A stretch of DNA of 64,000 nt. Origin: Patescibacteria group bacterium (GTDB lineage Bacteria; Patescibacteriota; Minisyncoccia; Moranbacterales; DUUL01). Both the position numbers and the translations under genes were made by a program. Positions 1 through 64,000 of this stretch are shown one piece after another (the first letter of the stretch is position 1; the number at the start of each line of letters is the position of its first letter). Location: contig JAYEIQ010000004.1 in NCBI GenBank assembly GCA_034660175.1, forward strand, positions 4,152 to 68,151, written 5' to 3'. The notes beneath the pieces were generated by a model that searched no databases, had not been told where the DNA came from, and was given only the letters and a program-made list of their open reading frames with translations.

Positions 1-97
1 CACATGAGCAGGAGGTTGCAGTTTTGACAGTAATCGAAATGATGGTTAAATAGGAAACAATTCAACAAACATTTGAAAGAGAAAAGGAGAAACGAAA

Positions 98-421
98 ATG
101 AAGAAGATCATGAAAAGTATGATGGTAGTAGTAGTTTATTTGGTGATATCTGGAGCAGTTTGCTGGGCTGGAGAGTATCAGTTTCAGGCAGGTGACAAGT
201 TTCCACAATTTCATCTTACACCAGTTGGACTTTCTATTTGGGGTAGTGCTATAGATAATGCAACGGGATTTAACAATCTAACTGTTCTAGAAGAAGACGT
301 TCCGTATGAGACAATTAAAGCTTGGTATGGGACCATGTTGGTAGCAAGGATAGCAGACAGAGTTGTTCGTATTATTTATGATGACAGTTCTGGCAAAATC
401 ACCAAGGTGATTCCATGGTAA
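98..421 (+). CDS. small secreted hypothetical protein
   Basis: 107-aa ORF with hydrophobic N-terminus (MKKIMKSMMVVVVYLVISGAVCWAG) resembling a signal peptide; AAGGAG RBS about 12 nt upstream; no recognisable family. Confidence 0.4.
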   Translation: MKKIMKSMMVVVVYLVISGAVCWAGEYQFQAGDKFPQFHLTPVGLSIWGSAIDNATGFNNLTVLEEDVPYETIKAWYGTMLVARIADRVVRIIYDDSSGKITKVIPW

Positions 422-465
422 AAGCTGTATATTAACGTTTTAAATATTTGGAGGGACAACGAGAG

Positions 466-513
466 TAGATCCCCTGACTTGGAAAAGTAACAAGCAGGGG
501 ATTTTATTTTGGC
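466..513 (+). terminator. hairpin followed by T-rich run downstream of ORF 98..421
   Basis: ATCCCCTG ... CAGGGGAT inverted repeat (8-bp stem, long loop) followed by TTTTATTTTGG. Confidence 0.35.
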
Positions 514-600
514 TGGATTTTTTTGCTTGTGAGATAGAATCAAAGTATTATTTTTAATTTGTTAGTTTCGTGAAAACAAATTAATCATAAAAAACAGAAA

Positions 601-759
601 AATGGAAAAGGTAGTGATGAAACTGAAAAAAGTTAATCGCTATAGTTATTCTTTAATTATTCCAAAAGAATTTATTGCAAAATACAGTTGGAGAGAGCGT
701 CAAAAATTTGTAATCAAGGATAAGGGAGGAGGGGCTGGAAATAAGAGATTGGAAAAATA
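601..759 (+). CDS. AbrB/MazE/SpoVT-type (swapped-hairpin) small DNA-binding protein
   Basis: 52-aa ORF (below ORF-track cutoff): MEKVVMKLKKVNRYSYSLIIPKEFIAKYSWRERQKFVIKDKGG...; pattern K-V-x-x-x-YS-l-IP-x-E-f and +E+QK-f-V-I matches the AbrB N-domain fold; paralogous to ORF 5923..6105. Confidence 0.5.
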
Positions 760-862
760 GATAGCTATCAAGTCTGGATTTTGTCATTGTTTCAATGTAT
801 ACTTATCGTATGTGACGCTGGATTGTGTCAGATGTGGTTTGTTATGATAAAAATAATAAAAA

Positions 863-1413
863 ATGAATATAAAAGGATACATCAAAGAATCAATTAAAGT
901 AAAGCAAATCATTCTTGAGAGTGAGAAGTTGATGGAGTTATTAAAATTTTGAATGGATGTTTTGTTGATTTGGGAAGATGTTGGTTACTTGGAATGGCGG
1001 AAGCATTGTTGATTCACAACACTTTGTTGCTGAGATTGTTGGCAGGTACAAGTTGGGGCGAAGGGGCTATCCAGTAATTGTTCTAACTACAGACACTTCC
1101 ATTTTGACTGCTTGGACAAATGATTATGAATACGATACTGTATTTGAGAGGCGAATTGAAGCTTTAGGAGAAGAGAAGGACGTTTTTTTGGAATTTCAAC
1201 TAGTGGTAATTCAAAAAGTATTGTTTTAGGTGTTGAAAAAGCGAAAAAAATGGAATGAGCACAGTTTATTTGTTGGGCAAAAATGAAGGTGAGCTGAAAG
1301 ATTTGGCAGATATATCGATTATTATTCCATCGAAAAACACACTAAGGATTCAAGAGGCATATATAATGATAGTTCATATTATTTGTGAAGAAATTGAAAA
1401 GAGTTTTAAATAA
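863..1413 (+). pseudogene. gmhA: phosphoheptose isomerase (GmhA/DiaA-family SIS domain) pseudogene with multiple frame disruptions
   Basis: GmhA-like segments spread over three frames: MNIKGYIKESIKVKQIILESEKLMELLKF (then TGA at 950), ...[39 protein letters not shown]...[19 protein letters not shown] (frame shift in T7 run 1183-1189), [19 protein letters not shown] (shift in A7 run 1244-1250), GMSTVYLLGKNEGELKDLADISIIIPSKNTLRIQEAYIMIVHIICEEIEKSFK; NGGSxxDSQHF, ISTSGNS and C-terminal motifs align to E. coli GmhA; N-terminal region additionally shortened. Confidence 0.65.
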
Positions 1414-1418
1414 AAAGT

Positions 1419-2936
1419 ATGAAAAAAGAAAACAGAAGATTCTTTAAAATTATTAAAAGATTTGATAAGAGAAGCATCTGTGTAATCGGGGATTTGATGC
1501 TTGATCAATTTATTTGGGGAAAAGTTAAGAGGATTTCCCCAGAAGCTCCAGTTCCGGTTGTGCTTGCGCAGAAAGAGACCTTTGTCCCTGGTGGTGCAGG
1601 TAACACTGCATTTAACATCGCATCTCTGGGAGGTAAAGTTACTTTAGTTGGTGTTGTTGGTGATGATTTATGTGGTGAACAATTGAAAAAGGAGCTTGAA
1701 AAAAGGAGAGTAAATGTTATGGGGATTGTTGTTGACAAAGGAAGACTAACCACACAAAAAACTAGAATTGTGGCAGAGAATCAGCACGTTGTGCGTGTGG
1801 ACAGGGAAAATGTTGAGAAGGTTGATGCTAAGATTTCAAAAGATATTTTTGATTTTGTCGTTAAGAACATTACGTATTTTGATTGTTTGGTTGTTTCTGA
1901 CTATGCGAAAGGGATGATTGAGAAAGAGTTGGCGCAGGGACTTATTGGACTTGCCAAAGAAAATAAAAAAATGATTGTGGGGGACATTAAACCTTGGCAC
2001 GCGTCGTTTTTTCAAAATATAGATCTCATTACTCCAAATTTAAAGGAAGCTCAAGAAATTTCAAAGAGAGATAATGTTGAGAGGATGGGGAGGGTTATTC
2101 AGTCGAAATTACATTGTAATGTTATCATCACTAAAGGCGCAGGAGGATTAAGCGTTTTTGAGGGTAAAAATATTAGTAATTTCTCAACTCAAACGAGGGA
2201 GGTCTATGATGACCCAGATGTCTATTATAAAAAAGATGACAGTCCCTTGACCAAGGCGGATTTGGCGTCAGAGAAAGTTCTTCTTGATCGTCTCAAAGAA
2301 TTTGGTGATTTTGGATTTTTGTCTGAGGAAAGTGCCGATGATAAATCAAGGTTGGACAAAGAATATACTTGGATTATCGATCCATTGGATGGAACAATGG
2401 ACTTTATTCAAAAGACAGGAGAATTTTCAGTGATGGTTGGTTTGGTGAAAGGTGGGTTGCCAGTAATGGGTGTGGTCTATCAACCATCAATTGAGAAAAT
2501 ATATTTTGCAGAGAAAAGCAAAGGGGCTTTTGTGCGAATCGGTCAGGGAGCTGAGATCAAACTACGAGTTTCGCAAGTTTCTGACTTGAAGGAGGCTCGT
2601 TTGGTGGTGAGTCGCAATCACTTGAGCAAAAGGGATAGCTCTGTTGCAATTGATATGGGATTGGGTAACTATGTTCAAGCAGGCTCGAATGGAGTGAAGA
2701 TGTGTTTTATTGCTCAGGGGAATGCAGAACTGTTTTTCAACTCATGGACAGGATTTGGTGAATGGGACAGTTGTGGTCCGGATTTGATCTTGAGAGAGTC
2801 TGGAGGAGTGGTAACTGGTATGGATGGAAAACCGCTCAAATATAACAAAGAAGTTCCAAAAAGCGATCGTGGCATTGTTGCCAGCAACGGATTGCTTCAC
2901 GATGACATAATCAACAACTTTGCAAAAAGGAAATGA
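1419..2936 (+). CDS. fusion protein: HldE domain-I-like heptose-7-phosphate kinase (pfkB family, C-terminally truncated) fused to CysQ/inositol-monophosphatase-family phosphatase
   Basis: N-terminal 300 aa align to E. coli HldE kinase domain (ISPEAPVPVV, PGGAGNTAFNIASLGG, VVSDYAKG, TPNLKEA ... TQTREVYD); C-terminal half aligns to CysQ (EVYDDPDVYYKKDDSPLTKADLASEKVLL..., WIIDPLDGT, WDSCGP); junction at shared VYD; ribokinase GAGD motif absent. Confidence 0.7.
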   Translation: MKKENRRFFKIIKRFDKRSICVIGDLMLDQFIWGKVKRISPEAPVPVVLAQKETFVPGGAGNTAFNIASLGGKVTLVGVVGDDLCGEQLKKELEKRRVNVMGIVVDKGRLTTQKTRIVAENQHVVRVDRENVEKVDAKISKDIFDFVVKNITYFDCLVVSDYAKGMIEKELAQGLIGLAKENKKMIVGDIKPWHASFFQNIDLITPNLKEAQEISKRDNVERMGRVIQSKLHCNVIITKGAGGLSVFEGKNISNFSTQTREVYDDPDVYYKKDDSPLTKADLASEKVLLDRLKEFGDFGFLSEESADDKSRLDKEYTWIIDPLDGTMDFIQKTGEFSVMVGLVKGGLPVMGVVYQPSIEKIYFAEKSKGAFVRIGQGAEIKLRVSQVSDLKEARLVVSRNHLSKRDSSVAIDMGLGNYVQAGSNGVKMCFIAQGNAELFFNSWTGFGEWDSCGPDLILRESGGVVTGMDGKPLKYNKEVPKSDRGIVASNGLLHDDIINNFAKRK

Positions 2937-4618
2937 TTAGTCCTCATGGTGGCAAATTGGTTGACAAGACTTTTGTTGGTGATGCAAGTGCTGAGACTGC
3001 TCGATTGAGAAAGATTGTGGCAACATTGAAAATTGGTCCGAATCAAATTCAAGATATTGTCAATATAGCTCAAGGGGTGTTTTCGCCCCTTGATGGTTTT
3101 TTGAGGGAGAACGAATTTCTATCTGTTTTGAATGAAATGCGTTTGAATGATGGGACGGTTTGGCCGATTCCTATTGTTTTAGATGTTCTAACGGCTGAGA
3201 AAAAAAGATTAGAACAACAAGAAAAAATTCTTTTGATTGATTCAAAAAATCAGCCAGTTGCTTTTTTGTCGAACTCTTCTTTTTTTCGTTTTGATAAAGA
3301 AGAATTTGCTTTGAAAGTTTTTGGAATCACGGATCAAAATCATCCTGGAGTCAGGGATGTTTTTGAGATGAAGGAATTTTTAATTGGAGGGAAGATTGAG
3401 TTGATTGGGCAGTTTCGAGAAAGTGTTGTCCTAAAGAGTCCTGCAGAGATTAGAAGTGAATTTTTGAAGAGGGGTTGGGAATCAATTGTTGCTTTTCAAA
3501 CTCGCAATGTTCCACACAGGGGGCATGAATTTTTACAGAAGGAGGCTTTAAAAAAAGTAGACGGATTGTTTGTCCAGCCAGTGATTGGAGAAAAGAAAAT
3601 GGATGATTTCAAAGATGAGTATATTATTGGGAGCTATGAGATTTTGATTGAAAAGCATTTTCCTGCTGGTAAGGCAATGCTTGGTGTATTGCCACTCAAA
3701 ATGCGTTATGGTGGACCAAAGGAAGCGTTGCTTCATGCAATCATTCGCAAAAATTTTGGTTGCACCCATTTCATTGTTGGTCGTGATCATGCTGGGGTGG
3801 GTGATTTCTATCATCCAACGGAAGCACAGGAAATATTTGAACAATTTGGTCCAAGCGAGCTTGGAGTTGAGATCTTGAAATTTCCAGAGGTGGTGTTCGA
3901 CAAAGAAAAAGGAAAACACTGTTTTGTTGACGAATGCTCTGAATCGAATAGGATAAGGTTCAGTGGCACAAAGTTGAGAGATTTTGTGAAAAACAAGAAA
4001 GAGCCTCCAAGACACTTGATCAGGCGTGATGTGTTCGAGTTGCTCTCGAGTAGTGATAATTCGTTAGTTGATGAAAATTACAAAATGAAAACAAGCAAAA
4101 GAGGATTTGTTCTTTGGTTCACAGGATTGTCTGGTGCAGGAAAAAGCACTGTTGCGGATTTGGTTTTTGAGCATCTGAGGGGTAATGGCACCAGAATTGA
4201 GAGGCTTGATGGTGATGTTGTCCGGGAGAATTTGGCTCAAGATCTTGGTTTTTCCAAAAAAGATCGTGACGAGAACATTCGTCGAATTGGTTTTGTAGCA
4301 GACCTGCTTTCTCGCAATGGAGTGGGAGTGATTGCTTCTTTTATTTCTCCCTACCAAAAACAGCGAGATGAGCTGCGCAAAGAAGTCGAGAATTTCATTG
4401 AAGTTTTTGTGAATGCTCCTTTGGAGATCTGTGAGGAGCGAGATCCAAAGGGAATGTATAAAAAAGCTCGAGCGGGTGAGATCAAGAACTTTACTGGAAT
4501 TTCTGATTCCTATGACTCACCAAAAGACCCAGACATTGAACTGAGAACTGACAAGGGAACACCAAGAGAGTGTGTACAGCAGGTGATAGATTATTTAGAC
4601 GAAAAAGGCTTCATTTAG
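2933..4618 (+). CDS. bifunctional sulfate adenylyltransferase (ATP sulfurylase) / adenylylsulfate kinase (PAPS synthase)
   Basis: N-domain motifs QTRNVPHRGHEFL and VGRDHAGVGDFY (ATP sulfurylase); C-domain P-loop GLSGAGKSTVA and APS kinase-like region; ATG overlaps upstream TGA (ATGA) indicating translational coupling. Confidence 0.85.
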   Translation: MISPHGGKLVDKTFVGDASAETARLRKIVATLKIGPNQIQDIVNIAQGVFSPLDGFLRENEFLSVLNEMRLNDGTVWPIPIVLDVLTAEKKRLEQQEKILLIDSKNQPVAFLSNSSFFRFDKEEFALKVFGITDQNHPGVRDVFEMKEFLIGGKIELIGQFRESVVLKSPAEIRSEFLKRGWESIVAFQTRNVPHRGHEFLQKEALKKVDGLFVQPVIGEKKMDDFKDEYIIGSYEILIEKHFPAGKAMLGVLPLKMRYGGPKEALLHAIIRKNFGCTHFIVGRDHAGVGDFYHPTEAQEIFEQFGPSELGVEILKFPEVVFDKEKGKHCFVDECSESNRIRFSGTKLRDFVKNKKEPPRHLIRRDVFELLSSSDNSLVDENYKMKTSKRGFVLWFTGLSGAGKSTVADLVFEHLRGNGTRIERLDGDVVRENLAQDLGFSKKDRDENIRRIGFVADLLSRNGVGVIASFISPYQKQRDELRKEVENFIEVFVNAPLEICEERDPKGMYKKARAGEIKNFTGISDSYDSPKDPDIELRTDKGTPRECVQQVIDYLDEKGFI

Positions 4619-4645
4619 AGTTGAATACTTGGTCTGATTTTTGGA

Positions 4646-4666
4646 CAGCCTCCAGGCTGGTTTTCG
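4646..4666 (+). terminator. putative intrinsic terminator after PAPS synthase gene
   Basis: CAGCC-TCCA-GGCTG hairpin followed by GTTTTCG. Confidence 0.35.
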
Positions 4667-4739
4667 TTAGGAATGTGATATATAATGTTTTTTATAGCAG
4701 AAAAATAGAGAAGTGAACATCAAGCAGTAAACAAGTGCC

Positions 4740-5858
4740 ATGAAGGTTTTGTTGTTAAATTATGAATTTCCACCAATTGGAGGGGGTGCAGCCACTGCCA
4801 CCCTCAATTTATTGAGGGAGTTTTCCAAAAGAAACGATGTTGAAGTGGATTTGATCACTTCATCTGTTGATAAAGAGAGGCAGGAGCAATTCAGTGAGAA
4901 TATCAAGATATATTTTTTGGACATTGAAAAAAATGGAAGATTGCACAATCAATCCAATGCTGATCTTTTGAAATATAGCTGGAAGGCTTGGAGACTTGCA
5001 AGGAAGCTGAGAAAGGAGAAAAAGTATGATCTGATCCATTCGTTTTTTGGAATTCCGTGTGGATTCGTTGCGATGTTGTTAGGGATGTCATATGTTGTGT
5101 CACTGCGAGGGTCTGATGTTCCGTTCTACAGTGAAAAATACAAATTGTTGGACACTTTGCTTTTTCAAAGATTGAGCAGAAGAATCTGGAAAAAAGCAGA
5201 TGTTGTTATTGCGAACTCTGAAGGTTTGAAAAAACTTGCGTTAAAGAGCTCACCAAAGCAAGAAATTGGTGTGATTTACAATGGGGTGGATACGGAAATT
5301 TTTGCTCCATCACAAAAAAAGCCAGAGGAGTTCACAATTATTTCAACTTCAAGACTTGAAAAACGCAAAGGGCTTGAATTTTTAGTTGAAGGGTTTGGAA
5401 AATTTAACAAACAATACAAGGACAGTAGATTGATCTTGATTGGTGGTGGTGATCAAGAGAATAAGCTTAGAAAAATATCTCATGATTTGGGTGCTGAGAG
5501 TGTAGTTGATTTTGTGGGCGTTCTTGATTTAGGCGAGCTTTCAAAGTGGTATAAGAAAGTGGATGTTTTCTCGTTGCCTTCATTCAACGAAGGCATGAGC
5601 AACTCTCTTTTGGAAGCAATTGCAAGCGGGTTGGCAATTGTTGCGACTGACACTGGAGGAACAAAAGAGTTAATAAATGATTCAAACGGTATTATTGTTG
5701 AAAAAGGTAGCAGTGAGGATGTTTTCAGGGCGTTTGAGAAACTGTACACGGACAGGCAATTGCTTGAATCAATGAAAGAGAAAAGTCGAGAAAAAGCACT
5801 TGTGATGAGTTGGATAAATATGTCAAATCAGTATTTAGAGGTATATAAAAAAGTATAG
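4740..5858 (+). CDS. GT-B glycosyltransferase, family 4-like
   Basis: 372 aa; N-terminal EFPPIGGGAATATLNL (GT4 N-domain), C-terminal FSLPSFNEGMSNSLLEAIASGLAIVATDTGGTKELI (Glycos_transf_1 E-x7-E region). Confidence 0.8.
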   Translation: MKVLLLNYEFPPIGGGAATATLNLLREFSKRNDVEVDLITSSVDKERQEQFSENIKIYFLDIEKNGRLHNQSNADLLKYSWKAWRLARKLRKEKKYDLIHSFFGIPCGFVAMLLGMSYVVSLRGSDVPFYSEKYKLLDTLLFQRLSRRIWKKADVVIANSEGLKKLALKSSPKQEIGVIYNGVDTEIFAPSQKKPEEFTIISTSRLEKRKGLEFLVEGFGKFNKQYKDSRLILIGGGDQENKLRKISHDLGAESVVDFVGVLDLGELSKWYKKVDVFSLPSFNEGMSNSLLEAIASGLAIVATDTGGTKELINDSNGIIVEKGSSEDVFRAFEKLYTDRQLLESMKEKSREKALVMSWINMSNQYLEVYKKV

Positions 5859-5896
5859 AGCTAGCTCTATACCTAGCTCTATACCCATGTTATAAT
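5854..5896 (+). promoter_or_regulatory. operator-like repeat array plus extended -10 upstream of AbrB-like ORF
   Basis: 18-bp perfect palindrome TATAGAGCTAGCTCTATA (5854-5871) followed by a direct repeat of the half-site TAGCTCTATACC (5874-5885), then TGtTATAAT extended -10 (5888-5896) 27 nt upstream of start 5923. Confidence 0.4.
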
Positions 5897-5922
5897 CATG
5901 CTGTAGAATTGAAACGAAAACT

Positions 5923-6105
5923 ATGGCTCAAACAAAAAAAGAAGAAAGAATAACAAGAAAGCTTCAAAGAGTAGGTAGGGGGAGAACTTACAGCATCACA
6001 ATTCCAATCGAAATTATTCGTTCTTTTGGTTGGAAAGAAAAACAAAAGTTGGTTTTTGAAGCAGATAAAAGAAGAAATGTGATCAAGATCAGAGATTGGG
6101 AATAG
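5923..6105 (+). CDS. AbrB/MazE/SpoVT-type small DNA-binding protein (paralog of 601..759)
   Basis: 60 aa: ...RKLQRVGRGRTYSITIPIEIIRSFGWKEKQKLVFEADKRRNVIKIR matches swapped-hairpin AbrB N-domain pattern (R+V...-IP.E+R......+..+......I.I). Confidence 0.55.
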   Translation: MAQTKKEERITRKLQRVGRGRTYSITIPIEIIRSFGWKEKQKLVFEADKRRNVIKIRDWE

Positions 6106-6142
6106 AATATTAATTAATTTGGAGAGATAACAATAAACTTCA

Positions 6143-6859
6143 ATGTTGAAGCTGATTAAAGACAACTGGGCCAAACTAGCTGATCAATTGGCGGGCAAGA
6201 AGCTTTACTGGTTCAAGAGTCCTTCTGGGATCTTACTTCTGGGTGCCACCGAAAAGATCTTAAATAAATATTGTAGAGGAAAAGTTTTGGATGTTGGAGC
6301 AGGGAGATTGGCATACAAATCATTGCTAGAGAAACATTGCGAGGAATATAAAAGCATTGATTTTAAGGCAACCAGTCCTGAACTTGATTTTGTTGGTGAC
6401 GTACAAGACATGGAAGTTTTGAATGATGATCAATTTGACACAGTTTTTTGTTCTCAGGTACTGGAACATATTCCAGAACCTCAAAAAGCAATGAACGAGA
6501 TCAGTCGAATCTTGAAACGCGGTGGAAAGGCGATAATCTCAGTTCCTTTTTTGGGGTATTTACACAATGAGCCTTATGATTTTTTTCGTTATACGAAACA
6601 TTCTTTGAGATTTATTTCTAAGAGAGCGGGATTTGAAGTTGTGGAAATAAATGAGGTTGGTGGATTGTTTTCCTTTCTCGGCTACATTTGGTCTACTTTT
6701 TTTATTGGGTTATTTGCTGGAATTCCATTTTTGGGATATATAGTATTGTTAGTAAATATTCCGCTTTCATATTTTTTTATTTTACTTGATGTTGTTACGA
6801 TGAATAAGAAACTGATGCCATTGAACTATCTTTTTATTCTTAAAAAAAGGGATGTATAA
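6143..6859 (+). CDS. class I SAM-dependent methyltransferase with C-terminal hydrophobic segment
   Basis: motif I VLDVGAGRLAYKSL, FDTVFCSQVLEHIPEPQKAMNEISRILKRGGKAII (Methyltransf_11-like); C-terminal TM-like stretch. Confidence 0.7.
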   Translation: MLKLIKDNWAKLADQLAGKKLYWFKSPSGILLLGATEKILNKYCRGKVLDVGAGRLAYKSLLEKHCEEYKSIDFKATSPELDFVGDVQDMEVLNDDQFDTVFCSQVLEHIPEPQKAMNEISRILKRGGKAIISVPFLGYLHNEPYDFFRYTKHSLRFISKRAGFEVVEINEVGGLFSFLGYIWSTFFIGLFAGIPFLGYIVLLVNIPLSYFFILLDVVTMNKKLMPLNYLFILKKRDV

Positions 6860-7961
6860 AATAGGGTTTGTTGTAAGAGCAATAAACAAGGGTGGAGGTG
6901 TAAAAATGGTTGTAAAAAATTTGCTGAAAAAAATTGATTTGTTGATGTTCACAAAGAGAGATTTGCAATTCATTGTCTATGCTGACAAGGAATATGATTT
7001 CTTGAGAGGATTGAAAAATATTAAAGTGGAAATTATTAAAAAACACAATGTGCTGCTGTGGGATAATATTTATCTGTATTGGAAACTAAAAGGAGATGGT
7101 TTGGATTGTGTTGTTTATCCCAAAAATGTTATCCCTCCTTCAAATCTCTCTTTAAAGTGCAAAAAGATGATTATTGTTCACGATTTAGCACATTTCAAAC
7201 AAGGTCTTAATGCATATAAATTTTGGGATGTTGTTTATATGAAAATGATGATAGGTGCTTCTTGTAGAAAAAGCAACCATATATTTTCAATTTCAGAGTT
7301 TACTAAAGAGAAAATAGTGAAAGAATTTAACATGAATGAAAGTAAAATCACGGTAATTCATGAGGGGGTAGAAAAAAAATTCAAAGAAATAAATAACAAA
7401 AAATTATTAAGCGAGGTGGTTGATAAGTATGGATTACAATTGCCTTTTTTTCTATATCCTGGATCAATCAGCCCGCGGAAAAATATTCTCAGAATTTTGG
7501 AGGTTTTCAATAATATCAAACATGAGATTCCTCACATGCTCTATTTTACGGGAGCGCGAGGGTGGAAAAATAAAGAGGTTTGGGAATATATAAGAGAAAA
7601 AAATTTGCAAAAAAGAGTTAAAAAAATAGGATATGTCAAGGAGAATGAACTCCCAATCTTTTATAATCTTGCAGATCTGTGTTTGTATCCAAGTCTCTAT
7701 GAGGGTTTTGGGTTGCCTATTCTTGAGGCACAGGCATGTGGGTGTCCCGTATTGACGTCCAATGTTTCAAGCTTGCCGGAAGTTGCAGGAAATGGAGCTG
7801 CTATTGTTGATCCATACTCAACGGAAGATATAAAAAAAGGTATATTGAAAATACTCAGAGACGGTAAATATCGAGAGGTGTTGGTAAAAAGTGGTATGGA
7901 GAATGTAGGAAGGTATAGCTGGAAAACATCTGCGAAGAAGATTGTTGAAAAAGCATCTTAA
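6852..7961 (+). CDS. GT-B glycosyltransferase, family 4-like
   Basis: 369 aa; C-domain motif YPSLYEGFGLPILEAQACGCPVLTSNVSSLPEVAG; start overlaps upstream gene by 8 nt. Confidence 0.8.
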   Translation: MYKIGFVVRAINKGGGVKMVVKNLLKKIDLLMFTKRDLQFIVYADKEYDFLRGLKNIKVEIIKKHNVLLWDNIYLYWKLKGDGLDCVVYPKNVIPPSNLSLKCKKMIIVHDLAHFKQGLNAYKFWDVVYMKMMIGASCRKSNHIFSISEFTKEKIVKEFNMNESKITVIHEGVEKKFKEINNKKLLSEVVDKYGLQLPFFLYPGSISPRKNILRILEVFNNIKHEIPHMLYFTGARGWKNKEVWEYIREKNLQKRVKKIGYVKENELPIFYNLADLCLYPSLYEGFGLPILEAQACGCPVLTSNVSSLPEVAGNGAAIVDPYSTEDIKKGILKILRDGKYREVLVKSGMENVGRYSWKTSAKKIVEKAS

Positions 7962-7979
7962 ATTTAGGTAAAATCTTTT

Positions 7980-8864
7980 ATGGCAGAGAGTGATTTCAAA
8001 ATTGACTTTGTTGGTGTCGGGGCGGAAAAAGCGGGTAGTTCATGGGTTGCTGCCATGCTTGATGCGCATCCTGAAATTTGTCTTTCGCAACCGAAAGAAG
8101 TGCAGTATTTTAATGAAAAATCAAGTTATACAAGGGGATTGAATGCAAACTTCAACAAGGGTTTTGGTTGGTATGAAAAGCACTTTATCCATTGCAAAAA
8201 AAACTCAATTAAAGGTGAGTTTTCCACTGCCTATTTGCCAGATAAAACTGCTCCTAAAAAAATATTTCAGAGTTTTCCGGGAGTAAAATTGATCGTCTGT
8301 TTGAGAGATCCCGTTGATAGAATGTACTCCCAGTATTGGATGTATAAGAATTATTTTCTCAAAGAAAAAAGACCTTTTAGTGAGGTCGTGAGAGAGGAGA
8401 AAGAATATACAGAAAAAAGTCTGTATTTTAAACAGATAAAAGAATATCTGAAATATTTTTCACTTGAGAATATCCTATTTATAACACTTGATGAGATAAA
8501 GGAAAATCCGAAGATATGCCACAAAGCGTTATACAAGTTCGTTGGGACAAGGAATGTGGACTTTGTTCCAGGGAAAGGTGTCTTTGGGAGAAAAAATAAG
8601 GCGAAGAGAGTTAGATTTAGGTCTGGGCTTGTTCTAATTAACAGATTATCAAAGATATTCATATTTTTAGGTTTCTCTCGAGTTTTGAAAGTTCTTGTTA
8701 AGTACGGGTTCAAGGACTTTTGTTTGAGAATAATTTCGGATGAAAGTAGATATCCTCCAATAGACAAAGGATTGAGAAGCGAGTTGATTAAAAAATTTAT
8801 TTCTGATATTGACGATTTTGAGAGACTGACGGGAAAGAACTTAAGTTCATGGAAAAAAACATGA
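7980..8864 (+). CDS. sulfotransferase-family protein (PAPS-dependent, Sulfotransfer_3-like)
   Basis: N-terminal 5'-phosphosulfate-binding-like loop GVGAEKAGSSWVAAML (cf. PKSGTTW) and 3'-phosphate-binding-like RDPVDRMYSQYW; size and layout typical of bacterial sulfotransferases; co-located with PAPS synthase. Confidence 0.6.
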   Translation: MAESDFKIDFVGVGAEKAGSSWVAAMLDAHPEICLSQPKEVQYFNEKSSYTRGLNANFNKGFGWYEKHFIHCKKNSIKGEFSTAYLPDKTAPKKIFQSFPGVKLIVCLRDPVDRMYSQYWMYKNYFLKEKRPFSEVVREEKEYTEKSLYFKQIKEYLKYFSLENILFITLDEIKENPKICHKALYKFVGTRNVDFVPGKGVFGRKNKAKRVRFRSGLVLINRLSKIFIFLGFSRVLKVLVKYGFKDFCLRIISDESRYPPIDKGLRSELIKKFISDIDDFERLTGKNLSSWKKT

Positions 8865-9994
8865 GACATTCAAAAAAATTAAGAGTAGCTCTTTTGACGC
8901 CAGATTTTCCTCCAAACCCGCGAGGTGGTTGTGGTGTAAGTTCTAACTTACTTGTGCAAGAGCTTAGAAAGTTGGGTTTATGTGTTGATGTGTATAGAGT
9001 AGGAAAGAAGGAGATAGCAGAGAAAAGCTCAAGTGGCAACATTTATCACTTTGTTGGTTTTCGGAAAGTTCCTATGATCAATAATTTGTTTGCGGTTATT
9101 CTTCTTCGCGGGAGGCTAAAAAAATATGATATAATACATGTCTACAATATGAGTCTTATCCCTGCAGCTGTACTCCTGAAGGGGAGAGATTCAAAAATAT
9201 TTGCCACTATCAACAACACAAATGGAGCTGTCGCTAGTACCTTTGTTGGAAAAAGAAAATTCAAGAATAAGATTAATGACTGGTTAACAACGTGGATGAT
9301 TAAACTTTTTAGAGGTGGTGTAGATTGCTATATTGCGCTCACTGCTTTTTTGAGGAGGCTGTATATTGAAAATGGTTATGTTGGTCACAAAATCAAAATG
9401 GTGCCGAATATGTATGATGAAATTTTTGTGGCAAAGCGCAATAAAGAGAGCAGAAAAGATGGGCATGTAAGGATTTTGTACGTTGGTCAGCTTGGTGACA
9501 ATAAGGGCGTATTGGATTTAGCTGTAGTGTGTAAGGATTTGTTAAATGACAAAAAATGGAAAGATAAACTGAAGGTAAAAATAATAGGAGATGGAAAGTT
9601 GAGGGGGGTAATTGAGACAATTTTAAAGAGGGAGATAGAGAGTGGTTCGGTCGAGATCTTTAACGAGCAATATGAAGATCTCCCTGATGAATATTGGAAC
9701 TCAGATCTGCTTATTCATCCTGCAAAATGGGATGAGCCCTTTTCAAGAACCTGGCTTGAAGCCATGGCTTCAGAGTTACCCATTTTATCATCGGACAATT
9801 CTAGTGCCAAAGAAGTTCTTGCTGGTTATGCTATTTTTTTCAAAATGGGAGATAGAGAGAGTTTGAAAAGAGCCATGTTGGAATTTTTAAAAAACAAAAC
9901 AAGGGAAGACGACGGTTTTTTTGTTGAAAGATTTAACCCGAAGAAGGTAACGAATAAAATAGTAAAATATTATCAAATAGAACATGAAATATAA
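8849..9994 (+). CDS. GT-B glycosyltransferase, family 4-like
   Basis: 381 aa; N-domain LLTPDFPPNPRGGCGVSS; C-domain AKWDEPFSRTWLEAMASELPILSSDNSSAKEV; alternative start at 8861. Confidence 0.75.
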   Translation: MEKNMRHSKKLRVALLTPDFPPNPRGGCGVSSNLLVQELRKLGLCVDVYRVGKKEIAEKSSSGNIYHFVGFRKVPMINNLFAVILLRGRLKKYDIIHVYNMSLIPAAVLLKGRDSKIFATINNTNGAVASTFVGKRKFKNKINDWLTTWMIKLFRGGVDCYIALTAFLRRLYIENGYVGHKIKMVPNMYDEIFVAKRNKESRKDGHVRILYVGQLGDNKGVLDLAVVCKDLLNDKKWKDKLKVKIIGDGKLRGVIETILKREIESGSVEIFNEQYEDLPDEYWNSDLLIHPAKWDEPFSRTWLEAMASELPILSSDNSSAKEVLAGYAIFFKMGDRESLKRAMLEFLKNKTREDDGFFVERFNPKKVTNKIVKYYQIEHEI

Positions 9995-11198
9995 CATTCA
10001 CTACTTTAACGAGGCTTTGTATCCTGGCATGTCGGCAAATAAAGTTGCAAGAGTAGAGATGGCCAATTCATTCTTGAGGGTTGATAAGGTTGAAGGAGTG
10101 TTTTTTTGGTTTCTCAGTAATCGATATTTTTTTAACGAAAGGTCCTGTTTTGCAAATCAGTCACTGGATAAAGGGGTTACCCCTAAGAGAGTTTGGGTAC
10201 CTTTTTTCTCTGACCCTCTTGAAGTGACTGGAACAAAGATTGATAAGGCTGTCAGATTTGTAACAAAAAGGGTATTGTTTCTATGGGCTCTAGTTTTTTT
10301 TGCTATAAAAAGATTTGAAAAAAGTGACCTGGTTTTCATTAGAGGAGAACAATTTGTTCTTGCTTTTTGTCTGGGGGCTTTATTGAAAAATGTGAAATTT
10401 TCTTTTGAAGTTCACAATTATGAATTCGGAAAATTTTTTTTAAGAGATTTTCTCTATAGGAGAGCCAGCAAAAAGGCGAACGTTATAATTGTCATATCTG
10501 GCTATTCAAGAAATCACATGGTCAGAAATGGTGGTATCAAAAGCAGTGCAATTGTGAACCTTCCAAGCGGAGTTAATATCCAGAGATTCTCTGAACTTAG
10601 TGGAGACAATGCAGACTATGATTTAAGATTGGAGATTGGTGCTAGAGAAAATGCTAAAATAGCCATCTATACTGGAAGTTTACATAAGAACAGAGGGATA
10701 GAAGACATTTTGTTCTGTGCTAAAAAAACTCCCAACATCGAATTTGTTATTGTGGGAGGTAATAAGAGTCAAATAGAAGAGTATTTATCAAAACCTGATG
10801 GTGATGCAAAAAATATTCATTTTGTTGGCTATAAATCTAATAAATTGATTCCATCTATTGTAAGTCAAGGGGACGTATTGTTGGCGCCATATTCAAAAAA
10901 AATTAAAACTGTTATGCATATGAGCCCAGTGAAACTTTTCGAATATGCAGCAGCTGAAAAACCAGTGGTGGTTTCTAATATATCAGCTATAAGAGAGATT
11001 TTCAACGATGACGAGGTTAATTATTTTACTCCTGATGATAGGCGTGATTTGCTGAGATGCACAAGAGAAGTTTTCGATAACTATGATGTTTGTCTAGCTA
11101 AAGCAGGAAGGGCAAAAAGAAAAGCTGAGCTCCATTCTTGGGATAATCGAGCGAAAACAATCTTTAAATTATTAAAGAAGGATAATGAACAAAAATAA
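9984..11198 (+). CDS. GT-B glycosyltransferase, family 4-like
   Basis: 404 aa; C-domain APYSKKIKTVMHMSPVKLFEYAAAEKPVVVSNISAIREIF (Glycos_transf_1-like); overlaps neighbours at both ends. Confidence 0.7.
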   Translation: MKYNIHYFNEALYPGMSANKVARVEMANSFLRVDKVEGVFFWFLSNRYFFNERSCFANQSLDKGVTPKRVWVPFFSDPLEVTGTKIDKAVRFVTKRVLFLWALVFFAIKRFEKSDLVFIRGEQFVLAFCLGALLKNVKFSFEVHNYEFGKFFLRDFLYRRASKKANVIIVISGYSRNHMVRNGGIKSSAIVNLPSGVNIQRFSELSGDNADYDLRLEIGARENAKIAIYTGSLHKNRGIEDILFCAKKTPNIEFVIVGGNKSQIEEYLSKPDGDAKNIHFVGYKSNKLIPSIVSQGDVLLAPYSKKIKTVMHMSPVKLFEYAAAEKPVVVSNISAIREIFNDDEVNYFTPDDRRDLLRCTREVFDNYDVCLAKAGRAKRKAELHSWDNRAKTIFKLLKKDNEQK

Positions 11199-11910
11199 AT
11201 TTGATTTGCAGAATAATCAATACAATTTTCCATATCACTATCTTGTTAATTTGAGAGAATATTCGAACTATAAGGAGCTTTCCTGGGGAATAATTTACTA
11301 TGCTTATATGAAGTATACAGTAGGGTATGTTTATAAGTCGGGCTGTAAATCATTGTTAGACGTTGGCTGTGGTGATGGGAGGTTGATAAGTGAGCTTGCT
11401 TCCAGTGATAGCAGTGGGAGTTATGTGGGGGTGGATCTCTCCGAATCGGCTATATTGTTGGCCAAGGCAATGAACCAGAATCTTAAGAATGCTAAGTTCT
11501 TACTGAAAAATGTTGGTCAGATAGAGGGAGAGTTCGACATCGTTGTGTTGAATGAAGTCTTGGAGCATATTCCTGACGAAGATCTTGGTGTTTTTACCGG
11601 GAACGTCATGAATAAGGTTAAATCAGGTGGTGTGTTAATAGTAACTGTCCCTTCGGTTAACGTGAAACTCAACGAGAAACATTTTAGGCATTATAATCTT
11701 GAGATGCTAAGAAAGCAGTTCGAGAAATTAAAATTACTAGAGAATGAAACAAAATATCTTTTTAAGAAAAATCTTTTTTACAAAATAATTAGAATATTTG
11801 CAAAAAGATTTAGATGTCCAAAATTGGAGTTGTTTCTGGCAAAAAAATTTTTATTTAATGCCAGAGATAAAAACTGTACCGACATTTTTGTTGTTTTTAA
11901 AAGAAAATGA
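11185..11910 (+). CDS. class I SAM-dependent methyltransferase
   Basis: LLDVGCGDGRLISELA (motif I), FDIVVLNEVLEHIPDED, SGGVLIVTVP. Confidence 0.7.
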   Translation: MNKNKFDLQNNQYNFPYHYLVNLREYSNYKELSWGIIYYAYMKYTVGYVYKSGCKSLLDVGCGDGRLISELASSDSSGSYVGVDLSESAILLAKAMNQNLKNAKFLLKNVGQIEGEFDIVVLNEVLEHIPDEDLGVFTGNVMNKVKSGGVLIVTVPSVNVKLNEKHFRHYNLEMLRKQFEKLKLLENETKYLFKKNLFYKIIRIFAKRFRCPKLELFLAKKFLFNARDKNCTDIFVVFKRK

Positions 11911-11913
11911 ACC

Positions 11914-12810
11914 ATGAGTAATAATTTTATTAGAAGAACTTGTTGTCCTGTTTGTGGAGGAAGAAAGAGAAGGGCTATTTATTTAAAGTCTTTCTCAGAT
12001 GACGATATTTGGGATTATTTGAATGAATTCTATGAGTCGAAAATCTCCAAGGACATTATAAAAGATGATTTTTACAGCATTGTAAAGTGTAAGAATTGTA
12101 GTTTGTTGTACCAGGAGTATATACTCAGTGATAAAAACATGTATTTGCTGTATGAAAATTGGATTTCCGCAGAAAGTAGTCTCCAGAAGAAAATGGTCTC
12201 TGATATTAAATTGTTTGAACAGTATGTTCTTGAGCTTAGGAGAATTTATTTGTTTCTCAAAAAGATGCCACATGAGATTAATGTTTTGGAGTATGGAATG
12301 GGGTGGGGATTCTGGTCAAGATTGGCCAAAGCATTAAATTTTAAAGTAACTGGAGTTGAGCTTTCCGAATCCAGGGTTGAATTTGCTAGGAGGAATGGAG
12401 TTAAAGTGATTGATGATATAAAAAAAGAATTGGATTGTGTTTATGATTATGTTTATTCGAATCAGGTTTTTGAGCATCTAACAGAACCAAAGAAAGAATT
12501 GATTGAATTGGCTAGAGTTTTGAAGCCAGGAGGCATTATAGATATCAAGGTTCCTAATTGTCAAAATTTTGAGAAAAAATTTGGTAAAATTAATTGGAGA
12601 TTAGGATCAAAACCAGTTCATCCACTAGAGCACATAAACTGTTTCAGTCGTCAATCTTTGAAGATATTAGCTAATCAAGCCAAGCTAAGTCTTGTTAGGC
12701 GTCCGTATTCTTTCGCGTGCTTCGGGATAAATTCATGTATAAAGGGTCATATCGAGTATATTAACGATGCATTTTTTTCAACAAACGTTTATATGAGGAA
12801 GAATAAGTAG
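11914..12810 (+). CDS. SAM-dependent methyltransferase with N-terminal Cys4 zinc-ribbon
   Basis: CCPVCGG ... CKNC zinc-ribbon; MTase motifs VLEYGMGWGFWSRLA, VFEHLTEPKKELIELARVLKPGGII. Confidence 0.65.
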   Translation: MSNNFIRRTCCPVCGGRKRRAIYLKSFSDDDIWDYLNEFYESKISKDIIKDDFYSIVKCKNCSLLYQEYILSDKNMYLLYENWISAESSLQKKMVSDIKLFEQYVLELRRIYLFLKKMPHEINVLEYGMGWGFWSRLAKALNFKVTGVELSESRVEFARRNGVKVIDDIKKELDCVYDYVYSNQVFEHLTEPKKELIELARVLKPGGIIDIKVPNCQNFEKKFGKINWRLGSKPVHPLEHINCFSRQSLKILANQAKLSLVRRPYSFACFGINSCIKGHIEYINDAFFSTNVYMRKNK

Positions 12811-12831
12811 TAAGAGTATAAAGAAAGTGTC

Positions 12832-14145
12832 ATGAAGAAAACAAAGAAGTGGATTAAAAACAGATTGGGAACCAAAAACAGGGAAAGATTTTTTTTTCTT
12901 TTCAGGCTAATCAAATATCTCAGGAAACAGACAAGGAGAATTTTCAGAGATCTTGGATCTGATGGTAGGTCAGAATTATTGCTTCCTAGTGAAGAATATT
13001 TCATTGAAGACAAGAATGTCTTTTTCGGTTATTATGATAAAAGTCCTTTTAGTGATAATGGAGAAGTTATTCTGGTACAAGTTGCTAAAGGTCAAAACAA
13101 ACATCCTCAAGTGGGTGATGAATTGATTGTTGGCTTTTTTTGCAGGCAGGCAGGCTCTTCTGGAAGAGGAATTGTTGAGTTAGGCAGGACTACCACATGG
13201 TGCTGGCAACAAGGTTGCAGATTGCAGTGGTTTCCTGGGGATGGGAGCAAAAAAATTATCTACAACAAATTGATAAATAAACGGTTTTCCTCGGTGGTTC
13301 AAGACACAGAAAGCAAAAGAGTGGTTAAGTCGCTTAGTTTTCCTGTGTATGATGTTGATCCAAGCGGGTCTTGTGCCTTAACATTGAGTTTTTCCAGACT
13401 ATATCGGTTAAGGCCAGGGTATGGCTATGCTGGGATTATTGATGAGACAATAGATGAAAAGATACCGTCTAGTGATGGAATCTGGCTTGGAAATATCAAG
13501 AAAAACGAAAAGAGTCTTTTATTAAGTTTAGAAAAAATTTCACAGATGGATTGGAATGAGAAGATGGTTGGGGCACAGCACTATGTAAATTTTATTTCTT
13601 ACAACAAGGATGGTAGTAAGTTTGCTTTTTTGCACGTTTGGGAAGGGGGGGAGGGGAGATCTGTGAGGTTAATGATTTTTGATTTTGCAAGAGGTGAGCT
13701 ATCTGTTGTTGGACAAGGTCATGAGATGGTTTCTCATTACTCTTGGATTGATGATAGTTCAATAATTTTTACATCATTAGCGAAAAAAGGATATGGAATA
13801 TACTACACATACAATACAATCTCAAAAGAAACTATAGTTGTAGGGGGGAACGAACTGACTGGAGACGGGCATCCGAGTGCTTGTGGTGATTCCTCTCTTT
13901 TCATTACAGACACGTCTGCTGATGAATATGGTGAGCGAAAATTGATTCTATTCGATGGACTTAAGGGCAAAAAGAGAGAACTTTTTAGGTTAGTCGATCC
14001 GATTGGATTTTGGGGTGAGGTGAGGTGTGACTTCCATCCAAGGTGGGATAGTTCTGGGCGCTATGTTTGTATTGATTGTCCTGTAAGTGGGAAAAGGAGA
14101 ATGTCGGTTTTTGATCTCAGTGTTGTTCTGAGGGATTTTTCTTGA
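12832..14145 (+). CDS. hypothetical protein (possibly beta-propeller-like), part of glycan island
   Basis: 437-aa ORF, no confident family; repeated hydrophobic/Gly-Asp turns; contains in-frame G7 tract at 13645-13651. Confidence 0.4.
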   Translation: MKKTKKWIKNRLGTKNRERFFFLFRLIKYLRKQTRRIFRDLGSDGRSELLLPSEEYFIEDKNVFFGYYDKSPFSDNGEVILVQVAKGQNKHPQVGDELIVGFFCRQAGSSGRGIVELGRTTTWCWQQGCRLQWFPGDGSKKIIYNKLINKRFSSVVQDTESKRVVKSLSFPVYDVDPSGSCALTLSFSRLYRLRPGYGYAGIIDETIDEKIPSSDGIWLGNIKKNEKSLLLSLEKISQMDWNEKMVGAQHYVNFISYNKDGSKFAFLHVWEGGEGRSVRLMIFDFARGELSVVGQGHEMVSHYSWIDDSSIIFTSLAKKGYGIYYTYNTISKETIVVGGNELTGDGHPSACGDSSLFITDTSADEYGERKLILFDGLKGKKRELFRLVDPIGFWGEVRCDFHPRWDSSGRYVCIDCPVSGKRRMSVFDLSVVLRDFS

Positions 14146-15331
14146 GGGCAAAGTAATTATAAAAAGTTTGGAATACAAAAAAGATAATCGAAGAGATTAC
14201 CCCACCCAATACTCCAACAAGAGGTATAAGCAAAAGATATGAAACAAATACAAGTAACATAGCAAGAATTCTGCTGTGGTTAATCTCCTTGTTCATATTA
14301 TTCTTGATTAAGAGAGAAAGGGTTATGTTATACGAAAAATAGAATGGTATAACAATGAGATATATTTGTGACAAAAAAACAACGTCTTCATATCCTGGTC
14401 CATAAAGTAGTGTGACTGGGTATTTTATTATTGGAATTATCATTAAAGGAATAATGAACGACAGGGCAAATGGTTTGTAAAAATATTTAAGAGTTATTGA
14501 CAGATCTTTGTAGATTTTTGGCAGTACTGACTCGATGGTCCCCTTGATAAACTTGAAAAAGATATCGCCCAGTTTCATTGTTAGACCATAAATTGCTATT
14601 TGCTCTGGAGCTAGGATTAATCCCATAATGAAAATATCTGCTTTACCAAAAACTATCCCTGATAAATTTGAGATTGTTAGAGCATAACTTTGCTTCTTCC
14701 AATGAATGTCTATTTTTCCATCTAATTTAAATGAGCGAGAAGATGTTATAAAAAATAATATATTGAAGAAGGATTGCACTGCTACATAACAAAAGACAAT
14801 CACCACCAAATTGTTACTGAAATTGCTAATTGCCAAAATCATACTCAACAGCAGAATTGGGTACAAAATGAGATTGTAGATTGTGAGTGTTTTGAAATCT
14901 CCTCGGCCTTTCAGAGCTGGAGTCCATGTTTTGAGGCTTGTTAGGAAAGGAAACAAGAAAGAGCATGCAATTAATGAGGTACCAATTGAACTTTTTTCTT
15001 GGAGCAGGAAGATGAAACCTATAAATAGAAGAAAGGGAACTCCCCAAAGGGAGTGTTTGAAAGAAAAGTAAGTTCCTTTTCTATAAACTCCATCATATCC
15101 TTGGGCAATTGACTTGACAATTATCGTATTAACTCCAGTGATGGAGATTAGGGAAAGCAGATTAAAGATTGACAAAACAAAGAGATATTCTCCGTATCTT
15201 TCTGCTCCGGCGATTCTTATAAAAAATACAGAAAGAGACACCCCGAAGAGTGCTCCTATCAAATAATTCGTGTTCGATAGAACAGCATTGGCGCCGTGTT
15301 TTTTGTTTTTTTCTATAAATTTTTTTATCAT
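14117..15331 (-). CDS. Wzx-like oligosaccharide flippase / polysaccharide biosynthesis protein (MOP superfamily)
   Basis: 404 aa, about 12 predicted hydrophobic helices throughout, MATE/Wzx-like architecture; located between GT cluster and GT-C transferase. Confidence 0.6.
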   Translation of the reverse strand: MIKKFIEKNKKHGANAVLSNTNYLIGALFGVSLSVFFIRIAGAERYGEYLFVLSIFNLLSLISITGVNTIIVKSIAQGYDGVYRKGTYFSFKHSLWGVPFLLFIGFIFLLQEKSSIGTSLIACSFLFPFLTSLKTWTPALKGRGDFKTLTIYNLILYPILLLSMILAISNFSNNLVVIVFCYVAVQSFFNILFFITSSRSFKLDGKIDIHWKKQSYALTISNLSGIVFGKADIFIMGLILAPEQIAIYGLTMKLGDIFFKFIKGTIESVLPKIYKDLSITLKYFYKPFALSFIIPLMIIPIIKYPVTLLYGPGYEDVVFLSQIYLIVIPFYFSYNITLSLLIKNNMNKEINHSRILAMLLVFVSYLLLIPLVGVLGGVISSIIFFVFQTFYNYFALKKNPSEQH

Positions 15332-15357
15332 CGCACTCTCTTATATTATGAGATTTG

Positions 15358-17391
15358 CTATTTACAATAAAAAAGATTTGGCCAAAAAAGATTTTTATTT
15401 TCATACCAGCCGACATAATTATACTTTTTTACGCCTAGATCTTTTGAAATATTTTCACAATTTTCCATTAAATAATCCAAGAGGTCCCTATCTAGCAAGT
15501 GGGCATAAGTTGTTACTAAGTAGCTCTCTCCTTGCTTCTTGCTCATCAACTCAAAGAAGTCAATGCTTTTTTTTGTCTTTTCATTTGTCAATTCCTTGCT
15601 TTTTCTCCGCAGTAAAAAATAAGTTACTCTTGGATTTGTTTGTAAATAATATTCTCCACTGTCTGTTATCACGAAGTCTCCATCTTTTTGGTTTTTGTTA
15701 ATGTGTTGATATATTTTTGAATATTCTGGAGCAATGGCTCTGCGGTGTAGCTCTGTTTTTCCGTAGTCATCGCTCCAAACGCTGGGCGATTCTTTGGTTA
15801 GACCTTGGATTTCTTTTATTGGTAGAAGTGGGTAAAACACGAATAATAGTGCCAGAAAGATGCTTATGAAAGCAGGAATAGCCTTGTTTCTTTTTTTTGA
15901 AAGAGCTTTTGTTATATTCTCGACAATAGAATAGAGTCCTAACATTGCAATACTATAGATAAAAGGTATCAAAAAGTAGCAATATCTAAAATCTTCGTAT
16001 CTATTTAATAAATATATGACAAAAAATAAGGGCACAAAAGTGAATAAAAGCAAATGGAAAGCTCCGAAATCTTTTTTAAGAAAACTCCTCCACAACAAGA
16101 AAAAGGTTCCAACAGAAAACGATAGATACATCAAAAAGGGGAATTTTGTGTATTTTGAAAAGAGGTATTGATAATATGTTTTTTCTGGATTTTTTATGTT
16201 CTCGTAGGATAAATGATTTAAAAACTGTTTACCAGTAATGGAAATATTTGTAATTCCTGTAATTTCTAAGATAATTACGCTAGCAAAAAACAGGAACCCA
16301 AGAGTGAGTAGCGCATTTCTTTTTTTGATTGTATTTTTAAGAATATTTTTATTGATTATCATTGAGAATATCCACGAGACTGGAATGAGAAGAAGCAAGA
16401 TTTTACTAGTTTGGTTTGCTTGGATTGCTCCTGTTACAGAAACTAGCAATAGAGATAAGCACATTGCTAGTGCTTTTTTGTTCCTATCATTCTTAATTAG
16501 AACTAAAAATAAATAGGAGAAATAAAAGGACAAAAGATAGAAAGCGAGAAAAGTAGTGTATGGACGGAGAAATCTGGCTAAAAAAACTGCAGGTGGACTA
16601 AACGCAAAACCAATTGATGTCAAAAGTGCTGGAATATTTCCAATTATTTTGCGAAGAGAAAAGAAGATAACTGGGATGAGTAATACTCCAAATATTGCTG
16701 GTATCAATCTTAGAGTAAAATTGTTTTGTCCGAATGTCTTTGTAGTTAGATAAGTCGAGCTGTTTAAGAAGAGACCCCTTCTGTATCTTTTTTCAGATTC
16801 CCCAGAAAGAAAATTCCATTTTTTAAATCCCTCGCCATGCTTGAGGCTTTCTATTACTTGTACATGCCACTTTTCATCGTGAAATATATCATTCTTATTA
16901 ATGTCGTGAAAGATAAGAAGTCCTTCCCACAAGATGATCGTAAAGAGCAGAAGGTAAATTAATCGGGCAATTTTTCTATTTGATGTCATTACGCGCTTTC
17001 TTTTCTGGTTTCTGTGTGTTAGTAGAACGATTGTGATTAAACTAAAAACAGAGAGTGTAAGAGAATATATTAAAAACAGATTATTTTCTGAGGAGGAGTG
17101 GTGAAGTATTAGAGCTATTATAATAAACAGGATAGAGGACAGAGCAAGTGTTATTGAGTCTACTTTTTCAAGGTTATTTCTCAATTTATATCTGTTCTGA
17201 ATCCCAAAGATGGTTAAGAATGCAACGAAGGCTATTAAGAATATGTTTATATTGATGTAGTAAGAGATTGAAAAGGGAAGTCTCCATTCAAACCAGAAAA
17301 AGACCAAGTATACAGTGATTGAAACAAGACACAAGTCTTTGATGATTACCCTTGATAATTCATTTTTTTCTTTATCTGTTTTTTTTTGCAT
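15358..17391 (-). CDS. GT-C fold membrane glycosyltransferase (PMT / ArnT-like, GT39/GT83-type)
   Basis: 677 aa, many TM helices; first extracytoplasmic loop contains HDEKWH (DE motif typical of PMT/ArnT); central region LIPAIFGVLLIPVIFFSLRKI...AFSPPAVFLARFLRPYTT PMT_2-like; about 130-aa N-terminal extension with 3-4 extra helices. Confidence 0.5.
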   Translation of the reverse strand: MQKKTDKEKNELSRVIIKDLCLVSITVYLVFFWFEWRLPFSISYYININIFLIAFVAFLTIFGIQNRYKLRNNLEKVDSITLALSSILFIIIALILHHSSSENNLFLIYSLTLSVFSLITIVLLTHRNQKRKRVMTSNRKIARLIYLLLFTIILWEGLLIFHDINKNDIFHDEKWHVQVIESLKHGEGFKKWNFLSGESEKRYRRGLFLNSSTYLTTKTFGQNNFTLRLIPAIFGVLLIPVIFFSLRKIIGNIPALLTSIGFAFSPPAVFLARFLRPYTTFLAFYLLSFYFSYLFLVLIKNDRNKKALAMCLSLLLVSVTGAIQANQTSKILLLLIPVSWIFSMIINKNILKNTIKKRNALLTLGFLFFASVIILEITGITNISITGKQFLNHLSYENIKNPEKTYYQYLFSKYTKFPFLMYLSFSVGTFFLLWRSFLKKDFGAFHLLLFTFVPLFFVIYLLNRYEDFRYCYFLIPFIYSIAMLGLYSIVENITKALSKKRNKAIPAFISIFLALLFVFYPLLPIKEIQGLTKESPSVWSDDYGKTELHRRAIAPEYSKIYQHINKNQKDGDFVITDSGEYYLQTNPRVTYFLLRRKSKELTNEKTKKSIDFFELMSKKQGESYLVTTYAHLLDRDLLDYLMENCENISKDLGVKKYNYVGWYENKNLFWPNLFYCK

Positions 17392-17461
17392 TTATGGTTT
17401 AATCATTGATATTTCTGTTATTTGTTGTGTGTTTCGAAAGAGCGTCTGATAAAGCCCAAGT

Positions 17462-18427
17462 CTACCATATCATTTTTTTCAACTTTCTCAATGCTTGTTT
17501 GGTTGTTGGTTTTTTAGTTAAGTTGATGGTAATTGAGCTAATAGAATTTTCAGGGATTCCATACACGAAGATGGAATAAGAGTTTCCTGCTAAATCTAAC
17601 TTGTCTCTCTCGAGTTTTCCATTACACACAACTTGTTTATCTTCAGGAAATAGGAGACAAGGAATGTTTTTTGTGTCTTTTTTTTTGATACTATTAGTTT
17701 CTATGAACGCAAAATTTTTCCAGACTCTTGAAATTAAATTTTCAGAAAACAAAGGGTACAAATTATTTGACCCAGTAATGAAATAATCATTTCCAGCTTT
17801 AACAATTAATCCACTTGGATATATTTTGTCTTTCTTTCTAAAATTCAAATTATCTCCTATTTCTAGGGTATTTAAAATTTCTTTGTTGACCGATATGATA
17901 TTCTTTTTATCAAATCCCATTTCTTTGAAAGTGGTAATTGACTGGAATGGTCTTAATTTTCCTTTCTCAATAAAATAAAGTACTCTATTACTTTTAAGAA
18001 TGCTCCCATTTGGATATTTTGAGTGATTGTTTTCGAAGAGTCTGTTTTTTACTTGTTGAGTTTCAGTTAGCATGTTTCTTCTGTGAATTAGCATCGGCTC
18101 AAGTGTTTTTGTTGCGTGAACCTCAATTTCTGAAAAATCAAAATCTTCTTTTGGCTCAATGAGGATTTCAAATTCTACTAAATCCTCGTTTGATATCACG
18201 GAAACCACATTATGTGTGAGAAAAGAGTCTTTATTAAAAACATAATACTCTTTTATCGGAAGGGTAGTGCTTGTTAATACCACAGAAGCCACTAAAAATA
18301 GACCACCAGAATAAATAAAACGTCTTAGAAGAGTGGATTTTTTTCTTTCATTCATTGACTGTAGCATCAGTCGTATTTTACTTTTTGTAATTCTAGATGT
18401 ATTTGACATATTTAGAGGATACAACAA
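17462..18427 (-). CDS. hypothetical membrane-anchored protein
   Basis: 321 aa, single N-terminal TM (LFLVASVVLTSTTL), no recognisable domain. Confidence 0.4.
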   Translation of the reverse strand: MLYPLNMSNTSRITKSKIRLMLQSMNERKKSTLLRRFIYSGGLFLVASVVLTSTTLPIKEYYVFNKDSFLTHNVVSVISNEDLVEFEILIEPKEDFDFSEIEVHATKTLEPMLIHRRNMLTETQQVKNRLFENNHSKYPNGSILKSNRVLYFIEKGKLRPFQSITTFKEMGFDKKNIISVNKEILNTLEIGDNLNFRKKDKIYPSGLIVKAGNDYFITGSNNLYPLFSENLISRVWKNFAFIETNSIKKKDTKNIPCLLFPEDKQVVCNGKLERDKLDLAGNSYSIFVYGIPENSISSITINLTKKPTTKQALRKLKKMIW

Positions 18428-18531
18428 TTTTATCTCTTAGTCCACGAGATGGGGTATTACCCAAAAAGATAAACGCACTATTTCACTTAGTGAAATAGTG
18501 CGTTATTTATGTAATTGTTTGTTGATGCAAG

Positions 18532-19716
18532 TTAAGGAATCACTGCATCATCGATGTGAAAATATCTGTCAGCGTTGGTCTTAATGACGAACAGCGAACG
18601 TTCATTCCTGCGGTGTAACACAAAGATGTCATAGGAACTTCCAAGATTGATACTGTACTGGAATCTGTCGTGCCAGTCTCCATCAAAACCTTGACTAGCG
18701 TACTTTATGTATAGCTTCTTTTTGTCTGTTCTGAAGACACCAATGTCCATTTGATCGTCGGAGTCCCAATAGCCCAGAACGGGAACAGCAAGTGGTCCAC
18801 CTGAATTATATGGTTCAGAATCCCAGTCACCCAATCCGTTTTGAGCATCATCGATGTGAAAATATCTGTCAGCGTTGGTCTTAATGACGAACAGCGAACG
18901 TTCATTCCTGCGGTGTAACACAAAGATGTCATAGGAACTTCCAAGATTGATACTGTACTGGAAGATGTCGTGCCAGTCTCCATCAAAACCTTGACTAGCG
19001 TACTTTATGTATAGCTTCTTTTTGTCTGTTCTGAAGACACCAATGTCCATTTGATCGTCGGAGTCCCAATAGCCCAGAACGGGAACAGCAAGTGGTCCAC
19101 CTGAATTATATGGTTCAGAATCCCAGTCATCAAGTTGAGGCGTAGTAGATGCTTGTGCTGGTTCACTGTCGCTTCCATCGACTATTCCATCACCGTCGGA
19201 GTCATCGTCCAAGATGTTGATGTATCCATCACCGTCAATGTCGGTGCTCCAAGTTGAGCCATGCGTGATCCAGAAATCGATTTCGTCATCATCGTTTATC
19301 CCATCATTATCAGTGTCATCAAGGTATTTGTCTGTTCCGTAAAGATGAATCTCTTCATAGTCGAGAAAAGAATCAGCGTCATTATTCCATGTTGGAACGT
19401 GAAGTTCATTTGAGAACACACTATCACCGTCAAAATTGAAAGCAACCACAATGAAATAATAGTCCTGTTCCGGATCGAGAACTGCTGGTAGAGTGAAACT
19501 TGTGTCCAAGTCGCATGTGTCGATCTCGGAGTCATAAATTTCGTCTGCTCCACCACCGCTCTCATTGTCATATAAAAGCTTATAACCGATTGGAGCATCT
19601 CCAGTAGTTGGAGCATCCCAGGAAAAGGTTGGGGTTAATGTTGCCATGGTTGGTTGTGCCAACAGCAAGAAAATAACTGTCAGGCACAGTAGCCAAATTT
19701 GCTGAATTCGCTTCAT
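18532..19716 (-). CDS. secreted protein with fibronectin-III-like N-domain, thrombospondin-type-3 Ca-binding repeats and two FG-GAP/VCBS-like C-terminal repeats
   Basis: signal peptide MKRIQQIWLLCLTVIFLLLAQPTMA; DTDNDGINDDDE, DIDGDGYINILDDDSDGDGIVDGSD (DxDxDG); duplicated 100-aa unit LGDWDSEPYNSGGPLAVPVLGYWDSDDQMDIGVFRTDKKKLYIKY... Confidence 0.6.
   Translation of the reverse strand: MKRIQQIWLLCLTVIFLLLAQPTMATLTPTFSWDAPTTGDAPIGYKLLYDNESGGGADEIYDSEIDTCDLDTSFTLPAVLDPEQDYYFIVVAFNFDGDSVFSNELHVPTWNNDADSFLDYEEIHLYGTDKYLDDTDNDGINDDDEIDFWITHGSTWSTDIDGDGYINILDDDSDGDGIVDGSDSEPAQASTTPQLDDWDSEPYNSGGPLAVPVLGYWDSDDQMDIGVFRTDKKKLYIKYASQGFDGDWHDIFQYSINLGSSYDIFVLHRRNERSLFVIKTNADRYFHIDDAQNGLGDWDSEPYNSGGPLAVPVLGYWDSDDQMDIGVFRTDKKKLYIKYASQGFDGDWHDRFQYSINLGSSYDIFVLHRRNERSLFVIKTNADRYFHIDDAVIP
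18545..19137. repeat. 300-bp-period tandem duplication (2 copies, 2 mismatches) inside secreted-protein gene
   Basis: 18545-18837 equals 18845-19137 except 18664-18665 (tc) vs 18964-18965 (ga); read directly from sequence. Confidence 0.9.
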
Positions 19717-20058
19717 ACTCGATTACCTCCTTTCGTGGATTTTTTTTGTTGATTTCCTTTTACTTTCATCTTAATTACCTCTCTTTTTCCTAAAAAGTTT
19801 GTGGGTCTCGAACAAAAAAACATTTCATTCCTGAAACACGGTAATACCACAGTTGGCAAATTTTCAAGGAACAACAAAAACATAGAACTTTTGTTCCAAA
19901 GAACTGTACTTTCTTTCCATCCTCCCTTGCTTCATATTATAGCTCTTTCTTTCAAATTTACAACATTTTGGAATAGATGGAGATATCTTCTTGGATCAGT
20001 TTCAATGAAAAGTGGAAGCGCGCCTAAGGATTTCCTTAAACGCGCTTCTTTGGTTTTT

Positions 20059-20973
20059 TTATTGATCATATTTGTCTTTTGATGCCACGAAGAAAAACTC
20101 AGCTGAATCTGCAAAAGCTCCAGTTGGTGAAACTGCTCTGATAACGAAATAATAGCCAATTTTTTCTTTCAGTTTTTTCACTAGGGCTGTTGTTTTCAGA
20201 GTCTCAACTTCCCACAGGTTGTAGTTATAGGGTTTGTTTTTTTCTCTGGAATAGATTCTATACCTCGTAGGTCTTGAAGTGTGGCCCGAAGTGTGGCCCG
20301 GATCCCATTTAAGAGTGGCTTGGCATTTGCCGTTCCGAAAGTCGCTTGCCACTTTTGTCTTTTTAAAGAGATGCACGAAGGCGTGTTGTCCACTTGAAAG
20401 TAAGGCTTGCGAAGTTTGGAATAGGGAAGTGATTCTTCTAATCTCATGGTCTTTTCCGTCTGGAATGCCATCGTTATCAGAATCCTTGTCTAAAATGTTT
20501 ATCTTTCCGTCTTCGTCAAAATCAATATTCCATTTTTTTCCCCAAGTTGCATATTCCTCACCGTCGGGGATTCCGTCATCATCTGAATCCTTTTTGTTTG
20601 GTAGAGTGTGTGTGACTTGTTTCTCAAACTCATCGGTGAGGCCGTCGTTATCAGAATCCAGATCGTCACTGGTCCAGAGAATGATAATTTCGCTTGAATA
20701 CACATGATCTCCGTCGATTTTTGCAGAGATGAAATTTGGAGAGTTTACTTGCAGTGGCAATTTTCCGATGTTAATTGCCAACGTTTTCTTTTTACAATGA
20801 AACTTTTCGCTATACTTGTGACTTTCAATGCCAATATAGATTGTACAATCTGATTCTGAGACTGGTCTACTGCCTATGTCTTCCCAATCCAATTTCATTT
20901 CTTGGGAATTTGCTGCAGAAGCAATTATCAGTAAGACAATTGCAAAACTGATGACTTTTGAGATCATTTCCAT
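20059..20973 (-). CDS. secreted thrombospondin-type-3 repeat Ca-binding protein with FN3-like domain (paralog-like of 18532..19716)
   Basis: signal peptide MEMISKVISFAIVLLIIASAANS; DLDSDNDGLTDEFE, DSDDDGIPDGEEY, DFDEDGKINILDKDSDNDGIPDGKD; 12-bp in-frame tandem duplication GAAGTGTGGCCC x2 at 20276-20299 (GHTSGHTS). Confidence 0.55.
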   Translation of the reverse strand: MEMISKVISFAIVLLIIASAANSQEMKLDWEDIGSRPVSESDCTIYIGIESHKYSEKFHCKKKTLAINIGKLPLQVNSPNFISAKIDGDHVYSSEIIILWTSDDLDSDNDGLTDEFEKQVTHTLPNKKDSDDDGIPDGEEYATWGKKWNIDFDEDGKINILDKDSDNDGIPDGKDHEIRRITSLFQTSQALLSSGQHAFVHLFKKTKVASDFRNGKCQATLKWDPGHTSGHTSRPTRYRIYSREKNKPYNYNLWEVETLKTTALVKKLKEKIGYYFVIRAVSPTGAFADSAEFFFVASKDKYDQ

Positions 20974-21288
20974 GGCTTGCTCCTTTCGTGCTTGTCAATG
21001 TTGTTGTTTGAATTTGGTCCTGAATTTTTAAAAAACTACGAAAATCGATATTTTCGTTTGAGTTTAAGTATATAACAAATTTTGGTTTTTGGCAAGAGAT
21101 ATTCATACTTCTTTTGTAAAAGAGGGGTATGGAGGTTTTTAGCAATTAAGTGAAATTTTTTTATAGTCTCCATTATCTTGATGAAGGGAATCAAGAGTAC
21201 TAACTATACAAAAAGAAAAGAGCCTCTCACATGGTTGTGTGAAAGGCTCTTGGGTTATGTTCTGTTTGACATGGTTTGCCAAACAAAA

Positions 21289-23181
21289 TCAGTTAACGGA
21301 TTTTTGTACATGTTCAAATTGGTTGAATCCAATAATACTGGTTGTGCGTTTTTCTCCATGGACTTGCACGACGGTTGCATATTCAGGCAAATATCCTCTT
21401 TTTTGAGGTTTGTCCTGATGCATGTCGTTATAACCGAACCCCGTTGGCTCCGTATATGCCAGCACGATTCTTTTCCCGTTTATCGGGAAAAGCACATGAT
21501 TGGGGAATGGGTCTGTTACAAGTTCATGCCAAATCGGGAGCAGTGGCACTACATGTCCGATACTTCCATAATCTAAAGATACTAAGGCAAAGACGTTGTT
21601 GATATCCCGCAAAGTTGGATGCTCGGAAGCGACAAAATAGGCTGCTCCTGAGATTGCATGTCCTTCACAGTCTTCTCCTCTGTTAAACAGTGCCACCAAA
21701 GGAGACATCGGAATCTCAATTGGTCCATTGTATCCAGGCTTACTTTTATCACCTTTGTGGTCAGAGACATAGGGGAGGTTTTCGACGATGAACTTCATTT
21801 GTCTTTCCTCGGCTTCCTGCGGAGTTTGAGCGTCGCCAATGATCTTGTCGGCGATTTGGGTCAGGCGGGCAGTTTTGGTGACATATGGTGAAAAATCATA
21901 TCCGATGTGTGAATTGTGACTGTTGCCACGCGAAGCATAGATTTTCTTGTTTTGCCCTTGTCTGTTTTTACGAACCTGTTGGATCTCATCAAGGATGTCT
22001 TGCATGGTAATGTCAACAGCACCGTCAGCTAACAAGATCGGATCGTCATCTTCCATTCTGAAAAGGTAGGAAAAAGGGATAATAATAGATTGATCCGGTT
22101 GGTGGCTACCCCAAAAACAAAGCTCGTGGTTAGAATTTGTTACTGAAACAGGTACACCAACAACAATGTTCTTTTTACCGAATTCCCATTTGGGATCCAA
22201 TTGGTTTTTGGCCAAGTGAACAATGACATGTTCAACATCTAATTTCTTTTTGTAGATGAAGCGGGTTTGCAGACCTTTGCCGATAATCTCAATGGCAGAT
22301 GGTTCGATGTAGATGCCATATGAGATAGCATAATTTCTTGCAATAACCCATTGTGTTTTTTCGATATCCCATTGTCCGGTTTTGTGGTCGCAAAGGTTAC
22401 TGAAACTATAGAACGCGACCGGCAGTGATTCTTCCGGTTCCACTGAAGGCGCTCCAAGTTCCAAATCAATTCGGTTTTTTCTCCACATTCCATGGGTGTT
22501 GGGACGCAGGCAGAGCCAGGTGTCTTCGGGTTTGACAAGGCGTGTCTGTCCATCGGCAAACTTACGTTTAAAACCTTTTTCCAGGCCTTGCATTCTGTCG
22601 AGCTTCAGAAACGGCTCCATCATGTGACTTTTGACGTTGTGCACATTTCCTGTCACGACCTTGAACTGTCCATAGGGAATGATTTGAAATGCCATTGCCA
22701 AGTTTTCAGAGCCTACGACTTCGGTCATCTTTTTGCCGATCTTCAAGAGGCGAGACTGGGAGACCCAGTCGGTTGCTGGATAGTTCAAGTAGCTCATCGC
22801 AACGTTATACCCGGCGAATCGCAAAGCATCCAAGTCGGTTCCCAATTTTTCACCGTTGCCTTTTTTCACAATGGAAATTGTATCACCAAAAGAAAATATC
22901 CCTTTGACAAAATTTGCGAAGTTTTCCCGCTTTGTAATACGGAAATTCAACGGTTTGTCTGGTGCAGTTGCATAAGCGAGACCGCACACTCCTTTGTACG
23001 AATCGAAATAGCTCCCTGTGTGTTGCAATAAATGATTTCCGGTCATGATTCCAACCAACAGAAATGCCGCTGATACGATTGTCACAAGGCGGAGTTTTTC
23101 CCACAAATTGACCTTCTGAATTCCTTTCGATTCTGGAGAGAATTTAACCTTCTTCCAGGGCTTCTTTTCTAAGTAAGACAT
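21289..23181 (-). CDS. hypothetical membrane-anchored protein (630 aa), compositionally atypical
   Basis: long ORF with one N-terminal TM (LRLVTIVSAAFLLVGIMTG); visibly GC-richer codon usage than flanks; no family recognised. Confidence 0.45.
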   Translation of the reverse strand: MSYLEKKPWKKVKFSPESKGIQKVNLWEKLRLVTIVSAAFLLVGIMTGNHLLQHTGSYFDSYKGVCGLAYATAPDKPLNFRITKRENFANFVKGIFSFGDTISIVKKGNGEKLGTDLDALRFAGYNVAMSYLNYPATDWVSQSRLLKIGKKMTEVVGSENLAMAFQIIPYGQFKVVTGNVHNVKSHMMEPFLKLDRMQGLEKGFKRKFADGQTRLVKPEDTWLCLRPNTHGMWRKNRIDLELGAPSVEPEESLPVAFYSFSNLCDHKTGQWDIEKTQWVIARNYAISYGIYIEPSAIEIIGKGLQTRFIYKKKLDVEHVIVHLAKNQLDPKWEFGKKNIVVGVPVSVTNSNHELCFWGSHQPDQSIIIPFSYLFRMEDDDPILLADGAVDITMQDILDEIQQVRKNRQGQNKKIYASRGNSHNSHIGYDFSPYVTKTARLTQIADKIIGDAQTPQEAEERQMKFIVENLPYVSDHKGDKSKPGYNGPIEIPMSPLVALFNRGEDCEGHAISGAAYFVASEHPTLRDINNVFALVSLDYGSIGHVVPLLPIWHELVTDPFPNHVLFPINGKRIVLAYTEPTGFGYNDMHQDKPQKRGYLPEYATVVQVHGEKRTTSIIGFNQFEHVQKSVN

Positions 23182-23204
23182 GTCAGTTCTCCTTTTTTCT
23201 GGGG

Positions 23205-23600
23205 TTATTTTTTTGTAAAACTGGTTAGAACAGTGCTATCCCAAGCAACTCTTAATTTTTTGCCGTCAGAATGCTTTTCAATTTTGGCTGATAGCGCTGT
23301 GTTCTTGATTCGATCAACGTATCCATAAGGAATGTCTTCTTCGATCATGGCAATTACTTGAACTTGCTGAACTCCTTCGTTGAATGACGATTGGATGATA
23401 TTTGAGAGTTCTCTGGTTTCAACGTAACGACCATTACATTTGGTTCCGTAGTCTCCTTCTGTTTTTTCGATGAAAATGTGAATTTTTGGAACGGGCCTAT
23501 CGCTAGCATTGGATTCCTTGGTCTCGACTTGAGCAGCGATCAGAAAAGCAATACAAAGCAACATGAATGTATCTAGGAATACCCAAATTGTTTTTTTCAT
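23205..23600 (-). CDS. ExbD/TolR-family protein
   Basis: likely start at MKKTIWVFLDTFMLLCIAFLIA (single N-terminal TM followed by about 100-aa periplasmic domain), typical ExbD/TolR size; ORF track's longer 168-aa version overlaps upstream gene. Confidence 0.5.
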   Translation of the reverse strand: MKKTIWVFLDTFMLLCIAFLIAAQVETKESNASDRPVPKIHIFIEKTEGDYGTKCNGRYVETRELSNIIQSSFNEGVQQVQVIAMIEEDIPYGYVDRIKNTALSAKIEKHSDGKKLRVAWDSTVLTSFTKK

Positions 23601-24388
23601 TGATTTCTCCTGTTTTCTGCAATTCGGAAGAGCACCAAAACGGTCTTCAATTGGATATTCTTCTCCGAGATAATTGCTTGGGTCAACGTTGAAATGACAA
23701 CTCTTGCCCAAATGGCAAAAACTGTTGTTCCAATGGCATTGCCAACGCCGGCAAACATCGAAACTCCTCCGGCTTTGCTGAGAGTTGCCTCTGCAAGTCC
23801 AAGAGCGGTTCCAAGTAATCCGAGAAGAGGTAGCAGATCTTCCAAGTTCCCAAGTATTTTTGTGCCTTGAAATGTTCTTTCCTCCAGATATCCTTCCAGG
23901 CTAGATTTCACCTCATCAGACCAGTCTGAATGTTCAGAAGTTGCAAACTTTCTAAAGTGCTTCACAAAAAGTGATTTTGCGAAATACTTTTTGGCTGGGA
24001 TCTCTACTCTTGAGAAATCAATGCCATCTTGGTCGACCACCATTTTCTCAACCAACTTTGCTTCTCTTGAAGTATTGATTGAGAGTAGTATTGATCCAAT
24101 AATACCAATGATCGAAAGCAGTACAATGGGGAACATTAACCAGTTTTTTAAGGCGATGAACGCCAAGTGTTGAACAATTGCCATTTTTCCCAAAAGAAAA
24201 GATGAGCAGAACAATACCATAAGTATTGTCCAATATTTCATGGTAAAAATTGCTGATTGAGAAACTTCTTTCCTCATCCTTTTTTTGGTTGTTCTAGGTT
24301 CGTCTTTCACTTTAATTGTCAATTCAGCTTCTTTTGCTCTCATGTTCTCCACCTCTCTTTTGTTGACGTGATATATTTTTTCAACCAA
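23597..24388 (-). CDS. MotA/TolQ/ExbB-family proton-channel protein
   Basis: C-terminal LLPLLGLLGTALGLAEATLSKAGGVSMFAGVGNAIGTTVFAIWARVV matches ExbB/TolQ/MotA conserved TM2-TM3; true start may be internal. Confidence 0.6.
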   Translation of the reverse strand: MVEKIYHVNKREVENMRAKEAELTIKVKDEPRTTKKRMRKEVSQSAIFTMKYWTILMVLFCSSFLLGKMAIVQHLAFIALKNWLMFPIVLLSIIGIIGSILLSINTSREAKLVEKMVVDQDGIDFSRVEIPAKKYFAKSLFVKHFRKFATSEHSDWSDEVKSSLEGYLEERTFQGTKILGNLEDLLPLLGLLGTALGLAEATLSKAGGVSMFAGVGNAIGTTVFAIWARVVISTLTQAIISEKNIQLKTVLVLFRIAENRRNQ

Positions 24389-24644
24389 AAAAACAACAGA
24401 CTCTTTGTTTTTTGTCTCCCTTATTTTTAAAGTACTAAAGGTACAGGTACTGTTATTTAGTTATCCTTTCTCTAAATAAAAGTACTGCCAATAGTAAATC
24501 GTCTTTTTGCTTTTGTCAAGATTGTTTACTATGCCACGATTATAGCAAAATCACTGCTTGACTACAAGGCAGATGTTTGCAAATATTGATTTGAAAAAAA
24601 GTACCTAATATTCACAAAAATATACTCATAAAAAGGAGCTGGAT

Positions 24645-25961
24645 ATGGAAATTGCGATTTTTGGAACAGGATATGTTGGATTGGTGTCTGGAGCGTGCTT
24701 GTCTAATAAAGGTAGTCGTGTCACATGTGTTGATGTTGATAAGGGAAAAATTGAAATCCTCAACGGTGGTGGTTGTCCAATTCACGAAAAAGATCTTCCT
24801 GCGCGACTTGCAAAGGGCTTTGAATTGGGCACTCTCTCTTTCGCGACTGATGCCATTGAAGCGATTCACAAAAGTGATGTGATCTTCATCACAGTTGGAA
24901 CCCCATCTGGTAGCGGTGGCGAGGCAGATCTGAGTGCAGTCTTTCAAGTGGCCAGGACAATTGGTCAGTCGCTTGAAAAGGACAGTGTCATTGTTCAAAA
25001 ATCAACTGTGCCGGTGGGAACAAGTGACGAGATCGAGCGGATCATCAAGGAGGAGCTTTCCAATCGTGGTGAAGAAATTGATTTCTGGGTTGTATCCAAT
25101 CCAGAGTTTCTCAAAGAAGGAAATGCTGTTCGTGATTTTGAAAGTCCGGACAGGGTGATTATTGGAACCGATAGCGCGTATGCCGAAGAGATTATGCGGA
25201 AAATTTACAAGAGTTTTATGCGCAAAGGTGATCGGATCGTTGTTATGAAAAGGAAAAGCGCCGAAGCAACTAAGTATGCTGCTAATGTGATGTTGGCACT
25301 CAGGGTATCTTTTATAAATCTCATGGCTCGGTTTACTGAGGTTATTGGTGCTGATATTACTGAGGTGAGGGTTGGCGTTGGCAGTGACAAAAGAATTGGA
25401 TCAGACTTTCTTTTCCCCGGTGTTGGCTTTGGTGGTTCTTGTTTTCCAAAAGACGTGAGAGCAATGATCCAGATGTTGCGTGACTGTGAAATAGAGACTG
25501 ACCTGGTTGATGCAATTTTGTCGATCAATGCTTCACAACGGGAATGGTTCATTCGCAAGATCACGAGAACTTTTCCTGATATGGAAAACAGGAGATTTGC
25601 TGTTTGGGGTCTTGCTTTCAAATCAGACACAAACGATGTGCGTGAAGCCCCATCGTTGGACATTGTCAGAGCTATTTTAGTCAATGGTGGAACAGTTGTT
25701 GCCTTTGATTCTGTCGCTGTGGAAAGGTTTGCTGCTGAATTTGGCAGAAACAAAAGATTGAGTTATTCAGCTGACCAATATCAAACGCTGGAAGATTGTG
25801 ATGCACTGGTCATTTTGACAAAAGATGACTGCTATGAAAATCCTGACTTTGTGCGAATGACAAATTTGCTCAGAAAGCCAATAATCTTTGACGGGCGCAA
25901 CCTTTTTGATCCGAAGGAAATGCAGGACTTAGGAATTAAATATTTTTGTGTTGGGAGGTGA
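24645..25961 (+). CDS. ugd: UDP-glucose 6-dehydrogenase (nucleotide-sugar dehydrogenase family)
   Basis: MEIAIFGTGYVGLVSGACL Rossmann N-terminus; catalytic GGSCFPKDV; 438 aa. Confidence 0.85.
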   Translation: MEIAIFGTGYVGLVSGACLSNKGSRVTCVDVDKGKIEILNGGGCPIHEKDLPARLAKGFELGTLSFATDAIEAIHKSDVIFITVGTPSGSGGEADLSAVFQVARTIGQSLEKDSVIVQKSTVPVGTSDEIERIIKEELSNRGEEIDFWVVSNPEFLKEGNAVRDFESPDRVIIGTDSAYAEEIMRKIYKSFMRKGDRIVVMKRKSAEATKYAANVMLALRVSFINLMARFTEVIGADITEVRVGVGSDKRIGSDFLFPGVGFGGSCFPKDVRAMIQMLRDCEIETDLVDAILSINASQREWFIRKITRTFPDMENRRFAVWGLAFKSDTNDVREAPSLDIVRAILVNGGTVVAFDSVAVERFAAEFGRNKRLSYSADQYQTLEDCDALVILTKDDCYENPDFVRMTNLLRKPIIFDGRNLFDPKEMQDLGIKYFCVGR

Positions 25962-25990
25962 AAACAATCAACTGATTGAATAAGAAAAAA

Positions 25991-26019
25991 GCAGTCCGGA
26001 AACTCCAGGACTGCTTTTT
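25991..26019. terminator. bidirectional intrinsic terminator between ugd and convergent membrane-protein gene
   Basis: GCAGTCC-ggaaactcca-GGACTGC followed by TTTTT. Confidence 0.5.
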
Positions 26020-26045
26020 ACACTTGAAGAGTGCAATTGGCAAGA

Positions 26046-26645
26046 TCAGATCATTCTACCGATCAACATGATGATGAAAATTCCAAAAGCATTGAAGATG
26101 AAAGAAACCGTTGCAAAGATTGGATAAGACATATTCTTTGATGCATGGACAAGTGCTGCAGAGAATTCATCAGGGAGGGGAGTTGCAGAAATGATTCCTG
26201 CGAAAACAGGCAGAACATAGCTGCGAACAAACATAGGAGTGAAGCGATCAAGTATTCCGATTACCCATTTGTAGAGTGGATGAGAGGAAATATCATAAAC
26301 CTCTTTTTCAAATGAAATTTTAAGAGTTTTGAAAATGAAATAGTTTCCAAACAACGAGCCAACTGTGGCAATCACTCCTGATACGAAGAAATTTTGTTTT
26401 TCGGAAATAAGCAAAAGAGTGGCAACTGCAGGTCCTGTAGTGAATCCGTGAGAAAAAAACATTCCAGCAAGAAAAGTTCCGACATAGCCAAGTCTGTCAA
26501 GTACTGCATGAAAGTGAAAATTGTTCTCGTCTTTGAAGATCAAATAGCCCAAGAAGATCGAAACAGTTAGAAGCAACAGTTTTGGATATTTGATTCGAAA
26601 AGCAATTCTTTTAAGGATGAGAAATGGATTCAATGAAGCAGACAT
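26046..26645 (-). CDS. hypothetical polytopic membrane protein
   Basis: 199 aa with 5-6 hydrophobic helices; no confident family. Confidence 0.4.
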   Translation of the reverse strand: MSASLNPFLILKRIAFRIKYPKLLLLTVSIFLGYLIFKDENNFHFHAVLDRLGYVGTFLAGMFFSHGFTTGPAVATLLLISEKQNFFVSGVIATVGSLFGNYFIFKTLKISFEKEVYDISSHPLYKWVIGILDRFTPMFVRSYVLPVFAGIISATPLPDEFSAALVHASKNMSYPIFATVSFIFNAFGIFIIMLIGRMI

Positions 26646-26797
26646 GGACTTATTTTTTATTTTTAGTTGAGGTAATTTTATGCGAATATCTGGAGCATGT
26701 TCCAGATAAAATGAGTGAACCGACCGTGGGAATCAAGTTCCGATATCACAAAGCTTTATAGGTAGGCCCACAACCTATGTTTATCCCGTTACACTTG

Positions 26798-26871
26798 AGC
26801 CGAAGATGAGATTCGAACTCACGACCTACGCATTACGAGTGCGTTGCTCTAGCCAACTGAGCTACTTCGGC
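26798..26871 (-). tRNA. tRNA-Thr (anticodon CGT)
   Basis: reverse complement GCCGAAGTAGCTCAGTTGGCTAGAGCAACGCACTCGTAATGCGTAGGTCGTGAGTTCGAATCTCATCTTCGGCT: 7-bp acceptor, D-arm, anticodon loop CT-CGT-AA, GTTCGAATC T-loop. Confidence 0.8.
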
Positions 26872-27023
26872 GCTCAAGTGTAATGGGACATTGCTCCTCG
26901 CCCGACTGAACGACGTCAATCGTTCGGGCGGGTACCAACTGAGTTATATTGGCTAAATGTAGAATTTGAGCTGGTAACGGAAATTGTCTATCTATTATAG
27001 ATAAAAATCCTTTACTTATCTTG

Positions 27024-27095
27024 AGCGGGTGAGCGGAATCGAACCGCCGTGTCAAGCTTGGGAAGCTTACATAATAACCACTATATGACACCCGC
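27024..27095 (-). tRNA. tRNA-Gly (anticodon CCC)
   Basis: reverse complement GCGGGTGTCATATAGTGGTTATTATGTAAGCTTCCCAAGCTTGACACGGCGGTTCGATTCCGCTCACCCGCT: acceptor GCGGGTG/CACCCGC, anticodon stem TAAGC/GCTTG with loop TT-CCC-AA, GGTTCGATTCC T-arm. Confidence 0.8.
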
Positions 27096-27104
27096 AAGTT
27101 TTTT

Positions 27105-27175
27105 CTTTTCAATCTTGCCTGCCCATTCGCCGAGCTTGCGAGGTGGGTGGGGGAAGGTCGTATTTTACCACTAAA
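27105..27175 (-). other. tRNA-like remnant (intact acceptor 5' strand and D-arm, no foldable anticodon/T-arm)
   Basis: reverse complement begins GCGGGTATAGTTTAGTGGTAAAATACGACCTTCC (tRNA-Gly-like 5' half) but continues CCCACCCACCTCGCAAGCTCGGCGAATGGGCAGGC with no complementary acceptor 3' strand or T-loop. Confidence 0.3.
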
Positions 27176-27228
27176 CTATACCCGCAATGAGAGCTTTTCA
27201 CTGTACAAAACAATTCTATCTTGAATCG

Positions 27229-27257
27229 TTGATTTTTTCAACAAGCTGAGGTACAAT
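27229..27257 (+). promoter_or_regulatory. candidate sigma-70 promoter for prfB
   Basis: TTGATT - 17 bp - TACAAT about 170 nt upstream of prfB start. Confidence 0.35.
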
Positions 27258-27425
27258 CAAGTTTGTATCAAGAGTCAAATATCGAATTGGAACGTCAAAT
27301 CATTATTGCTTCATAAAAATTTTCAGACACTGTTTTTGTTAGTCACTACGCTCTAAAAATTTTTATTCATCAACAATAATTTGGCAAAAAGAAAGACTAT
27401 GTTTTTGTCTTTCAAAATCAAAAAA

Positions 27426-28536
27426 ATGACCTTTGACGAACTGAAGAAAAATACAAAGCAATTGAAAAATAAAACCCGCACTTTAGCGGACTGTCTTTGA
27501 CTGGGACGAAAAGAAAACAAAACTTGAGCAGTTGGAAAAACAAACGGGAGAAGGGGGTTTCTGGAATGACTATGAAAAGGCTGGCAAAATTTCCAAAGAA
27601 ATTGAATCTCTCAAAAAAGAAATTAAGTCTTGGGAGGGACTCAGTGCTCAAGTTGATGATCTGGAGAAGTTTGTGGGAGAGATCTATGCTGAAGATGCAG
27701 AAGAGATCGATTTGGCTAGTCAGCAAATCTTTGAAACTCAGCAGCAGTTTGATGTTCTTGAAAAGCAAACGCTTTTTTCTGAGCTACATGACAGAAATGA
27801 TGCAGTGCTTTCAATCCATGCAGGTGCAGGAGGAGATGATGCCCAAGATTGGGCAGGAATGCTTTTGAGAATGTTCTTGCGTTTTGCTGAGCGGAAGGAT
27901 TTTGGTGCAAAGATCATCAGCGAATCAAAGGGGGCTGAAGCTGGGATTAAAAGTGCAACAATCGAAATTTCTGGCAATTTGGCATTTGGAAATTTGCGAT
28001 CTGAAGCTGGAGTGCACAGATTGATTCGTCTTTCACCTTTTAATTCTGACAATTTGCGACAAACATCTTTTGCTCTGGTTGAAGTGATTCCTCTGTTGGA
28101 AGGAAATGATGAGATCGAAATTTCTCCAGCTGATTTGAAGATTGATACATATCGTTCAAGCGGAGCGGGAGGGCAAAGCGTGAACACGACTGACAGTGCT
28201 GTGCGTGTCACTCATGGGCCAACTGGAATTGTGGTTACTTGTCAAAATGAACGCTCACAGCTTCAAAATAAGGAAAAGGCATTGGCGATTTTGCGTTCAA
28301 AACTGATTCAGAGGAAAGAGCAGGAAGAAATTGACGAAACAAAAAAATTGAAAGGAGAACACAAAAGCGCTGAGTGGGGAAATCAGATTAGGTCATATGT
28401 TTTGCATCCATACAAAATGGTGAAAGATCACAGAACCGGAAATCAAACATCAGATGTTGAAAATGTGTTGGATGGGGATTTGGAAGAATTTGTTGAGAGT
28501 TGGTTGCGTTTGCAACAAAAGGGAGTTGAGGGGTAA
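27426..28536 (+). CDS. prfB: peptide chain release factor 2, expressed via programmed +1 ribosomal frameshift
   Basis: frame 0 from ATG 27426: MTFDELKKNTKQLKNKTRTLADCL-TGA; +1 frame continues DWDEKKTKLEQLEKQTGEGGFWND... through GGQ-containing RF2 body to 28536; canonical CTT TGA C at 27495-27501. Confidence 0.9.
27495..27501 (+). promoter_or_regulatory. RF2 programmed +1 frameshift site CTT TGA C
   Basis: exact CUU-UGA-C autoregulatory motif at codon 24 of prfB. Confidence 0.8.
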
Positions 28537-28623
28537 TAATTTCATGAATGGACAGAAGGTGTAATAATGTTAAAATGTTAAAAGAAACAACAAAATAAAA
28601 AGTTATCAGATCCAAATAAAAAA

Positions 28624-29304
28624 ATGATCGTTTACGAAAATATTTCAAAAATATATCTAGGAAGTGCTCCAGCGCTGGAAAACATCAATCTCGAAATTCG
28701 TGAGGGCGAGTTTGTTTCTGCTGTTGGTCAATCTGGTGCTGGCAAATCAACGCTTCTGAAAATGCTCTATGCAGAGGAGGCGCCATCAACAGGAAACATC
28801 TATTTCCACAGGAAAAACATAGTCAATCTCAAGAACAAAGAGCTTCCATATCATCGTCGCAACATTGGAACTGTTTTTCAGGACTACAAACTGTTGCCAA
28901 AGAAAACTTTGTTTGAAAATGTTGCTTTTGCAATGGAAGTTGGGGGGAGAACGAACGAAGAGATTGATGAAGCTGTGCCACAAATTTTGGATATTGTCGG
29001 ACTTGGGAAAAAGACCGACAAATATCCGACAGAAGTTTCTGGTGGTGAGCAACAGCGAGCAGCTCTTGCTAGAGCTTTGGTGAACAAACCAAAGGTGCTT
29101 TTGGCTGATGAACCAACAGGAAATCTTGATCCAATTTCAACCTGGGAAATTGTTCAGTTGCTTTTAAAAATCAATGAATTTGGAACGACCGTGATTTTAG
29201 CAACACATGACAAGGGAATCGTGGATAAAATCTGTCGTCGAGTTATCGCAATGGACAGAGGAAAAGTTATTCGAGACGAAGAGAACGGAAGATACTGTAT
29301 TTGA
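28624..29304 (+). CDS. ftsE: cell division ABC ATPase FtsE
   Basis: Walker A GQSGAGKST, signature LSGGEQQRAALARAL, Walker B LLADEPTGNLD; followed by ftsX. Confidence 0.85.
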   Translation: MIVYENISKIYLGSAPALENINLEIREGEFVSAVGQSGAGKSTLLKMLYAEEAPSTGNIYFHRKNIVNLKNKELPYHRRNIGTVFQDYKLLPKKTLFENVAFAMEVGGRTNEEIDEAVPQILDIVGLGKKTDKYPTEVSGGEQQRAALARALVNKPKVLLADEPTGNLDPISTWEIVQLLLKINEFGTTVILATHDKGIVDKICRRVIAMDRGKVIRDEENGRYCI

Positions 29305-29340
29305 CCGATTTAAAAGTTAAAAGTTGAAAGAAAAACAAAA

Positions 29341-30279
29341 ATGTTTGTAAAACTAACTCGAACTTTCCGTGCTGGTGTTCAAAACTTTATTCGCAATGGG
29401 TGGTTGTCTATTGCAACTGTCAGTGTGATTGTGACTGCCATGTTCATTATCAATGTTCAAGTGGCGGTTGTGACGGCCAATGAACTTTTGCTCAAAGATG
29501 TGCAAGAAAGAGTGAACATCTCGGTCTATTTTAAAACTCAAACAGAGGAGAACAGAGTTCTTGAGGCGAAGAGAGAATTTGAAGTGATTTCCAATGTGAC
29601 CAAAGTGGTATATATTTCAAAAGAACAAGCACTTGAGAACTTCAAGGCAAGCACAAATGACAACGAGACAATTAGGAAGTCAATTGAAGAGCTGGGAACA
29701 AATCCTTTGGAATCAGTGCTAAATGTTAGCGCTACTGATCCTGATGAGTACGAAGCTATAGCAGGTCAAATTGATCGAAGTAGCTTTGCCGAAGATATTT
29801 CAAAAGTGAACTATCAAAAATATCGAGGAATTATCAACAGCTTGAATAAAGAAATCAAGTCAAATCAGAGAGTAGCTATTTTGCTCGGGTTGACTCTTTC
29901 GATTGTTGCGATTCTGATCACTTTCAACAGCATACGCATCAACATGTATTCTCATAGACAGGAGATCGAGATCATGCGATTGGTTGGTGCATCAAATAAT
30001 TATGTGAGATTGCCGTTTATTTTTGAAGGAATTTTCTATGGTTTTGCAGCTGCGGGCATTGCAGTTCCACTGGCGTTTTTCTATTTGAATTTTATTTCTA
30101 GTGGTGAGACCTCAAATTCAATCTTGCCATTTTCGAACACAAAGTTTATTCAGACGTTTCTCAATGATTATTTCATAAAAAATATTATCCTGATTGTTCT
30201 GGCACAATTCTTTCTGGGAATTTTTCTTGGTGTGGTCAGCAGTGCAATTGCAATCAGAAAGTATTTGAAGATCAGATAG
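29341..30279 (+). CDS. ftsX: cell division permease-like protein FtsX
   Basis: N-terminal TM, large extracytoplasmic loop, three C-terminal TMs; FtsX-like conserved region MRLVGASNNYVRLPFIFEG. Confidence 0.8.
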   Translation: MFVKLTRTFRAGVQNFIRNGWLSIATVSVIVTAMFIINVQVAVVTANELLLKDVQERVNISVYFKTQTEENRVLEAKREFEVISNVTKVVYISKEQALENFKASTNDNETIRKSIEELGTNPLESVLNVSATDPDEYEAIAGQIDRSSFAEDISKVNYQKYRGIINSLNKEIKSNQRVAILLGLTLSIVAILITFNSIRINMYSHRQEIEIMRLVGASNNYVRLPFIFEGIFYGFAAAGIAVPLAFFYLNFISSGETSNSILPFSNTKFIQTFLNDYFIKNIILIVLAQFFLGIFLGVVSSAIAIRKYLKIR

Positions 30280-30334
30280 GTTTACATGGAATTCTAGTTG
30301 TGATATAAAATGTTTGCACGAATATAAAGTATAA

Positions 30335-30685
30335 TTGATTAAATGTAGTTCAATGGGAATCAAAGATCTATTCAAAAAGAAAAAAGAAAGATCAGCTGAG
30401 GAAAAATATGAAGAAACATTGAAAGGTGGGGGAGCCGAGAAAGTGAGTGAAGCGCTTTCAAATGTTGACAAGTCCAAGTTGTCTTTCAAGGAAAAGATGG
30501 GAATGAAGATGTTTCAAAAGATGTCGCGTGAAAAACAAGAGGAAGTTTTGCGAAAGGCGATGAATCCAGCTGAGGTTCAGAAAAATAAAGACAAGATTTT
30601 GGCTCAGGTTGATGAAATGGTCAGAAGTGGACAGATCGACAAGGGTCAAGCAGAAGCAGTGAAGAGTAGAATGGGCTTGAGATAG
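30335..30685 (+). CDS. hypothetical small charged protein
   Basis: 116-aa K/E-rich ORF without recognisable domain. Confidence 0.3.
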   Translation: MIKCSSMGIKDLFKKKKERSAEEKYEETLKGGGAEKVSEALSNVDKSKLSFKEKMGMKMFQKMSREKQEEVLRKAMNPAEVQKNKDKILAQVDEMVRSGQIDKGQAEAVKSRMGLR

Positions 30686-30721
30686 TTCAAAACAAATTAT
30701 TCAAAACTTTTTTATAGAAAG

Positions 30722-30746
30722 GACCGGCAATTTGCCGGTTTTTTTG
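30722..30746 (+). terminator. intrinsic terminator
   Basis: ACCGGCAA/TTGCCGGT hairpin followed by TTTTTTT. Confidence 0.55.
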
Positions 30747-30795
30747 TTGAAATGTGGAAAAGCTTGATAAGTTGTGGATAAGTGGGATAACTAAA

Positions 30796-30832
30796 ACATG
30801 AAAAAGGCTTAGAAAAGCCTTTTTCATGTTTT
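30796..30832 (+). terminator. strong intrinsic terminator upstream of mraZ promoter
   Basis: 14-bp perfect stem CATGAAAAAGGCTT-agaa-AAGCCTTTTTCATG followed by TTTTT. Confidence 0.6.
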
Positions 30833-30854
30833 TGAGAAGAATGGGGCATTGTTA

Positions 30855-30883
30855 TTGACCGTGTCATCAAAGTGGAGTAGAAT
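30855..30883 (+). promoter_or_regulatory. sigma-70-type promoter of the dcw (mraZ) operon
   Basis: TTGACC - 17 bp - TAGAAT; overlapped/followed by AAGTGG direct repeats (30870-30907) consistent with a MraZ operator. Confidence 0.5.
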
Positions 30884-31040
30884 ATAACTGAAGTGGTGAA
30901 AAGTGGGGAAATCGCATCACATCATCTCTGCTGATTGTTTTTCTTACAGAGATGCGCAGGGGGCTCTGGGTTATTGACTCTGGCCCCCTCGTGTGAACTC
31001 AGAAGAGAAAGCTAAATTAATCCGCCAAAGAACAACGCAC

Positions 31041-31475
31041 ATGTTTATAGGCGAGTATCAACACATTCTCGATCAAAAGAAAAGGGTGGCAATACCATCC
31101 AAGTTTCGTTCAAAATTCAAGCGTGGAGCTGTTGTGACGAGAGGGTTGGATAATTGTCTTTTTATTTATACAAAAAGTGAATGGGAATCAATTGCATCAA
31201 AGCTTGGAAGCATGCCAGTGGGGGAGCGGAGCACGAGAAGTTTTGTGAGGTTGATGTTGGCGGGAGCTGTTGATGTTGGTCTAGATTCTCAAGGAAGAGT
31301 TTTGGTGCCGGAATATTTGAAAGACTATGCAAAGTTGTCGAAGAATGTTGTGATTGCTGGCTTGTTCAATCGTTTGGAGATGTGGGATGAGAATGCGTGG
31401 AACAAATACAAGCAATCCGCAGAGAAGAGTCAGGATGAGATTGCAGAGCAACTGGGAAAATTGGGGATGTACTAG
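31041..31475 (+). CDS. mraZ: transcriptional regulator MraZ
   Basis: MFIGEYQHILDQKKRVAIPSKFR... two tandem MraZ (SpoVT/AbrB-like) repeats; start chosen at MFIGEY (E. coli MraZ begins MFRGA); ORF track extends to GTG at 30993. Confidence 0.8.
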   Translation: MFIGEYQHILDQKKRVAIPSKFRSKFKRGAVVTRGLDNCLFIYTKSEWESIASKLGSMPVGERSTRSFVRLMLAGAVDVGLDSQGRVLVPEYLKDYAKLSKNVVIAGLFNRLEMWDENAWNKYKQSAEKSQDEIAEQLGKLGMY

Positions 31476-31593
31476 TGTAGCCTTGCTGGAATTTTAAATT
31501 TTTAATAAAGTTCAAATTGATTAATTTGAAATGTTGGAATGAGTTTTTGCTGGAGGTTTGGATTTGGAAATTGAGAATTAGAAATTAAAAGTA

Positions 31594-32532
31594 ATGCATA
31601 AATCTGTTTTGTTGGGGGAGACAATTCAGTTTCTTGATTTGAAAGATGGTGATGTTGTGGTTGACGCAACCGTTGGCTCTGGTGGACACACCAAAGAGCT
31701 TGCAAGAAAGGTTGGCGATAGTGGCAAAGTGATTTCAATTGATGTTGATCAAAGTGCGATTGATTTCGCAAAAAAAAGATTGACTGAGCAGGACAAAGAT
31801 TTGTTGAATCGAGTTGTTTTTGTGCACGACAATTTTTGCAATTTGGAAAAAATTGTTCAGCAAGAGGGACTTTCTGGCGTGAACGCAATTTTGGCAGATC
31901 TTGGTTGGAGGATTGAGCAGATTGAGGATCCAAAAAGAGGAATGAGTTTTTTGCGAGAAGCAAAACTTGACATGAGGTTGGATCAAGAAAGAAACAGCTT
32001 AACTGCTCATGAAATTGTCAACGAATGGAGTGAGAAGAAATTAAGGGACATTTTTTGGGGGTTTGGTGAGGAGAAAAATGCGAAAACAATTGTGGCAGAG
32101 ATTGTCAGAAAAAGAAAAGAAAAACAGATTGAAACAACAACGCAATTGGCAGAAATAGTTGAATCTAAATGTGTAGCAAGAAAAAAAGGCAGGTTGCATT
32201 GTGCAACAAAAGTTTTTCAGGCATTGCGAATTGCTGTGAATGATGAACTTGGAAATCTTGAAAAGTTTTTGACTCAGTCAGTTTCTGTTTTGGAGAAAAA
32301 GGGACGAATTGCAGTTATTTCGTTTCACTCACTTGAAGATCGAATTGTGAAGAAATTTTTTCAGACAAATGCTAGGGGATGTGTTTGTCCGAAAGAGTTT
32401 CCAGTGTGCATTTGTAAAGGTAAGAGCAAATTGAAGATCTTGATGAGAAAGCCCATTGTTGCAGGTGAGGATGAACTGAAACAAAACAAGCGATCAAGAA
32501 GTGCGAAATTGAGAGTTGCACAAAAAATTTGA
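31594..32532 (+). CDS. rsmH: 16S rRNA (cytosine1402-N4)-methyltransferase RsmH (MraW)
   Basis: LLGETIQFLDLKDGDVVVDATVGSGGHTKEL SAM motif; MraW family length; follows mraZ. Confidence 0.85.
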   Translation: MHKSVLLGETIQFLDLKDGDVVVDATVGSGGHTKELARKVGDSGKVISIDVDQSAIDFAKKRLTEQDKDLLNRVVFVHDNFCNLEKIVQQEGLSGVNAILADLGWRIEQIEDPKRGMSFLREAKLDMRLDQERNSLTAHEIVNEWSEKKLRDIFWGFGEEKNAKTIVAEIVRKRKEKQIETTTQLAEIVESKCVARKKGRLHCATKVFQALRIAVNDELGNLEKFLTQSVSVLEKKGRIAVISFHSLEDRIVKKFFQTNARGCVCPKEFPVCICKGKSKLKILMRKPIVAGEDELKQNKRSRSAKLRVAQKI

Positions 32533-32599
32533 AAAAAAGTTTCAAATAAAAAAACAAAAAGAAAATAAAAACTAAAAAGGTCTGGGGGCGGACAATTAA

Positions 32600-32959
32600 G
32601 TGGCGCTAAAATTGTGCATGACACAAGGGGGTGTCAGATGCAACAAAAGAACTGAGGCTGTGGCCGAAAAGCCAAAAAAGGTGAGCAAATTCACCATGGT
32701 TTGCGTGCTCATGTTTTTTGTTTTCTGTGCAGGAGTGATGTATATTTTTCAGGTGAACAGGCTAGCTACAATGGGATATGAGATCAAAAAAACAGAAAAA
32801 ACCATCGAGGATTTGAAGAGGCAAAACGAGTCATTAAAAATTGAGGTTGCGGAGTTGAAGTCAATGCACAATTTGGAATCTGATAAGGATAGGATGAACA
32901 TGAGGAAGCCTGACGAAATCGGATATATTGAGATTGATGAGTCTGTGGCAATGAAATAA
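32600..32959 (+). CDS. ftsL: FtsL-like cell division protein (single TM plus coiled coil)
   Basis: TM segment FTMVCVLMFFVFCAGVMYIF followed by heptad-like region TIEDLKRQNESLKIEVAELK; position between rsmH and ftsI. Confidence 0.45.
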   Translation: MALKLCMTQGGVRCNKRTEAVAEKPKKVSKFTMVCVLMFFVFCAGVMYIFQVNRLATMGYEIKKTEKTIEDLKRQNESLKIEVAELKSMHNLESDKDRMNMRKPDEIGYIEIDESVAMK

Positions 32960-33050
32960 ACTATTTCAGATATTTATGTAGTATTGGGGATTTACGTAAA
33001 TAATTACGTAAATGTTTTTTGTGTCTTTTTGTTATTGATTTACAAAACAA

Positions 33051-34925
33051 GTGTCTCCAAAAAAAACAAAAATCAGCAAGATAAATGGACAAGGTTGTGA
33101 GAACTGTCTTTCAAGGTTCAGGATATACACAACCATCTTCATGATCTTAATTTCCAGCGGTCTGGTTTTTTTTCGTCTCTATGCGCTTCAGGTGAGAGCA
33201 CATGATGAATATAAAAGCATTGCTTCAAATCAGCACAAATTCAAGCAAGAGATCTTGCCTGTCAGGGGAGAGATTTTCTTGCGAGAAAAGAACAATGAAT
33301 TTCCAGTCGCGGTCAATCGAGAGCTTATGACTGCTTTTGCCGTTCCGAAGGAAATAGAAGACCTCGAGCGTGCAACTGTTGTTGTGAGCGAAGCTTTAAG
33401 TCTTGACCAGAGCGAGGTTGCTAGAAAACTTTCAAAGAAGGATGATTTCTATGAAGTTCTGAAGCGAAAACTTTCCAATCATGAAGTTGAAAAAATTCGG
33501 CAGTTGAAAGAGAAGGGAATTTTTCTCGAGGGGGAGAATTGGAGATATTATCCCAGTGGGAGCTTGGCTTCTAATGTTGTTGGCTATGTTGGATATCAGG
33601 ACAAGGTTTTAGAGGGAATCTATGGTGTTGAACGATATTTTGAGGATGAGCTTCAGGGAAAATCAGGAATGCTGGAACAAGAGAGAGACACATTTGGAAG
33701 GTGGATTTCTGTTGGTTCAAAATCTGTCACTCCTGCGCGCGATGGAAGAAGTATTGTATTGACACTTAATCATGTTCTTCAGTTCAAGGCAGAGACTGTT
33801 TTGAAAAATGCCGTGAAAAGACACGGTGCAGACAGCGGAAAAATTGTCATTTCCGATCCATACAGTGGGCAAATTCTTGCATTGGCATCATTTCCAACAT
33901 TCAACCCAAATGAATATTCCGATGTTGAAAATGTGAGTGTTTTCCGCAATCCAATAGTTTCGGATGAATATGAATGTGGATCTGTTTTCAAAACAATAAC
34001 CATGGCCGCTGGTCTTGACACGGGGAAGGTAACACCAGAGACAACATATATTGATACAGGTCAAGTCGTTGAGGCTGGGTTCAAGATCAAGAATTCCGAT
34101 GAGAAGTCCTATGGAGAGCAGACCATGACCAACGTGATCGAAAAATCTCTCAACACCGGGGCGATTCATGTGGTTAGGGAAGTTGGAAATCAACAATTCA
34201 TTCGCTATGTGAAGGATTTTGGGTTTGGGAGTAAAAGTGGAATTGAGCTACCTGGGGAGATTTCTGGAAATATTTCAAATCTGAGAACAAACAGGGACAT
34301 TGAATTTTATACAGCGTCTTTTGGGCAGGGCATCACCGTGACTCCATTGCAATTGGTGATGGCATATGGAGCTATTGCAAATGGTGGCGAACTTCTCAAG
34401 TCGCATATTATATATTCCATTCAAAATTCTGCAGGGGAAGAGAAGAAATTTGAAAAAGAGGTTGAAAGAACTGTCATTTCAAGAGAAACTGCGAATCAGT
34501 TGACTTTGATGTTGGAAAGCAATGTTGTTGATGGTCACGGAAAACTTGCTGGAGTTCCTGGATATCGCGTTGCAGGAAAAACTGGAACGGCTCAGATCCC
34601 AGACAAGGAGAAGGGAGGATATCTTGAAAACGCAACGACTGGAACGTTTGCTGGTTTTGGTCCTGTTGAGAACCCTGTTTTTTCAATGGTTGTGATAATT
34701 GATTATCCTAAGGACGTTGAGTGGGCAGAGAGCACTGCGGCTCCAGTTTTCGGTGAAATGTCAAAGTTCATGTTTGATTATTATGGTATTGAGCCGACTC
34801 AGGAATACTCACAAAAGGATTTTGAGAAATTCACTCGAACACACAATTATTTGGCTGACAAAAAGGAGATTGAGGATGATGATGAGTTTGACAAAGAGGA
34901 GAATGAGGTTGAGGAAAACGACTAA
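33051..34925 (+). CDS. ftsI: peptidoglycan D,D-transpeptidase (class B PBP, FtsI-like)
   Basis: N-terminal TM, PBP dimerisation domain, transpeptidase motifs SVFKT (SxxK), SLN (SxN), KTGT; dcw position. Confidence 0.8.
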   Translation: MSPKKTKISKINGQGCENCLSRFRIYTTIFMILISSGLVFFRLYALQVRAHDEYKSIASNQHKFKQEILPVRGEIFLREKNNEFPVAVNRELMTAFAVPKEIEDLERATVVVSEALSLDQSEVARKLSKKDDFYEVLKRKLSNHEVEKIRQLKEKGIFLEGENWRYYPSGSLASNVVGYVGYQDKVLEGIYGVERYFEDELQGKSGMLEQERDTFGRWISVGSKSVTPARDGRSIVLTLNHVLQFKAETVLKNAVKRHGADSGKIVISDPYSGQILALASFPTFNPNEYSDVENVSVFRNPIVSDEYECGSVFKTITMAAGLDTGKVTPETTYIDTGQVVEAGFKIKNSDEKSYGEQTMTNVIEKSLNTGAIHVVREVGNQQFIRYVKDFGFGSKSGIELPGEISGNISNLRTNRDIEFYTASFGQGITVTPLQLVMAYGAIANGGELLKSHIIYSIQNSAGEEKKFEKEVERTVISRETANQLTLMLESNVVDGHGKLAGVPGYRVAGKTGTAQIPDKEKGGYLENATTGTFAGFGPVENPVFSMVVIIDYPKDVEWAESTAAPVFGEMSKFMFDYYGIEPTQEYSQKDFEKFTRTHNYLADKKEIEDDDEFDKEENEVEEND

Positions 34926-35007
34926 GCGGAAAAGGACCAAAGAACCATAAAAAACCGTAAATTAGCAAAAAACAGAAGTTTATTGTATTATAAAAATAAA
35001 GAAAATA

Positions 35008-36345
35008 ATGAAAAACATGGCTAAGTCAAGAAAACTGAGAATGTTGGAAATGATACTTCGATTTATGTCGAGCTCTATTTTGCGCAAATATAAACCAAAA
35101 GTGATTGCAATAACTGGAAGCGTGGGAAAAACGACAACCAAAGAAATGGTTTGGGAATTGTTATCCAACTATTACAGAACGCGCAAAAATGAGAAAAACT
35201 ATAACAACGAGATCGGTGTTCCATTGACGATTATTGGCTCGGAGTCAGGAGAAAGTTCTATCTTTGGTTGGTTGGCTGTTTTTTTCAAGTGGTTGTTTGT
35301 TATTGTTTTTCCGGTTAAATATCCAGAAATTCTTGTTCTGGAAATGGGGGCTGATAGGCCGGGAGATATAAAATATTTGTGCAGTTTCGTACCAATAGAC
35401 GTTGGCGTGATCACAAATATTGGTATTTCGCATCTTGAATATTTCAAAACAAAAAAAGCATTGGGCAAAGAAAAAGGAATTATTTTAAAAAGTGTTCCAG
35501 CACAGGGACTAGCTATTATGAATTATGATGACAAAGAGGTCAAAGCAATCCGTGAGCAGGTCAAAGCTAATGTGATCTCTTATGGTTTGGAGGAGGGTTG
35601 TCAGATGCAAGCAACTGACATTACCTATAGCTACAAGACATTCATGACAAATCACAAAGAAAAGATTGAGCTTGTCAAAGGTGTTCAATTCAAACTTAAT
35701 TATCGTGGAAAAATTATTCCTGTGAAATTAGGACATGCACTGGGATATCCTCAAGTGTATGCCAGTTTGATAGCTCTATCAGTTGGTGAGTATTTCAAGT
35801 TGAATTTGATCGAGGTTGTTCAGACTTTTGAGGATTTCTGTCCTCCTAAAGGGAGGATGGTTTTATTGGACGGAATTAAACACACAGCCATAGTTGATGA
35901 TACATATAATAGTGCTCCTGATAGTGTGGACGCATCACTCGAAACTCTTAAGAATATCAAAGTTAACAGGAAAATTGTTGTTCTAGGTGACATGTTGGAA
36001 TTGGGTGACGAAGAGGAGAGAGGACATCGACAAGTTGGTGAGGCTGTTGCCAGCGCGGAAGTGGACTATTTCGTGTCAGTTGGACAAAGAACGAAACATT
36101 CTGCTGATGAGTTTCGAAAAAAAGCGAGGAATAATGGTGCAGTGACAGAATTCAATACGCCAATGGAGGCAGGAATTTTTATTCAACATTTATTAGAAGA
36201 AGGCGATGTTGTTCTTGTCAAAGGTTCACAGGGTATGAGAATGGAGAAAGTTGTTGAAGAAATAATGGCAAAACCTAGCTTGAAACACAAATTGCTGGTT
36301 CGACAAGACAAGACTTGGCTGGAGAAGGAATTTATTCAACCCTAA
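35008..36345 (+). CDS. murF: UDP-N-acetylmuramoyl-tripeptide--D-alanyl-D-alanine ligase (MurF-like Mur ligase)
   Basis: P-loop IAITGSVGKTTTKEM; Mur ligase central and C-terminal domains; 445 aa. Confidence 0.7.
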   Translation: MKNMAKSRKLRMLEMILRFMSSSILRKYKPKVIAITGSVGKTTTKEMVWELLSNYYRTRKNEKNYNNEIGVPLTIIGSESGESSIFGWLAVFFKWLFVIVFPVKYPEILVLEMGADRPGDIKYLCSFVPIDVGVITNIGISHLEYFKTKKALGKEKGIILKSVPAQGLAIMNYDDKEVKAIREQVKANVISYGLEEGCQMQATDITYSYKTFMTNHKEKIELVKGVQFKLNYRGKIIPVKLGHALGYPQVYASLIALSVGEYFKLNLIEVVQTFEDFCPPKGRMVLLDGIKHTAIVDDTYNSAPDSVDASLETLKNIKVNRKIVVLGDMLELGDEEERGHRQVGEAVASAEVDYFVSVGQRTKHSADEFRKKARNNGAVTEFNTPMEAGIFIQHLLEEGDVVLVKGSQGMRMEKVVEEIMAKPSLKHKLLVRQDKTWLEKEFIQP

Positions 36346-36365
36346 AAATCTTTTCAAATAAAAGA

Positions 36366-36391
36366 GCCGCCTCTCGAAGAGGCGGTTTTTT
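36366..36391. terminator. bidirectional intrinsic terminator between murF and convergent gene
   Basis: CCGCCTC-tcgaa-GAGGCGG followed by TTTTTT. Confidence 0.7.
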
Positions 36392-36399
36392 GATCTGGA

Positions 36400-37266
36400 C
36401 TATTGATTTTCAGAAGGTTTTTCTTTGTGTGGTTGTTCAAAACTTCTCTTGAGCACTTGAAACTCATCAAGAGAATTATATGCACCTAATACGCCCATAT
36501 CATATAAGCGAACTGCTGCTCGAAAACTTCGAAGGGGATTGTCATCATAAACAATGATTCTTCTTGTTGGTAGTTCTCTCTTTCTCCTTTCCAGCTCTTC
36601 GAGAGGAATGTTAATGGCACTTGTGATGTGATTTTGGTCATAAAGATATTGCTGTCTTGTGTCTACAAAAGCAATCAATTCTCCATCCATGATCTTCTCT
36701 CCTATCTGCTGCGCATTCAATGTGGTGACTTTGGCAAGGTCTTGATTTGAGGTTGGGTTGCCTTTCGTGATCAGTGAATAGTCTTCTTGGGCATATTTAA
36801 CAATTCCACCTTCAAGGTATTTTGCTATTGCACCTTCTTTCTCAAGATGGGCAGCAAAAATTTTTCCTTCATTTCCTTCTCCTCTGTCGATTATAATTAT
36901 AATCTTTTCTTGATCAATCAAATGAACTTCCTCGTTAATCGATGACAGGGGAATGCTGATAGAAGACTCAATGTGCTTCAGCTCAAATTCTTCTGGTTGA
37001 CGAATGTCAACAAGCTGATAGGACTTATTCCTGATTGCTTTGAAGGTTTCTTTGGTTGAGGCATAAGAAACTTCAATTCCCACTTCTTTTTTTGATTCTT
37101 GTTCGATTTTTGCGCGAACATCTTCAATCTCCTTTTCTTTAATGTTTTTTTTGTATAAGAAGAAAGCCATTATGCTTGCAATCAAAGCGAAGCCAATAAT
37201 GATTGGTTTCAATGAAGGTGCATTCATGGAAGGTGGTTGTGGTTTTTTAAATTGATATTGTTGCAA
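36400..37266 (-). CDS. membrane-anchored tandem rhodanese-like domain protein (apparently lacking catalytic Cys)
   Basis: N-terminal TM; two rhodanese-like repeats (QLVDIRQPEEFELKHIESSISIPL; IAFVDTRQQYLYDQNHITSAINIPL) but no Cys at the CX5R loop positions. Confidence 0.5.
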   Translation of the reverse strand: MQQYQFKKPQPPSMNAPSLKPIIIGFALIASIMAFFLYKKNIKEKEIEDVRAKIEQESKKEVGIEVSYASTKETFKAIRNKSYQLVDIRQPEEFELKHIESSISIPLSSINEEVHLIDQEKIIIIIDRGEGNEGKIFAAHLEKEGAIAKYLEGGIVKYAQEDYSLITKGNPTSNQDLAKVTTLNAQQIGEKIMDGELIAFVDTRQQYLYDQNHITSAINIPLEELERRKRELPTRRIIVYDDNPLRSFRAAVRLYDMGVLGAYNSLDEFQVLKRSFEQPHKEKPSENQ

Positions 37267-37337
37267 GTTTTTAGTTTATGAGCAAAGGGTTGATTCTATT
37301 GTGTATTCTAGCACATAAGAGATCAAAACAAACTTTT

Positions 37338-38297
37338 TTATTCAAATTTGCTACCGATAAAATGTGGTTTGCCATTCACGAATTCTTGAATCTTCATTTC
37401 ATTTTTTCCTTCGGGGGTGATGATTTTCAGGATGATTGCACCATTGTTTGTAGCAATCAAGACTTTGTTATCAATTTGGAAAATCTCACCCGGTTTTTTC
37501 TCAGGAAAGGTTTGGCTAGTGACTTGAATCTGATTGAAAATAATTTTCTTTTTTGATTTTTTGTCATTCCAAAATGAATATATTTTTGGCCACTTACTGA
37601 ATGCTCTATACTGGTTGAATATTTGATATGATGTTTGTTTCCAGTCGATAAAACCGTCTCTTTTTGAGATTATTTCACAAAAAGATGCTTTGCTTTCATC
37701 CTGTGTTTTTGGAGTGATTTTTTTTGTAATCCACTGTTTCATCGTATCTAGCAAAAGATCTTTGGATATCTCAATAATATGTTTCTCCAACTCTTGATAG
37801 TTTTCATTTTTACCTACCTCAATTTTTTTCTGTGCAAGAATTGGACCAGCATCCATTTTTTTGCTCATTAGCATGATCGAGATTCCAGTTTGGCTTTCTC
37901 CCTTGAGCAGAGCTGTTTGGATGGGTGATGGACCTCTGAATTTTGGTAGCAGTGAAGGATGAATGTTGATGCTACCAAATGTTGGAATTTCTAACAATTC
38001 ATTTGGTAGAAGTATCCCGAAAGCAACCAAAATAATTAGATCTGGTTTTTTTTCTTTAAAAAAAGCAATTGTTTCGTGGTCTATTTTCTCTGTCTGAAAA
38101 ACTTCAATTTCATTTTGCAATGCCATGTTTTTCACAAGTGAGGGAATTGTTTCTTTTTTGCGTCCAAAAGGTCTGTCAGGCTGTGTCACTACGCATGTGA
38201 TGTTGAGATTTGAATCAATCAAAAAGGCAAGGATCTCCATCGCAATGTGGGGTGTGCCCATGAAAATTATTTTGAGATCTTTGACATTTCTTTTCAT
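37338..38297 (-). CDS. fmt: methionyl-tRNA formyltransferase
   Basis: KIIFMGTPHIAMEILAFL N-terminus; formyltransferase HPSLLPKFRG motif; C-terminal Fmt domain; adjacent to def. Confidence 0.85.
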   Translation of the reverse strand: MKRNVKDLKIIFMGTPHIAMEILAFLIDSNLNITCVVTQPDRPFGRKKETIPSLVKNMALQNEIEVFQTEKIDHETIAFFKEKKPDLIILVAFGILLPNELLEIPTFGSINIHPSLLPKFRGPSPIQTALLKGESQTGISIMLMSKKMDAGPILAQKKIEVGKNENYQELEKHIIEISKDLLLDTMKQWITKKITPKTQDESKASFCEIISKRDGFIDWKQTSYQIFNQYRAFSKWPKIYSFWNDKKSKKKIIFNQIQVTSQTFPEKKPGEIFQIDNKVLIATNNGAIILKIITPEGKNEMKIQEFVNGKPHFIGSKFE

Positions 38298-38336
38298 AGA
38301 CTGTCTTTATTGTAAATTTGTTTACGTTCGTTTTTG

Positions 38337-38795
38337 TTACACCGCAACTTTATTTTCGGCCTTTGCCCTGTCGATGAACAGTGTGCCGTCAAGATGATCT
38401 ACTTCGTGTTGAAGAACTCTTGCGAGCAATCCCTTTGCTCGAATTACTTGTTTTTTGCCATTTGCATCAAGAGCTTTGATCTTGATCTTTTTTGGTCTTT
38501 GAATAGGCAAAAACTTTCCGGGAAAAGACAAACAACCCTCTTCCATCAAAACTTGTTCTCCGGAAACATTCTTGACTTTAGGGTTGATGAGGACGAAAAG
38601 TTCGTCGTCAACTTCAATAATGCATAACTGAAGACTATGGCCAATTTGTGGTGCCGCCAAACCCAAACCTTCATGAGCTCTCAATGTAGCAGTCATGTCG
38701 GCGATTAGTCGTTTGATTTTTGAGTCTGTTGGATTTTTTACCTCTTCAGATTTCTGTCTCAGGACGGGATCGGGGTATTTAACTATTTCAAGCAT
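38337..38795 (-). CDS. def: peptide deformylase
   Basis: motifs GLGLAAPQIG, EGCLSFPG, QHEVDHLDG. Confidence 0.9.
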   Translation of the reverse strand: MLEIVKYPDPVLRQKSEEVKNPTDSKIKRLIADMTATLRAHEGLGLAAPQIGHSLQLCIIEVDDELFVLINPKVKNVSGEQVLMEEGCLSFPGKFLPIQRPKKIKIKALDANGKKQVIRAKGLLARVLQHEVDHLDGTLFIDRAKAENKVAV

Positions 38796-38862
38796 GTTTG
38801 ATGTGTTATTTTATATTGAATTTCTAAAGATCTTCAAAACGAAGGCTCTGATTAATATTGTA

Positions 38863-40818
38863 TCAAAAAACATTCTCGGGGTCGATATCTATGCTCCATT
38901 GACTCTTGAGTTTTGCCAATGTTCGCCTTAAGGACTTGGAAACATGTTTATTGGACTTGATCAGGATGTTTTTTTGCCATGTCCTGCGGTTTCTCTGTTT
39001 AATACCCCAAGAAGGAGGATATACTTCCAATACTCCGCTCGGTTTGTTTTTCAAAAATGAATTGTACACTGTTTTAGTATTTTTTTCAACCTTTTGCTTT
39101 GTATCTTCTTTGCAGGTGAGTTTTATCAATTTTTGAAATGGTGGATAGTTGAGTTTCTTTCTATTCTTGAGCTGTTGATGAGCAAACTTGTTCCAGTCCC
39201 ATTTTTTTAAAAAAAGCCAAAATTCACTTTCTGGTCGATATGTTTGAATTAGACAAACTCCACGTTTGTTTCTTGGTGGTCTGCCAACTCGACCAGCTAA
39301 TTGAAAAAAATTGCTCATGTGATGCTCGTCAAATCGGAATTCTGTTTTTCCTGACCAGTTTTCTGCGTTCAAAACGCAAGCAAGCGTTGCATGTTCAATG
39401 TCAAGTCCTTTTGCAATCGCATAGGTCCCAACCAGAAAATCAAGTTTGTTTTCAAGTAAAGAGTTCATGATGAAGCTCCTTTTTCTTTTGTTCTTAAAGG
39501 TGTCTTGGTCTGCTGTTTCGATTTTTGCTTTTGGGAATCTATTTTTTAGGAGATCAGCGACATTTCTAGTTCCAAAACCCACGTTAACTAATCTGAAACT
39601 TCCACATTTTGAACATTGGGCAAAGCTGGAAGATCTAAATTTACAATGAAAACAACGATATTCATCACCATGATTATTGAGTGGCATCGTACAATTTGGA
39701 CACTCCAGAATATTTTTGCAATCACTGCAGACAACAAGTTTACTTTGTCCCCTGTGAGGAACAAGAATGTATGCAATACCGTTTTGTTTAATAGTGCGTG
39801 CCAATTCTTTTTCGAGCTCTTTTGTTATGACGGCGTTTTGTTTTTTCGTGTGGTGAATGCGAAGATTGGAAAAAATAAATTTTGGAGGCAAAACTCTAAT
39901 ATTATTGGTTTTGAGCATCGGGAGCTTGATCCTTTTACAATATGGATTTTTTGACCATTGAATACTTTCAAGCGATGGCGTGCCAGAGACCATTAGCAAT
40001 TTAGCTTTGTGAGATCGAGCAAGGTACTTGGAAACTTCGCGAGCATGATAGTGCGGGCTTTGGTCCCATTGTTTGAAAGAGACGTCTTGTTCTTCGTCAA
40101 CGGCGATTAGTCCAAGATTTTGAAAAGGCAGAAACAGGCCCATTCGTGTTGAGATAATGATCTCCGCAGATCCGTCTTTAACCTGGTTATAAACATGAGA
40201 TGTCTCTGATGGTTTCAGCCCAGAGTGGAAAAGCACAACGTTGTTCTTTTCAAAACGGCTGGTATAACGAGCGATTTCTTGGTGCGATAGAAAAATTTCA
40301 GGAATCAAAAGTAAAATTTGTCTTTTTTGTCTTAGCACTTCTTTGATAACACCCATGATAACTTCTGTTTTACCACAGGAAGCTGGTCCAAAAAGAAGAA
40401 AGGAGGAGACCTTTTTTGAATTGCAAATAGAATAAATTGCTTGTTTCTGATTTTTGGTTAAAGTTAGTTGAACGTCCTTTTTTTTGTTGGCTAGTTTCTG
40501 TTTGGATTGTTTCTTTGTCAAATTGTGCACAAAAAATCTAAGCACAACGCCAAGAGGTGAGAAATATTCTTTCGATATATTCTTGGCAAGGGAAAGTTGT
40601 TTGACTGTCAAAAGTTGTAACACGACAACTTTCTCAATACTTTTTATTTGAAATCGTGGAGTGAATTGAGTTTTTTTTGATACTATTCCTCGAAGTTTCT
40701 TTCCAGCAAAATCAATTTTGACAAGAGTTCCTGGCGACAACTGTTCGTCGTGCTTGTATGTAAACTCCTGATTTTTTGTTAGAGGGAGTTTCGTCAATGG
40801 GATGATGTTGTAGTACAT
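38863..40818 (-). CDS. priA: primosomal protein N' (replication restart helicase PriA)
   Basis: Walker A GPASCGKTEV, DEEQD box, Cys4 zinc-binding insertion (CSDCKNILECPNC...CFHCK...CSKC), 3'BD N-domain. Confidence 0.85.
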   Translation of the reverse strand: MYYNIIPLTKLPLTKNQEFTYKHDEQLSPGTLVKIDFAGKKLRGIVSKKTQFTPRFQIKSIEKVVVLQLLTVKQLSLAKNISKEYFSPLGVVLRFFVHNLTKKQSKQKLANKKKDVQLTLTKNQKQAIYSICNSKKVSSFLLFGPASCGKTEVIMGVIKEVLRQKRQILLLIPEIFLSHQEIARYTSRFEKNNVVLFHSGLKPSETSHVYNQVKDGSAEIIISTRMGLFLPFQNLGLIAVDEEQDVSFKQWDQSPHYHAREVSKYLARSHKAKLLMVSGTPSLESIQWSKNPYCKRIKLPMLKTNNIRVLPPKFIFSNLRIHHTKKQNAVITKELEKELARTIKQNGIAYILVPHRGQSKLVVCSDCKNILECPNCTMPLNNHGDEYRCFHCKFRSSSFAQCSKCGSFRLVNVGFGTRNVADLLKNRFPKAKIETADQDTFKNKRKRSFIMNSLLENKLDFLVGTYAIAKGLDIEHATLACVLNAENWSGKTEFRFDEHHMSNFFQLAGRVGRPPRNKRGVCLIQTYRPESEFWLFLKKWDWNKFAHQQLKNRKKLNYPPFQKLIKLTCKEDTKQKVEKNTKTVYNSFLKNKPSGVLEVYPPSWGIKQRNRRTWQKNILIKSNKHVSKSLRRTLAKLKSQWSIDIDPENVF

Positions 40819-40832
40819 GAGAAGTTTGTTAT

Positions 40833-41627
40833 CTAGCTAATCTTCCATTCTCCTACGAGATAGCCTACTCCAATGGGTCCTTCATATGAATATTGTTTGA
40901 ATGAGTGTTTGAGGTCGGTCAGCGCGCTAAGCGCGATGATGATTGAACGAAGTCCACACTCACCAGCTTCGTCACAAAAATCTGGATTGAGATTTTTTAT
41001 TTTTTCGAGTTCACTTTTTTTCAGCAGATCAATCAATGCATGGTCAAACTTTATACCGTAGGGAGAAAATCCGGCAGGAGCATCCTCTGTCAATCGGTGT
41101 GAAAGGTCTGCGCTGGCAATGAGAGCAATGTTGTGTTCTTGTTGGTTGAGAATCGAACCAATTGCTTTGCCGAATATCTCATGTGTAGACCAATTCAGTG
41201 ATGTAAAAGTGAGAGGAATGACATTTGGTATTTGCTCAAGTTTCGAGATGAGATAATGTAAGGGAACCAAGGTACCATAATCTAGCATTGTTTCTCTAAT
41301 GATTTCAACTGGTATCTGTTTTTCCTTGAGGAAGCTGAACATTTGTCGTGCAACAGCAATGTCATTTTTGAATTCATAATTATCACTGTCTCCACCATAG
41401 TTTGCAAAACTTCCCTTGAGGCGCTCTTCAAGGTTTACTGTGAATTTGTCATATCTCATTGGTCCATGAGGTGAAATAACAACGATTGTTTCAGGCTTGT
41501 GCTTTTTCAATTCGTTTGCAAGTTCTTCCATTCCATCCACGGTTTTTTTTAGGATGGACATTTGGGATCCCCCAACTTGAGGAACGATGAGCGCTGGGTG
41601 GGGGCATATTGCGGCAAAATTTATCAT
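40833..41627 (-). CDS. MEMO1 / LigB-family protein (AmmeMemoRadiSam system protein B-like)
   Basis: 264 aa; N-terminal ICPHPALIVP and VVISPHGPM His-containing motifs characteristic of MEMO1/class-III extradiol dioxygenase B-subunit fold. Confidence 0.65.
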   Translation of the reverse strand: MINFAAICPHPALIVPQVGGSQMSILKKTVDGMEELANELKKHKPETIVVISPHGPMRYDKFTVNLEERLKGSFANYGGDSDNYEFKNDIAVARQMFSFLKEKQIPVEIIRETMLDYGTLVPLHYLISKLEQIPNVIPLTFTSLNWSTHEIFGKAIGSILNQQEHNIALIASADLSHRLTEDAPAGFSPYGIKFDHALIDLLKKSELEKIKNLNPDFCDEAGECGLRSIIIALSALTDLKHSFKQYSYEGPIGVGYLVGEWKIS

Positions 41628-41832
41628 TACAGAAAGTTATAGTGTTATTTTTTCACTTCTGCATTATAGCGGTATCTTTGGCTAAATTCAAATTATTTAG
41701 GCTTTTTTGTTGCAACATCAAAATGACAAAAGATCAAATCTTGATTTTTGTTCATTTTTGATTTAAGATGACTATGTTTACAAGAGCTCTTGACACATTT
41801 TTCGTGTAGTAGTAGTCTAAGAAGGAGCTGTA

Positions 41833-41848
41833 ACACAAGATGTTGTGG
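41833..41848 (+). promoter_or_regulatory. candidate NrdR box upstream of nrdR
   Basis: ACACAAGATGTTGTGG, near-palindromic, resembles NrdR-box consensus acaCwAtATaTwGtgt. Confidence 0.3.
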
Positions 41849-41987
41849 TTTACACAGAAATATAGTACAATATAGATAAACTGACTTACGCAAACAATGT
41901 CAGCAGAATAACAAGACGATATGGGGAGTAGATTAGAAATGGTCTTCATATCGTTTTGTTTTTCATTAAAAAACAAAAAAACATTTC

Positions 41988-42437
41988 ATGAAATGTCCAT
42001 ATTGCAATTTTGAAGATACTCGAGTCATTGACTCAAGAGAGATCAATGAGGGAAGAACAATTCGAAGAAGGAGAGAATGTCCAACTTGTAAAGCGAGATT
42101 TTCAACATATGAGCAGGTTGAAATTCTCAATCTTCTCGTGACCAAGAAAAATGGGAGCAAAGAGGAATACAAAAAAGAAAAACTTGAAGAGGCGATTAGG
42201 ATAGCAACAAACAAAAGAATGAGCGAGGAAGATATCACTCAGCTCGTGACTGACATTGAGGCTGAAATTCACGCAAGAGGGAAATGTGCGATCAGCTCGA
42301 GATATATTGGTGATATTGCACTCAAAAGAATAAAAAGCAAGGACGAAGTTTCGTATTTGAGATTTGCTTCAGTTTTCAAATCTTTCGGAAGTGGCAAACG
42401 TTTTGTGAAAGAGTTGAATAGATTGGAAAAGGAATAG
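41988..42437 (+). CDS. nrdR: transcriptional repressor NrdR
   Basis: MKCPYCNFEDTRVIDSRE...CPTCKARFSTYE zinc ribbon plus ATP-cone. Confidence 0.9.
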   Translation: MKCPYCNFEDTRVIDSREINEGRTIRRRRECPTCKARFSTYEQVEILNLLVTKKNGSKEEYKKEKLEEAIRIATNKRMSEEDITQLVTDIEAEIHARGKCAISSRYIGDIALKRIKSKDEVSYLRFASVFKSFGSGKRFVKELNRLEKE

Positions 42438-42516
42438 CATGTCGAAGGAAGAGTAATTGAAAAAAATTCAAAAATAACAAAAAATCATTAATTAATTTTC
42501 GGGGGAGAAAACAAAA

Positions 42517-44658
42517 ATGAAAAAAAGGAAAACGAGCGTGAAAAAAAGTGTGAAGAAAACTGTAAGAAAGACAGCAAAGGCACGCAAGGCTGTGCGACCA
42601 AAAAACAAAATCAGAAAAATCGTCAAACGTGATGGTTCGGTTGTGTCATTCAGTCAGCAGAAAATTATTGAGGCTGTTTATAAGGCTTTCAAAGAGACGG
42701 ATGAAGGTGGAGTGAAAGAAGCTCGTTTGGTTACCAAAAAGGTTGTTCAGATGATGAATAAAAACTCTCGTCCGGGATATATTCCACATATTGAGGAAGT
42801 TCAAGATCATGTTGAAAAAGTTTTGATGATTCTTGATTTTGATGAGACAGCTAAGGCTTATATACTTTATCGAGACAAGCGACGCAAATTGCGAGACGCT
42901 GATGCCTCTTTAGAAGAGGCAGTTGACTTGATTGAACAGTACCTCAAAGAAATTGATTGGCAGGTGAAAGAGAATTCTAATATGGCATATTCTTTGCAAG
43001 GTCTCAATAATTATATTTCCTCAATTGTTTCAAGCAAATACTGGATGGACAGGGTTTATGCAAAATCTATCAAGCGAGCTCACGAAGAAGGAGATTTCCA
43101 CATTCATGATCTCGACAAGTTGGCTGCATATTGTTGTGGTTGGGATTTACAAGATCTGCTCACTCGTGGTTTCACTGGTGTCACTGGAAAGATATCTTGC
43201 AAACCACCAAAACACTTTCGCAGTGCATTGGGTCAAATTGTAAACTTTTTCTACACAACACAAGGGGAAACTGCTGGTGCACAGGCGTTCTCCAATTTTG
43301 ACACGCTCATGGCTCCTTTTGTGAGATATGACAAACTGAACTATAAAAATGTTAAACAAGCAATTCAGGAATTTGTTTTCAATCTCAATGTTCCAACTAG
43401 GGTTGGTTTTCAGACTCCTTTCACAAATATTACAATGGACTTGGAGCCTCCAAAGATATATAAAAATCAAAATGTCATCTCTGGTGGCCAGCCTCAAAAA
43501 GAGAAATATGGTGATTTCCAGCACGAAATGGATCTTATTAACATGGCTTTTGCTGAAGTGATGAGCGAAGGTGATGCGAATGGAAGAGTTTTCACTTTTC
43601 CAATTCCAACATATAACATCACCAAAAAATTCGATTGGAACAATAAGAATTTGGATAAAGTTTGGGAGATGACAGCAAAATATGGAATTCCTTATTTTGC
43701 CAATTTCATCAATTCGGACATGGATGCAGATGATGCTCGTTCTATGTGTTGTCGTTTGAGACTTGACAATCGAGAGCTTCATAAGAGAATGGGTGGATTG
43801 TTTGGTGCAGCTCCACTGACTGGGTCAATCGGAGTTGTGACAATTAACTTTCCTCGTATTGGATATTTAGCTAAAAACAAAAAAGATTTTTTCAAAAGAT
43901 TGGACAAGCTTATGGATTTGGCAAAAGAGAGTCTTGAAGTGAAAAGGAAAATAGTAGAAAATTTCACACAAAAAGGATTGTACCCGTACTCAATGTTCTA
44001 TTTGAATTCGATTTATAAGAAACTCGGCAGTTATTGGGGCAATCACTTTTCAACGATCGGTTTGGTGGGAATGAATGAAGCACTGGTGAATTTTAAGGAC
44101 ATTACAACAGCAACAAAGGCTGGTGTGAAGCTCGCAGAAGAAATTTTGGTTCACATGCGTGAGAGAATGGTGAAGTTTCAGGAAGAAACAGGAAATCTCT
44201 ATAATTTAGAGGCAACTCCGGCGGAAGGGACAAGCTATCGACTGGCAATCAAAGATAAGAAACGCTTTCCGAAAATGGTGTTTGCTAACAACGGTGCTGT
44301 TCTGAAAGGAGCTCAGCCATACTACACTAACTCTTCGCAGCTTCCTGTTGGACATACTGATGACATTTTTGAGGCGCTGGATTTGCAGGACAAGCTTCAG
44401 ACTAAATATACTGGTGGGACAGTTTTGCACGGATTCTTGGGTGAGCGGGTTACAGACATTGAAACAACCAAAAAAATGGTCAAGAAAATTGCCAAGAATT
44501 ATAAATTGCCTTATTTCACGCTCACTCCAACATTCAGTGTGTGCCCGGTTCATGGATATATAGCTGGAGAACACAATATTTGTCCGGAGTGTGTGATTGA
44601 CCAAAAAACCAAGGTTTTTTCACAAGTGAAGAGGAAAAATACGCAAGTTACAAATTAA
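42517..44658 (+). CDS. nrdD: anaerobic ribonucleoside-triphosphate reductase (class III), catalytic body without glycyl-radical motif
   Basis: Lys-rich 35-aa leader, ATP-cone (IVKRDGSVVSFSQQKIIEAV), NrdD core motifs (CCGWDLQDLL, NITMDLEPP), C-terminal CPVH...CPEC metal site; no RxxGY...NxGK motif before stop. Confidence 0.85.
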   Translation: MKKRKTSVKKSVKKTVRKTAKARKAVRPKNKIRKIVKRDGSVVSFSQQKIIEAVYKAFKETDEGGVKEARLVTKKVVQMMNKNSRPGYIPHIEEVQDHVEKVLMILDFDETAKAYILYRDKRRKLRDADASLEEAVDLIEQYLKEIDWQVKENSNMAYSLQGLNNYISSIVSSKYWMDRVYAKSIKRAHEEGDFHIHDLDKLAAYCCGWDLQDLLTRGFTGVTGKISCKPPKHFRSALGQIVNFFYTTQGETAGAQAFSNFDTLMAPFVRYDKLNYKNVKQAIQEFVFNLNVPTRVGFQTPFTNITMDLEPPKIYKNQNVISGGQPQKEKYGDFQHEMDLINMAFAEVMSEGDANGRVFTFPIPTYNITKKFDWNNKNLDKVWEMTAKYGIPYFANFINSDMDADDARSMCCRLRLDNRELHKRMGGLFGAAPLTGSIGVVTINFPRIGYLAKNKKDFFKRLDKLMDLAKESLEVKRKIVENFTQKGLYPYSMFYLNSIYKKLGSYWGNHFSTIGLVGMNEALVNFKDITTATKAGVKLAEEILVHMRERMVKFQEETGNLYNLEATPAEGTSYRLAIKDKKRFPKMVFANNGAVLKGAQPYYTNSSQLPVGHTDDIFEALDLQDKLQTKYTGGTVLHGFLGERVTDIETTKKMVKKIAKNYKLPYFTLTPTFSVCPVHGYIAGEHNICPECVIDQKTKVFSQVKRKNTQVTN

Positions 44659-44687
44659 CATAATTAAAAAAAATAAAAAATAAAAGT

Positions 44688-44715
44688 CTTGGTCTCGATG
44701 CGACATCGGAACAAG
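44688..44715 (+). other. stem-loop in nrdD / glycyl-radical ORF spacer
   Basis: CTTG-gtct-CGATG-cga-CATCG-gaa-CAAG nested inverted repeat. Confidence 0.3.
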
Positions 44716-44726
44716 GCGACAAAAAA

Positions 44727-44990
44727 ATGAAAGAAGAAAAAACAATTGAGGGGGAAGTGGTCTGCCATGACTGCAAGAGTAAATTAGGAGAAGGTGCTAA
44801 ATATGTAACATACAATACTCCTAGCGGAAATTTCTACAAGTGCGAAGCTTGCTATAAGCAGGATAGCAAATTGAAGGATTTTCAAAAGACGGAAGTTTAC
44901 TCACGTATTGTGGGATATATTCGACCAGTTCAGCAATGGAATGTTGGAAAGGTTGAGGAATATGCAGATAGAAAAGAATTTGTGGTATGA
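44727..44990 (+). CDS. standalone NrdD C-terminal module: Cys4 zinc ribbon plus glycyl-radical domain
   Basis: 87 aa: CHDC...CEAC zinc ribbon then SRIVGYIRPVQQWNVGKVEEYADRKEF matching class III RNR glycyl-radical signature (RxxGY...NxGKxxExxxR). Confidence 0.6.
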   Translation: MKEEKTIEGEVVCHDCKSKLGEGAKYVTYNTPSGNFYKCEACYKQDSKLKDFQKTEVYSRIVGYIRPVQQWNVGKVEEYADRKEFVV

Positions 44991-45042
44991 AAAAGCTGTT
45001 GCGCAGGATAATTATTTTGTGGATCAGAAGCATTCCATATAG

Positions 45043-45077
45043 AAACACTGCCTTTTTTGAGGCAGTGTTTTGTTTTT
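45043..45077 (+). terminator. intrinsic terminator after nrd genes
   Basis: AAACACTGCC-ttttttga-GGCAGTGTTT followed by TGTTTTT. Confidence 0.6.
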
Positions 45078-45206
45078 AACAAGGAAGGTTTTGTAAGATA
45101 GACTTCAAGATTATGAAGGGGTTAATTGTGACCATTGTGAAAAACAAGTTTTTTCACTCAACATATTTAAGAGGAACAAGTTTTTCTCTTCGGAAAGGAA
45201 TTAGTC

Positions 45207-45668
45207 GTGGTTAAAACAATGAAGGATAACATTATAGGTTTTCTTGATGAGGATGAGGTTTGTTTTATGGTAATATTTGATCATACTGATAATCTTTCTG
45301 CGTGTGCCACATTCAATTTTTGTTTTCATTTATATTTTTTGAGAAAAGGCAAGGTGAAGTTTGCTCACGGTAAAGAGGATATGAATTTATGTGGTGACAC
45401 TTTAATTACTGATTTCTTTCAAATCCTGCTCAAGATGATTGACACAATCAATGTTTCATTTGAAGAGATTGGTGATGTTTCCATGAAGGTCGATGGTGAT
45501 TTTCCAGATAGTGTGATTATCAATTGTTGGATGAATCATCCAGACTATGTTTGTTTTGAGTTGGTAGAGTGGTACCCATGTCATTTTGGCAAGGATAATG
45601 GCTTGTATATTGAACAGCGAAAACCACAAATTTTCGAGTGCATTATGAAATTGAAATGTTACAATTAA
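45207..45668 (+). CDS. hypothetical protein
   Basis: 153-aa ORF, Cys/His-containing, no family recognised. Confidence 0.3.
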   Translation: MVKTMKDNIIGFLDEDEVCFMVIFDHTDNLSACATFNFCFHLYFLRKGKVKFAHGKEDMNLCGDTLITDFFQILLKMIDTINVSFEEIGDVSMKVDGDFPDSVIINCWMNHPDYVCFELVEWYPCHFGKDNGLYIEQRKPQIFECIMKLKCYN

Positions 45669-45812
45669 TATTATCAGTTTTTTTTCTGAAACAAGGAGTG
45701 GTTCGAAACTCAAATCGCTCCTTTTGTTGAATGTGAAGTAGAATCGTGCTATTTTATAGATAACGAGAATGAAAATTTAGTTGATGAAATAAGAAATAAA
45801 CAAGACAGTGCT

Positions 45813-46481
45813 ATGGAAATGAAAACTTTTCTGAAATATTTTTTGATTGTTATTGCTTTGGCAATTGTGTCAATTATAATCACTTTTCTTATGAGAATAC
45901 TCAAAGGAGGTTCTGTTGTTGAGAAGGGTCCAGCGGTGTTAACAGGTTCTTCTAAAGAATTTCCAGAGATAGAGAGAGCTAAAAGAGATGAAGTGTTACT
46001 GGTTGTTCCAAAGGATTCTCAAAAGGATTCAAATGAATTGAAGGAAGACTTTGATGATGACTCAGGTTTTCTCGATCAGCAGGAGAAGGAGAAGCAAGAC
46101 AATGCCTCGGTTGATGAAATTCTCGAAAAAATAAAAAACAACTACGCTTTGGATAACTTAAATAACACGAGTGTTGCTTTTGAGTGGATATCCATTGATG
46201 GTGAATCGAAGAAAAATAACAAGATTTCTGGCAAGGGGTTTACGGCTGATGGCAATCTTCAGCACATAGCCGAGATCGAACAATTTTTGAGAGAACAAGG
46301 TTTTGGATCTAGCAAAGAAAATTCTCGAGACGATGACAGGATAAAAATCAATGGCTTTGGCAAAGAAAATTTGGTTTGTTTAGTGACGGCAGCGACAGTG
46401 CGACAAGATGTCACTTTTGAGTTGCATGAGCAGGAGGCGAAAATGGAGGTTCGTTGTGGGGTGATAAGTGTTGGATTCTGA
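45813..46481 (+). CDS. hypothetical membrane-anchored protein
   Basis: N-terminal TM (FLIVIALAIVSIIITFLM), acidic low-complexity region. Confidence 0.35.
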   Translation: MEMKTFLKYFLIVIALAIVSIIITFLMRILKGGSVVEKGPAVLTGSSKEFPEIERAKRDEVLLVVPKDSQKDSNELKEDFDDDSGFLDQQEKEKQDNASVDEILEKIKNNYALDNLNNTSVAFEWISIDGESKKNNKISGKGFTADGNLQHIAEIEQFLREQGFGSSKENSRDDDRIKINGFGKENLVCLVTAATVRQDVTFELHEQEAKMEVRCGVISVGF

Positions 46482-46527
46482 TTGGTGTTAATTCTTTACA
46501 TCAACATCATAATCTTCTAAAATAGGA

Positions 46528-47610
46528 GTGTATCGACAGATGCATAAAAATAAAAAACGAAGAATGGATAAAATAAAAATCATCTTGATGGCTGTTTGCG
46601 TGCTGATTTTTTCAGGTTGTAGTTTTCAAGGAAAAGCTGACGGTGGTTTTTTCAAATCGTTTAACGGTGGAGCAAGCTTTGAGCAAAAAACGAAAATTGG
46701 AGAATCAAGCTCATTTGCAAGTGGTAGTGTTCTTGATCTCGAAATTGATCCTAGCAATTCGGACATTCTCTATGCAGGCACGATATCATATGGAATCATG
46801 AGATCAACGAACGGTGGTGATGATTGGATAAGAGATGTTAGTGGATTCACGAGTGTTGAAGACATCGTGATTAATCCAAAAAATTCAAATGAAATTTATA
46901 TTACAGTGGTTCTTGGTGGAATAGGGAAGATCATGAAAACAAATGATGGTGGAGTTGAATGGGAAGAGGTTTTCACGCAAAGAACAAGTGGCGCTAGAAT
47001 GATGGCCCTTGCAATGGACAAAAACAATTCAGATATACTCTATGCTGGTGACACGTTGGGTGGAATATACAAGACATATAATGCTGGAGCAACATGGCAG
47101 TCTCTGTTGTGGGCAGACAGCTCTATCGAGAAAATAGAAATTGACAATGTGAACACATCAAAAATATATTTTGTCACTTATTCGACAGGAGCACTCAGAA
47201 CTGATGATGCAGGAGGGAACTTTGTTGAAATTGAAACGTCTGGAGTTGTGTATAATGTAGTTGCACATCCAACAAAAGAGGGAGTGGTGTTTGTTAGTGA
47301 CAAGAAAGGTTTGCATCGAAGTGGGGATAGCGGAGGAACACTGAATGAGATCAATACCATTGTTCAACCAGAAAAGTTGGGGTCGATAGGTCTTGCGGTC
47401 AATCCAAAGAATGATAATGAAATATATTTTGCGTCTGGAAGGGCTTTCTATAAGACTACAGATGGAGGACAAACATGGAAATCAGTGCAATTCAATTCAA
47501 CCAAGACAGTGGAAAGTATTGTTGTTAATCCAGAAAATACCGATATAATTTATGTTGGTACGAGCAAACAAGGAAAGTTATCGGGATTTTCCGTATTCCC
47601 GGATCTTTAG
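46528..47610 (+). CDS. lipoprotein with BNR/Asp-box beta-propeller repeats
   Basis: lipobox LIFSGC; repeated S/T-x-D-x-G-x-T/E-W motifs (TNDGGVEWEEV, YNAGATWQSL, TDDAGGNFVEI, SGDSGGTLNEI, TTDGGQTWKSV). Confidence 0.55.
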   Translation: MYRQMHKNKKRRMDKIKIILMAVCVLIFSGCSFQGKADGGFFKSFNGGASFEQKTKIGESSSFASGSVLDLEIDPSNSDILYAGTISYGIMRSTNGGDDWIRDVSGFTSVEDIVINPKNSNEIYITVVLGGIGKIMKTNDGGVEWEEVFTQRTSGARMMALAMDKNNSDILYAGDTLGGIYKTYNAGATWQSLLWADSSIEKIEIDNVNTSKIYFVTYSTGALRTDDAGGNFVEIETSGVVYNVVAHPTKEGVVFVSDKKGLHRSGDSGGTLNEINTIVQPEKLGSIGLAVNPKNDNEIYFASGRAFYKTTDGGQTWKSVQFNSTKTVESIVVNPENTDIIYVGTSKQGKLSGFSVFPDL

Positions 47611-47654
47611 GAAAGGATTAGTGCTGTTTTATTAATAATTCTTCAAAAATATTT

Positions 47655-48212
47655 ATGAAAAATGAAGATATGCAGATCATTAGACTTGAATTGGAGGGCG
47701 CGGTGGAGTTTTTTCAAGAAGAATTAATAAACATTCGAACGGGAAGGGCTAATCCGTTATTGGTGGAGGATTTGGAAATGGAGTATTATGGATCGAAGAC
47801 GCCATTGAAACAGGTAGCTTCTATTTCTGTACAAGACGCAAGGACAATTGTGATTACTCCATGGAGCAAAGATTCTTTGGTGGACATTGAAAAGGCAGTT
47901 AGTGAATCTGATTTGAATTTAAATCCTGTCAATGATGGAAATGTGATTCGATTGGTATTTCCACAACTGACAGAAGAGCGAAGAATGGAACTGGTCAAAG
48001 TGATGAAGAAGAAAACGGAGGAGGCAAGAATAAAAGTGAGAAAAGTGAGAGAGGATGCTTGGGATGGGATTCAGAAGAAAGAGAAAGATGGAAAAATTTC
48101 CGAAGATGATAAATTTCGTCAAAAAGACTCTTTGCAGGGAATCATTGATGAATTCAACAAGAAAATTGAGCAATTAAGCGATAAAAAAGAAGAAGAAGTC
48201 ATGCAAGTCTAA
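47655..48212 (+). CDS. frr: ribosome recycling factor
   Basis: 185 aa, RRF family conserved regions (IRTGRANPLLVEDLEMEYYGSKTPLKQVASISVQDARTIVITPW). Confidence 0.9.
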   Translation: MKNEDMQIIRLELEGAVEFFQEELINIRTGRANPLLVEDLEMEYYGSKTPLKQVASISVQDARTIVITPWSKDSLVDIEKAVSESDLNLNPVNDGNVIRLVFPQLTEERRMELVKVMKKKTEEARIKVRKVREDAWDGIQKKEKDGKISEDDKFRQKDSLQGIIDEFNKKIEQLSDKKEEEVMQV

Positions 48213-48435
48213 ACTTTCTTAAACACATTAAACATATAAGTCTTCTGACATTGTTGATGGTTTTTCAATGGTTTTACCGATTGCAGTGGTCATTTTTTTC
48301 TTTATCTCGTCGGTTAATTTAGAAAAGAGTGTTTATCTTTCTACGAAGCCTTGTTGCTAAGTTGAATGTTTGTAGTTTATAAGATAGTCTAATTAATATA
48401 TTTTTAAATAATAGTTATTGATAATTAAATAAAAA

Positions 48436-49611
48436 ATGTTATTAACGATAGTTGTGTTTTTGTTGATCTTGGGAACTTTGGTTTTGGTTCATGAACTGGG
48501 CCATTTTTTGGTTGCAAAGAGAAATGGTGTGCCATCAGAAGAATTTGGTTTTGGTTTCCCTCCTCGTCTTGTCGGGACATATCGTGATGCTAATGGAAAG
48601 AGAAAATGGATTTTTGGGAACAAGGAAATTGAGGAGGAAATAAAAAAAAGAGAAGAAACCGTATATTCAATAAATCTGATTCCTTTGGGCGGTTTTGTCA
48701 AGATCAAAGGAGAGGACGGTGGTAATAAGAGTGACCCAAAAAGTTTTGCTGTTCAAAGTATCTGGACACGATTCAAAATTCTTGTTGCTGGTGTGACAAT
48801 GAATGCAATTTTGGCAGTGTTTCTGTTTGGATTTGCTTTTTGGATTGGATTGCCAGAAGCTCTTGAAGATGGAGATGTCGTTGCTAAAAGCAAGGTCCAG
48901 ATTTCTGCGGTGAAAGCTGATGGTCCAGCAAAAGAAGCTGGATTGCAGCTTGGAGATGAGATTGTTTCAATTGTTACAAGTGACGGCAGTTTTGAGATAG
49001 ACAGCATTGTTTCATTGCAAGAGATTGTTAGTATTAACTCCAATCAAGAGATTACCATAAACGTTGTTCATCCAGGGGAAGAAGCGTCAGTTGCCATGAA
49101 TGTGATTCCAAAAGAGGATGAAGAAAGCGGCAGAGGCTTGGTTGGAATCGAAATTGTCAGAACAGCTCTTGTGCGACACGGTTTTTTTGAATCTTTTTGG
49201 CTTGGATTGAAAACAACAGTTTCAATGATCGGTGCGATTGTGATGTTTCTCGGGGGTTTGATAGTTAAGCTTTTTACATCTGATCCTGTTCAAACAGAGG
49301 TGGCAGGTCCAATAGGAATTGCCGTTCTTACGGGTCAGATGACTAAAATGGGGTTTGCTTTTATTTTGCAGTTTACAGCGATTCTTTCTGTGAACTTAGC
49401 AGTGATAAATCTTCTTCCTTTGCCAGCACTTGATGGTGGGAGAATTTTGTTCTTGATAGTTGAAAAAATCAAAGGTTCTCCTATAAGTCAAAAAGTTGAG
49501 GGCTTGATGCATACTGTCGGTTTTGTTTTGCTCATGGTCTTGATGGTTTTTGTTACCGCTCGAGATTTTGTGAATTTTGAAATTGTAGATAAAATAAAGG
49601 GGCTTTTTTGA
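48436..49611 (+). CDS. rseP: RIP site-2 zinc metalloprotease RseP (M50 family)
   Basis: HELGHF (HExxH) in TM1, PDZ domain, LDGG motif (ALDGGRILFL) near C-terminus. Confidence 0.85.
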   Translation: MLLTIVVFLLILGTLVLVHELGHFLVAKRNGVPSEEFGFGFPPRLVGTYRDANGKRKWIFGNKEIEEEIKKREETVYSINLIPLGGFVKIKGEDGGNKSDPKSFAVQSIWTRFKILVAGVTMNAILAVFLFGFAFWIGLPEALEDGDVVAKSKVQISAVKADGPAKEAGLQLGDEIVSIVTSDGSFEIDSIVSLQEIVSINSNQEITINVVHPGEEASVAMNVIPKEDEESGRGLVGIEIVRTALVRHGFFESFWLGLKTTVSMIGAIVMFLGGLIVKLFTSDPVQTEVAGPIGIAVLTGQMTKMGFAFILQFTAILSVNLAVINLLPLPALDGGRILFLIVEKIKGSPISQKVEGLMHTVGFVLLMVLMVFVTARDFVNFEIVDKIKGLF

Positions 49612-49814
49612 TAGTTTTGATGAGAATAACCAAAGATCTCGCTCTACAGGCGAGATCTTTTGATAGCGTTGCAAACAATTAAATTTGCGCACGTTTTATT
49701 TTGACAAAAGGTTTTGTCTGGAATTGTTGTGTGATATAATAAGTCTAGATAAGTTACAAATAAAAAAATAACAAATCCTAGTTTAGACAGGTTGTCTTAA
49801 CAGGACAAAGAAAC

Positions 49815-50477
49815 ATGAACAAAAAATTGTTGATTGTTGCTGTTTTGTGTGCGAGTGTTGGTTTTGCTGGTCTTGCACTTGCGGACAATGACACAAAAAA
49901 AACAAAAGAAGAAAGAAAAGAAGAAGTTAAACAGAAGATTGAAGAGAAAAAAGAAAAGATAGAAAAGAAGAAGGAAGAAAGAGTTGAAAAAAGAGAAGAA
50001 AAGAGAGAGAAACGTTGTGATAACATTGAAAAAAGGATTCAAACTAGGATCAATCGCTATGAAAACAACCATAGCCGACATGTGAAAATTTTGGACAAAT
50101 TAGAGGCAAGACTCTCAAAAGTTACAACATTTTTTGAAGGAAAAGAACTTGATGCTTCACAACTGAAAATTGACACAGCAATTCTCTCTACGATGATTGA
50201 CGATGTTGTGGTCACACACAAGATATTCATTGATAAGCTCAAAGAAACTAAGAACTATGTTTGTGGAGAATCTGAAGGAGATTTCAAGAGTCAACTTGGT
50301 GAGGCCAGAAAAGTTCTTCCAGAGGTCAAGAGGGGAATAGAAGAAATACGCACTTTCTATAAAGACACAATTCGACCGGAAATTTTGGATTTGCGAGCAC
50401 AACTTGAAGACGAAGATGACGACAATGACGATGACGATGACAATGACGATGACGATGACGATGAAAAAGGTGAATAA
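49815..50477 (+). CDS. secreted K/E-rich coiled-coil protein with poly-Asp/Asn tail
   Basis: signal peptide MNKKLLIVAVLCASVGFAGLALA; charged heptad-like region; C-terminal DEDDDNDDDDDNDDDDDDE encoded by (GACGAT)n-like repeat. Confidence 0.4.
   Translation: MNKKLLIVAVLCASVGFAGLALADNDTKKTKEERKEEVKQKIEEKKEKIEKKKEERVEKREEKREKRCDNIEKRIQTRINRYENNHSRHVKILDKLEARLSKVTTFFEGKELDASQLKIDTAILSTMIDDVVVTHKIFIDKLKETKNYVCGESEGDFKSQLGEARKVLPEVKRGIEEIRTFYKDTIRPEILDLRAQLEDEDDDNDDDDDNDDDDDDEKGE
50407..50464 (+). repeat. imperfect hexanucleotide (GACGAT/GACAAT) coding repeat
   Basis: gaagacgaagatgacgacaatgacgatgacgatgacaatgacgatgacgatgacgatgaa. Confidence 0.7.
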
Positions 50478-50513
50478 CGGTAATTAGAAAAATAAAAAAT
50501 AAATTTCAAAAAA

Positions 50514-50849
50514 ATGGAAGAAGAACTCTCAAAAACAAAAATAATTTTCGTAGCTGCAGTTGGGATAGTTTTTGTTGTGATGATAGGTCTTTTCATTGTT
50601 ACTATCACAAAGCAAAAGGTGCAACTAAATTCAACTGGAAATGAGATGCAAGATGTTTCTTCTGAAGCAAAAAGCGAGAATCTTGATTCAATAAAAATTG
50701 ACGAAATAGAATTCGAGGATCCTGGTGATGATGAGGTTGGAAAGGAGATCAAAGAGTTGGACGAGTTGATCAACAATACTAGACCAAGCGAACTCAGTGG
50801 TGATGATTTGTCAGATGATTTGGTTAGTGGAGAATTGGAACTTGAGTAG
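50514..50849 (+). CDS. small membrane-anchored acidic protein
   Basis: 111 aa, one TM (IIFVAAVGIVFVVMIGLFIVTI), acidic tail. Confidence 0.3.
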   Translation: MEEELSKTKIIFVAAVGIVFVVMIGLFIVTITKQKVQLNSTGNEMQDVSSEAKSENLDSIKIDEIEFEDPGDDEVGKEIKELDELINNTRPSELSGDDLSDDLVSGELELE

Positions 50850-50871
50850 TTTTCAGGAAAGTAGCTTATAA

Positions 50872-50898
50872 AATCCCGCGTTTGCGGGATTTTTTTTA
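50872..50898 (+). terminator. intrinsic terminator
   Basis: ATCCCGC-gttt-GCGGGAT followed by TTTTTTTT. Confidence 0.65.
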
Positions 50899-50935
50899 TT
50901 GGAGATGTTATAATGAAAAAAATTAACATATCAAA

Positions 50936-52885
50936 ATGCAAAATTCAAAGTGTCTAAAAAAGATTGAAAAATCCTTTCTGTTGTTGTTTGTTGGATTGTG
51001 TTTGGCTGGTTGTCTTTTCTCACTTCAAAAAGCGAAAGCTGTTGAAAATTTAGGGGCTTTTGAGATCAATGATTTTGTTGTCGATATTCACTTGGATGAA
51101 AAGGGTGTCATGATCGTGAGAGAGGAGATCGTTGTTGATTATTATGAACCAAGACATGGGATTTTCAGGAACATACCCATCAAATATCGAGATGATAAGG
51201 CTTTTTTGCACAATTTTCGATTCAAGTTGCTTTCTGTGACCAATAAAGATGGGAGCAAGTGGAAATACACCAAATACGGAGAAGAGGAAGACATGGTTAT
51301 AAAAATTGGAGATCCAAACAAAAAAGTAGACGGTAGACAGGTATATATTATTGAGTACAAAATAACTCGTGGGTTGAGATTTTTTGAGGATCATACAGAG
51401 ATCTATTGGAATCCAGTTGGTACTGGTTGGCCGACAACAATCGATCATGCAATCGCAAATGTGCACATTCCTGGAGATGTAGTTTTTGTTGATGATGATC
51501 TGATTTGTTTCACTGGTTCTTTTGGAAGCAAGAAACAAAATTGCACTCAAAAAGTGATAAGTGCAAATCATCTTCAGTTTGAAACAAGAGACAAGCTTGA
51601 GGCACATGAGGGATTGACTTTTGCTGTAAGGTTTCCGACAGAAATTGTGCAAAGACCTGGTCTTTGGATGAGAATTTTGTGGTTTGTGAGTGACAATTGG
51701 GGTTTCGCTATGCCCATTGTTGTTTTTGGCTTGATTTATGCTGTTTGGAAAAAAAGAGGCCAGGAACTGAATTTGCAAAAAACTACAATTGTTCAATATG
51801 AACCACCTGAGAACTTAACACCAGGTGAAGTGGCCTATTTGGTGAAGGAAAGATATTTAAATAACAGTGTTACTGCTGACATTGTGAATTTGGCAGTGAA
51901 AGGTTTTTTGAAAATCAATGAAATAGAAGACAACTCAACTATCGGAAAAATAAAAAAGAACACAAAGATCATCCCGATCATCATCAGTTTGGGTATTCTT
52001 GTGATGGCACTTTTCTTTGTTGTGTCTGCAATGTTTCTTGTAGGAGATGAAAGCAAGAGTCCACTTATTTTTTCAGTTGTTTTTATGAGTTTCTTTGTTT
52101 TCATAGCGTTTGCAAATTCTAAAAAATTCAAGAAGGTTATGACATCGTCTGAATATGAAGTCGAAAATATCAAAGATTGGAGAGGGGATTCGAATTTGAC
52201 AATTCATGAACAGATATTGATGAAAGGGATGTTTGGTAGCCAGGTTGGAAAAAAGGTCTTGGTAAAAAAAATGAAAAAATTTCACGAAAAAGTAACGGAT
52301 GCTCGGAAAAAGCTAAAAAAACAGATCAAAGAAAAGGGATATTTTGAAAACCACCTTCTCAACTCAAGGGTTGTTTGGATTTTACTGGGAATTGCTGTGG
52401 GTGTTGGAACTTTGATGTGTGGATCTGTATTTGAGCGTGTTGATATTGTCATAGGAGGTTTTCTGTCGTCTATAGTCTTGTTTATTTTTGGCGCAGTGAT
52501 GTCAAAAAAGACACACAAAGGAGCAGAGGCGTATCGTTGGGCAAAAGGATTTGAGGATTATATAAAGACAGCAGAACGTTATCGGGTTAAATTTCAGGAA
52601 GATGAGAAGATTTTCGAGAAAGTTTTGCCATACGCCATGGTTCTTGGTTTGGCAGACAAGTGGGCAAAGGCATTTGAAGGTATATATGAAAATAATCCTG
52701 ATTGGTATTCATCTTTGTCTGCGCAGGCATTTCATCCAGCGCTTTTTGCATCATCATTGAATGACAATTTTGGCTCTGCAACACAATCTGTTTCAAATCC
52801 TCCAAGCTCATCTTCGTCTGGATTCTCTGGTGGAGGTGGATCCTCTGGTGGCGGAGGTGGCGGAGGTGGAGGAGGAAGTTGGTAA
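50936..52885 (+). CDS. DUF2207-family membrane protein with Gly-rich C-terminal tail
   Basis: signal peptide, large extracytoplasmic domain, multiple TMs, C-terminus SSSSGFSGGGGSSGGGGGGGGGGSW typical of DUF2207/YciQ-like proteins. Confidence 0.6.
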   Translation: MQNSKCLKKIEKSFLLLFVGLCLAGCLFSLQKAKAVENLGAFEINDFVVDIHLDEKGVMIVREEIVVDYYEPRHGIFRNIPIKYRDDKAFLHNFRFKLLSVTNKDGSKWKYTKYGEEEDMVIKIGDPNKKVDGRQVYIIEYKITRGLRFFEDHTEIYWNPVGTGWPTTIDHAIANVHIPGDVVFVDDDLICFTGSFGSKKQNCTQKVISANHLQFETRDKLEAHEGLTFAVRFPTEIVQRPGLWMRILWFVSDNWGFAMPIVVFGLIYAVWKKRGQELNLQKTTIVQYEPPENLTPGEVAYLVKERYLNNSVTADIVNLAVKGFLKINEIEDNSTIGKIKKNTKIIPIIISLGILVMALFFVVSAMFLVGDESKSPLIFSVVFMSFFVFIAFANSKKFKKVMTSSEYEVENIKDWRGDSNLTIHEQILMKGMFGSQVGKKVLVKKMKKFHEKVTDARKKLKKQIKEKGYFENHLLNSRVVWILLGIAVGVGTLMCGSVFERVDIVIGGFLSSIVLFIFGAVMSKKTHKGAEAYRWAKGFEDYIKTAERYRVKFQEDEKIFEKVLPYAMVLGLADKWAKAFEGIYENNPDWYSSLSAQAFHPALFASSLNDNFGSATQSVSNPPSSSSSGFSGGGGSSGGGGGGGGGGSW

Positions 52886-53254
52886 AGAGTTCTTTGTAAT
52901 TTACAAATCTTCAAATAAAGTGTATAAATAAAATTCAACTGAATCATTAACTATCATATGAGGAGATGACCATTGCTGAGCAGTGAGTTTTGATAAAAAC
53001 GGGGGATATTACTATTGTTAATGGTTTGTCAATTGACCAGTATAATTCTTGTGCTGATCAAATTATGGAAGCGAATTCATTCAAGACGAATGAAGATCTT
53101 GCTTCGGAGACAATTGTATCTTGGAAGGGGTGGCAACTATTTTATTGAGCAGCTTCTCCATGGTAGCAACACGAAGATCAGACTCGATCACAAAAAATTA
53201 CTCATTCTGATTTTGAATGAGTAATTTTTAATTGTGGAAAGCTGGATTTGTTGT

Positions 53255-54487
53255 TTATTGAGTTTCTTCTGTTTGTGGGGGTACAGTGGCAGCTTCAGCT
53301 TCTTTCTCCAGTCTTTCGTCACGTTTTTCAGCGTCTTCATGGCTGATTCTTTGGTCATGACCGAGAACGTGCATCCAAATCTGTCCTGGGACAAATTTGA
53401 TTTCTTCTCCGTTTTTGTCAAAGAATTGAAAGCGATTTTCCATTCCCTTATCACGTTTCCAGGTTCCTTCAATGTGTTGGCCGTTGATGAAAAAATCTGC
53501 CTCGTCTTGGTGCTTTCTGTCAAACCATGGGTCTCCCAATTGCATGTTGGGATATCCGTTGTTATCATTGAGACGATGTTGTTGGTCTATTCCTTCCCAT
53601 GGATCCCAAAAACCTTGGGACACGTAGTCAGTGTCTAGCAGCCAGGCATCTTTTTTGGTGATTATGGTAATCAGATTTTTCGGGGAGTGTTGTTGTTCGT
53701 TTGCATAGTCCACGCTTGGGTTTCCAAATAGATGTCTTTTGTATGAATTTGTTTGTTTGTCATATAGATACTCGGCAACATAACCGTCTTTGTTATATTT
53801 CACGCTTACTTTTGCATATTCTGGTCGTTGGTCGAGCGGAATGTCGTTTTGGTGTGGAAATTTCTTTGTTTGTGACTCCATTCGGTAGTTGTTTTTGCGA
53901 GCAACATTAATCAATTCTAGTGGATTGGAGGATGCGGATGACAAGTGACTCATTGGACCTTCTCGGCGAAAACAGGCAGGATATCCTCCTCCCGGAGCAA
54001 CCTCTCCATTGCAATCGATGTGGTCAATGACATCTTTTTTTAGGAGAGCTTTCCCCACACTGGAACCTCCCCAAGGGACAAAAATCGCATCAAGTGAGCC
54101 GGCAACGGAAATGTGATCTGTTCTACCAGAGCGCATTGGTCCAACGATCTGGGGAAGATTGCATTGAAATACTCCCATGATGCGTGGGATGCCGTGCACT
54201 GCGCGATGAGGCATTTCAAGCACAAAATCAGCGCTTGAAAGACCTGACATATAGGCATGGTCAATGTCTGAATACATTATTGCAAATGCTCTTTTGTTGT
54301 AGTTGTCGCAAGGAAGTGCTGTGATTGGTGAAGCGTCCTGTGGCCAATCAAACTTCTCTTGTTGCCTGATGGGATCTTGCTCGATGACGAGTTGTTTTTG
54401 TGGCTCTTTTCTATTCAACAAGAAAAGGGCAATGCATGTGATCAACAACAAAACGACAGCTGTAATAAGAAGCTTTTTGTTTTTCAT
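53255..54487 (-). CDS. DUF3048-domain secreted protein (YerB-like)
   Basis: N-terminal signal/TM; RAFAIMYSDIDHAYMSGLSSADFVLEMPHRAVHGIPRIMGVFQ resembles DUF3048 core. Confidence 0.55.
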   Translation of the reverse strand: MKNKKLLITAVVLLLITCIALFLLNRKEPQKQLVIEQDPIRQQEKFDWPQDASPITALPCDNYNKRAFAIMYSDIDHAYMSGLSSADFVLEMPHRAVHGIPRIMGVFQCNLPQIVGPMRSGRTDHISVAGSLDAIFVPWGGSSVGKALLKKDVIDHIDCNGEVAPGGGYPACFRREGPMSHLSSASSNPLELINVARKNNYRMESQTKKFPHQNDIPLDQRPEYAKVSVKYNKDGYVAEYLYDKQTNSYKRHLFGNPSVDYANEQQHSPKNLITIITKKDAWLLDTDYVSQGFWDPWEGIDQQHRLNDNNGYPNMQLGDPWFDRKHQDEADFFINGQHIEGTWKRDKGMENRFQFFDKNGEEIKFVPGQIWMHVLGHDQRISHEDAEKRDERLEKEAEAATVPPQTEETQ

Positions 54488-54659
54488 TTTTTATTTCTCT
54501 TGATTTTTTTATTTGCGACTTGTTGAGTCGCTTAATTATTTTATTATATCAGAATTCATGATTGTTTGAAAAGGAACTTTTTTGTTGTATATTGAATATA
54601 GGCTTGTCGATAGCAATCAAACTCTTCAAGGACTATTATTTATTATTTTATGTTCAGCT

Positions 54660-55217
54660 ATGAAAGAAAAAAGAAAAAAACGCATTGTGCTCATTCCGTT
54701 TCTTTTGTTATTCACACTGCTTCTTTGTGGTTGTGACAGGAAGGGGATTGAAGCTGAAAACACCTTTCAAGTAGATGAGATCGAGAATAGGCAACAAGAG
54801 CTTTTCAATGTTCTGCATGTCGTTGATGGCGACACTTTTTCTGTGTGGATGAATGATAAAATCGAAACAGTGAGGGTGATCGGAATTGATTCACCAGAAA
54901 CAGGAGAAAAATATCGACGAAAGGAATGTTTTGGACGTGAGTCGACACAAATGGCAATTGAAGTTCTAAGTGACAAGAAAGTTTTATTGAAAACTGATTT
55001 GACTCAAGATGATCGTGACCAATATGACAGACTTTTGCGTCATGTTTTCTTAGAGGATGGAACAAACTATGGTTTGAAAATGATTGAAATTGGATTTGCT
55101 GAAGAGTTGACCTTCAAGGGCAGACAATATGAGCATCAGGATGAATATAAAAGCGCACAAGAAAAAGCAAAACAAGATAAACAGGGACTATGGGAGGTCT
55201 GTAAAAGTAAACAATAG
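54660..55217 (+). CDS. staphylococcal-nuclease-like (thermonuclease) lipoprotein
   Basis: lipobox LLLCGC; SNase core VLHVVDGDTFSVWMNDKIETVRVIGIDSPETGEKYRR...; start taken at internal ATG 54660. Confidence 0.7.
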   Translation: MKEKRKKRIVLIPFLLLFTLLLCGCDRKGIEAENTFQVDEIENRQQELFNVLHVVDGDTFSVWMNDKIETVRVIGIDSPETGEKYRRKECFGRESTQMAIEVLSDKKVLLKTDLTQDDRDQYDRLLRHVFLEDGTNYGLKMIEIGFAEELTFKGRQYEHQDEYKSAQEKAKQDKQGLWEVCKSKQ

Positions 55218-55882
55218 AAACACGAAGTGTTGCAAGATAGTTCAATTTTATATATTATTTTCTTTCATTACTTTTTTTGATAACCTCAAACTTTAACGGA
55301 GGCATTTATGAAAAGAGTTTATGGTGATTTCAAGAAGGGTGACACATCTTTTTTGCTGGTGGTGTGAAGTTGACCATTGTTTGGACCATGATTGTTTTTT
55401 GTTGATTACAGAAAATGCTCATTTTTGAGAAATGAGAGTGTCTATGCTGTCAGCTAAGCAATTAGCAAAGAAAGAAGCGAAAGAAATAAAGGAGAGAAAA
55501 AGGCAACAGCAAATAAAAAAGGTCAACAGTGGAACAAAACGTGGTTATCCGATTTTTCTTGGTGGATGGAGCAGAAAGAACAAGACCAAGGATAAAGGCA
55601 AAAGAAAGCGAAGCAGGCGATGGTATGAAGTTTAAACATTTCTGTTATAAAGACCATATGGAAAGTCAGGATGGGTCAATTGACTATTTTCTAGACTTTT
55701 GTTTTTGGAAAAAGAATGATCTCTATTTTTGACAAGGCCCCAAATGTCCGATAAGATAGGGGAAGCTGAGGCTTTTTAGTCCATAGTTTTTTGGTTTCTT
55801 CGAGTATTATTGATTGGATTGAAATCAAAAAAGACAGGACTAGACTTTATTCAAAAATAAATTAAATATTGGAAACAAAAGG

Positions 55883-57583
55883 ATGAAACAGTCAAAATTG
55901 TTTGGAAAAACAACAAAAACAGTGTCAAAAGATTTGAAGGCACCAAGTCATAGATTTTTAATCCAAGGGGGTTTCATCGCAGAGTCTGTTGCTGGACGTT
56001 ACTATTTCTTGCCATTGGGAATGAAAGTTCGTGACAAAATTGTGAAGGTGATCGAAGATGCAATGAACAATTCTGGAGCTGAAAAGATGATCACTCCAGT
56101 GCTTCATCCACTTGAGCTTTGGCAGGAAACAAACAGAACAAGTACAGCAGGGTTTGAGCTTATGAGGCTGGAGGATAGAAGGGGTTCAGAATTTGCTCTT
56201 GGTGGAACCGCTGAAGAAATGATAGTTGACGTTGTTCGCAAATATAACATTAGCTATAAAGATCTGCCTTTTCATATCTATCAATTTTCTCAAAAATTTC
56301 GTGATGAGCTTCGTGCCCGAGGAGGGCTTTTGAGAGTGCGTGAATTTTTAATGAAAGATGGATATTCTTTTCATGTTGATGAGGAGGATTTCAAAAAAGA
56401 ATATGAAAAAATGAGGCAAGTTTATCTGGAGATCTTTGAGAAACTTGGAATGGATGCTTTTGTTGTTGAAGCGGACAACGGATATATTGGTGGAGATTAT
56501 TGTCATGAATTTGTTGTGGAATCTGAAAATGGTGAAAGTGTGTTCTTTGTTTCTGAGGACGGAAAATATGTTGCTCATGAGGATGTTGCAAAATTCAAGA
56601 GAGATGAAATAAATATCGATGAGCAAGAGAAAGAATTTGAGATCATCTCACAACCTGAGTGGGTCAAAACAATGGACGATGTCGCCAAGCACTATAAGCT
56701 TCCAACATCAAGATTTTTGAAAAACGTTGTATATAAGAACAGAGTCAGCGAAGAGATCGTGATTGCGACTATCAGGGGTGATTTGGAAGTCAACAAAACA
56801 AAATTGGAGCAGGTGTTGGATTGTGTTGGTGCTCTTGAGGAAGCGACGGCTGAGGATTTGGAAAAAATTGGAACAAAACCAGGATATGTTCATGCTTGGG
56901 GACATGAAAATTGCAAATATGTAGCCGATCTTTCACTTAAGACAGTCAAGAATTTCATTGGAGGACAAAAGGAAGAAAAAACAGATTCGATCAATGTGAA
57001 CTATGGTCGTGATTTTGAGCATGAAATAATTGATGACATTGCTTTGGCGAAGGATGGTTTTTTGACTGAAGATGGAAAACAAAAATTGACTCAGAAAAAA
57101 GGAATCGAGGTTGGAAACATTTTTCAACTTGGTCAGCACTACTCGTCAAAAATGAAAGCAACTTTTGTTGATGAGAAAGGTGAAGACAAGTTTTATTATA
57201 TGGGTTGTTATGGAATTGGAATTGGGCGGAACATGGCAACGGTTGTTGAGACGCATCACGACGAAAAGGGAATAGTGTGGCCTGAAGAAATTGCTCCTTT
57301 CAAAGTTCATATTGTTGAATTGGTAAGTGATGATGAAAATGTGAAAAAGACCGCACAGGACTTGTATGATGAATTGGTCGGTGTTGGAGTCGATGTGCTT
57401 TATGATGACAGAGCAGATCTCACTGCAGGTGAAAAGTTTGCAGACGCTGATCTCATTGGATGTTCATATCGAGTTGTGATCAGTGCAAAAACTCTTGAGA
57501 ATGAAAAGTTTGAATTGAAAAAGAGAAGTGAACAAGATGTGGAGATGTTGTCAAAAGAAGATCTCCTCAAAGTTCTAAAATAG
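55883..57583 (+). CDS. proS: proline--tRNA ligase
   Basis: class II aaRS motifs, ProRS N-terminal region (HRFLIQGGFIAESVAGRYYFLPLGMKVRDKI), C-terminal anticodon-binding domain; 566 aa. Confidence 0.9.
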   Translation: MKQSKLFGKTTKTVSKDLKAPSHRFLIQGGFIAESVAGRYYFLPLGMKVRDKIVKVIEDAMNNSGAEKMITPVLHPLELWQETNRTSTAGFELMRLEDRRGSEFALGGTAEEMIVDVVRKYNISYKDLPFHIYQFSQKFRDELRARGGLLRVREFLMKDGYSFHVDEEDFKKEYEKMRQVYLEIFEKLGMDAFVVEADNGYIGGDYCHEFVVESENGESVFFVSEDGKYVAHEDVAKFKRDEINIDEQEKEFEIISQPEWVKTMDDVAKHYKLPTSRFLKNVVYKNRVSEEIVIATIRGDLEVNKTKLEQVLDCVGALEEATAEDLEKIGTKPGYVHAWGHENCKYVADLSLKTVKNFIGGQKEEKTDSINVNYGRDFEHEIIDDIALAKDGFLTEDGKQKLTQKKGIEVGNIFQLGQHYSSKMKATFVDEKGEDKFYYMGCYGIGIGRNMATVVETHHDEKGIVWPEEIAPFKVHIVELVSDDENVKKTAQDLYDELVGVGVDVLYDDRADLTAGEKFADADLIGCSYRVVISAKTLENEKFELKKRSEQDVEMLSKEDLLKVLK

Positions 57584-57652
57584 CTTCCAATTCTCCAACC
57601 AAAGAACATGTTATGTTCATATAAGCATATATGAAAGTGCGGAAAAAGGAAT

Positions 57653-58090
57653 ATGGCAAAGGTGATTACTCATGTTTCGGATGATGGCTATGAAATGTTG
57701 TGCAAGCAGAAAATTTTTTGGAACCTGGATGTGCGTGAAAAATATGAATTTGAGCAAGAGCGTATCAAAGGTGCAAAGCTGGTTCCAGCGACTCATTTTG
57801 ATGAAGAGTTCGAAAAATTGAAGGTGAAGAAAACTGACAAAATTGATCTCTATTGTCAAACTGTAAGCTGAAGTGTCTTCATTGCTGAAAAATTGAGAGG
57901 ACAAGGTTTCAAAAGTATTTTCAACTTGGAACTCGGAATTATTGACTGGACAGATCACAACAAAAGGCCATTTGATTTTTTTTGTACAAAGTTATGTGTT
58001 TGTTTTGAGCATGCTCCAAACAAAACTCAAAAAACATGGAAGAAGCAAAAAATACAAATTGTCATAATTGCAAATCCGAATTCACAATAG
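57653..58090 (+). pseudogene. single-domain rhodanese gene interrupted by in-frame TGA at the active-site loop
   Basis: ...KIDLYCQTVS-TGA(57869-57871)-SVFIAEKLRGQGFKSIFNLELGIIDW aligns to rhodanese CRSGNRSAKAAELLKEAGFKNVYNLEGGILAW with TGA at the conserved Arg; 8-T homopolymer 57984-57991 downstream. Confidence 0.5.
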
Positions 58091-58519
58091 AATCGGAGGA
58101 TTTTGAATTCTACAAAAAGATCAATGTGCCAGCGCAGATATTTTGTCCGCTTACATAAAAGACGTTGAAGATTCAATTTTGAAAGAGATCATCGAATGTG
58201 CCAATGAATCAAATTGGTCGTGTCATGGGTCGGGTGTTTTCAGAATGATTCCATCAGAATTTGAATTTTATGAAAGGATGAATATTTCTTTGCCGAGAAT
58301 TTGTTCTGATTGTTGTCATGCAGAGCGAGTCAAGTAAAGAAACCCAATGAAACTGCAAAAAAGGAACTGCATGTGTGATCACAAAAATTATAAAAACAGA
58401 CAGTTACACTTTTACGGGAATAAGCAGTGCGAAAACACTCTTGAATCAACATATTCACCAGACAGTCTTGAGATCGTCTATTGTAAAAATTGCTATCAAA
58501 AGGAAACAGAATAGTTTAT
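58016..58519 (+). other. string of short Cys-rich ORF fragments in different frames (probable gene remnant)
   Basis: three pieces each with CxxC pairs: ...NCHNCKSEFTIESEDFEFYKKINVPAQIFCP; ...CANESNWSCHGSGVFRMIPSEFEFYERMNISLPRICSDCC; ...NCMCDH...CENTLE...YCKNCYQKE; first two share a C-x2-C...SEFEFY-x-+-x-N...C module but lie in different frames. Confidence 0.3.
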
Positions 58520-58559
58520 TTATGAATTGTTTTAATATTACTATTAATTTCCCTTAAAC

Positions 58560-58772
58560 ATGGAAGAGCAAAGCGATATAAACAAAATGCAAAAACGAGC
58601 AATGGAGATTTGCAACAAATATGAAAAAATTGAGCTCAAATCATGGTCGGAGCACGAGATAGTAGATGTTTTTTGGTCTTCTCTGGTCCTTGCCAAAAAA
58701 CTATATGTCAATTTGAAAGAAAAGTTCTATCAAGCGATGAATGAGTTGGATGGGAAAATATCGAATAAATAA
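58560..58772 (+). CDS. hypothetical small protein
   Basis: 70-aa ORF upstream of mreB, no family. Confidence 0.3.
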   Translation: MEEQSDINKMQKRAMEICNKYEKIELKSWSEHEIVDVFWSSLVLAKKLYVNLKEKFYQAMNELDGKISNK

Positions 58773-58794
58773 TTTTTGAAAAGAGGGAAAAATA

Positions 58795-59847
58795 ATGTTG
58801 AATAAAATATTTGGGAAAATTTCGAAAGATGTTGGTATAGACCTTGGTACAGCAAATACTCTTGTCTATGTGAAAGGCAAGGGAATTGTTATCAATGAGC
58901 CATCCGTTGTTGCTGTCAACAAAAGAACGGGACAGGTTTTGGCAATTGGCAAGGAAGCACGAAAGATGGTCGGCAAAACGCCTGGGCATATCATGGTGTC
59001 GCGTCCTCTTGTGGATGGTGTGGTTTCGGACTTTGAAACAACCGAGCAAATGTTGAAATACTTTATTGAGAAAGTTCATCGAGATTCATTTGCACTTTTG
59101 CCACGTCCAAGAGTAGTCGTGGGGATTCCATCAGGAGTCACGGAAGTTGAAAAGCGAGCAGTGGTTGATGCTACAATCAATGCTGGAGCAAGGCAAGCTT
59201 TTCTGATTGATGAACCAATGGCAGCAGCGATTGGGGCAAGACTTCCAGTTCAAGAACCGGCAGGAAACATGATTGTTGATATTGGTGGAGGAACAACTGA
59301 AGTTGCTGTAATCTCTTTGGGCGGTGTCGTGACAGCCAGAAGTCTTCGAATTGCAGGTGATGAAATGAATGAAGATGTGATCAGTTTTGCAAGAGACGAA
59401 TACAATCTTTTATTAGGTGAAAGGAGTGCAGAGGATATTAAAATTGCTATTGGCAGTGCATATCAATTGAATGAGAAACTTGACATGATGATCAGAGGAA
59501 GAGACCTGATCAGTGGTTTGCCAAAAGAATTGAAAGTGACAGACAAGGAAATTCGCACTGCACTTTCAAGATCTATCAAGATAATCATCAACAACATCAA
59601 AGCTGCAATCGAAGAAACACCTCCTGAGTTGATTGGAGACATCATGCAAAGCGGAATCATTCTTGCTGGTGGAGGAGGGTTAATCAGAGGACTTGATCGA
59701 CTGATTGCAGAACAAACAGAAATGCCAGTCAAGAGAATGGAAGATCCTTTGACCGCGGTTGTTAGGGGAACAGGAATTGTTTTGGAAGATCTTGATTCAA
59801 TGGTCGATGTTTTGATTGAATCAAGTGATGAGAAAAGATTGAGATAG
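58795..59847 (+). CDS. mreB: rod shape-determining actin homolog MreB
   Basis: IGIDLGTANTLVYV phosphate-1 motif, DIGGGTTEVAVIS, actin/Hsp70 fold; 350 aa. Confidence 0.9.
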   Translation: MLNKIFGKISKDVGIDLGTANTLVYVKGKGIVINEPSVVAVNKRTGQVLAIGKEARKMVGKTPGHIMVSRPLVDGVVSDFETTEQMLKYFIEKVHRDSFALLPRPRVVVGIPSGVTEVEKRAVVDATINAGARQAFLIDEPMAAAIGARLPVQEPAGNMIVDIGGGTTEVAVISLGGVVTARSLRIAGDEMNEDVISFARDEYNLLLGERSAEDIKIAIGSAYQLNEKLDMMIRGRDLISGLPKELKVTDKEIRTALSRSIKIIINNIKAAIEETPPELIGDIMQSGIILAGGGGLIRGLDRLIAEQTEMPVKRMEDPLTAVVRGTGIVLEDLDSMVDVLIESSDEKRLR

Positions 59848-59869
59848 GAGTTATTCAAAAATAAAACAA

Positions 59870-60679
59870 ATGAAAACAACACCAAGAAAAAAAATTATTG
59901 TTTTGGCAGTCGTGGTCTTAGCTATGTTTTTATTTGCTTTTTTGTCTCGAGACAGACAGCAAAAGCCTTTTGTGGGTTTATTTCAGAGTGTAATCAAACC
60001 TTTTTCATGCTTTTTTTCAGCTGCTGGTGGTTGGACAGGTGAGAGAGTTTCATTTTTCGGATCGATTGGGGAGCTGAAAACTGACAATGAAAAACTTTTA
60101 GAAGAAAACATGAATCTCAAATCGCAATTGGCGAATTTTCAAGATGTGAAAAAAGAGAATGAGCAATTGAGAAAACAAATCGATCTTGCCCCTCGCGGTG
60201 AATATGATCTTGAAGCAGCAATTGTTATTGGGAAGGATCTGAGTGGTCAGACGGAATTTGTTTATATTGACAAGGGGAGTAAACATAGAATCAAAGAACA
60301 AATGGCAGTTATTGTTGGGGAAGGAACTTTGATTGGGAAAATTTCAAAAACATTTCCAACCACCTCTCAAGTTGAGCTTCTGTTTGGAAAAAACTCAAAA
60401 GTGAATGCTGAAATTGTTGAGTCGGGAGCAAAAGGTATTGTTCGTGGTCAATATGGAACCGCAGCTGTTCTTGACATGATTCCCCAAACGTTTGAAATTA
60501 ACAAAGGTGACTCTGTGATCACGTCTGGAGTTGGAAATTTGATGCCCAGAGGGTTGTTGATCGGATATACTCAAGATCCAGTTGCAACAGCAGATCAATT
60601 GTTTCAGCAGGCATCTCTCGTTTTCCCAGTACAGATTCAAACAATTAGAGTCGTTTGGGTTGTCAGAGGGGCGAAATAG
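59870..60679 (+). CDS. mreC: rod shape-determining protein MreC
   Basis: N-terminal TM, coiled coil (LEENMNLKSQLANFQDVKKENEQLRKQ), C-terminal beta domains ending GDSVITSGVGNLMPRGLLIG. Confidence 0.75.
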   Translation: MKTTPRKKIIVLAVVVLAMFLFAFLSRDRQQKPFVGLFQSVIKPFSCFFSAAGGWTGERVSFFGSIGELKTDNEKLLEENMNLKSQLANFQDVKKENEQLRKQIDLAPRGEYDLEAAIVIGKDLSGQTEFVYIDKGSKHRIKEQMAVIVGEGTLIGKISKTFPTTSQVELLFGKNSKVNAEIVESGAKGIVRGQYGTAAVLDMIPQTFEINKGDSVITSGVGNLMPRGLLIGYTQDPVATADQLFQQASLVFPVQIQTIRVVWVVRGAK

Positions 60680-60700
60680 TTTTCCAAAAAACTTTTTTAC

Positions 60701-61237
60701 ATGAAAAAAACACTACTCATTTTTATTATTGTCGCATTCTTTTTGGACTATTCTTTTTTGCCAATGTTGCAGATGGATATTTCTTTTGGCGCAAACTTTT
60801 CTCTTTTGGTCTTGGTGGTGGTTTTTCTCAAAAGACAATATGTCGAAAGTTTCTGGTGGGCAGTTTTGGGTGGAGTGTTGCTTGATTATGTTTCATCTGT
60901 TCCTCTTGGCATGTTTGTTTTCTCTTTTTTACTTGTTGGATTTGGCTTGGAGTTTTTTCAGAAAAAACTTCAAACAAAAGCTCCAAATTCTTTTTCTCTG
61001 TTGTTCTTGTTTATCTCTTCTTTTGTTGTTGTTGAAACGTCTTGTTTTATTGTTCAGCAGGTAGCACATTTTTTGGGAATAATCTCATACACTGTCGTGT
61101 TTGAATTTGAGAGCATCAGACAATTGTTGTTTCTGAAAGTGACATTGTCATTTCTTGGAATATTTCTATTTACGATTGTTGATAAAATCGAATGGTTTGC
61201 AGGTGAGAAATCATTGAAATTGAAAATTGATAGCTAA
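60701..61237 (+). CDS. mreD: rod shape-determining protein MreD (polytopic membrane protein)
   Basis: 178 aa, 5 hydrophobic helices, position between mreC and mrdA. Confidence 0.55.
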   Translation: MKKTLLIFIIVAFFLDYSFLPMLQMDISFGANFSLLVLVVVFLKRQYVESFWWAVLGGVLLDYVSSVPLGMFVFSFLLVGFGLEFFQKKLQTKAPNSFSLLFLFISSFVVVETSCFIVQQVAHFLGIISYTVVFEFESIRQLLFLKVTLSFLGIFLFTIVDKIEWFAGEKSLKLKIDS

Positions 61238-61272
61238 AAATAGTTTTTGAAAATAAAAAGTTTTAATAATCC

Positions 61273-63234
61273 ATGGTTTTTTCATTCAAAAAAGGCCAAA
61301 AAGGTTTCGATATAGACAATCCTCTTGAAGTTCCAAGCAGGGTCGCGGAAACGCCAGAAGAAATGCAAGAGGACTTGATTTTGTGTGGAAAAAACAAGTT
61401 TGTTTTTTGGTCTGCAATAACGATTTTTATTGTGTTATTGTTGTCTAGGACTTTTTATTTGCAGGTTGTTAAAGGTGCATACTATAAAGATATTGCGGAA
61501 AACAATCGAATTCGAGAAGTTGTGATCAAGGCTCCTCGAGGCAAGATCGTTGGTCAACATGGACGGGTGTTGGCACAGAACATTCCCAGCTTTGAAGTAG
61601 TTTTTGTTGCTGCCCATTTGCCAAAGAACGAATTGAAGCAAAAAAAGATTTGTGATGAGTTGAGTTTTGTTATTGACATTGATCCAAATGAGATTTTTGA
61701 ATCATTTTCAAAAGTGAAAGACCATGATCGAAACATGTATTTGATCAAAGAGTCAATTGATCAAGACTCTGCACTTGAGATCATGGAAAGATCAAAGTAT
61801 TTGCCTGGGATTTACATTGGGAAAACTGCCAGAAGGGAGTATGTTGATGGAAAGATATTTTCTCACATTATTGGATATGATGGAAAAGTGACTGAAAGTG
61901 AGCTTGAAAAAAATCCTTCATACTTGATGACGGACTATATTGGAAAAGATGGATTGGAACTTACTTATGAAAAACTTTTGCATGGAACCCATGGAATTCA
62001 TCGATATGAAGTTGATTCAAACAATAACATCAAAGAGGATCTGGGGATGATCAATCCAGTGTCTGGGGATGGGTTGACCTTATATGTCGATGCAGGATTG
62101 CAGAGAAAAATTACTGAGGAATTGGAGAAGGTTCTTTCGGAAAATGAGGATGCGACGGGAGCAGTTGCAATTGCTGTTGATCCTCGAAGTGGTGGAATTC
62201 GAGCATTGGTCAGTTTGCCGAGTTTTGACAATAATCTTTTTGCAAAAGGAATTGAAACAGATGAGTATGCAGGTTTGATCAATGACAAAGGCCGACCTCT
62301 TTTGAACAGGGCCATTGCAGGAGAGTATCCTCCAGGTTCAATATTCAAGCCGTTTGTTGCAGCAGCAGCTTTGCAAGAGGGTACAATAACAGAGCAGACC
62401 TCATTGAATTGTAGTGGTGGTATTTCTGTTGGTGCTTGGACTTTTCCAGACTGGAAGGCTCATGGTCACACTGATGTTAAAAAAGCAATTGCTGAAAGTT
62501 GCGACGTGTTTTTCTATGCGGTTGCCGGAGGCTGGGGAAATATTACCGGGCTCAACATAACTCGTATTGAACAATATGGAAAAATGTTTGGATTTGGAGA
62601 TGTCAGTGGAGTTGATTTGCCGGGAGAATCGAATGGAAATCTTCCCAATGAAAGTTGGAAGTTCAAAAAGTTTGGAGAAAAATGGTATATTGGTGATAGC
62701 TATCATGTGGGAATTGGACAAGGATATTTGACGGTGACACCACTTCAGGAGGTGATGATGACTTCTATGATTGCGAATGGTGGAACACTCTATCGCCCAC
62801 AACTGGTGGCGGAAATTGTTTCTTCGACCACTGGAGAGAGACGAAAGATTGAACCACTGCTGATCGAACGAGACATCATATCGAGTGCAAACATCAATAT
62901 TGTCAAAGAAGGAATGAGGCAAACTGTGACCTCTGGAACGGGTGTCTCTCTATCAAGTCTTGAAGTTGCTACTGGCGGAAAAACAGGCACTTCTCAATTT
63001 GGGGCAAATGATAAGACTCATGCTTGGTATGTCTCATTCGGTCCATATGAGAAGCCAGAACTGGCGATGGTTGTCTTGATCGAAGGTGGAGGGGAAGGAC
63101 ATGAATGGGCTGTGCCAGTGACAAAGGAGACGTACAAGTGGTACTTTGATCAAGAACGTGGAACAATTAATTTGGAGGAAGAAGAAGAGATGATTGAAGT
63201 TTTGGAAACAGAAATTAAAGACACTCAGCAATAA
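61273..63234 (+). CDS. mrdA: peptidoglycan D,D-transpeptidase PBP2 (elongasome class B PBP)
   Basis: N-terminal TM; motifs SIFKP (SxxK), SCD (SxD/N), KTGT; follows mreBCD. Confidence 0.85.
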   Translation: MVFSFKKGQKGFDIDNPLEVPSRVAETPEEMQEDLILCGKNKFVFWSAITIFIVLLLSRTFYLQVVKGAYYKDIAENNRIREVVIKAPRGKIVGQHGRVLAQNIPSFEVVFVAAHLPKNELKQKKICDELSFVIDIDPNEIFESFSKVKDHDRNMYLIKESIDQDSALEIMERSKYLPGIYIGKTARREYVDGKIFSHIIGYDGKVTESELEKNPSYLMTDYIGKDGLELTYEKLLHGTHGIHRYEVDSNNNIKEDLGMINPVSGDGLTLYVDAGLQRKITEELEKVLSENEDATGAVAIAVDPRSGGIRALVSLPSFDNNLFAKGIETDEYAGLINDKGRPLLNRAIAGEYPPGSIFKPFVAAAALQEGTITEQTSLNCSGGISVGAWTFPDWKAHGHTDVKKAIAESCDVFFYAVAGGWGNITGLNITRIEQYGKMFGFGDVSGVDLPGESNGNLPNESWKFKKFGEKWYIGDSYHVGIGQGYLTVTPLQEVMMTSMIANGGTLYRPQLVAEIVSSTTGERRKIEPLLIERDIISSANINIVKEGMRQTVTSGTGVSLSSLEVATGGKTGTSQFGANDKTHAWYVSFGPYEKPELAMVVLIEGGGEGHEWAVPVTKETYKWYFDQERGTINLEEEEEMIEVLETEIKDTQQ

Positions 63235-63257
63235 GAATTAATTCAAGCATTAGTCAC

Positions 63258-63974
63258 ATGTCTGGACATTCAAAGTGGTCAACAATCAAACATAAAAAAG
63301 CGATCAATGATGCCAAGCGAGCAAACATTTTCACGAAACTTGCAAAGGATGTGACAATAGCAGCTCGTGATGGAGGTGATCCGGAAATGAACTTCAAGTT
63401 GCGCATGGCAATTGACAAGGCACGTTCAATGAACATGCCGAAAGATAACATTGAGCGAGCAATCAAAAGTGGAACGGGAGAATTGAAAGAAGGTGCCCAA
63501 ATTGAAGAGATTCTCTACGAGGCATATGGTCCGGGTCAAGTTGCCATACTGATAAAAACAGCAACAGACAACAAAAACAGGACATTGAGCGAAGTTCGTA
63601 ATATTTTGAACAAAAATGGAGGTAAGCCAGTTGAAGGCGGAGGAGTGAGTTGGCAGTTTGAGCAGAAGGGAGTCATCGAGGTAGAGCTGGGTTCAAAAGA
63701 CGAGGAAAGTGTTGAAATGTTGATCATTGAAAGTGGAGCTGACGACTATGAACTTGAAGACAAAGTTTTTGTTGTGTATACGAAAGTTTCTGAGCTTCAA
63801 AAAGTAAAGGAAGCTTTGGAGAGAGGAAATTTGAAAATTCAAGAAGCATCACTTGCGTTTATTCCAAAAGACACAGTGTCTGTTGATTGTGCAACAAGGG
63901 AGAAGTATGAAAACTTGCTCGAGGTCTTGGATGAGCAAGATGATGTGGTGGACGTTTTTGACAATCTTGGTTAG
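63258..63974 (+). CDS. yebC: YebC/PmpR-family transcriptional regulatory protein
   Basis: MSGHSKWSTIKHKKA...AKRANIFTKLAKDVTIAARDGGDPEMNFKLRMAIDKAR, three-domain YebC architecture. Confidence 0.9.
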   Translation: MSGHSKWSTIKHKKAINDAKRANIFTKLAKDVTIAARDGGDPEMNFKLRMAIDKARSMNMPKDNIERAIKSGTGELKEGAQIEEILYEAYGPGQVAILIKTATDNKNRTLSEVRNILNKNGGKPVEGGGVSWQFEQKGVIEVELGSKDEESVEMLIIESGADDYELEDKVFVVYTKVSELQKVKEALERGNLKIQEASLAFIPKDTVSVDCATREKYENLLEVLDEQDDVVDVFDNLG

Positions 63975-64000
63975 TTAGCATTCAGAATAGTTTCAACAGT

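Follow-up and report, generated by a model that had tools for sequence, protein, structure and literature searches.

A Patescibacteria gene cluster with a putative role in making a sulfated and methylated glycan of the cell surface

The DNA analysed, referred to as the window, comprises 64,000 nt from a Patescibacteria group bacterium (GCA_034660175.1, contig JAYEIQ010000004.1, positions 4,152-68,151, forward strand), in which all non-nested open reading frames (ORFs) of at least 100 aa were scanned against Pfam. The following features are located on the island and, in the case of ugd, outside of it:

602..760, +, AbrB/SpoVT-like mini-protein 1 (AbrB1), 52 aa, no Pfam match of its own
863..1413, +, gmhA (sedoheptulose-7-P isomerase) pseudogene, broken over at least three reading frames, SIS_2 match on one fragment
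1419..2207, +, hldA (D-glycero-beta-D-manno-heptose-7-P kinase) remnant, forming the first 263 codons, start codon included, of a chimeric ORF (1419-2936)
2208..2936, +, CysQ-like 3'(2'),5'-bisphosphate nucleotidase (PAP phosphatase) domain, in frame with the hldA remnant
2933..4618, +, Sat-CysC, bifunctional ATP sulfurylase/APS kinase (PAPS synthase) with PUA_2, ATP-sulfurylase and APS_kinase domains
4740..5858, +, glycosyltransferase GT4a, Glycos_transf_1 115 bits, Glyco_transf_4 78 bits
5923..6105, +, AbrB/SpoVT-like mini-protein 2 (AbrB2), 60 aa, PF04014 29.7 bits (threshold 24.7)
6143..6859, +, SAM methyltransferase 1 (MT1), Methyltransf_11 55 bits, C-terminal hydrophobic hairpin
6852..7961, +, glycosyltransferase GT4b, Glycos_transf_1 111 bits
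7980..8864, +, PAPS-dependent carbohydrate-type sulfotransferase, predicted cytoplasmic, Sulfotransfer_1 69 bits (gathering threshold 22)
8849..9994, +, glycosyltransferase GT4c, Glycos_transf_1 78 bits
9984..11198, +, glycosyltransferase GT4d, Glycos_transf_1 54 bits, two hydrophobic segments at aa 90-134 (hydropathy)
11185..11910, +, SAM methyltransferase 2, Methyltransf_31 67 bits
11914..12810, +, SAM methyltransferase 3, Methyltransf_23 63 bits, N-terminal Cys4 zinc ribbon
12832..14145, +, U437, predominantly beta protein of the cytoplasm, from a large uncharacterised family with links to polysaccharide pathways
14117..15331, -, divergent Wzx-like flippase (MOP superfamily), convergent to U437 with a 29-nt overlap at the 3' end
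15358..17391, -, GT-C fold membrane glycosyltransferase, 677 aa, PMT_2 28.1 bits (threshold 26.1)
17462..18427, -, U321, membrane-anchored extracytoplasmic protein with one N-terminal TM segment
18472..18504, no strand assigned, hairpin with a 15-bp stem and T-tract, terminator-like, right edge of the island
24645..25961, +, ugd (UDP-glucose 6-dehydrogenase), three UDPG_MGDP_dh domains

All components named in a preliminary description of this DNA are found where it had placed them, nearly all above curated profile thresholds, and the operon-like packing it proposed is borne out at 2933, 6852, 8849, 9984 and 11185, where the start of one gene overlaps the stop of the one before by 4-16 nt. Its right boundary at 17,391 has been corrected to approximately 18.5 kb, where U321 is followed by the terminator. 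Fifteen consecutive ORFs (2208-18427) are intact and lie close together, many of them with a start that overlaps the stop of a neighbour. The GC content of the island is 0.31-0.35 versus 0.40-0.44 for the genes past the right-edge hairpin, and approximately 9.5 kb of it (2908-12382) is 100% identical in an independent Logan assembly (L003).

The left edge bears the remains of heptose genes. By tblastn, GmhA of L002 matches the gmhA pseudogene in three frames with 61-74% identity; two of the shifts between frames coincide with homopolymer runs, T7 at 1183 and A7 at 1244. The hldA remnant scores 254 bits against TIGR02198 (cut-off 345) over profile positions 2-260 of 315; its alignment ends at 'REVYD', where homologues go on with 'xSGAGDT', so that the kinase is cut just before the catalytic GAGD motif and CysQ follows in frame. 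All 120 best homologues have a single-domain architecture, no homologue shares the hldA-CysQ fusion, the junction at ~2208 is seen in this assembly only, and searches of protein and gene collections did not return the 505-aa product. The left border of the island is accordingly read here as a scar left by a deletion: the sulfation module would have been joined to what remained of an older glycan cluster for heptose (gmhA-hldA), with CysQ borrowing the hldA start codon. The two AbrB-type mini-regulators reported previously are both upheld, as AbrB2 passes PF04014 and AbrB1, which fails Pfam, is yet paralogous to it (E 8e-10, with 43% identity across 37 aa). The C-terminus of AbrB1 diverges from that of AbrB2.

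The complete PAPS-generating fusion of Sat and CysC, which shares 4 nt with the end of the ORF before it, is established by both TIGR models (TIGR00339 379, cut-off 323; TIGR00455 244, cut-off 139), by its Pfam scores (ATP-sulfurylase 255 bits, APS_kinase 210 bits) and by the motifs QTRNVPHRGH, GRDHAG, GLSGAGKST and LDGD in its translation. The CysQ-type PAP phosphatase stands as a domain (Inositol_P 168 bits), but not as a gene of its own, being the C-terminal half of the chimeric ORF, and the junction offers it no internal start codon in frame. Its best NCBIfam subfamily is CysQ (TIGR01331, 165 bits, under the equivalog cut-off of 229); it is 50% identical to a stand-alone 280-aa protein (P0036), of which approximately 35-40 N-terminal residues are missing, and lacks its N-terminal helix, while the LSEES, DPLDGT and WD motifs are kept. 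A conventional cys assimilation operon is not what surrounds these genes, as no cysH or cysI is nearby and a Pfam scan of the 64 kb finds none of cysH/I/J/D/N; with sulfate-reduction genes missing from their neighbourhood, the PAPS genes would thus exist to feed sulfation.

The sulfotransferase-fold protein is confirmed by its Pfam score, and its 5'-PSB (GAEKAGSSW) and 3'-PB (R109-x-P-x-x-R114-x-x-S117) motifs are conserved across homologues. The family profile has its best match in PDB 3RNL (7e-51), followed by heparan-sulfate 3-OSTs and NDST (1e-27 to 1e-22), by which the enzyme, identical in sequence to NCBI MEA2006619.1, is predicted to be of the carbohydrate, heparan-sulfate 3-OST/NDST-like type. 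It is accompanied by the four expected GT4-like glycosyltransferases (Glycos_transf_1 54-115 bits) and three SAM methyltransferases, which profiles confirm together with the Cys4 motif of the zinc ribbon of the third (CPVCGG...CKNC, CxxC...CxxC). MT1 is probably membrane-anchored by TM-like segments at aa 174-220. The substrates, the linkage positions and the O-methylation of the glycan we infer. The analysis supports a dedicated module of PAPS supply and sulfotransferase within a glycan cluster made up of GT4, methyltransferase, Wzx and GT-C genes.

On the opposite strand, the Wzx-type flippase is itself below the Pfam thresholds (Polysacc_synt_3 21.0 bits versus 23, Polysacc_synt 17.5 bits versus 28.2), but is recognised as a divergent Wzx by its 11-12 TM segments and by homologues in L040 and L042 scoring 75-76 bits on Polysacc_synt. 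The GT-C enzyme, which like the sulfotransferase passes its profile threshold, has approximately 13-15 TM segments; four additional N-terminal TM helices precede a canonical GT-C core with the DE loop, and the C-terminal domain is extracytoplasmic. Across 6 homologues D172-E173 does not vary, in accordance with the previously noted loop motif, the DE of PMT/ArnT. U321, the GC content of which (0.306) is similar to that of the GT-C gene and which the terminator separates from the upstream genes, is probably the first gene of a U321-GT-C-Wzx unit; it has no Pfam match. U437 has no Pfam or NCBIfam match either, but belongs to a family of 2,733 representatives (E<1e-3) with invariant His/Asp/Cys/Arg residues, some of which carry a fused GT2 or Wzx; the fold is probably a propeller, as 6 of 40 family members show weak PD40 repeats.

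The cluster is not singular. Orthologous sulfotransferases (42-50% identity) are found in GT4/GT2/methyltransferase clusters of other Patescibacteria directly adjoining Wzx and PMT_2 genes (L004/L007, L006), and in seven Bacteroidota loci the sulfotransferase is directly followed by a GT-C-like gene, in the company of YfhO, Wzx and GT4. Own PAPS genes adjoin sulfotransferases in at least five other CPR loci (L001, L037, L038, L040, L042), in contrast to the Bacteroidota loci, which are without them; GT4d homologues occur in L037 and L042. The suggested link of ugd to the cluster is supported by synteny, as ugd adjoins sulfation genes in five loci (L001, L007, L008, L038, L042), making it a likely precursor supplier. 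Homologues of the GT-C gene are directly convergent to orthologues of GT4b (46% identical) and adjoin those of GT4a (42%) as well as methyltransferases in L057-L059, short contigs on which no sulfotransferase is found; a further GT4a orthologue adjoins a GT-C homologue in L007 (51%). As the conserved core of GT4a, GT4b and methyltransferases around this GT-C family occurs on those short contigs without a sulfotransferase, sulfation looks like an add-on to it.

What the GT-C enzyme transfers is a matter of its own. The preliminary description had an oligosaccharide flipped and then transferred by a PMT/ArnT-like enzyme, which mixes two chemistries: PMT/ArnT donors are polyprenyl-monophosphate monosaccharides, and en-bloc oligosaccharide transfer is the job of STT3/PglB, PglL or WaaL types. 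The fold search supports GT-C, but does not separate these types. PMT_2, although marginal, is the sole Pfam family above threshold, the NCBI product name is GT39, and the WWDYG motif and an STT3 match are both absent, so that the signature of marginal PMT_2 match and DE motif points to single-sugar transfer from polyprenyl-P donors and not of whole oligosaccharides. It is conceivable, if on balance unlikely, that the enzyme is an ArnT/PMT/YfhO/GtrC-like single-sugar transferase in the same glycan cluster and not the final en-bloc transferase; a sugar, possibly pre-sulfated or methylated, would then pass outside the membrane from a flipped polyprenyl-monophosphate carrier to a protein or an existing wall polymer, and the GT4-made oligosaccharide would be attached by an unlinked ligase. 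The PMT_2 genes of L001, L006 and L007 adjoin GT2 proteins of 310-325 aa that end in 1-2 C-terminal TM segments, as polyprenyl-P-sugar synthases usually do. In the Bacteroidota modules the partner of the GT-C-like gene is YfhO, which is known as a GT-C that transfers single sugars outside the cytoplasm (PMC7389260, PMC8035078). However, the Pfam scan of the 64-kb window finds no GT2 donor synthase, the flippase is of the Wzx type, usually associated with oligosaccharide units, and not of the GtrA/GtcA type, and the GT-C family keeps close synteny with the cytoplasmic chain builders GT4a and GT4b.

The same scan confirms that, as reported, no priming phosphoglycosyltransferase of the WecA/WbaP type is visible in the window, and neither Wzy, WaaL/PglL, an LCP ligase, a chain-length regulator nor a sulfate transporter is found within these 64 kb, so the start and the end of the pathway lack genes there. 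A sulfated glycolipid instead of a polyprenyl-linked glycan would account for the missing priming enzyme: a GT4 would glycosylate diacylglycerol or another host-derived membrane lipid, followed by GT4 extension, methylation, sulfation and flipping to the outer leaflet. The hydrophobic segments in GT4d and MT1 and weak matches to the MGlcDAG synthase Mgs (E 3e-20, GT4a), processive DAG glucosyltransferase and IagA/BgsA (E 9e-13, GT4d) agree with such a product, which is nevertheless improbable, as these NCBIfam matches are far under their cut-offs with many unrelated GT4 models matching equally well, a simple glycolipid needs neither Wzx nor a GT-C enzyme, and priming enzymes are often encoded far from glycan clusters. 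That the locus is being lost, a decaying remnant or partial assembly artefact that makes nothing, as at least three frameshifts in gmhA, an hldA without catalytic motif, a CysQ without N-terminal helix, the aberrant AbrB1 C-terminus and the unrecorded chimeric ORF might indicate, is hardly credible with the damage confined to the heptose part (600-2207), the fifteen ORFs beyond intact, the checked motifs of CysQ, Sat/CysC, sulfotransferase and GT-C preserved, and the second assembly identical over 2908-12382, with a Logan contig encoding the same 677-aa GT-C.

The cluster is genuine and probably functional, and it is rather likely to be a self-contained biosynthetic gene set by which a CPR bacterium equips its surface with a sulfated, methylated glycan. 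Sat/CysC can convert sulfate and ATP to PAPS, and the CysQ-like domain can clear the inhibitory by-product PAP. An unlinked priming enzyme would start a polyprenyl-phosphate-linked sugar, which the GT4 enzymes would extend at the cytoplasmic face with residues probably derived from ugd-supplied UDP-GlcA. Methylation and sulfation would take place at the same face because SAM and PAPS are cytoplasmic, before Wzx flips the glycan; outside, the GT-C enzyme may use its invariant D172-E173 loop to move it to a surface acceptor, polymerise it or add a further sugar. This small-genome bacterium carries a compact gene set that provides it with activated sulfate, most likely for such a sugar chain; comparable sets are found again in related lineages, which makes the cluster credible and not unique.

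Judged by its gene content, the island is best read as a functional gene cluster that makes a surface glycan, sulfated and methylated, and supplies its own PAPS. Every component named in the preliminary description, namely a PAPS synthase, a sulfotransferase, a CysQ-type domain, GT4 glycosyltransferases, methyltransferases, a Wzx-type flippase and a PMT/ArnT-like GT-C enzyme, was recovered in profile searches. The genes of the island and of the remaining window are arranged as follows.

602-760, plus strand: AbrB-type protein (AbrB1)
863-1413, plus strand: gmhA remnant
1419-2936, plus strand: hldA'-cysQ chimera, 505 aa
2933-4618, plus strand: PAPS synthase (Sat/CysC fusion)
4740-5858, plus strand: glycosyltransferase GT4a
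5923-6105, plus strand: AbrB-type protein (AbrB2)
6143-6859, plus strand: methyltransferase
6852-7961, plus strand: glycosyltransferase GT4b
7980-8864, plus strand: sulfotransferase
Following genes, plus strand: glycosyltransferases GT4c and GT4d, two methyltransferases
12832-14145, plus strand: U437, propeller-like protein of an uncharacterised family
14117-15331, minus strand: Wzx-like flippase
15358-17391, minus strand: GT-C enzyme, 677 aa
17462-18427, minus strand: U321
18532-23181, minus strand: fn3 protein with Asp-rich repeats; TSP3_bac plus fn3 protein; 630-aa protein without known domain
24645-25961, plus strand: ugd, outside the island
Rest of the window, housekeeping: tRNA-Thr, tRNA-Gly, release factor, ftsEX, mraZ/mraW, ftsL-like, PBPs, Mur ligase, fmt, def, priA, nrdR, nrdD, frr, proS, mreBCD, yebC

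Between 1419 and 14145 the plus-strand genes leave little space, with start/stop overlaps of 4-16 nt, and the minus-strand genes converge on this block, the 3' end of the Wzx-like gene and the final plus-strand gene sharing 29 nt. NCBI MEA2006619.1 and the sulfotransferase ORF are 100% identical, and MEA2006626.1 equals the C-terminal 543 residues of the GT-C ORF; both entries belong to a MAG of a Patescibacteria group bacterium and lie on a 97,619-bp contig. Positions 2908-12382 match a 9.5-kb contig (L003) in the Logan assembly of SRR26901924 with zero mismatches.

The sulfotransferase scores 69.2 bits on Sulfotransfer_1 (Pfam threshold 22) and displays the 5'-phosphosulfate loop as K17-A-G-S-S (consensus xKxGT/S-T/S), in which all five of the closest homologues retain K17 and G19, as well as a 3'-phosphate motif with R109, P111, R114 and S117 invariant across 11 homologues; neither a signal peptide nor a transmembrane segment was found in the protein. 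The top match of the family profile is the uncharacterised bacterial structure 3RNL (7e-51), followed at 1e-27 to 1e-22 by the heparan-sulfate 3-OST-1/3/5 enzymes and the sulfotransferase domain of NDST, whereas cytosolic small-molecule SULTs match at 1e-11 or weaker. As the profile is thus far nearer to glycan sulfotransferases than to SULTs, the acceptor is most likely a sugar. The Sat/CysC protein passes both TIGR00339 (379, cut-off 323) and TIGR00455 (244, cut-off 139), stays below the cut-off of the fusion equivalog NF004040 (523 versus 669) and has its catalytic motifs present in the translation. Since both donors, PAPS and SAM, occur in the cytoplasm, the glycan would be sulfated and methylated before its export.

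An alternative explanation for these genes, a conventional cys assimilation operon, is ruled out within the 64 kb, as neither cysH, cysI/J nor cysD/N occurs among the ORFs of at least 100 aa and no sulfite reductase stands beside sat/cysC. With the sulfotransferase and GT-C assignments above their HMM thresholds and cysH and cysI absent from the neighbourhood, the two points on which the preliminary description had beforehand made the island depend, the observation stands. A defence-system reading is given little weight: the 'GT4-conflict' matches are weak (27-30 bits) and far under the Glycos_transf_1 scores of the same proteins. The sole other sulfur-related gene of the window encodes a two-domain rhodanese (sulfurtransferase; 36400-37266, minus strand), which lies amid housekeeping genes without evident link to the island.

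The NCBI gene call for the GT-C enzyme begins at Met135 and yields 543 aa; as two homologous proteins (P0135, P0136) align across 98-99% of the 677 residues and the Logan gene call also yields 677 aa, the longer start is right and the NCBI call too short. The 677-aa enzyme has a multi-TM GT-C fold, the model showing, in order, four extra N-terminal TM helices, a basic loop, the canonical first GT-C helix and a C-terminal alpha/beta domain. D172-E173-x-x-H176 is invariant in 6 homologues, and the loop with this DE motif comes after the fifth helix, which, with the N-terminus inside, places it on the outer face. The PMT_2 score is a marginal pass (28.1 bits versus 26.1), and a sequence search against the PDB reached ArnT at no better than E 0.87, so that fold searches were required. 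The Wzx-like protein has 11-12 TM segments and fails both Polysacc_synt (17.5, threshold 28.2) and Polysacc_synt_3 (21.0, threshold 23); by BLAST it matches, at 70 bits, proteins of the CPR loci L040 and L042, which themselves score 75-76 bits on Polysacc_synt.

Whole-glycan transfer, polymerisation and single-sugar addition are candidate roles for the GT-C enzyme. Everything between the initial lipid-linked sugar and the ultimate acceptor is inferred, and the peptidoglycan genes of the window imply that a polyprenyl-phosphate carrier is available. A scan of all long (at least 100 aa), non-nested ORFs of the 64 kb found no priming phosphoglycosyltransferase, as the preliminary description had already remarked, and likewise no GT2, Wzy, WaaL or LCP ligase. 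The main rival to the best-supported reading differs only at the GT-C step: the enzyme would add a single sugar from a polyprenyl-monophosphate donor, as do ArnT, PMT or YfhO. The PMT_2 match and the DE motif are in line with such an activity; a GT2 partner that would provide the donor is absent from the 64-kb window. A sulfated glycolipid as product is a less likely reading.

Among characterised systems, the synechan xss cluster of Synechocystis PCC 6803 comes closest; it comprises two sulfotransferases, eight glycosyltransferases, Wzx, Wzy, PCP, the priming transferase XssP and dedicated regulators, with the OPX encoded on the chromosome (PMC8205485). Common to both are sulfotransferases inside a multi-glycosyltransferase cluster with Wzx and regulators and, in the model, a lipid-carried repeat unit that is assembled and modified in the cytoplasm before being flipped. 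In contrast to xss, the ORF scan of the 64-kb window reveals no Wzy, PCP/OPX or priming transferase, while the island adds the GT-C enzyme, three methyltransferases, its own PAPS synthase and a putative PAP phosphatase, and its host has a small genome and is apparently no diderm phototroph. Three-component extracytoplasmic glycosylation is represented by ArnC/ArnEF/ArnT, GtrA/B/C and, for teichoic acids, CsbB/GtcA/YfhO (PMC7389260, PMC8035078; ArnT structure 5EZM/5F15). Compared with these systems, the window lacks a GT2 lipid-sugar synthase and a GtrA/GtcA-type small flippase, the flippase being Wzx-like, whereas the island possesses four GT4 chain builders, methyltransferases and a sulfotransferase, and its GT-C enzyme bears four extra N-terminal TM helices. 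Archaeal N-glycans can be methylated or sulfated. Unlike the enzymes of Agl/Pgl en-bloc protein glycosylation, the GT-C enzyme has no STT3 Pfam match and no WWDYG motif (no WWD occurs in the sequence), so that it resembles STT3/PglB/AglB in fold alone; the Agl/Pgl NCBIfam matches in the island are all far under cut-off, including that to the model of Agl23 (TIGR03663; 35.2 bits, cut-off 126.25), a PMT-like lipid-sugar translocator (PMC11182771).

The left edge of the island records how the module may have arrived. The ORF with the 'CysQ-type domain' of the preliminary description indeed ends in an Inositol_P/CysQ-like part, but is not simply CysQ, as its N-terminal 263 residues are heptose-kinase-like. 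Residues 1-263 match the D-glycero-beta-D-manno-heptose-7-phosphate kinase model TIGR02198 with 254 bits (cut-off 345); the HldA/RfaE domain I match spans only profile positions 2-260 of 315, not a full-length PfkB fold, and alignment shows that the kinase part stops at 'REVYD', where homologues go on with the catalytic 'xSGAGDT'. The CysQ-like sequence that comes after begins about 35-40 residues into a stand-alone 280-aa homologue (P0036), these N-terminal residues being replaced by the kinase remnant. With 165 bits it is below the equivalog cut-off of TIGR01331 (228.8), still the top Inositol_P subfamily (HisN 121, SuhB 72), and the metal-binding motifs EE, DPxDGT and WD are present. Upstream, gmhA occupies at least three reading frames, with two frame changes at T7 (1183) and A7 (1244) runs, and aligns in three different frames with 61-74% identity to GmhA of a related contig. 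The cause could be a recent loss of function, slipped-strand switching or a sequencing error in homopolymers. The intact ancestral order gmhA-hldA-gmhB-GT9-GT4 is found on contig L002. We read this as a deletion that would have fused the sulfation module onto the remains of a heptose-glycan cluster.

At the junction near 2208 (window 2150-2260), the hldA remnant and cysQ are fused in frame. A GGGAGG and an ATGATG are found there out of frame, which rules out an internal restart of CysQ; with no in-frame start at the junction, CysQ must use the hldA start codon, which would explain why the reading frame of the hldA remnant has stayed open and that of gmhA has not. A Y-x-D-like stretch in both parents ('EVYD' and 'KYHQD') suggests a microhomology-mediated deletion, the junction itself being documented by the present assembly only. 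Exact-product look-ups found none of the products of the 505-aa, 561-aa and 107-aa ORFs on record, and that for the sulfotransferase gave the 9.5-kb Logan contig alone. A working heptose pathway, in which gmhA and hldA feed a heptose glycan, is ruled out by the frame changes in gmhA and by the missing catalytic motif of hldA. So is a conserved kinase-phosphatase fusion substituting for GmhB: in a search of 5.8 billion proteins, the best 120 homologues of the 505-aa ORF are all single-domain, either kinases of about 320 aa or the 280-aa Inositol_P protein, none has both domains, and the kinase is truncated. On this reading, the hldA'-cysQ ORF neatly illustrates how a gene can capture a new start when one surface-glycan cluster replaces another.

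That the locus as a whole is decaying is less likely than a working cluster: the frame changes lie in gmhA, and the catalytic motifs of Sat/CysC and the cofactor-binding motifs of the sulfotransferase are present. AbrB1 may also be frameshifted. It has no Pfam match, yet is a paralogue of AbrB2, which passes MazE_antitoxin (29.7 versus 24.7), with the similarity lost after residue ~37; near the GGGAGGAGGGG run, a shifted frame appears by eye to read '...EIRDWK', like the C-terminus of AbrB2. Right at the end of GT4a and ahead of AbrB2, a palindromic hairpin with a 14-bp stem (5851-5886) may terminate or attenuate transcription internally and thus divide the plus-strand block into sub-operons.

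On the right, a terminator hairpin with a 15-bp stem (18472-18504) parts U321 from the fn3/TSP3 surface-protein genes. GC content is 0.31-0.35 across most of the plus-strand operon and in the Wzx, GT-C and U321 genes, 0.40-0.44 beyond the hairpin and 0.38 in the remaining window; surface-glycan loci usually have lower GC. Terminator and GC shift together define U321 -> GT-C -> Wzx as a unit and set the end of the island at about 18.5 kb. The three proteins between the island and ugd are secreted or membrane-anchored and could be candidate glycan acceptors, although nothing links them to the glycan. Within the gene at 18532-19716, a 300-bp unit is present twice with 99% identity (18545-19129, minus strand) and doubles a module of about 100 aa in the secreted fn3, Asp-rich (calcium-binding-like) protein, which suggests that this surface protein underwent tandem duplication very recently.

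U437, the final plus-strand gene, matched no Pfam or NCBIfam model, and its profile retrieved nothing among PDB sequences. The family counts 2,733 representatives at E<1e-3 and 911 at E<1e-30 (50%-identity clusters), has several invariant His, Asp, Cys and Arg residues and shows weak PD40 propeller repeats in six of 40 members; some relatives carry a fused GT2 domain, and one a fused Wzx. Judged by these features, U437 looks like a cytoplasmic enzyme or partner in polysaccharide pathways and the family (P0140-P0289) is a candidate new polysaccharide-pathway enzyme family. There is no similarity to the beta-propeller gene of comparison locus L006, and a single-sequence AF2 model was unusable (pLDDT 35).

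The distribution of the sulfotransferase gives the island a wider context. A scan of 185,579 species genomes, with a narrow sulfotransferase alignment as query because the broad one was too divergent, gave 50 loci, including among Patescibacteria JTS-AC97, four Saccharibacteria and one Magasanikiibacteriota, next to numerous members of Chitinophagales and Saprospiraceae and scattered representatives of other phyla. MAG loci of Saprospiraceae/Chitinophagales, Saccharibacteria and Magasanikiibacteriota share with the island the same sulfotransferase family (33-50% identity) adjoining GT4, Wzx and GT-C-like genes, while their GT-C enzymes fall into other subfamilies, with 20-22% identity or without a BLAST match. 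On two other Patescibacteria contigs, sulfotransferase orthologues (42-50% identity) reside in GT4/GT2/methyltransferase clusters adjoining Wzx and PMT_2. In seven Bacteroidota loci a GT-C-like gene is directly downstream of the sulfotransferase. In the five with a long enough contig, the next genes encode a membrane protein of ~800 aa (in L020, YfhO by Pfam), a Wzx-like protein in convergent orientation and a relative of GT4a. The Saprospiraceae/Chitinophagales module of GT4, sulfotransferase, GT-C-like protein (533-703 aa), ~800-aa protein, convergent Wzx-like protein and GT4 (L012, L018, L020, L026, L033) appears to be an undescribed Bacteroidota sulfated-glycan system; L026 has a second sulfotransferase (Sulfotransfer_3 by Pfam) nearby. 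A metagenome scan with the GT-C alignment found only two near-identical loci. Homologues of the island's own GT-C family (34% identity) are convergent to orthologues of GT4b (46%) and GT4a (42%) and two methyltransferases, with no sulfotransferase beside them on their short contigs.

PAPS genes are located within 10 kb of the sulfotransferase in four CPR loci (L037, L038, L040, L042) and one Chloroflexia locus (L045) of the scan, and in none of the Bacteroidota loci; on L001, a CPR-like contig found separately, CysQ and Sat are joined to a PMT_2 gene. As in the island, the sulfotransferase of CPR MAG loci is co-located with CysQ plus Sat/CysC or CysD + CysN/CysC, the cassettes consisting of Sat + CysC or of CysD + CysN/CysC, with or without CysQ; several differ from the island by a CysDN-type instead of a Sat-type sulfurylase and by 2-4 sulfotransferases. 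In Saccharibacteria L038 (1770-6202) and L040 (4655-14437), CysD-like and CysN/CysC genes (plus CysQ) adjoin one to four sulfotransferases. That the CysD/CysN/CysC route differs from the Sat/CysC of the window suggests an independent assembly of CPR sulfation cassettes. Ugd is a frequent neighbour of sulfation genes in the comparison loci. Literature searches found no experimental study of these Bacteroidota/CPR loci and no report on sulfated glycans or sulfotransferase clusters in CPR/Patescibacteria. As far as gene content can tell, the observation is solid and the comparative pattern new.

A joint reading of all loci, which we consider tentative and rather unlikely, is an undescribed cross-phylum pathway in which a carbohydrate sulfotransferase is the fixed partner of GT-C and Wzx. 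Sulfated sugars or oligosaccharides would be brought from a cytoplasmic lipid carrier to the cell surface by GT-C, and CPR, otherwise without use for PAPS, would carry the module with Sat/CysC or CysDN/CysC plus CysQ. If true, the GT-C family with four extra TM helices would be a new transferase/polymerase class for sulfated glycans.

Animals, algae and cyanobacteria are well-known sources of sulfated glycans, which have been little studied in other bacteria. Here, one sulfotransferase family is tied in several phyla to genes for GT-C and Wzx proteins, and more than one CPR lineage seems to have built PAPS cassettes from differing parts, so that the set of loci provides testable material on bacterial sulfated-glycan export without Wzy or WaaL. 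That so small a genome retains a sulfotransferase, a PAPS synthase, a putative PAP phosphatase and at least ten more glycan genes implies that the product matters to the cell, for which it may provide surface charge, adhesion to a host bacterium or protection. Should the cross-phylum reading be true, it would be a polyanionic, glycosaminoglycan-like coat for episymbionts that could matter in host-cell attachment.

Follow-up and report, generated by a model that had tools for sequence, protein, structure and literature searches.

A predicted minimal AbrB/MazE-fold autorepressor at an internal promoter of a glycan gene cluster in Patescibacteria

Both AbrB and SpoVT have a further C-terminal domain, for oligomerisation or of the GAF type, and as tetramers they recognise loosely defined sites at many promoters. 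The N-terminal DNA-binding domain of Bacillus subtilis AbrB, Abh and SpoVT shares its fold with ORF2, the small protein described here, whereas ORF2 consists of the DNA-binding domain alone, with neither an oligomerisation nor a sensor domain at its C terminus. In the MazE operator, three dimer sites (c, a and b) lie within 47 bp, and only one of them is palindromic (PMC4333400). ORF2 resembles Escherichia coli MazE in Pfam family, in fold, and in the adjacent putative binding sites at its own promoter, one of which is a perfect palindrome. It differs from MazE in lacking both a toxin partner (MazF or another) and the disordered C-terminal tail that binds the toxin, as well as in its 10- to 11-bp half-sites, their 12-bp register, and its location in a biosynthetic cluster.

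MraZ binds its own promoter cooperatively, at three or four repeated boxes (PMC12957436). It belongs to the AbrB superfamily, its gene heads its targets, and its tandem boxes overlap the transcription start (PMC12957436), but the likeness to ORF2 is one of mode of action only. The MraZ chain of ~150 aa holds two AbrB-like repeats and assembles into octamer to dodecamer rings, whereas ORF2 has a single repeat; MraZ is first in dcw, whereas ORF2 neighbours glycan genes. The MraZ boxes, GTG(G/T) with 6-nt spacers and a 10-bp period, are nearly universal, in contrast to the paralog-specific sequence and 12-bp period found in the ORF2 family, with chains of 54 to 61 aa. The closest solved relatives by profile and fold are the Sso7c4-type proteins (2l66, 5itj/5itm) and C56 of pSSVi (7xi6), at marginal E-values of 0.1 to 0.3. 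These are single-domain proteins of 48 to 56 aa, similar in size to ORF2. The Sso7c4-type proteins are minimal single-domain homodimers (PMC3159460, PMC5222340), and 2l66/5itj have been described as chromatin proteins whose DNA binding is not strictly specific (PMC3159460, PMC5222340). They are described as bending DNA and as having no defined operator, whereas members of the Patescibacteria family carry paralog-specific repeats at their own promoters.

We analysed a 64-kb stretch of DNA from an uncultured Patescibacteria bacterium (the window), part of a 97.6-kb contig, in which an earlier note had pointed to two small AbrB/MazE-type regulators flanking the first part of a glycan island. The features considered are collected in Table 1. 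ORF2 scored 29.7 bits with PF04014 (E 6e-7), above the gathering score of 24.7. An NCBIfam search gave no useful match for ORF1 or ORF2. The AlphaFold2 monomer model of ORF2 (pLDDT 87.5) has strands at residues 15-17, 22-24, 43-48 and 53-58 and a helix at 29-34, that is, the beta1-beta2-alpha-beta3-beta4 topology of the solved AbrB, MazE and SpoVT members. When this model was compared with the PDB by Foldseek, the top 22 matches were all of the AbrB, MazE, SpoVT, VapB or Sso7c4 type (TM up to 0.67, probability up to 0.99), with E-values that are weak because the domain is tiny. The best of them, including 5itj/5itm, MazE, AbrB-N and SpoVT (with 1yfb and 2w1t among the top matches), are swapped-hairpin DNA binders throughout. 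Thus, ORF2 is a member of the AbrB/MazE/SpoVT superfamily (PF04014, swapped-hairpin beta-barrel), as the earlier note had proposed. It is a single domain whose chain ends two residues past beta4, without a C-terminal tail, and presumably forms a homodimer of interleaved hairpins. Its orthologs P0002, P0003 and the protein of locus L053 are 95%, 85% and 55% identical to it.

Table 1. Coordinates of the features discussed, counted from the first letter of the window
Feature	Position	Strand	Basis or remark
ORF1 (U9O20_00400), frameshifted paralog, 52 aa as read	602..760 (including stop)	+	BLASTP, family HMM, frame translation
gmhA (sedoheptulose-7-phosphate isomerase) pseudogene, directly 3' of ORF1	864..1413	+	three-frame translation
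GT4 glycosyltransferase gene, stop inside the operator	4740..5858	+	Pfam Glycos_transf_1, 3e-33
Putative operator, half-site AGCTCTATAC three times	5853..5884	.	inverted 5853-5862; direct 5863-5872 and 5875-5884
Extended -10 element TGTTATAAT	5888..5896	+	read from sequence; 3 bp downstream of the operator
ORF2 (U9O20_00430; NCBI: hypothetical), 60 aa, presumed autoregulator	5923..6105	+	PF04014, AF2 model
Class I SAM methyltransferase gene, 37 bp 3' of ORF2	6143..6859	+	Pfam Methyltransf_11, 1e-14

Upstream of ORF2, the two half-sites GTATAGAGCT and AGCTCTATAC form a perfect palindrome, the longest in the window; it had been described as 18 bp, but it measures 20 bp (5853-5872). The direct copy of the half-site and the extended -10 that had been reported beside it were both found, and the direct half-sites start 12 bp apart. 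The longer unit TAGCTCTATACC occurs exactly at 5862 and at 5874, also 12 bp apart, and with one mismatch on the minus strand at 5852-5863. The array overlaps the stop codon of the GT4 gene (5856-5858), and its position 3 bp upstream of the extended -10 means that the -35/spacer region is covered by the operator. Neither a convincing -35 box nor a convincing Shine-Dalgarno sequence was seen in the ORF2 promoter region, and TGTTATAAT was missed by a promoter consensus scan because no good -35 accompanies it. The equivalent -10 position reads TGTTATTGT in L001 and TGCTAGTAT in L002.

In Markov-1 simulations, 0.17 such palindromes were expected per 64 kb, so that the length alone is modestly unusual, and the argument is carried by conservation. 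Between the window, L001 and L002, the 32-bp element does not differ at a single position (100% identity), while the flanks have diverged and the upstream flank of L002 has no homology to the window; the proteins of L001 and L002 are 95% and 85% identical to ORF2. At the syntenic locus L053, where the protein is 55% and the coding DNA ~68% identical, the 20-bp palindrome is again 100% identical and the third half-site is absent; given L053, deep conservation would be limited to the palindrome. More distant members of the ORF2 subclade (L004 and L005) have at most single short palindromes. Further copies of TAGCTCTATACC with at most one mismatch were sought in the window, and none was present besides that at the ORF2 promoter; a looser search returned two 2-mismatch matches, which is chance level, and two 1-mismatch 10-mers far from promoters. 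A local regulon is therefore not visible, and one extending past ORF2's own promoter is unsupported in the 64-kb window.

The genes around ORF2 bear out the link to a glycan island. A GT4 gene precedes the regulator gene as a conserved neighbour in the window, L001 and L053 alike, and the methyltransferase gene, with which a series of glycan genes in the same orientation begins, also lies downstream in L001 and L053. Glycosyltransferase or methyltransferase neighbours were found at all six of the ORF2-subclade loci (6/6). In L002 no nucleotide separates the stop of the abrB-like gene from the methyltransferase ATG, and in L005 there is a 13-bp overlap between the genes; ORF2 is probably co-transcribed with the methyltransferase gene. 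The surface-glycan cluster also includes genes for synthesis of the sulfate donor PAPS.

ORF2 belongs to a family confined almost entirely to Patescibacteria, with ~2,700 clusters at 90% identity and members mostly of 53 to 62 aa. A direct repeat matching at no fewer than 9 of 10 positions at a shift of 11 to 13 bp was present within 100 bp upstream in 60% of 45 family loci; the corresponding share among 274 control upstream regions was 4% (Mann-Whitney p 9e-17). Of 41 non-redundant loci, 23 show a shift of precisely 12 bp, and every other shift between 4 and 30 occurs in at most four. The repeat arrays are positioned directly beside or after (extended) -10 boxes, as seen in L006, L007, L023, L025, L041, L043, L044 and the window. 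Moreover, 53% of protein pairs that are 70 to 90% identical have an identical stretch of 10 nt or more in common between -120 and -1, compared with 3% between -250 and -131 and 16% downstream. These data indicated that the repeat sequence tracks protein similarity across the family. Thus, an operator role for the palindrome and direct repeat, as the earlier note had suggested, is backed by invariance in diverged relatives and by recurrence of the architecture in the family, while DNA binding by ORF2 would follow from operator conservation and co-variation.

An RNA-level role, in which the palindrome is a terminator or attenuator for the GT4 transcript or for an antisense transcript and lies next to ORF2 incidentally, is the best surviving alternative, although we consider it improbable. 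A stable hairpin of -19.8 kcal/mol (z -4.3) is predicted for the plus-strand RNA, and its minus-strand counterpart, which has UUUUUUAUAUAC after it, was picked out as resembling a terminator; yet no U-run follows the hairpin on the plus strand, and there is no nearby minus-strand gene. A metagenome scan with the 18-bp palindrome gave 12 matches, of which one is L053 and seven, in unrelated GC contexts and without the G..C extension, are about as many as expected by chance on a rough back-of-envelope estimate. The remaining four are copies of the same palindrome, 22 bp (22-40 bp) long, on unlinked RRYU01 contigs, where no family gene is present and housekeeping genes adjoin, one palindrome lying directly after rpsD. 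With their A5/T5 flanks and -25.7 kcal/mol, they resemble textbook bidirectional terminators. A hairpin, though, requires pairing only, and this disfavours an RNA-level role at ORF2, since all 20 to 32 positions are invariant, with no compensatory changes, where the coding DNA is 68 to 95% identical. In addition, many family members (L041, L023 and L007) have pure direct repeats in strict 12-bp phase from which no hairpin can form, and the repeat sequence co-varies with the protein, in keeping with a protein-bound operator.

The family might instead consist of abundant, non-specific nucleoid proteins like archaeal Sso7c4, with the repeats as unrelated promoter features. The proteins are very basic, ORF2 matches Sso7c4 (53 aa) in size and single-domain build, and its best PDB matches in sequence and structure are of the Sso7c4 type, deposited as 'histone-like'. 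The repeats, however, are paralog-specific, vary in step with the protein and cluster at the own promoter, which would argue against sequence-independent binding. Almost no extra repeat copies occur elsewhere in 30 loci, the exceptions being duplicated promoter modules, and several diverged family paralogs per genome, as seen in one genome, are unexpected for a general chromatin protein. We therefore see only a slim chance that ORF2 is a nucleoid protein rather than a sequence-specific autoregulator.

The earlier note had also raised the possibility of antitoxin-like modules, and ORF1 and ORF2 as type II antitoxins of the MazE, VapB or PrlF type would fit the name of the matched family, PF04014 'MazE_antitoxin', and the JGI automatic name of many members, 'antitoxin component of YhaV-PrlF'; toxin-antitoxin loci, too, typically have a palindromic operator for autoregulation (PMC4333400). 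ORF2 is flanked by a GT4 gene and a SAM methyltransferase gene instead, and it has no toxin-binding tail. Among the 37 genes downstream and the 39 genes upstream of family members, no family at all recurs more than twice in the top 25 families listed for each set; PIN, MazF/PemK, YhaV or similar families are not among them, and Fic/Doc appears twice among the upstream neighbours listed. A toxin-antitoxin module was thus rejected for want of a recurrent toxin family among those listed, and the absence of a toxin partner makes it very improbable that ORF2-type proteins are antitoxins. Equally far-fetched is the chance arrival upstream of ORF2 of a REP-, MITE- or uptake-sequence-like dispersed repeat, for which the identical 22- to 40-bp palindromes at the four unlinked RRYU01 sites might speak, since the palindrome has a single site in the window and a fixed position relative to the gene in four independent genomes, and the other metagenome matches and the unrelated 18-mer matches in viral contigs lack the G..C extension and are about as numerous as chance would give (rough estimate).

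ORF1, the other member in the window, gave a different picture. Both reported ORFs exist, with ORF1 located one nucleotide downstream of the 601..759 first given, and their paralogy was upheld by BLASTP (43% identity over 37 aa, E 8e-10). The family HMM, run on the six-frame translation of the window, recovered exactly these two (E 9e-25 and 1e-21, the latter for ORF1), the next match having an E-value of 2.5. As read, ORF1 has no Pfam match. An extra G in the run at 731-734 converts its last strand from LEIRDW to GAGNKRLEK; past the run, the +1 frame reads LEIRDWKNR followed by a stop (restored frame end, 764), comparable to IKIRDWE in ORF2 and LEIRDWRKR in the P0005 homolog. An independent Logan assembly has the identical ORF1 sequence. 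No operator comparable to that of ORF2 was found upstream of ORF1, where repeats and palindromes score no better than in the controls; the only feature there, the 8-bp inverted repeat AATTTGTT...AACAAATT with an 11-nt spacer at ~566-592, was discarded on these scores. The adjoining gmhA shows at least three frameshifts and one stop, and the stitched protein matched TIGR00441 with E 6e-53 and 179 bits, under the 209-bit cut-off. Given the frameshift, the lack of an operator and the decayed gmhA, ORF1 is probably a pseudogene, and the idea of a second working regulator was abandoned.

We consider it likely, then, that ORF2 is a minimal AbrB/MazE-fold autorepressor acting on an internal promoter of the glycan cluster. 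Most likely, its swapped-hairpin dimer would bind the 32-bp operator beside its own extended -10, and two or more adjacent dimers would probably occupy this operator in the 12-bp register. Operator-bound ORF2 would repress its own promoter, repression being the sign of regulation that we infer, and this promoter probably serves ORF2, the methyltransferase gene and the downstream glycosyltransferase genes. Through negative feedback, ORF2 would determine how strongly the distal part of the cluster is expressed, and the bound operator, lying over the GT4 stop codon, could also block read-through from upstream.

To our knowledge, transcriptional control in Patescibacteria (Candidate Phyla Radiation) is almost unexplored, and the literature searched contained no paper that names AbrB alongside Patescibacteria or the Candidate Phyla Radiation. 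The mechanism is still that of an AbrB/MazE-type autorepressor, so its conceptual novelty is moderate; the family of tiny regulators is widespread and previously unstudied. The locus offers a concrete, testable predicted regulator-operator pair in a surface-glycan cluster, and surface glycans are plausibly relevant to the encounter between episymbiont and host. The comparative data point to a rule for the whole family, by which operators at the own promoter are arranged in tandem, phased by 12 bp and specific to each paralog; this rule supplies many natural protein-DNA pairs for the study of specificity in the smallest known bacterial DNA-binding fold. More tentatively, we suggest that these proteins make up a large family of minimal, sequence-specific transcription factors centred on Patescibacteria, in which each paralog has its own 10- to 12-bp unit in a fixed 12-bp register, and that duplicated promoter-operator modules may create small regulons, which would make the family a main, undescribed regulatory layer in these reduced genomes. 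If true, hundreds of natural protein-operator pairs would offer a tractable route to the recognition code of the swapped-hairpin fold.

Both small ORFs lie on the forward strand of the window, whose source is a 97.6-kb contig of a Patescibacteria MAG. ORF2 occupies 5923..6105 as reported, and the 52-aa ORF1, placed one nucleotide off in the earlier note, occupies 602..760. Their products are 100% identical to NCBI entries U9O20_00430 (ORF2) and U9O20_00400 (ORF1), both annotated as hypothetical. Pairwise protein alignment bore out the proposed paralogy (43% identity across 37 residues, E 8e-10), and a family HMM searched against the six-frame translation of the window retrieved exactly these two ORFs (E 9e-25 and 1e-21), the next match having an E-value of 2.5. 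ORF2, taken from the outset for an AbrB/MazE member, matched PF04014 with 29.7 bits (gathering score, 24.7); ORF1 as read gave no Pfam match. An AlphaFold2 model of ORF2, computed from an input alignment of 120 family sequences, reached a mean pLDDT of 87.5 with the order beta-beta-alpha-beta-beta. Its Foldseek PDB ranks 1 to 22 were swapped-hairpin DNA binders without exception, including Sso7c4-type proteins (5itj/5itm/2l66), EcMazE, AbrB-N, SpoVT, VapB, and C56 of pSSVi. TM-scores rose to 0.67 and probabilities to 0.99, with E-values kept weak by the small size of the domain; when PDB sequences were searched with a profile, the Sso7c4-type and C56 proteins came up again, at marginal E-values only (0.1 to 0.3). 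As judged from the predicted structure, ORF2 is an AbrB/MazE-fold protein.

The palindrome upstream of ORF2 proved slightly longer than first described, its halves GTATAGAGCT and AGCTCTATAC being perfect over 20 bp (5853-5872), and it is the longest perfect palindrome of the window. The extra direct copy of the half-site was found as well, with TAGCTCTATACC occurring exactly at 5862 and 5874 (a spacing of 12 bp), and so was the extended -10 box TGTTATAAT at 5888-5896. The GT4 gene on the 5' side ends inside the palindrome, with its TAG stop at 5856-5858. The whole 32-bp element, GTATAGAGCTAGCTCTATACCTAGCTCTATAC, is unchanged in loci L001 and L002, whose proteins are 95% and 85% identical to ORF2, with variation at synonymous sites and in the flanks; in L002, the sequence 5' of the element is wholly non-homologous to the window. 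Scanning metagenomes for the 18-bp palindrome yielded L053, a syntenic locus (CysQ-like gene, APS kinase, GT4, abrB-like gene, and, further on, a methyltransferase) with about 68% coding DNA identity and 55% protein identity to the window. That locus retains all 20 bp of the palindrome, 20 bp ahead of the ATG, and lacks the third half-site; thus, the palindrome is the ancient part of the element, to which the third half-site was added later. On this comparative evidence, the putative operator is strongly constrained. Between its abrB-like gene and methyltransferase, L053 also encodes a 975-aa protein with a pyridoxal-dependent decarboxylase domain (L053:3646-6573). Elsewhere in the window, ORF 41988..42437 has its start codon within the 16-bp perfect palindrome ACATTTCATGAAATGT (41981-41996). 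In total, the window contains four perfect palindromes of 16 bp or longer, this one included, versus 1.65 expected.

Relatives of ORF2 are numerous. A scan of GTDB species genomes gave 42 loci, mostly from Moranbacteria, Parcubacteria, Magasanikbacteria, and other Patescibacteria, with two family copies in several assemblies; the few records under non-Patescibacteria names carry them as given by automated co-assembly bins. HMMER found 346 clusters at 50% identity among 1.84 billion representatives, and a profile search at an E-value of 1e-5 or better found 2,717 clusters at 90% identity, nearly all 53-62 aa long and named hypothetical, "AbrB/MazE/SpoVT family" or, at JGI, "antitoxin component of YhaV-PrlF." When the 130 bp 5' of each family gene was inspected, the majority of these upstream regions showed tandem units (see the table). 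Direct matches in at least 9 of 10 positions, at a shift of 11-13 bp, were present in 60% of 45 family upstream regions versus 4% of 274 control upstream regions taken at those loci (Mann-Whitney p 9e-17), and palindromes were likewise enriched over controls (p 1e-12). The shift was exactly 12 bp in 23 of 41 non-redundant loci, with no other shift scanned, from 4 to 30, occurring in more than 4. For protein pairs of 70-90% identity, an exact shared string of at least 10 nt was found in 53% at -120..-1, 3% at -250..-131, and 16% downstream of the gene, percentages that are descriptive since the pairs are not independent. Judging by sequence, the repeat architecture is a property of the family, and the repeat sequence follows the protein. 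The units are concentrated at the promoter of their own gene. Within the 6-kb loci, additional arrays are few and represent duplicates of promoter-operator modules, which hints that module duplication builds small regulons.

Coordinates and loci of the genes, palindrome sites, and repeat units
Feature	Position or loci	Detail
gmhA (sedoheptulose-7-phosphate isomerase) pseudogene	864..1413	directly 3' of ORF1; at least 3 frameshifts over three frames and one in-frame stop
Fusion gene	1419..2936	PfkB sugar kinase + inositol-monophosphatase/CysQ-like domain
Fusion gene	2933..4618	PUA_2 + ATP-sulfurylase + APS kinase
RRYU01 palindrome sites	L049:895-955, L055:6532-6590, L057:9235-9293, L051:2180-2225	four unlinked contigs
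Unit CGTACGTACGnn	L012, L014, L017, L019, L026	2-3 copies
Unit TAGAGGCCTCTA	L027, L029, L030, L035	2 copies
Unit AATTACGTAATT-like	L006, L009-L011, L013, L020	
Unit TGTTACGTAACA	L040	2 copies
Unit CTTACGTAAC	L023	4 copies
Unit CACGTGAG	L041	3 copies
Unit GAACATAC	L038, L044	
Unit GTACCTACG	L016, L043	
Extra module	L023, about 1590-1730	0.9-1.4 kb from family gene; ahead of a second, possibly truncated, family gene copy
Extra module	L043, about 420-500	0.9-1.4 kb from family gene; upstream of FMN-reductase-like gene
Extra module	L028, about 2060-2110	0.9-1.4 kb from family gene; second site of its own promoter-operator module

Other readings of these elements were weighed. That the palindrome is a dispersed repeat element is suggested by the recurrence of the same palindrome, 22 bp long there (GGTATAGAGCTAGCTCTATACC), on four RRYU01 metagenome contigs beside housekeeping genes, the site neighbours being rpsD, rpmA, a B12-binding-domain gene, and a fasciclin gene. 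A and T runs lengthen these copies to a 40-bp palindrome that would form an RNA hairpin of -25.7 kcal/mol followed by a U-run, and a family gene was found on none of the four contigs. The RRYU01 sites may belong to the regulon of an ortholog whose gene lies elsewhere, or they may be (bidirectional) terminators. The element ahead of ORF2 could itself be an RNA hairpin or terminator rather than an operator, since it folds well as RNA (-19.8 kcal/mol) and its minus strand is terminator-like; however, the coding strand has no U-run after the hairpin, the element is invariant rather than marked by compensatory changes, and the family pattern is dominated by direct repeats, which are unable to form hairpins. 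A role of the family as Sso7c4-like non-specific chromatin proteins is hard to reconcile with repeats that are paralog-specific and promoter-restricted.

The placement of the arrays is consistent with an operator. In seven loci (L006, L007, L023, L025, L041, L043, and L044), the array starts 3-25 bp downstream of a -10 box, often an extended one, and therefore likely covers the transcription start. In the window, L001, L002, and L008, it abuts the -10 box from upstream, over the -35 and spacer region. By general rules of promoter architecture, both are classic repressor positions. We propose that one dimer of the 60-aa ORF2 protein would recognise the palindrome and a further dimer, shifted by 12 bp, would engage the third half-site; bound protein would then occlude the TGTTATAAT promoter, resulting in negative autoregulation. 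The same repression probably extends to the co-directional genes 3' of ORF2, and a terminator scan found no terminator-like site in the 37-bp gap 3' of ORF2. Since ORF2 has no sensor domain, the simplest role would be homeostatic feedback that divides the long cluster into two units of transcription; a partner protein might also modulate it. The layout has close precedents in the E. coli mazEF operator, in which only one of three MazE-dimer sites is palindromic (PMC4333400), and in MraZ, which binds three or four repeated boxes cooperatively at its own promoter (PMC12957436).

A link of ORF2 to the glycan genes, first suggested as possible gating of their expression, gained support from the neighbourhood of ORF2. 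In the window, the cluster is co-directional and comprises the PfkB-inositol-phosphatase fusion, the ATP-sulfurylase/APS-kinase fusion, a GT4, ORF2, a SAM methyltransferase, and another GT4; the presence of the two fusion genes suggests that the sulfate donor PAPS is supplied and recycled locally to serve a sulfated glycan. No NCBIfam match was obtained for ORF 7980..8864. Glycosyltransferase or methyltransferase neighbours are present in all six loci of the ORF2 subclade (window, L001, L002, L053, L004, and L005): L001 has a GT4 upstream and the start of a methyltransferase downstream, the methyltransferase ATG of L002 immediately follows the abrB-like stop codon, GT4 and GT2 flank the gene in L004, and the gene and a GT4 overlap by 13 bp in L005. 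Members of other subclades lie beside unrelated genes, and the glycan link is therefore specific to the ORF2 subclade.

An antitoxin-like module, the other role once offered, was not upheld. Pfam scans of the ORFs next to family members (37 downstream, 39 upstream), read as the top 25 families per set, listed DapB, helicases, MreB, DNA methylases, MurJ, and GT genes, with no listed family in more than two loci; Fic/Doc appeared twice, and PIN, MazF, and YhaV were absent among the listed families. With no recurrent toxin neighbour among these and no tail beyond beta4 in the AlphaFold2 model of ORF2, we rejected an antitoxin role for the family.

Nor did ORF1 hold up as a working second regulator. 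Past a G-run at 731-734, its +1 frame reads GLEIRDWKNR and then a stop, resembling both the C-terminal strand IKIRDWE of ORF2 and the terminus ...GRGRLEIRDWRKR of P0005, the closest ORF1 homolog (61% identity; locus L003). One extra G therefore swaps strand beta4 of ORF1 for nine unrelated residues. No repeat or palindrome score upstream of ORF1 exceeded the control level, and the adjoining gmhA is broken, its stitched product matching TIGR00441 with an E-value of 6e-53 and a score under the model cut-off. An independent Logan assembly of run SRR26901924 (L058) matches at 100% identity across 2,232 bp; thus, the lesions are not MAG-assembly artefacts. We take ORF1 and gmhA to be parts of a single module in decay. 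Between this module and ORF 98..421, a 107-aa, signal-peptide-like ORF on its 5' side, lies a terminator-like hairpin, CCCCTGACTTG...CAAGCAGGGG and then ATTTTATTTT (471-520). The ortholog P0005 was called from a GTG 35 codons too early, its true start likely being the ATG at 295. Just 5' of that ATG, GTACAGACTTGAGTCTGTTCCGAAGTCTGTTC (L003:255-290) comprises a 20-bp near-palindrome and, at a further 12 bp, a third half-site; its layout and register match those of the ORF2 operator.

In the literature searched, no paper mentions AbrB in connection with either Patescibacteria or the Candidate Phyla Radiation. The mechanism, with binding and repression predicted, is of a known type, that of an AbrB/MazE-type autorepressor. 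What is distinct is a minimal stand-alone domain with no toxin, a strict 12-bp register, and many paralogs with diversified operators in reduced genomes.

What the first reader, a model, noticed from the sequence alone, without database searches (positions are those of the whole stretch)
863..2936. Vestigial ADP-heptose pathway: gmhA pseudogene followed by an HldE-kinase::CysQ fusion whose kinase domain is cut off exactly at a shared VYD tripeptide
GmhA-like peptide segments are scattered over three frames, with a premature TGA at 950 and at least three 1-nt indels (near 973, in the T7 run 1183-1189 and in the A7 run 1244-1250). The next ORF aligns over about 300 aa to the E. coli HldE heptokinase domain up to ...TQTREVYD. 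It then continues directly as CysQ (E. coli CysQ ...AIMQVYDGTKPMDVVSKADNSPVTAAD vs EVYDDPDVYYKKDDSPLTKAD). The ribokinase-family catalytic GAGD segment (about 55 aa) and the first about 18 aa of CysQ are missing. This looks like an in-frame deletion or recombination at a micro-homology. The heptose pathway therefore appears inactivated, while the CysQ domain (DPLDGT, WDxxG intact) is retained next to PAPS synthase. That suggests it now serves PAP recycling for the sulfotransferase.
Basis: partly seen in the sequence, partly recalled or inferred. Interest (0 to 1): 0.7.

Follow-up and report, generated by a model that had tools for sequence, protein, structure and literature searches.

The report
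Dead heptose genes fused to duplicated cysQ
In a Patescibacteria metagenome genome, a recent rearrangement joined a broken sugar-kinase gene to a second copy of the cysQ phosphatase gene; this is ordinary gene decay, because an intact identical cysQ lies three genes upstream.

Summary
At 863-1413, gmhA is broken by four 1-nt deletions. Adding one base at each site restores an uninterrupted 184-codon GmhA. ORF 1419-2936 (505 aa) matches the HldE/HldA heptose-7-P kinase profile at positions 2-260 of 315. It then continues directly as CysQ from profile position 17. The kinase's GAGD anion hole and catalytic Asp (about 60 aa) and CysQ's first 21 aa are missing.

The window is part of a 97.6-kb GenBank MAG contig (Patescibacteria group bacterium, locus tags U9O20_). 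The fusion is MEA2006613.1. An intact 264-aa CysQ (MEA2006607.1) lies three genes upstream, just outside the window, and its residues 22-264 are 100% identical to the fusion's CysQ part. A separate Logan assembly of run SRR26901924 reproduces the frameshifts and the junction exactly. Its contig ends indicate a 735-bp perfect repeat at 2203-2937.

Relatives carry GT1-cysQ-sat/cysC-GT4-MT, so the fused copy sits at the ancestral operon position. No other kinase::CysQ fusion appears among the best 150 matches of 1.84 billion representative proteins.

This is a recent, strain-level illegitimate join plus a partial duplication, with low general interest. PAP recycling does not depend on the fusion.

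The parts
863..1413 (+). gmhA (sedoheptulose-7-P isomerase) pseudogene. GenBank annotates two fragments as hypothetical proteins: MEA2006611.1 (978-1229) and MEA2006612.1 (1255-1413).
   Evidence: tblastn with an intact relative GmhA shows frames 2/1/3/2/1. NCBIfam gmhA hits on the fragments. The restored ORF has 184 codons. Accessions.
943..950 (+). Frameshift site 1: 1-nt loss in an A4T4 tract, which creates the TGA at 950.
972..976 (+). Frameshift site 2: 1-nt loss in GGGAA.
1183..1189 (+). Frameshift site 3: 1-nt loss in a T run (now T7).
1244..1250 (+). Frameshift site 4: 1-nt loss in an A run (now A7).
1419..2936 (+). Chimeric 505-aa ORF, kinase(1-264)::CysQ(22-264). It equals GenBank MEA2006613.1, 'inositol monophosphatase family protein'.
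1419..2210 (+). [quoted passage not shown] It covers profile positions 2-260 of 315 and lacks the VSGAGD anion hole, the catalytic Asp and the C-terminal helices.
2203..2211 (+). Recombination joint, TCTATGATG. G2202 is kinase-specific and A2212/C2213 are cysQ-specific.
   Evidence: Window sequence AGG GAG GTC TAT GAT GAC. Relatives' cysQ reads ATG GAG TTC TAT GA(A/G). A relative's kinase reads GAG GTT TTT GAT GTT. The Logan contig ends at 2232, which is 2203 plus k-2.
2203..2937 (+). 735-bp segment shared with the intact cysQ (MEA2006607.1) that lies upstream of the window. It spans cysQ codons 22-264, the stop codon and 1 nt. The catalytic motifs LSEES, DPLDGT and WD are present.
   Evidence: 100% protein identity over 243 residues. 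Logan contigs break at 2232 and restart at 2908, as expected for a repeat in a k=31 graph.
2933..4618 (+). Bifunctional sulfate adenylyltransferase/APS kinase (PAPS synthase, MEA2006614.1). Its start ATG overlaps the fusion's stop codon (ATGA), as in relatives.
4740..8864 (+). Downstream part of the conserved sulfated-glycan operon: GT4 (4740-5858), small MazE/AbrB-like gene (5923-6105), methyltransferase (6143-6859), GT (6852-7961) and sulfotransferase (7980-8864).
   Evidence: Pfam. Synteny with L083, L084 and L090.

Best explanation
This is a decaying remnant of a heptose-nucleotide operon (gmhA plus an HldA/HldE-domain-I kinase). Illegitimate recombination joined it to codon 22 of the cysQ gene that heads a conserved cysQ-sat/cysC-GT4-methyltransferase sulfation operon.

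Shown by tool results:
- gmhA carries four 1-nt deletions.
- The kinase stops at ...REVYD, just before the VSGAGD anion hole and catalytic Asp, so it cannot be a heptose-7-P kinase.
- The CysQ part lacks its first 21 residues (helix alpha-1) but keeps all catalytic motifs.
- The CysQ part is 100% identical to residues 22-264 of an intact CysQ three genes upstream on the same contig.
- A second assembler reproduces the junction and the frameshifts.
- In relatives the order is GT1-cysQ-sat/cysC-GT4-MT, with the same ATGA overlap.

Inferred:
- The join formed within TCTATGATG (2203-2211; 13 of 14 nt shared with flanks), together with or soon after a duplication of cysQ. The perfect identity of the 735 bp shows that the event is recent.
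- The intact upstream cysQ does the PAP hydrolysis for the sulfotransferase pathway.
- The chimeric ORF most likely stays open because translation and transcription through it feed the overlapping sat/cysC start. It may still have residual PAP-phosphatase activity with a dead N-terminal appendage.
For: - Domain limits and the missing motif.
- Frameshifts and the restored ORF.
- Not general sequence noise: 96 long homopolymer runs lie in intact ORFs.
- Logan contig L086 is 100% identical to window 1-2232 and L087 to 2908-12382.
- Intact identical paralogue and gene order from GenBank accessions 607-619.
- Only one cysQ lies in the window.
- Ancestral synteny and the ATGA overlap.
- The fusion is a singleton. 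No hit covers more than 52% of it in the 5.8-billion-protein search. None of the best 150 matches among 1.84 billion representatives combines the kinase and CysQ parts. The junction pattern has 0 hits in the genome and metagenome collections.
- All four indels fall in gmhA and none in the 786-nt kinase part (P about 0.02-0.03 if both were equally neutral).
- The kinase remnant has 0 mismatches in 43 columns that are at least 95% conserved.
Against: - The upstream contig sequence (genes 607 and 608) could not be read, so the identity of the two copies is shown at protein level and by k-mer graph breaks, not by direct DNA alignment.
- Both assemblies probably use the same reads. A 735-bp perfect repeat makes the path U2-R-X-R-D1 an assembler's decision.
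- No single simple event (deletion or tandem duplication) yields the observed order.
- No expression or activity data exist.
- The 4-versus-0 indel asymmetry is only weakly significant. It could instead mean that gmhA died earlier.
Confidence: 0.74

Rival explanations
1. The contig path is wrong. The chromosome carries the ancestral intact cysQ-sat/cysC operon (U2-R-D1). The segment from gene 608 through psi-gmhA and the kinase remnant to cysQ' (X-R) is then a separate circular or tandemly amplified molecule, or belongs to a co-existing strain. The assembler unrolled this loop once into the 97.6-kb contig. The kinase|cysQ joint would still be real DNA, but the fusion would not sit in front of sat/cysC.
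For: Logan contigs break exactly at both ends of the 735-bp segment (2232 and 2908). This is the graph signature of a loop R-X-R, and it fits several resolutions. Short reads rarely span 735 bp. The relative L090 has the uninterrupted GT1-cysQ-sat/cysC order.
Against: The X segment has no replication or mobility genes. GenBank's assembler placed both copies in one long contig. GT1, which precedes cysQ in relatives, has no orthologue of at least 50% identity from this MAG, so the locus has been rearranged in any case. Read depth could not be inspected.
Confidence: 0.12
2. The fusion is a selected, functional two-domain protein. It would be an active PAP phosphatase whose catalytically dead ribokinase-like N-domain has been co-opted, for example as a sugar-phosphate-binding, oligomerisation or scaffolding module for the sulfated-glycan machinery.
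For: The 264-codon kinase part has no frameshift or stop, although it has more slippage-prone runs than gmhA, which has four. It has 0 mismatches in 43 columns that are at least 95% conserved. All CysQ catalytic motifs are intact and the translational overlap with sat/cysC is kept. Other CysQ fusions with sulfation enzymes exist: CysC-CysQ P0304 and CysQ-sulfotransferase P0252.
Against: It is a singleton among the best 150 matches of 1.84 billion representative proteins. The 735 bp are still identical to the paralogue, so there has been no time for selection to act. The truncation removes about 60 residues of the kinase domain's C-terminus, including GAGD, and it removes CysQ helix alpha-1. 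The kinase profile score is the lowest of seven sequences cut at the same point (257 versus 271-323 bits). An intact CysQ lies next door.
Confidence: 0.1
3. The frameshifts and the junction are sequencing or assembly errors, such as homopolymer miscalls or a chimeric read.
For: All four gmhA lesions are 1-nt deletions in homopolymer tracts, which is the typical error mode of some platforms. The fusion is found in one sample only.
Against: Two different assemblers give identical sequence over 2232 nt, including all four sites and the joint. Ninety-six runs of 7 nt or more elsewhere in the window lie in open ORFs. Assemblers do not join sequences at 9-nt overlaps. Two neighbouring genes of one pathway are hit.
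Confidence: 0.04

Closest known systems
HldA / HldE domain I (RfaE domain I, TIGR02198; PfkB/ribokinase fold; PDB 4e84 Burkholderia cenocepacia HldA)
   Same: Residues 12-264 align to profile positions 2-260 (E 1e-75). They are up to 55% identical to intact 315-325-aa kinases of Parcubacteria and DPANN archaea. The N-terminal substrate-binding motifs (GDxMLDxY..G...RISPEAPVP, GGAxN, NxxE) are kept.
   Different: The last 55-61 residues are absent, including VSGAGD (anion hole and catalytic Asp) and the C-terminal helices. The score of 254.5 bits is below the 345-bit cutoff. The protein continues as another enzyme.
CysQ 3'(2'),5'-bisphosphate nucleotidase (TIGR01331; PF00459 inositol monophosphatase fold; PDB 3b8b)
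   Same: Residues 260-478 match profile positions 17-237. The LSEES, DPLDGT and WD metal/phosphate motifs are present. The sequence is 100% identical to residues 22-264 of the genome's own intact CysQ. It sits in the conserved position immediately upstream of sat/cysC with an ATGA overlap.
   Different: The first 21 residues (N-terminal helix) are replaced by 264 residues of a kinase remnant. GenBank names it only 'inositol monophosphatase family protein'.
GmhA sedoheptulose-7-phosphate isomerase (TIGR00441, SIS domain)
   Same: After restoring four bases, the 184-aa product covers the whole profile (positions 4-154 of 154). The gene order gmhA-kinase matches the relative L002.
   Different: Four frameshifts. 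The restored product scores 181 bits, against 228 for an intact relative and a cutoff of 209. One example of change is WNGGS in place of GNGGS.
Natural CysQ fusion proteins of sulfation pathways (CysC-CysQ, CysQ-sulfotransferase, CysQ-CysQ)
   Same: CysQ is joined to another domain within PAPS-dependent sulfation clusters (P0304, P0252, P0275).
   Different: Those partners are complete and functionally related to PAPS metabolism. Here the partner is a truncated enzyme of an unrelated pathway and the architecture is unique.
Chimeric ORFs and pseudogenes made by micro-homology-mediated illegitimate recombination or duplication in bacterial genomes (general knowledge)
   Same: There is a short shared stretch at the joint, loss of parts of both parent genes, a neighbouring pathway gene decaying by homopolymer indels, and a perfect repeat marking a recent event.
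   Different: Nothing essential. This is a further example, in a Patescibacteria MAG.

Membership tests
HldE domain I / HldA heptose-7-phosphate kinase (TIGR02198) | Whole-domain match reaching the curated NCBIfam cutoff (345 bits). | tested here: not met
   254.5 bits over profile positions 2-260 of 315. The intact relative P0001 scores 369.9 bits over positions 2-313.
HldE domain I / HldA heptose-7-phosphate kinase (TIGR02198) | Ribokinase-family GAGD anion hole with the catalytic Asp, plus the C-terminal ATP-binding helices. | tested here: not met
   The alignment with 119 relatives ends at REVYD, whereas relatives continue VSGAGDT.... The match to PDB 4e84 ends at REVFD.
HldE domain I / HldA heptose-7-phosphate kinase (TIGR02198) | Conserved N-terminal sugar-phosphate-binding core. 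| tested here: met
   0 mismatches in 43 columns that are at least 95% conserved. 256.7 bits on profile 2-260, against 271-323 bits for six relatives cut at the same point.
CysQ 3'(2'),5'-bisphosphate nucleotidase (TIGR01331 / PF00459) | Inositol-monophosphatase fold domain above the Pfam gathering score. | tested here: met
   PF00459 scores 168.4 bits against a cutoff of 27, residues 265-501.
CysQ 3'(2'),5'-bisphosphate nucleotidase (TIGR01331 / PF00459) | Equivalog-level score for TIGR01331 (228.8 bits). | tested here: not met
   165.1 bits. The intact paralogue (179.2) and relatives (185-187) also stay below the cutoff, so this feature does not discriminate in this lineage.
CysQ 3'(2'),5'-bisphosphate nucleotidase (TIGR01331 / PF00459) | Metal- and phosphate-binding motifs (EE, DPxDGT, WD). 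| tested here: met
   LSEES, DPLDGT and GEWDS align with 3b8b and are identical to the intact paralogue.
CysQ 3'(2'),5'-bisphosphate nucleotidase (TIGR01331 / PF00459) | Complete N-terminus (helix alpha-1). | tested here: not met
   The profile match starts at position 17. Residues 1-21 of the paralogue (MITIRQLIEVVKEAGTAAMEF) are absent.
CysQ 3'(2'),5'-bisphosphate nucleotidase (TIGR01331 / PF00459) | PAP phosphatase activity. | not testable with these tools
   Needs an enzyme assay.
GmhA (TIGR00441) | Uninterrupted reading frame. | tested here: not met
   Four -1 frameshifts.
ADP-heptose pathway gene set (gmhA, hldA/hldE-I, gmhB, hldC/hldE-II, heptosyltransferase GT9) | The other pathway genes are present nearby. 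| tested here: not met
   No tblastn hit in the 64 kb for GmhB or GT9 of L002, nor for HldE domain II of four bifunctional HldE proteins.

The most novel reading that the evidence does not exclude
The chimeric protein is kept by selection as a new two-domain enzyme. It would be an active PAP phosphatase whose dead ribokinase-like N-domain has been co-opted as a sugar-phosphate-binding or scaffolding module, and translation through it drives the PAPS synthase gene. That would make it a caught-in-the-act example of domain recruitment from a dying pathway.
Probability: 0.08. Interest if true: 0.5.

Novelty: new member of a known kind. Interest (0 to 1): 0.22.

Why it matters
The value is mainly for annotation and as an example. 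GenBank records the gmhA pieces as two hypothetical proteins and the chimera as an 'inositol monophosphatase family protein'. A metabolic reconstruction could therefore wrongly credit this MAG with heptose-pathway genes.

The locus is a clean, datable example of micro-homology-mediated gene fusion plus partial duplication in a reduced Patescibacteria genome. It lies next to a conserved cysQ-sat/cysC-glycosyltransferase-sulfotransferase cluster, which predicts a sulfated surface glycan in this group. It does not open a new biological question.

Tried and rejected
- Degenerate DNA patterns for the junction peptide (EVYDDPDVYYKKDD) and for YxDPDVYYKKDD gave 0 hits in genome contigs and metagenome contigs.
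- The fusion, the intact CysQ and the 107-aa reading of the first ORF in the window (98-421) are not in the contig index, so the contig upstream of the window could not be read.
- The search for related loci with Sat/CysC found no close genome; the best match was 60% identical.
- A search with the relatives' GT1 found no orthologue from this MAG, so the gene upstream of the intact cysQ stays unknown.
- P0241, the third member of the CysQ protein cluster, is an unrelated 43-aa TARA fragment.
- P0275, which gave two matched stretches, is a CysQ-CysQ tandem and not a kinase fusion.
- A combined MAFFT alignment of the fusion with kinases and CysQs misaligned the kinases (A1). Structure prediction was therefore not run. 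It would also not have tested stability or activity, and the missing Asp is already shown by alignment.
- GC content and promoter/terminator scans around the joint were uninformative.
- Literature searches found no prior description.
- A simple deletion and a simple tandem duplication were both considered. Neither alone gives the observed order cysQ-608-609-610-psi-gmhA-kinase'::cysQ'-sat/cysC.
Full report
**Observation**

ORF 1419-2936 encodes 505 aa.
- NCBIfam matches residues 260-478 to positions 17-237 of the 250-position CysQ model (E 2e-48).
- Pfam gives PfkB at 18-264 and Inositol_P at 265-501.
- Against solved structures, the match to Burkholderia HldA (4e84) ends at REVFD and the match to a Bacteroides CysQ (3b8b) begins at IYEDP.
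- In an alignment with 119 intact kinases, the window sequence ends at ...REVYD, where all others continue VSGAGDT... for about 60 more residues.

The anion hole and catalytic Asp are therefore absent.

**The gmhA remnant**

Upstream, tblastn with an intact GmhA from a relative places the gmhA remnant (863-1413) in frames 2, 1, 3, 2, 1. These are four -1 shifts. They lie in an A4T4 tract (943-950, which creates the TGA at 950), in GGGAA (972-976), in T7 (1183-1189) and in A7 (1244-1250).

Adding one base at each site restores an uninterrupted 184-codon ORF. That ORF covers the whole gmhA profile but scores 181 bits. An intact relative scores 228 and the cutoff is 209.

**Is it real sequence?**

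- The window is 87% covered by long ORFs, and 96 homopolymer runs of 7 nt or more lie inside intact ORFs. The gmhA lesions are therefore not general noise.
- The window is part of a 97,619-bp GenBank MAG contig (Patescibacteria group bacterium, locus tags U9O20_). The fusion is MEA2006613.1, at 100% identity.
- A separate k-mer assembly (Logan) of run SRR26901924 gives a 2387-bp contig that is 100% identical to window 1-2232. It includes all four frameshift sites and the kinase|cysQ joint.
- A second Logan contig of 9475 bp is identical to window 2908-12382.

**The new key fact**

A search with the CysQ half alone found P0121 (MEA2006607.1), an intact 264-aa CysQ on the same 97.6-kb contig. 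Its residues 22-264 are 100% identical to residues 263-505 of the fusion, and its N-terminus is MITIRQLIEVVKEAGTAAMEF. The window contains only one cysQ.

GenBank accessions fix the gene order:

| Accession (MEA2006...) | Gene | Window coordinates |
|---|---|---|
| 607 | intact cysQ | upstream of the window |
| 608 | unknown | ends at 53 |
| 609 | hypothetical protein | 110-421 |
| 610 | small AbrB-like ORF | 602-760 |
| 611 | gmhA fragment | 978-1229 |
| 612 | gmhA fragment | 1255-1413 |
| 613 | fusion | 1419-2936 |
| 614 | Sat/CysC | 2933-4618 |
| 615-619 | GT4, MazE-like, MT, GT, sulfotransferase | 4740-8864 |

The Logan contigs stop at 2232 and restart at 2908. In a k=31 graph this is what a perfect repeat spanning 2203-2937 produces. 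That repeat is 735 bp: cysQ codon 22 through the stop codon plus 1 nt.

**Ancestral state**

Close relatives (CysQ 79-82% identical) have GT1-cysQ-GT4-MT. Their GT4 and MT are syntenic with window 4740 and 6143.

A further relative, L090, has epimerase-GT1-cysQ-sat/cysC-GT4-MT. Identities to the window are CysQ 60%, Sat/CysC 68% and GT4 65%, and it shows the same ATGA overlap of the cysQ stop with the sat start. L003 also has cysQ directly before sat/cysC.

The fused cysQ' therefore sits at the ancestral operon position. GT1 and cysQ codons 1-21 have been replaced by psi-gmhA plus kinase(1-264). Intact heptose clusters in relatives read gmhA-kinase-gmhB-GT9-GT4 (L002). The window has no gmhB, GT9 or HldE domain II.

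**The joint**

- The window reads AGG GAG GTC TAT GAT GAC.
- Relatives' cysQ reads ATG GAG TTC TAT GA(A/G).
- A relative's kinase reads GAG GTT TTT GAT GTT.

The crossover must lie between G2202 (kinase-specific) and A2212. That places it inside TCTATGATG. With the flanking GGAG, 13 of 14 nt would be shared. This is an inference, because neither parent's DNA is available.

**How it arose and what it does**

The perfect identity of the 735 bp right up to both ends argues for a recent duplicative rearrangement. Old paralogues homogenised by gene conversion would be expected to keep differences near the edges of homology.

Neither a simple deletion nor a simple tandem duplication gives the observed order U2-cysQ-X-kinase'::cysQ'-sat/cysC. 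At least two novel joints are needed, for example two template switches, or a duplication followed by a deletion.

Function, by inference:
- The kinase part is catalytically dead.
- PAP recycling is covered by the intact cysQ.
- The chimera may be residually active or inert.
- All four indels fall in gmhA and none in the longer kinase part, which has more slippage-prone runs (P about 0.02-0.03).
- The kinase remnant has no change at 43 near-invariant columns and only a mild profile-score deficit (257 versus 271-323 bits).

These points fit two readings. Either the events are very recent, or there is selection to keep the frame open so that translation reaches cysQ' and the overlapping sat/cysC start.

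**Rivals**

- Because the 735-bp repeat exceeds short-read length, the contig path is an assembler's choice. A chromosome with an intact cysQ-sat/cysC operon plus a separate circle or strain variant carrying X-R cannot be excluded without reads.
- Sequencing error is unlikely.
- A selected neo-functional fusion is unlikely because the architecture is unique. No hit covers more than 52% of the protein among 5.8 billion sequences. None of the best 150 matches among 1.84 billion representatives is a kinase-CysQ protein. The junction pattern is absent from the public contig collections.

**Verdict**

- This is a recent, strain-level gene-decay and rearrangement product in a Patescibacteria MAG, so a new member of a known kind.
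- Interest is low, apart from correcting the annotation. The neighbouring cysQ-PAPS synthase-GT-sulfotransferase cluster is also conserved across related Patescibacteria.

Noticed in passing
window 602-760 and 5923-6105 (+): Two small paralogous ORFs (52 and 60 aa) sit at matching places, one before psi-gmhA and one between GT4 and the methyltransferase. The second hits PF04014 MazE/AbrB-type (E 6e-7). The first has no Pfam hit and a different C-terminus. The relatives L083, L084 and L090 lack the second one between GT4 and MT.
   Followed up: partly
window 4740-17391: A large surface-glycan cluster: four GT4/GT1 glycosyltransferases, three SAM methyltransferases, a sulfotransferase (7980-8864), a 437-aa protein with no Pfam hit (12832-14145), a Polysacc_synt_3-like flippase (14117-15331, minus strand) and a 677-aa PMT_2-like protein (15358-17391, minus strand). 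Together with cysQ and sat/cysC it predicts a sulfated, methylated glycan in Patescibacteria. The core GT1-cysQ-sat/cysC-GT4-MT recurs in several related contigs.
   Followed up: partly
window 27495-27501 and ORF 27532-28536 (+): This is the release factor 2 gene (PCRF and RF-1 domains). It has a CTTTGAC motif just upstream of the long ORF, which is the classical programmed +1 frameshift site of prfB. The 5' ORF lies in another frame.
   Followed up: partly
window 26797-26871 and 27023-27095 (-): tRNA-Thr(CGT) and tRNA-Gly(CCC), confirmed by ARAGORN and Rfam.
   Followed up: yes
L086 1-208 (154 nt upstream of the window start, to window 53): This is the C-terminus of gene MEA2006608.1. It is acidic (...EEKGRDNGDQDISDENSSDEYVKIEVV...EMMVK), has no Pfam hit, and is unlike the GT4 or Sat/CysC that follow cysQ in relatives. 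The Logan contig also breaks inside this gene for an unknown reason.
   Followed up: partly
proteins P0252, P0304, P0275: Natural CysQ fusions exist elsewhere: CysQ plus two sulfotransferase-like repeats (810 aa), APS kinase-CysQ (438 aa) and a CysQ-CysQ tandem (552 aa).
   Followed up: no
window 3070-3093 (+): A strong terminator-like hairpin (10-bp stem, 6 GC pairs, T-run) lies inside the sat/cysC coding region, about 140 nt after its start. The region as a whole has 11 terminator-like sites, against 2.5 expected.
   Followed up: no
window 30993-31475, 41988-42437, 61273-63234: Housekeeping genes: mraZ, nrdR and penicillin-binding protein 2. The window is therefore chromosomal and not a mobile element.
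   Followed up: partly
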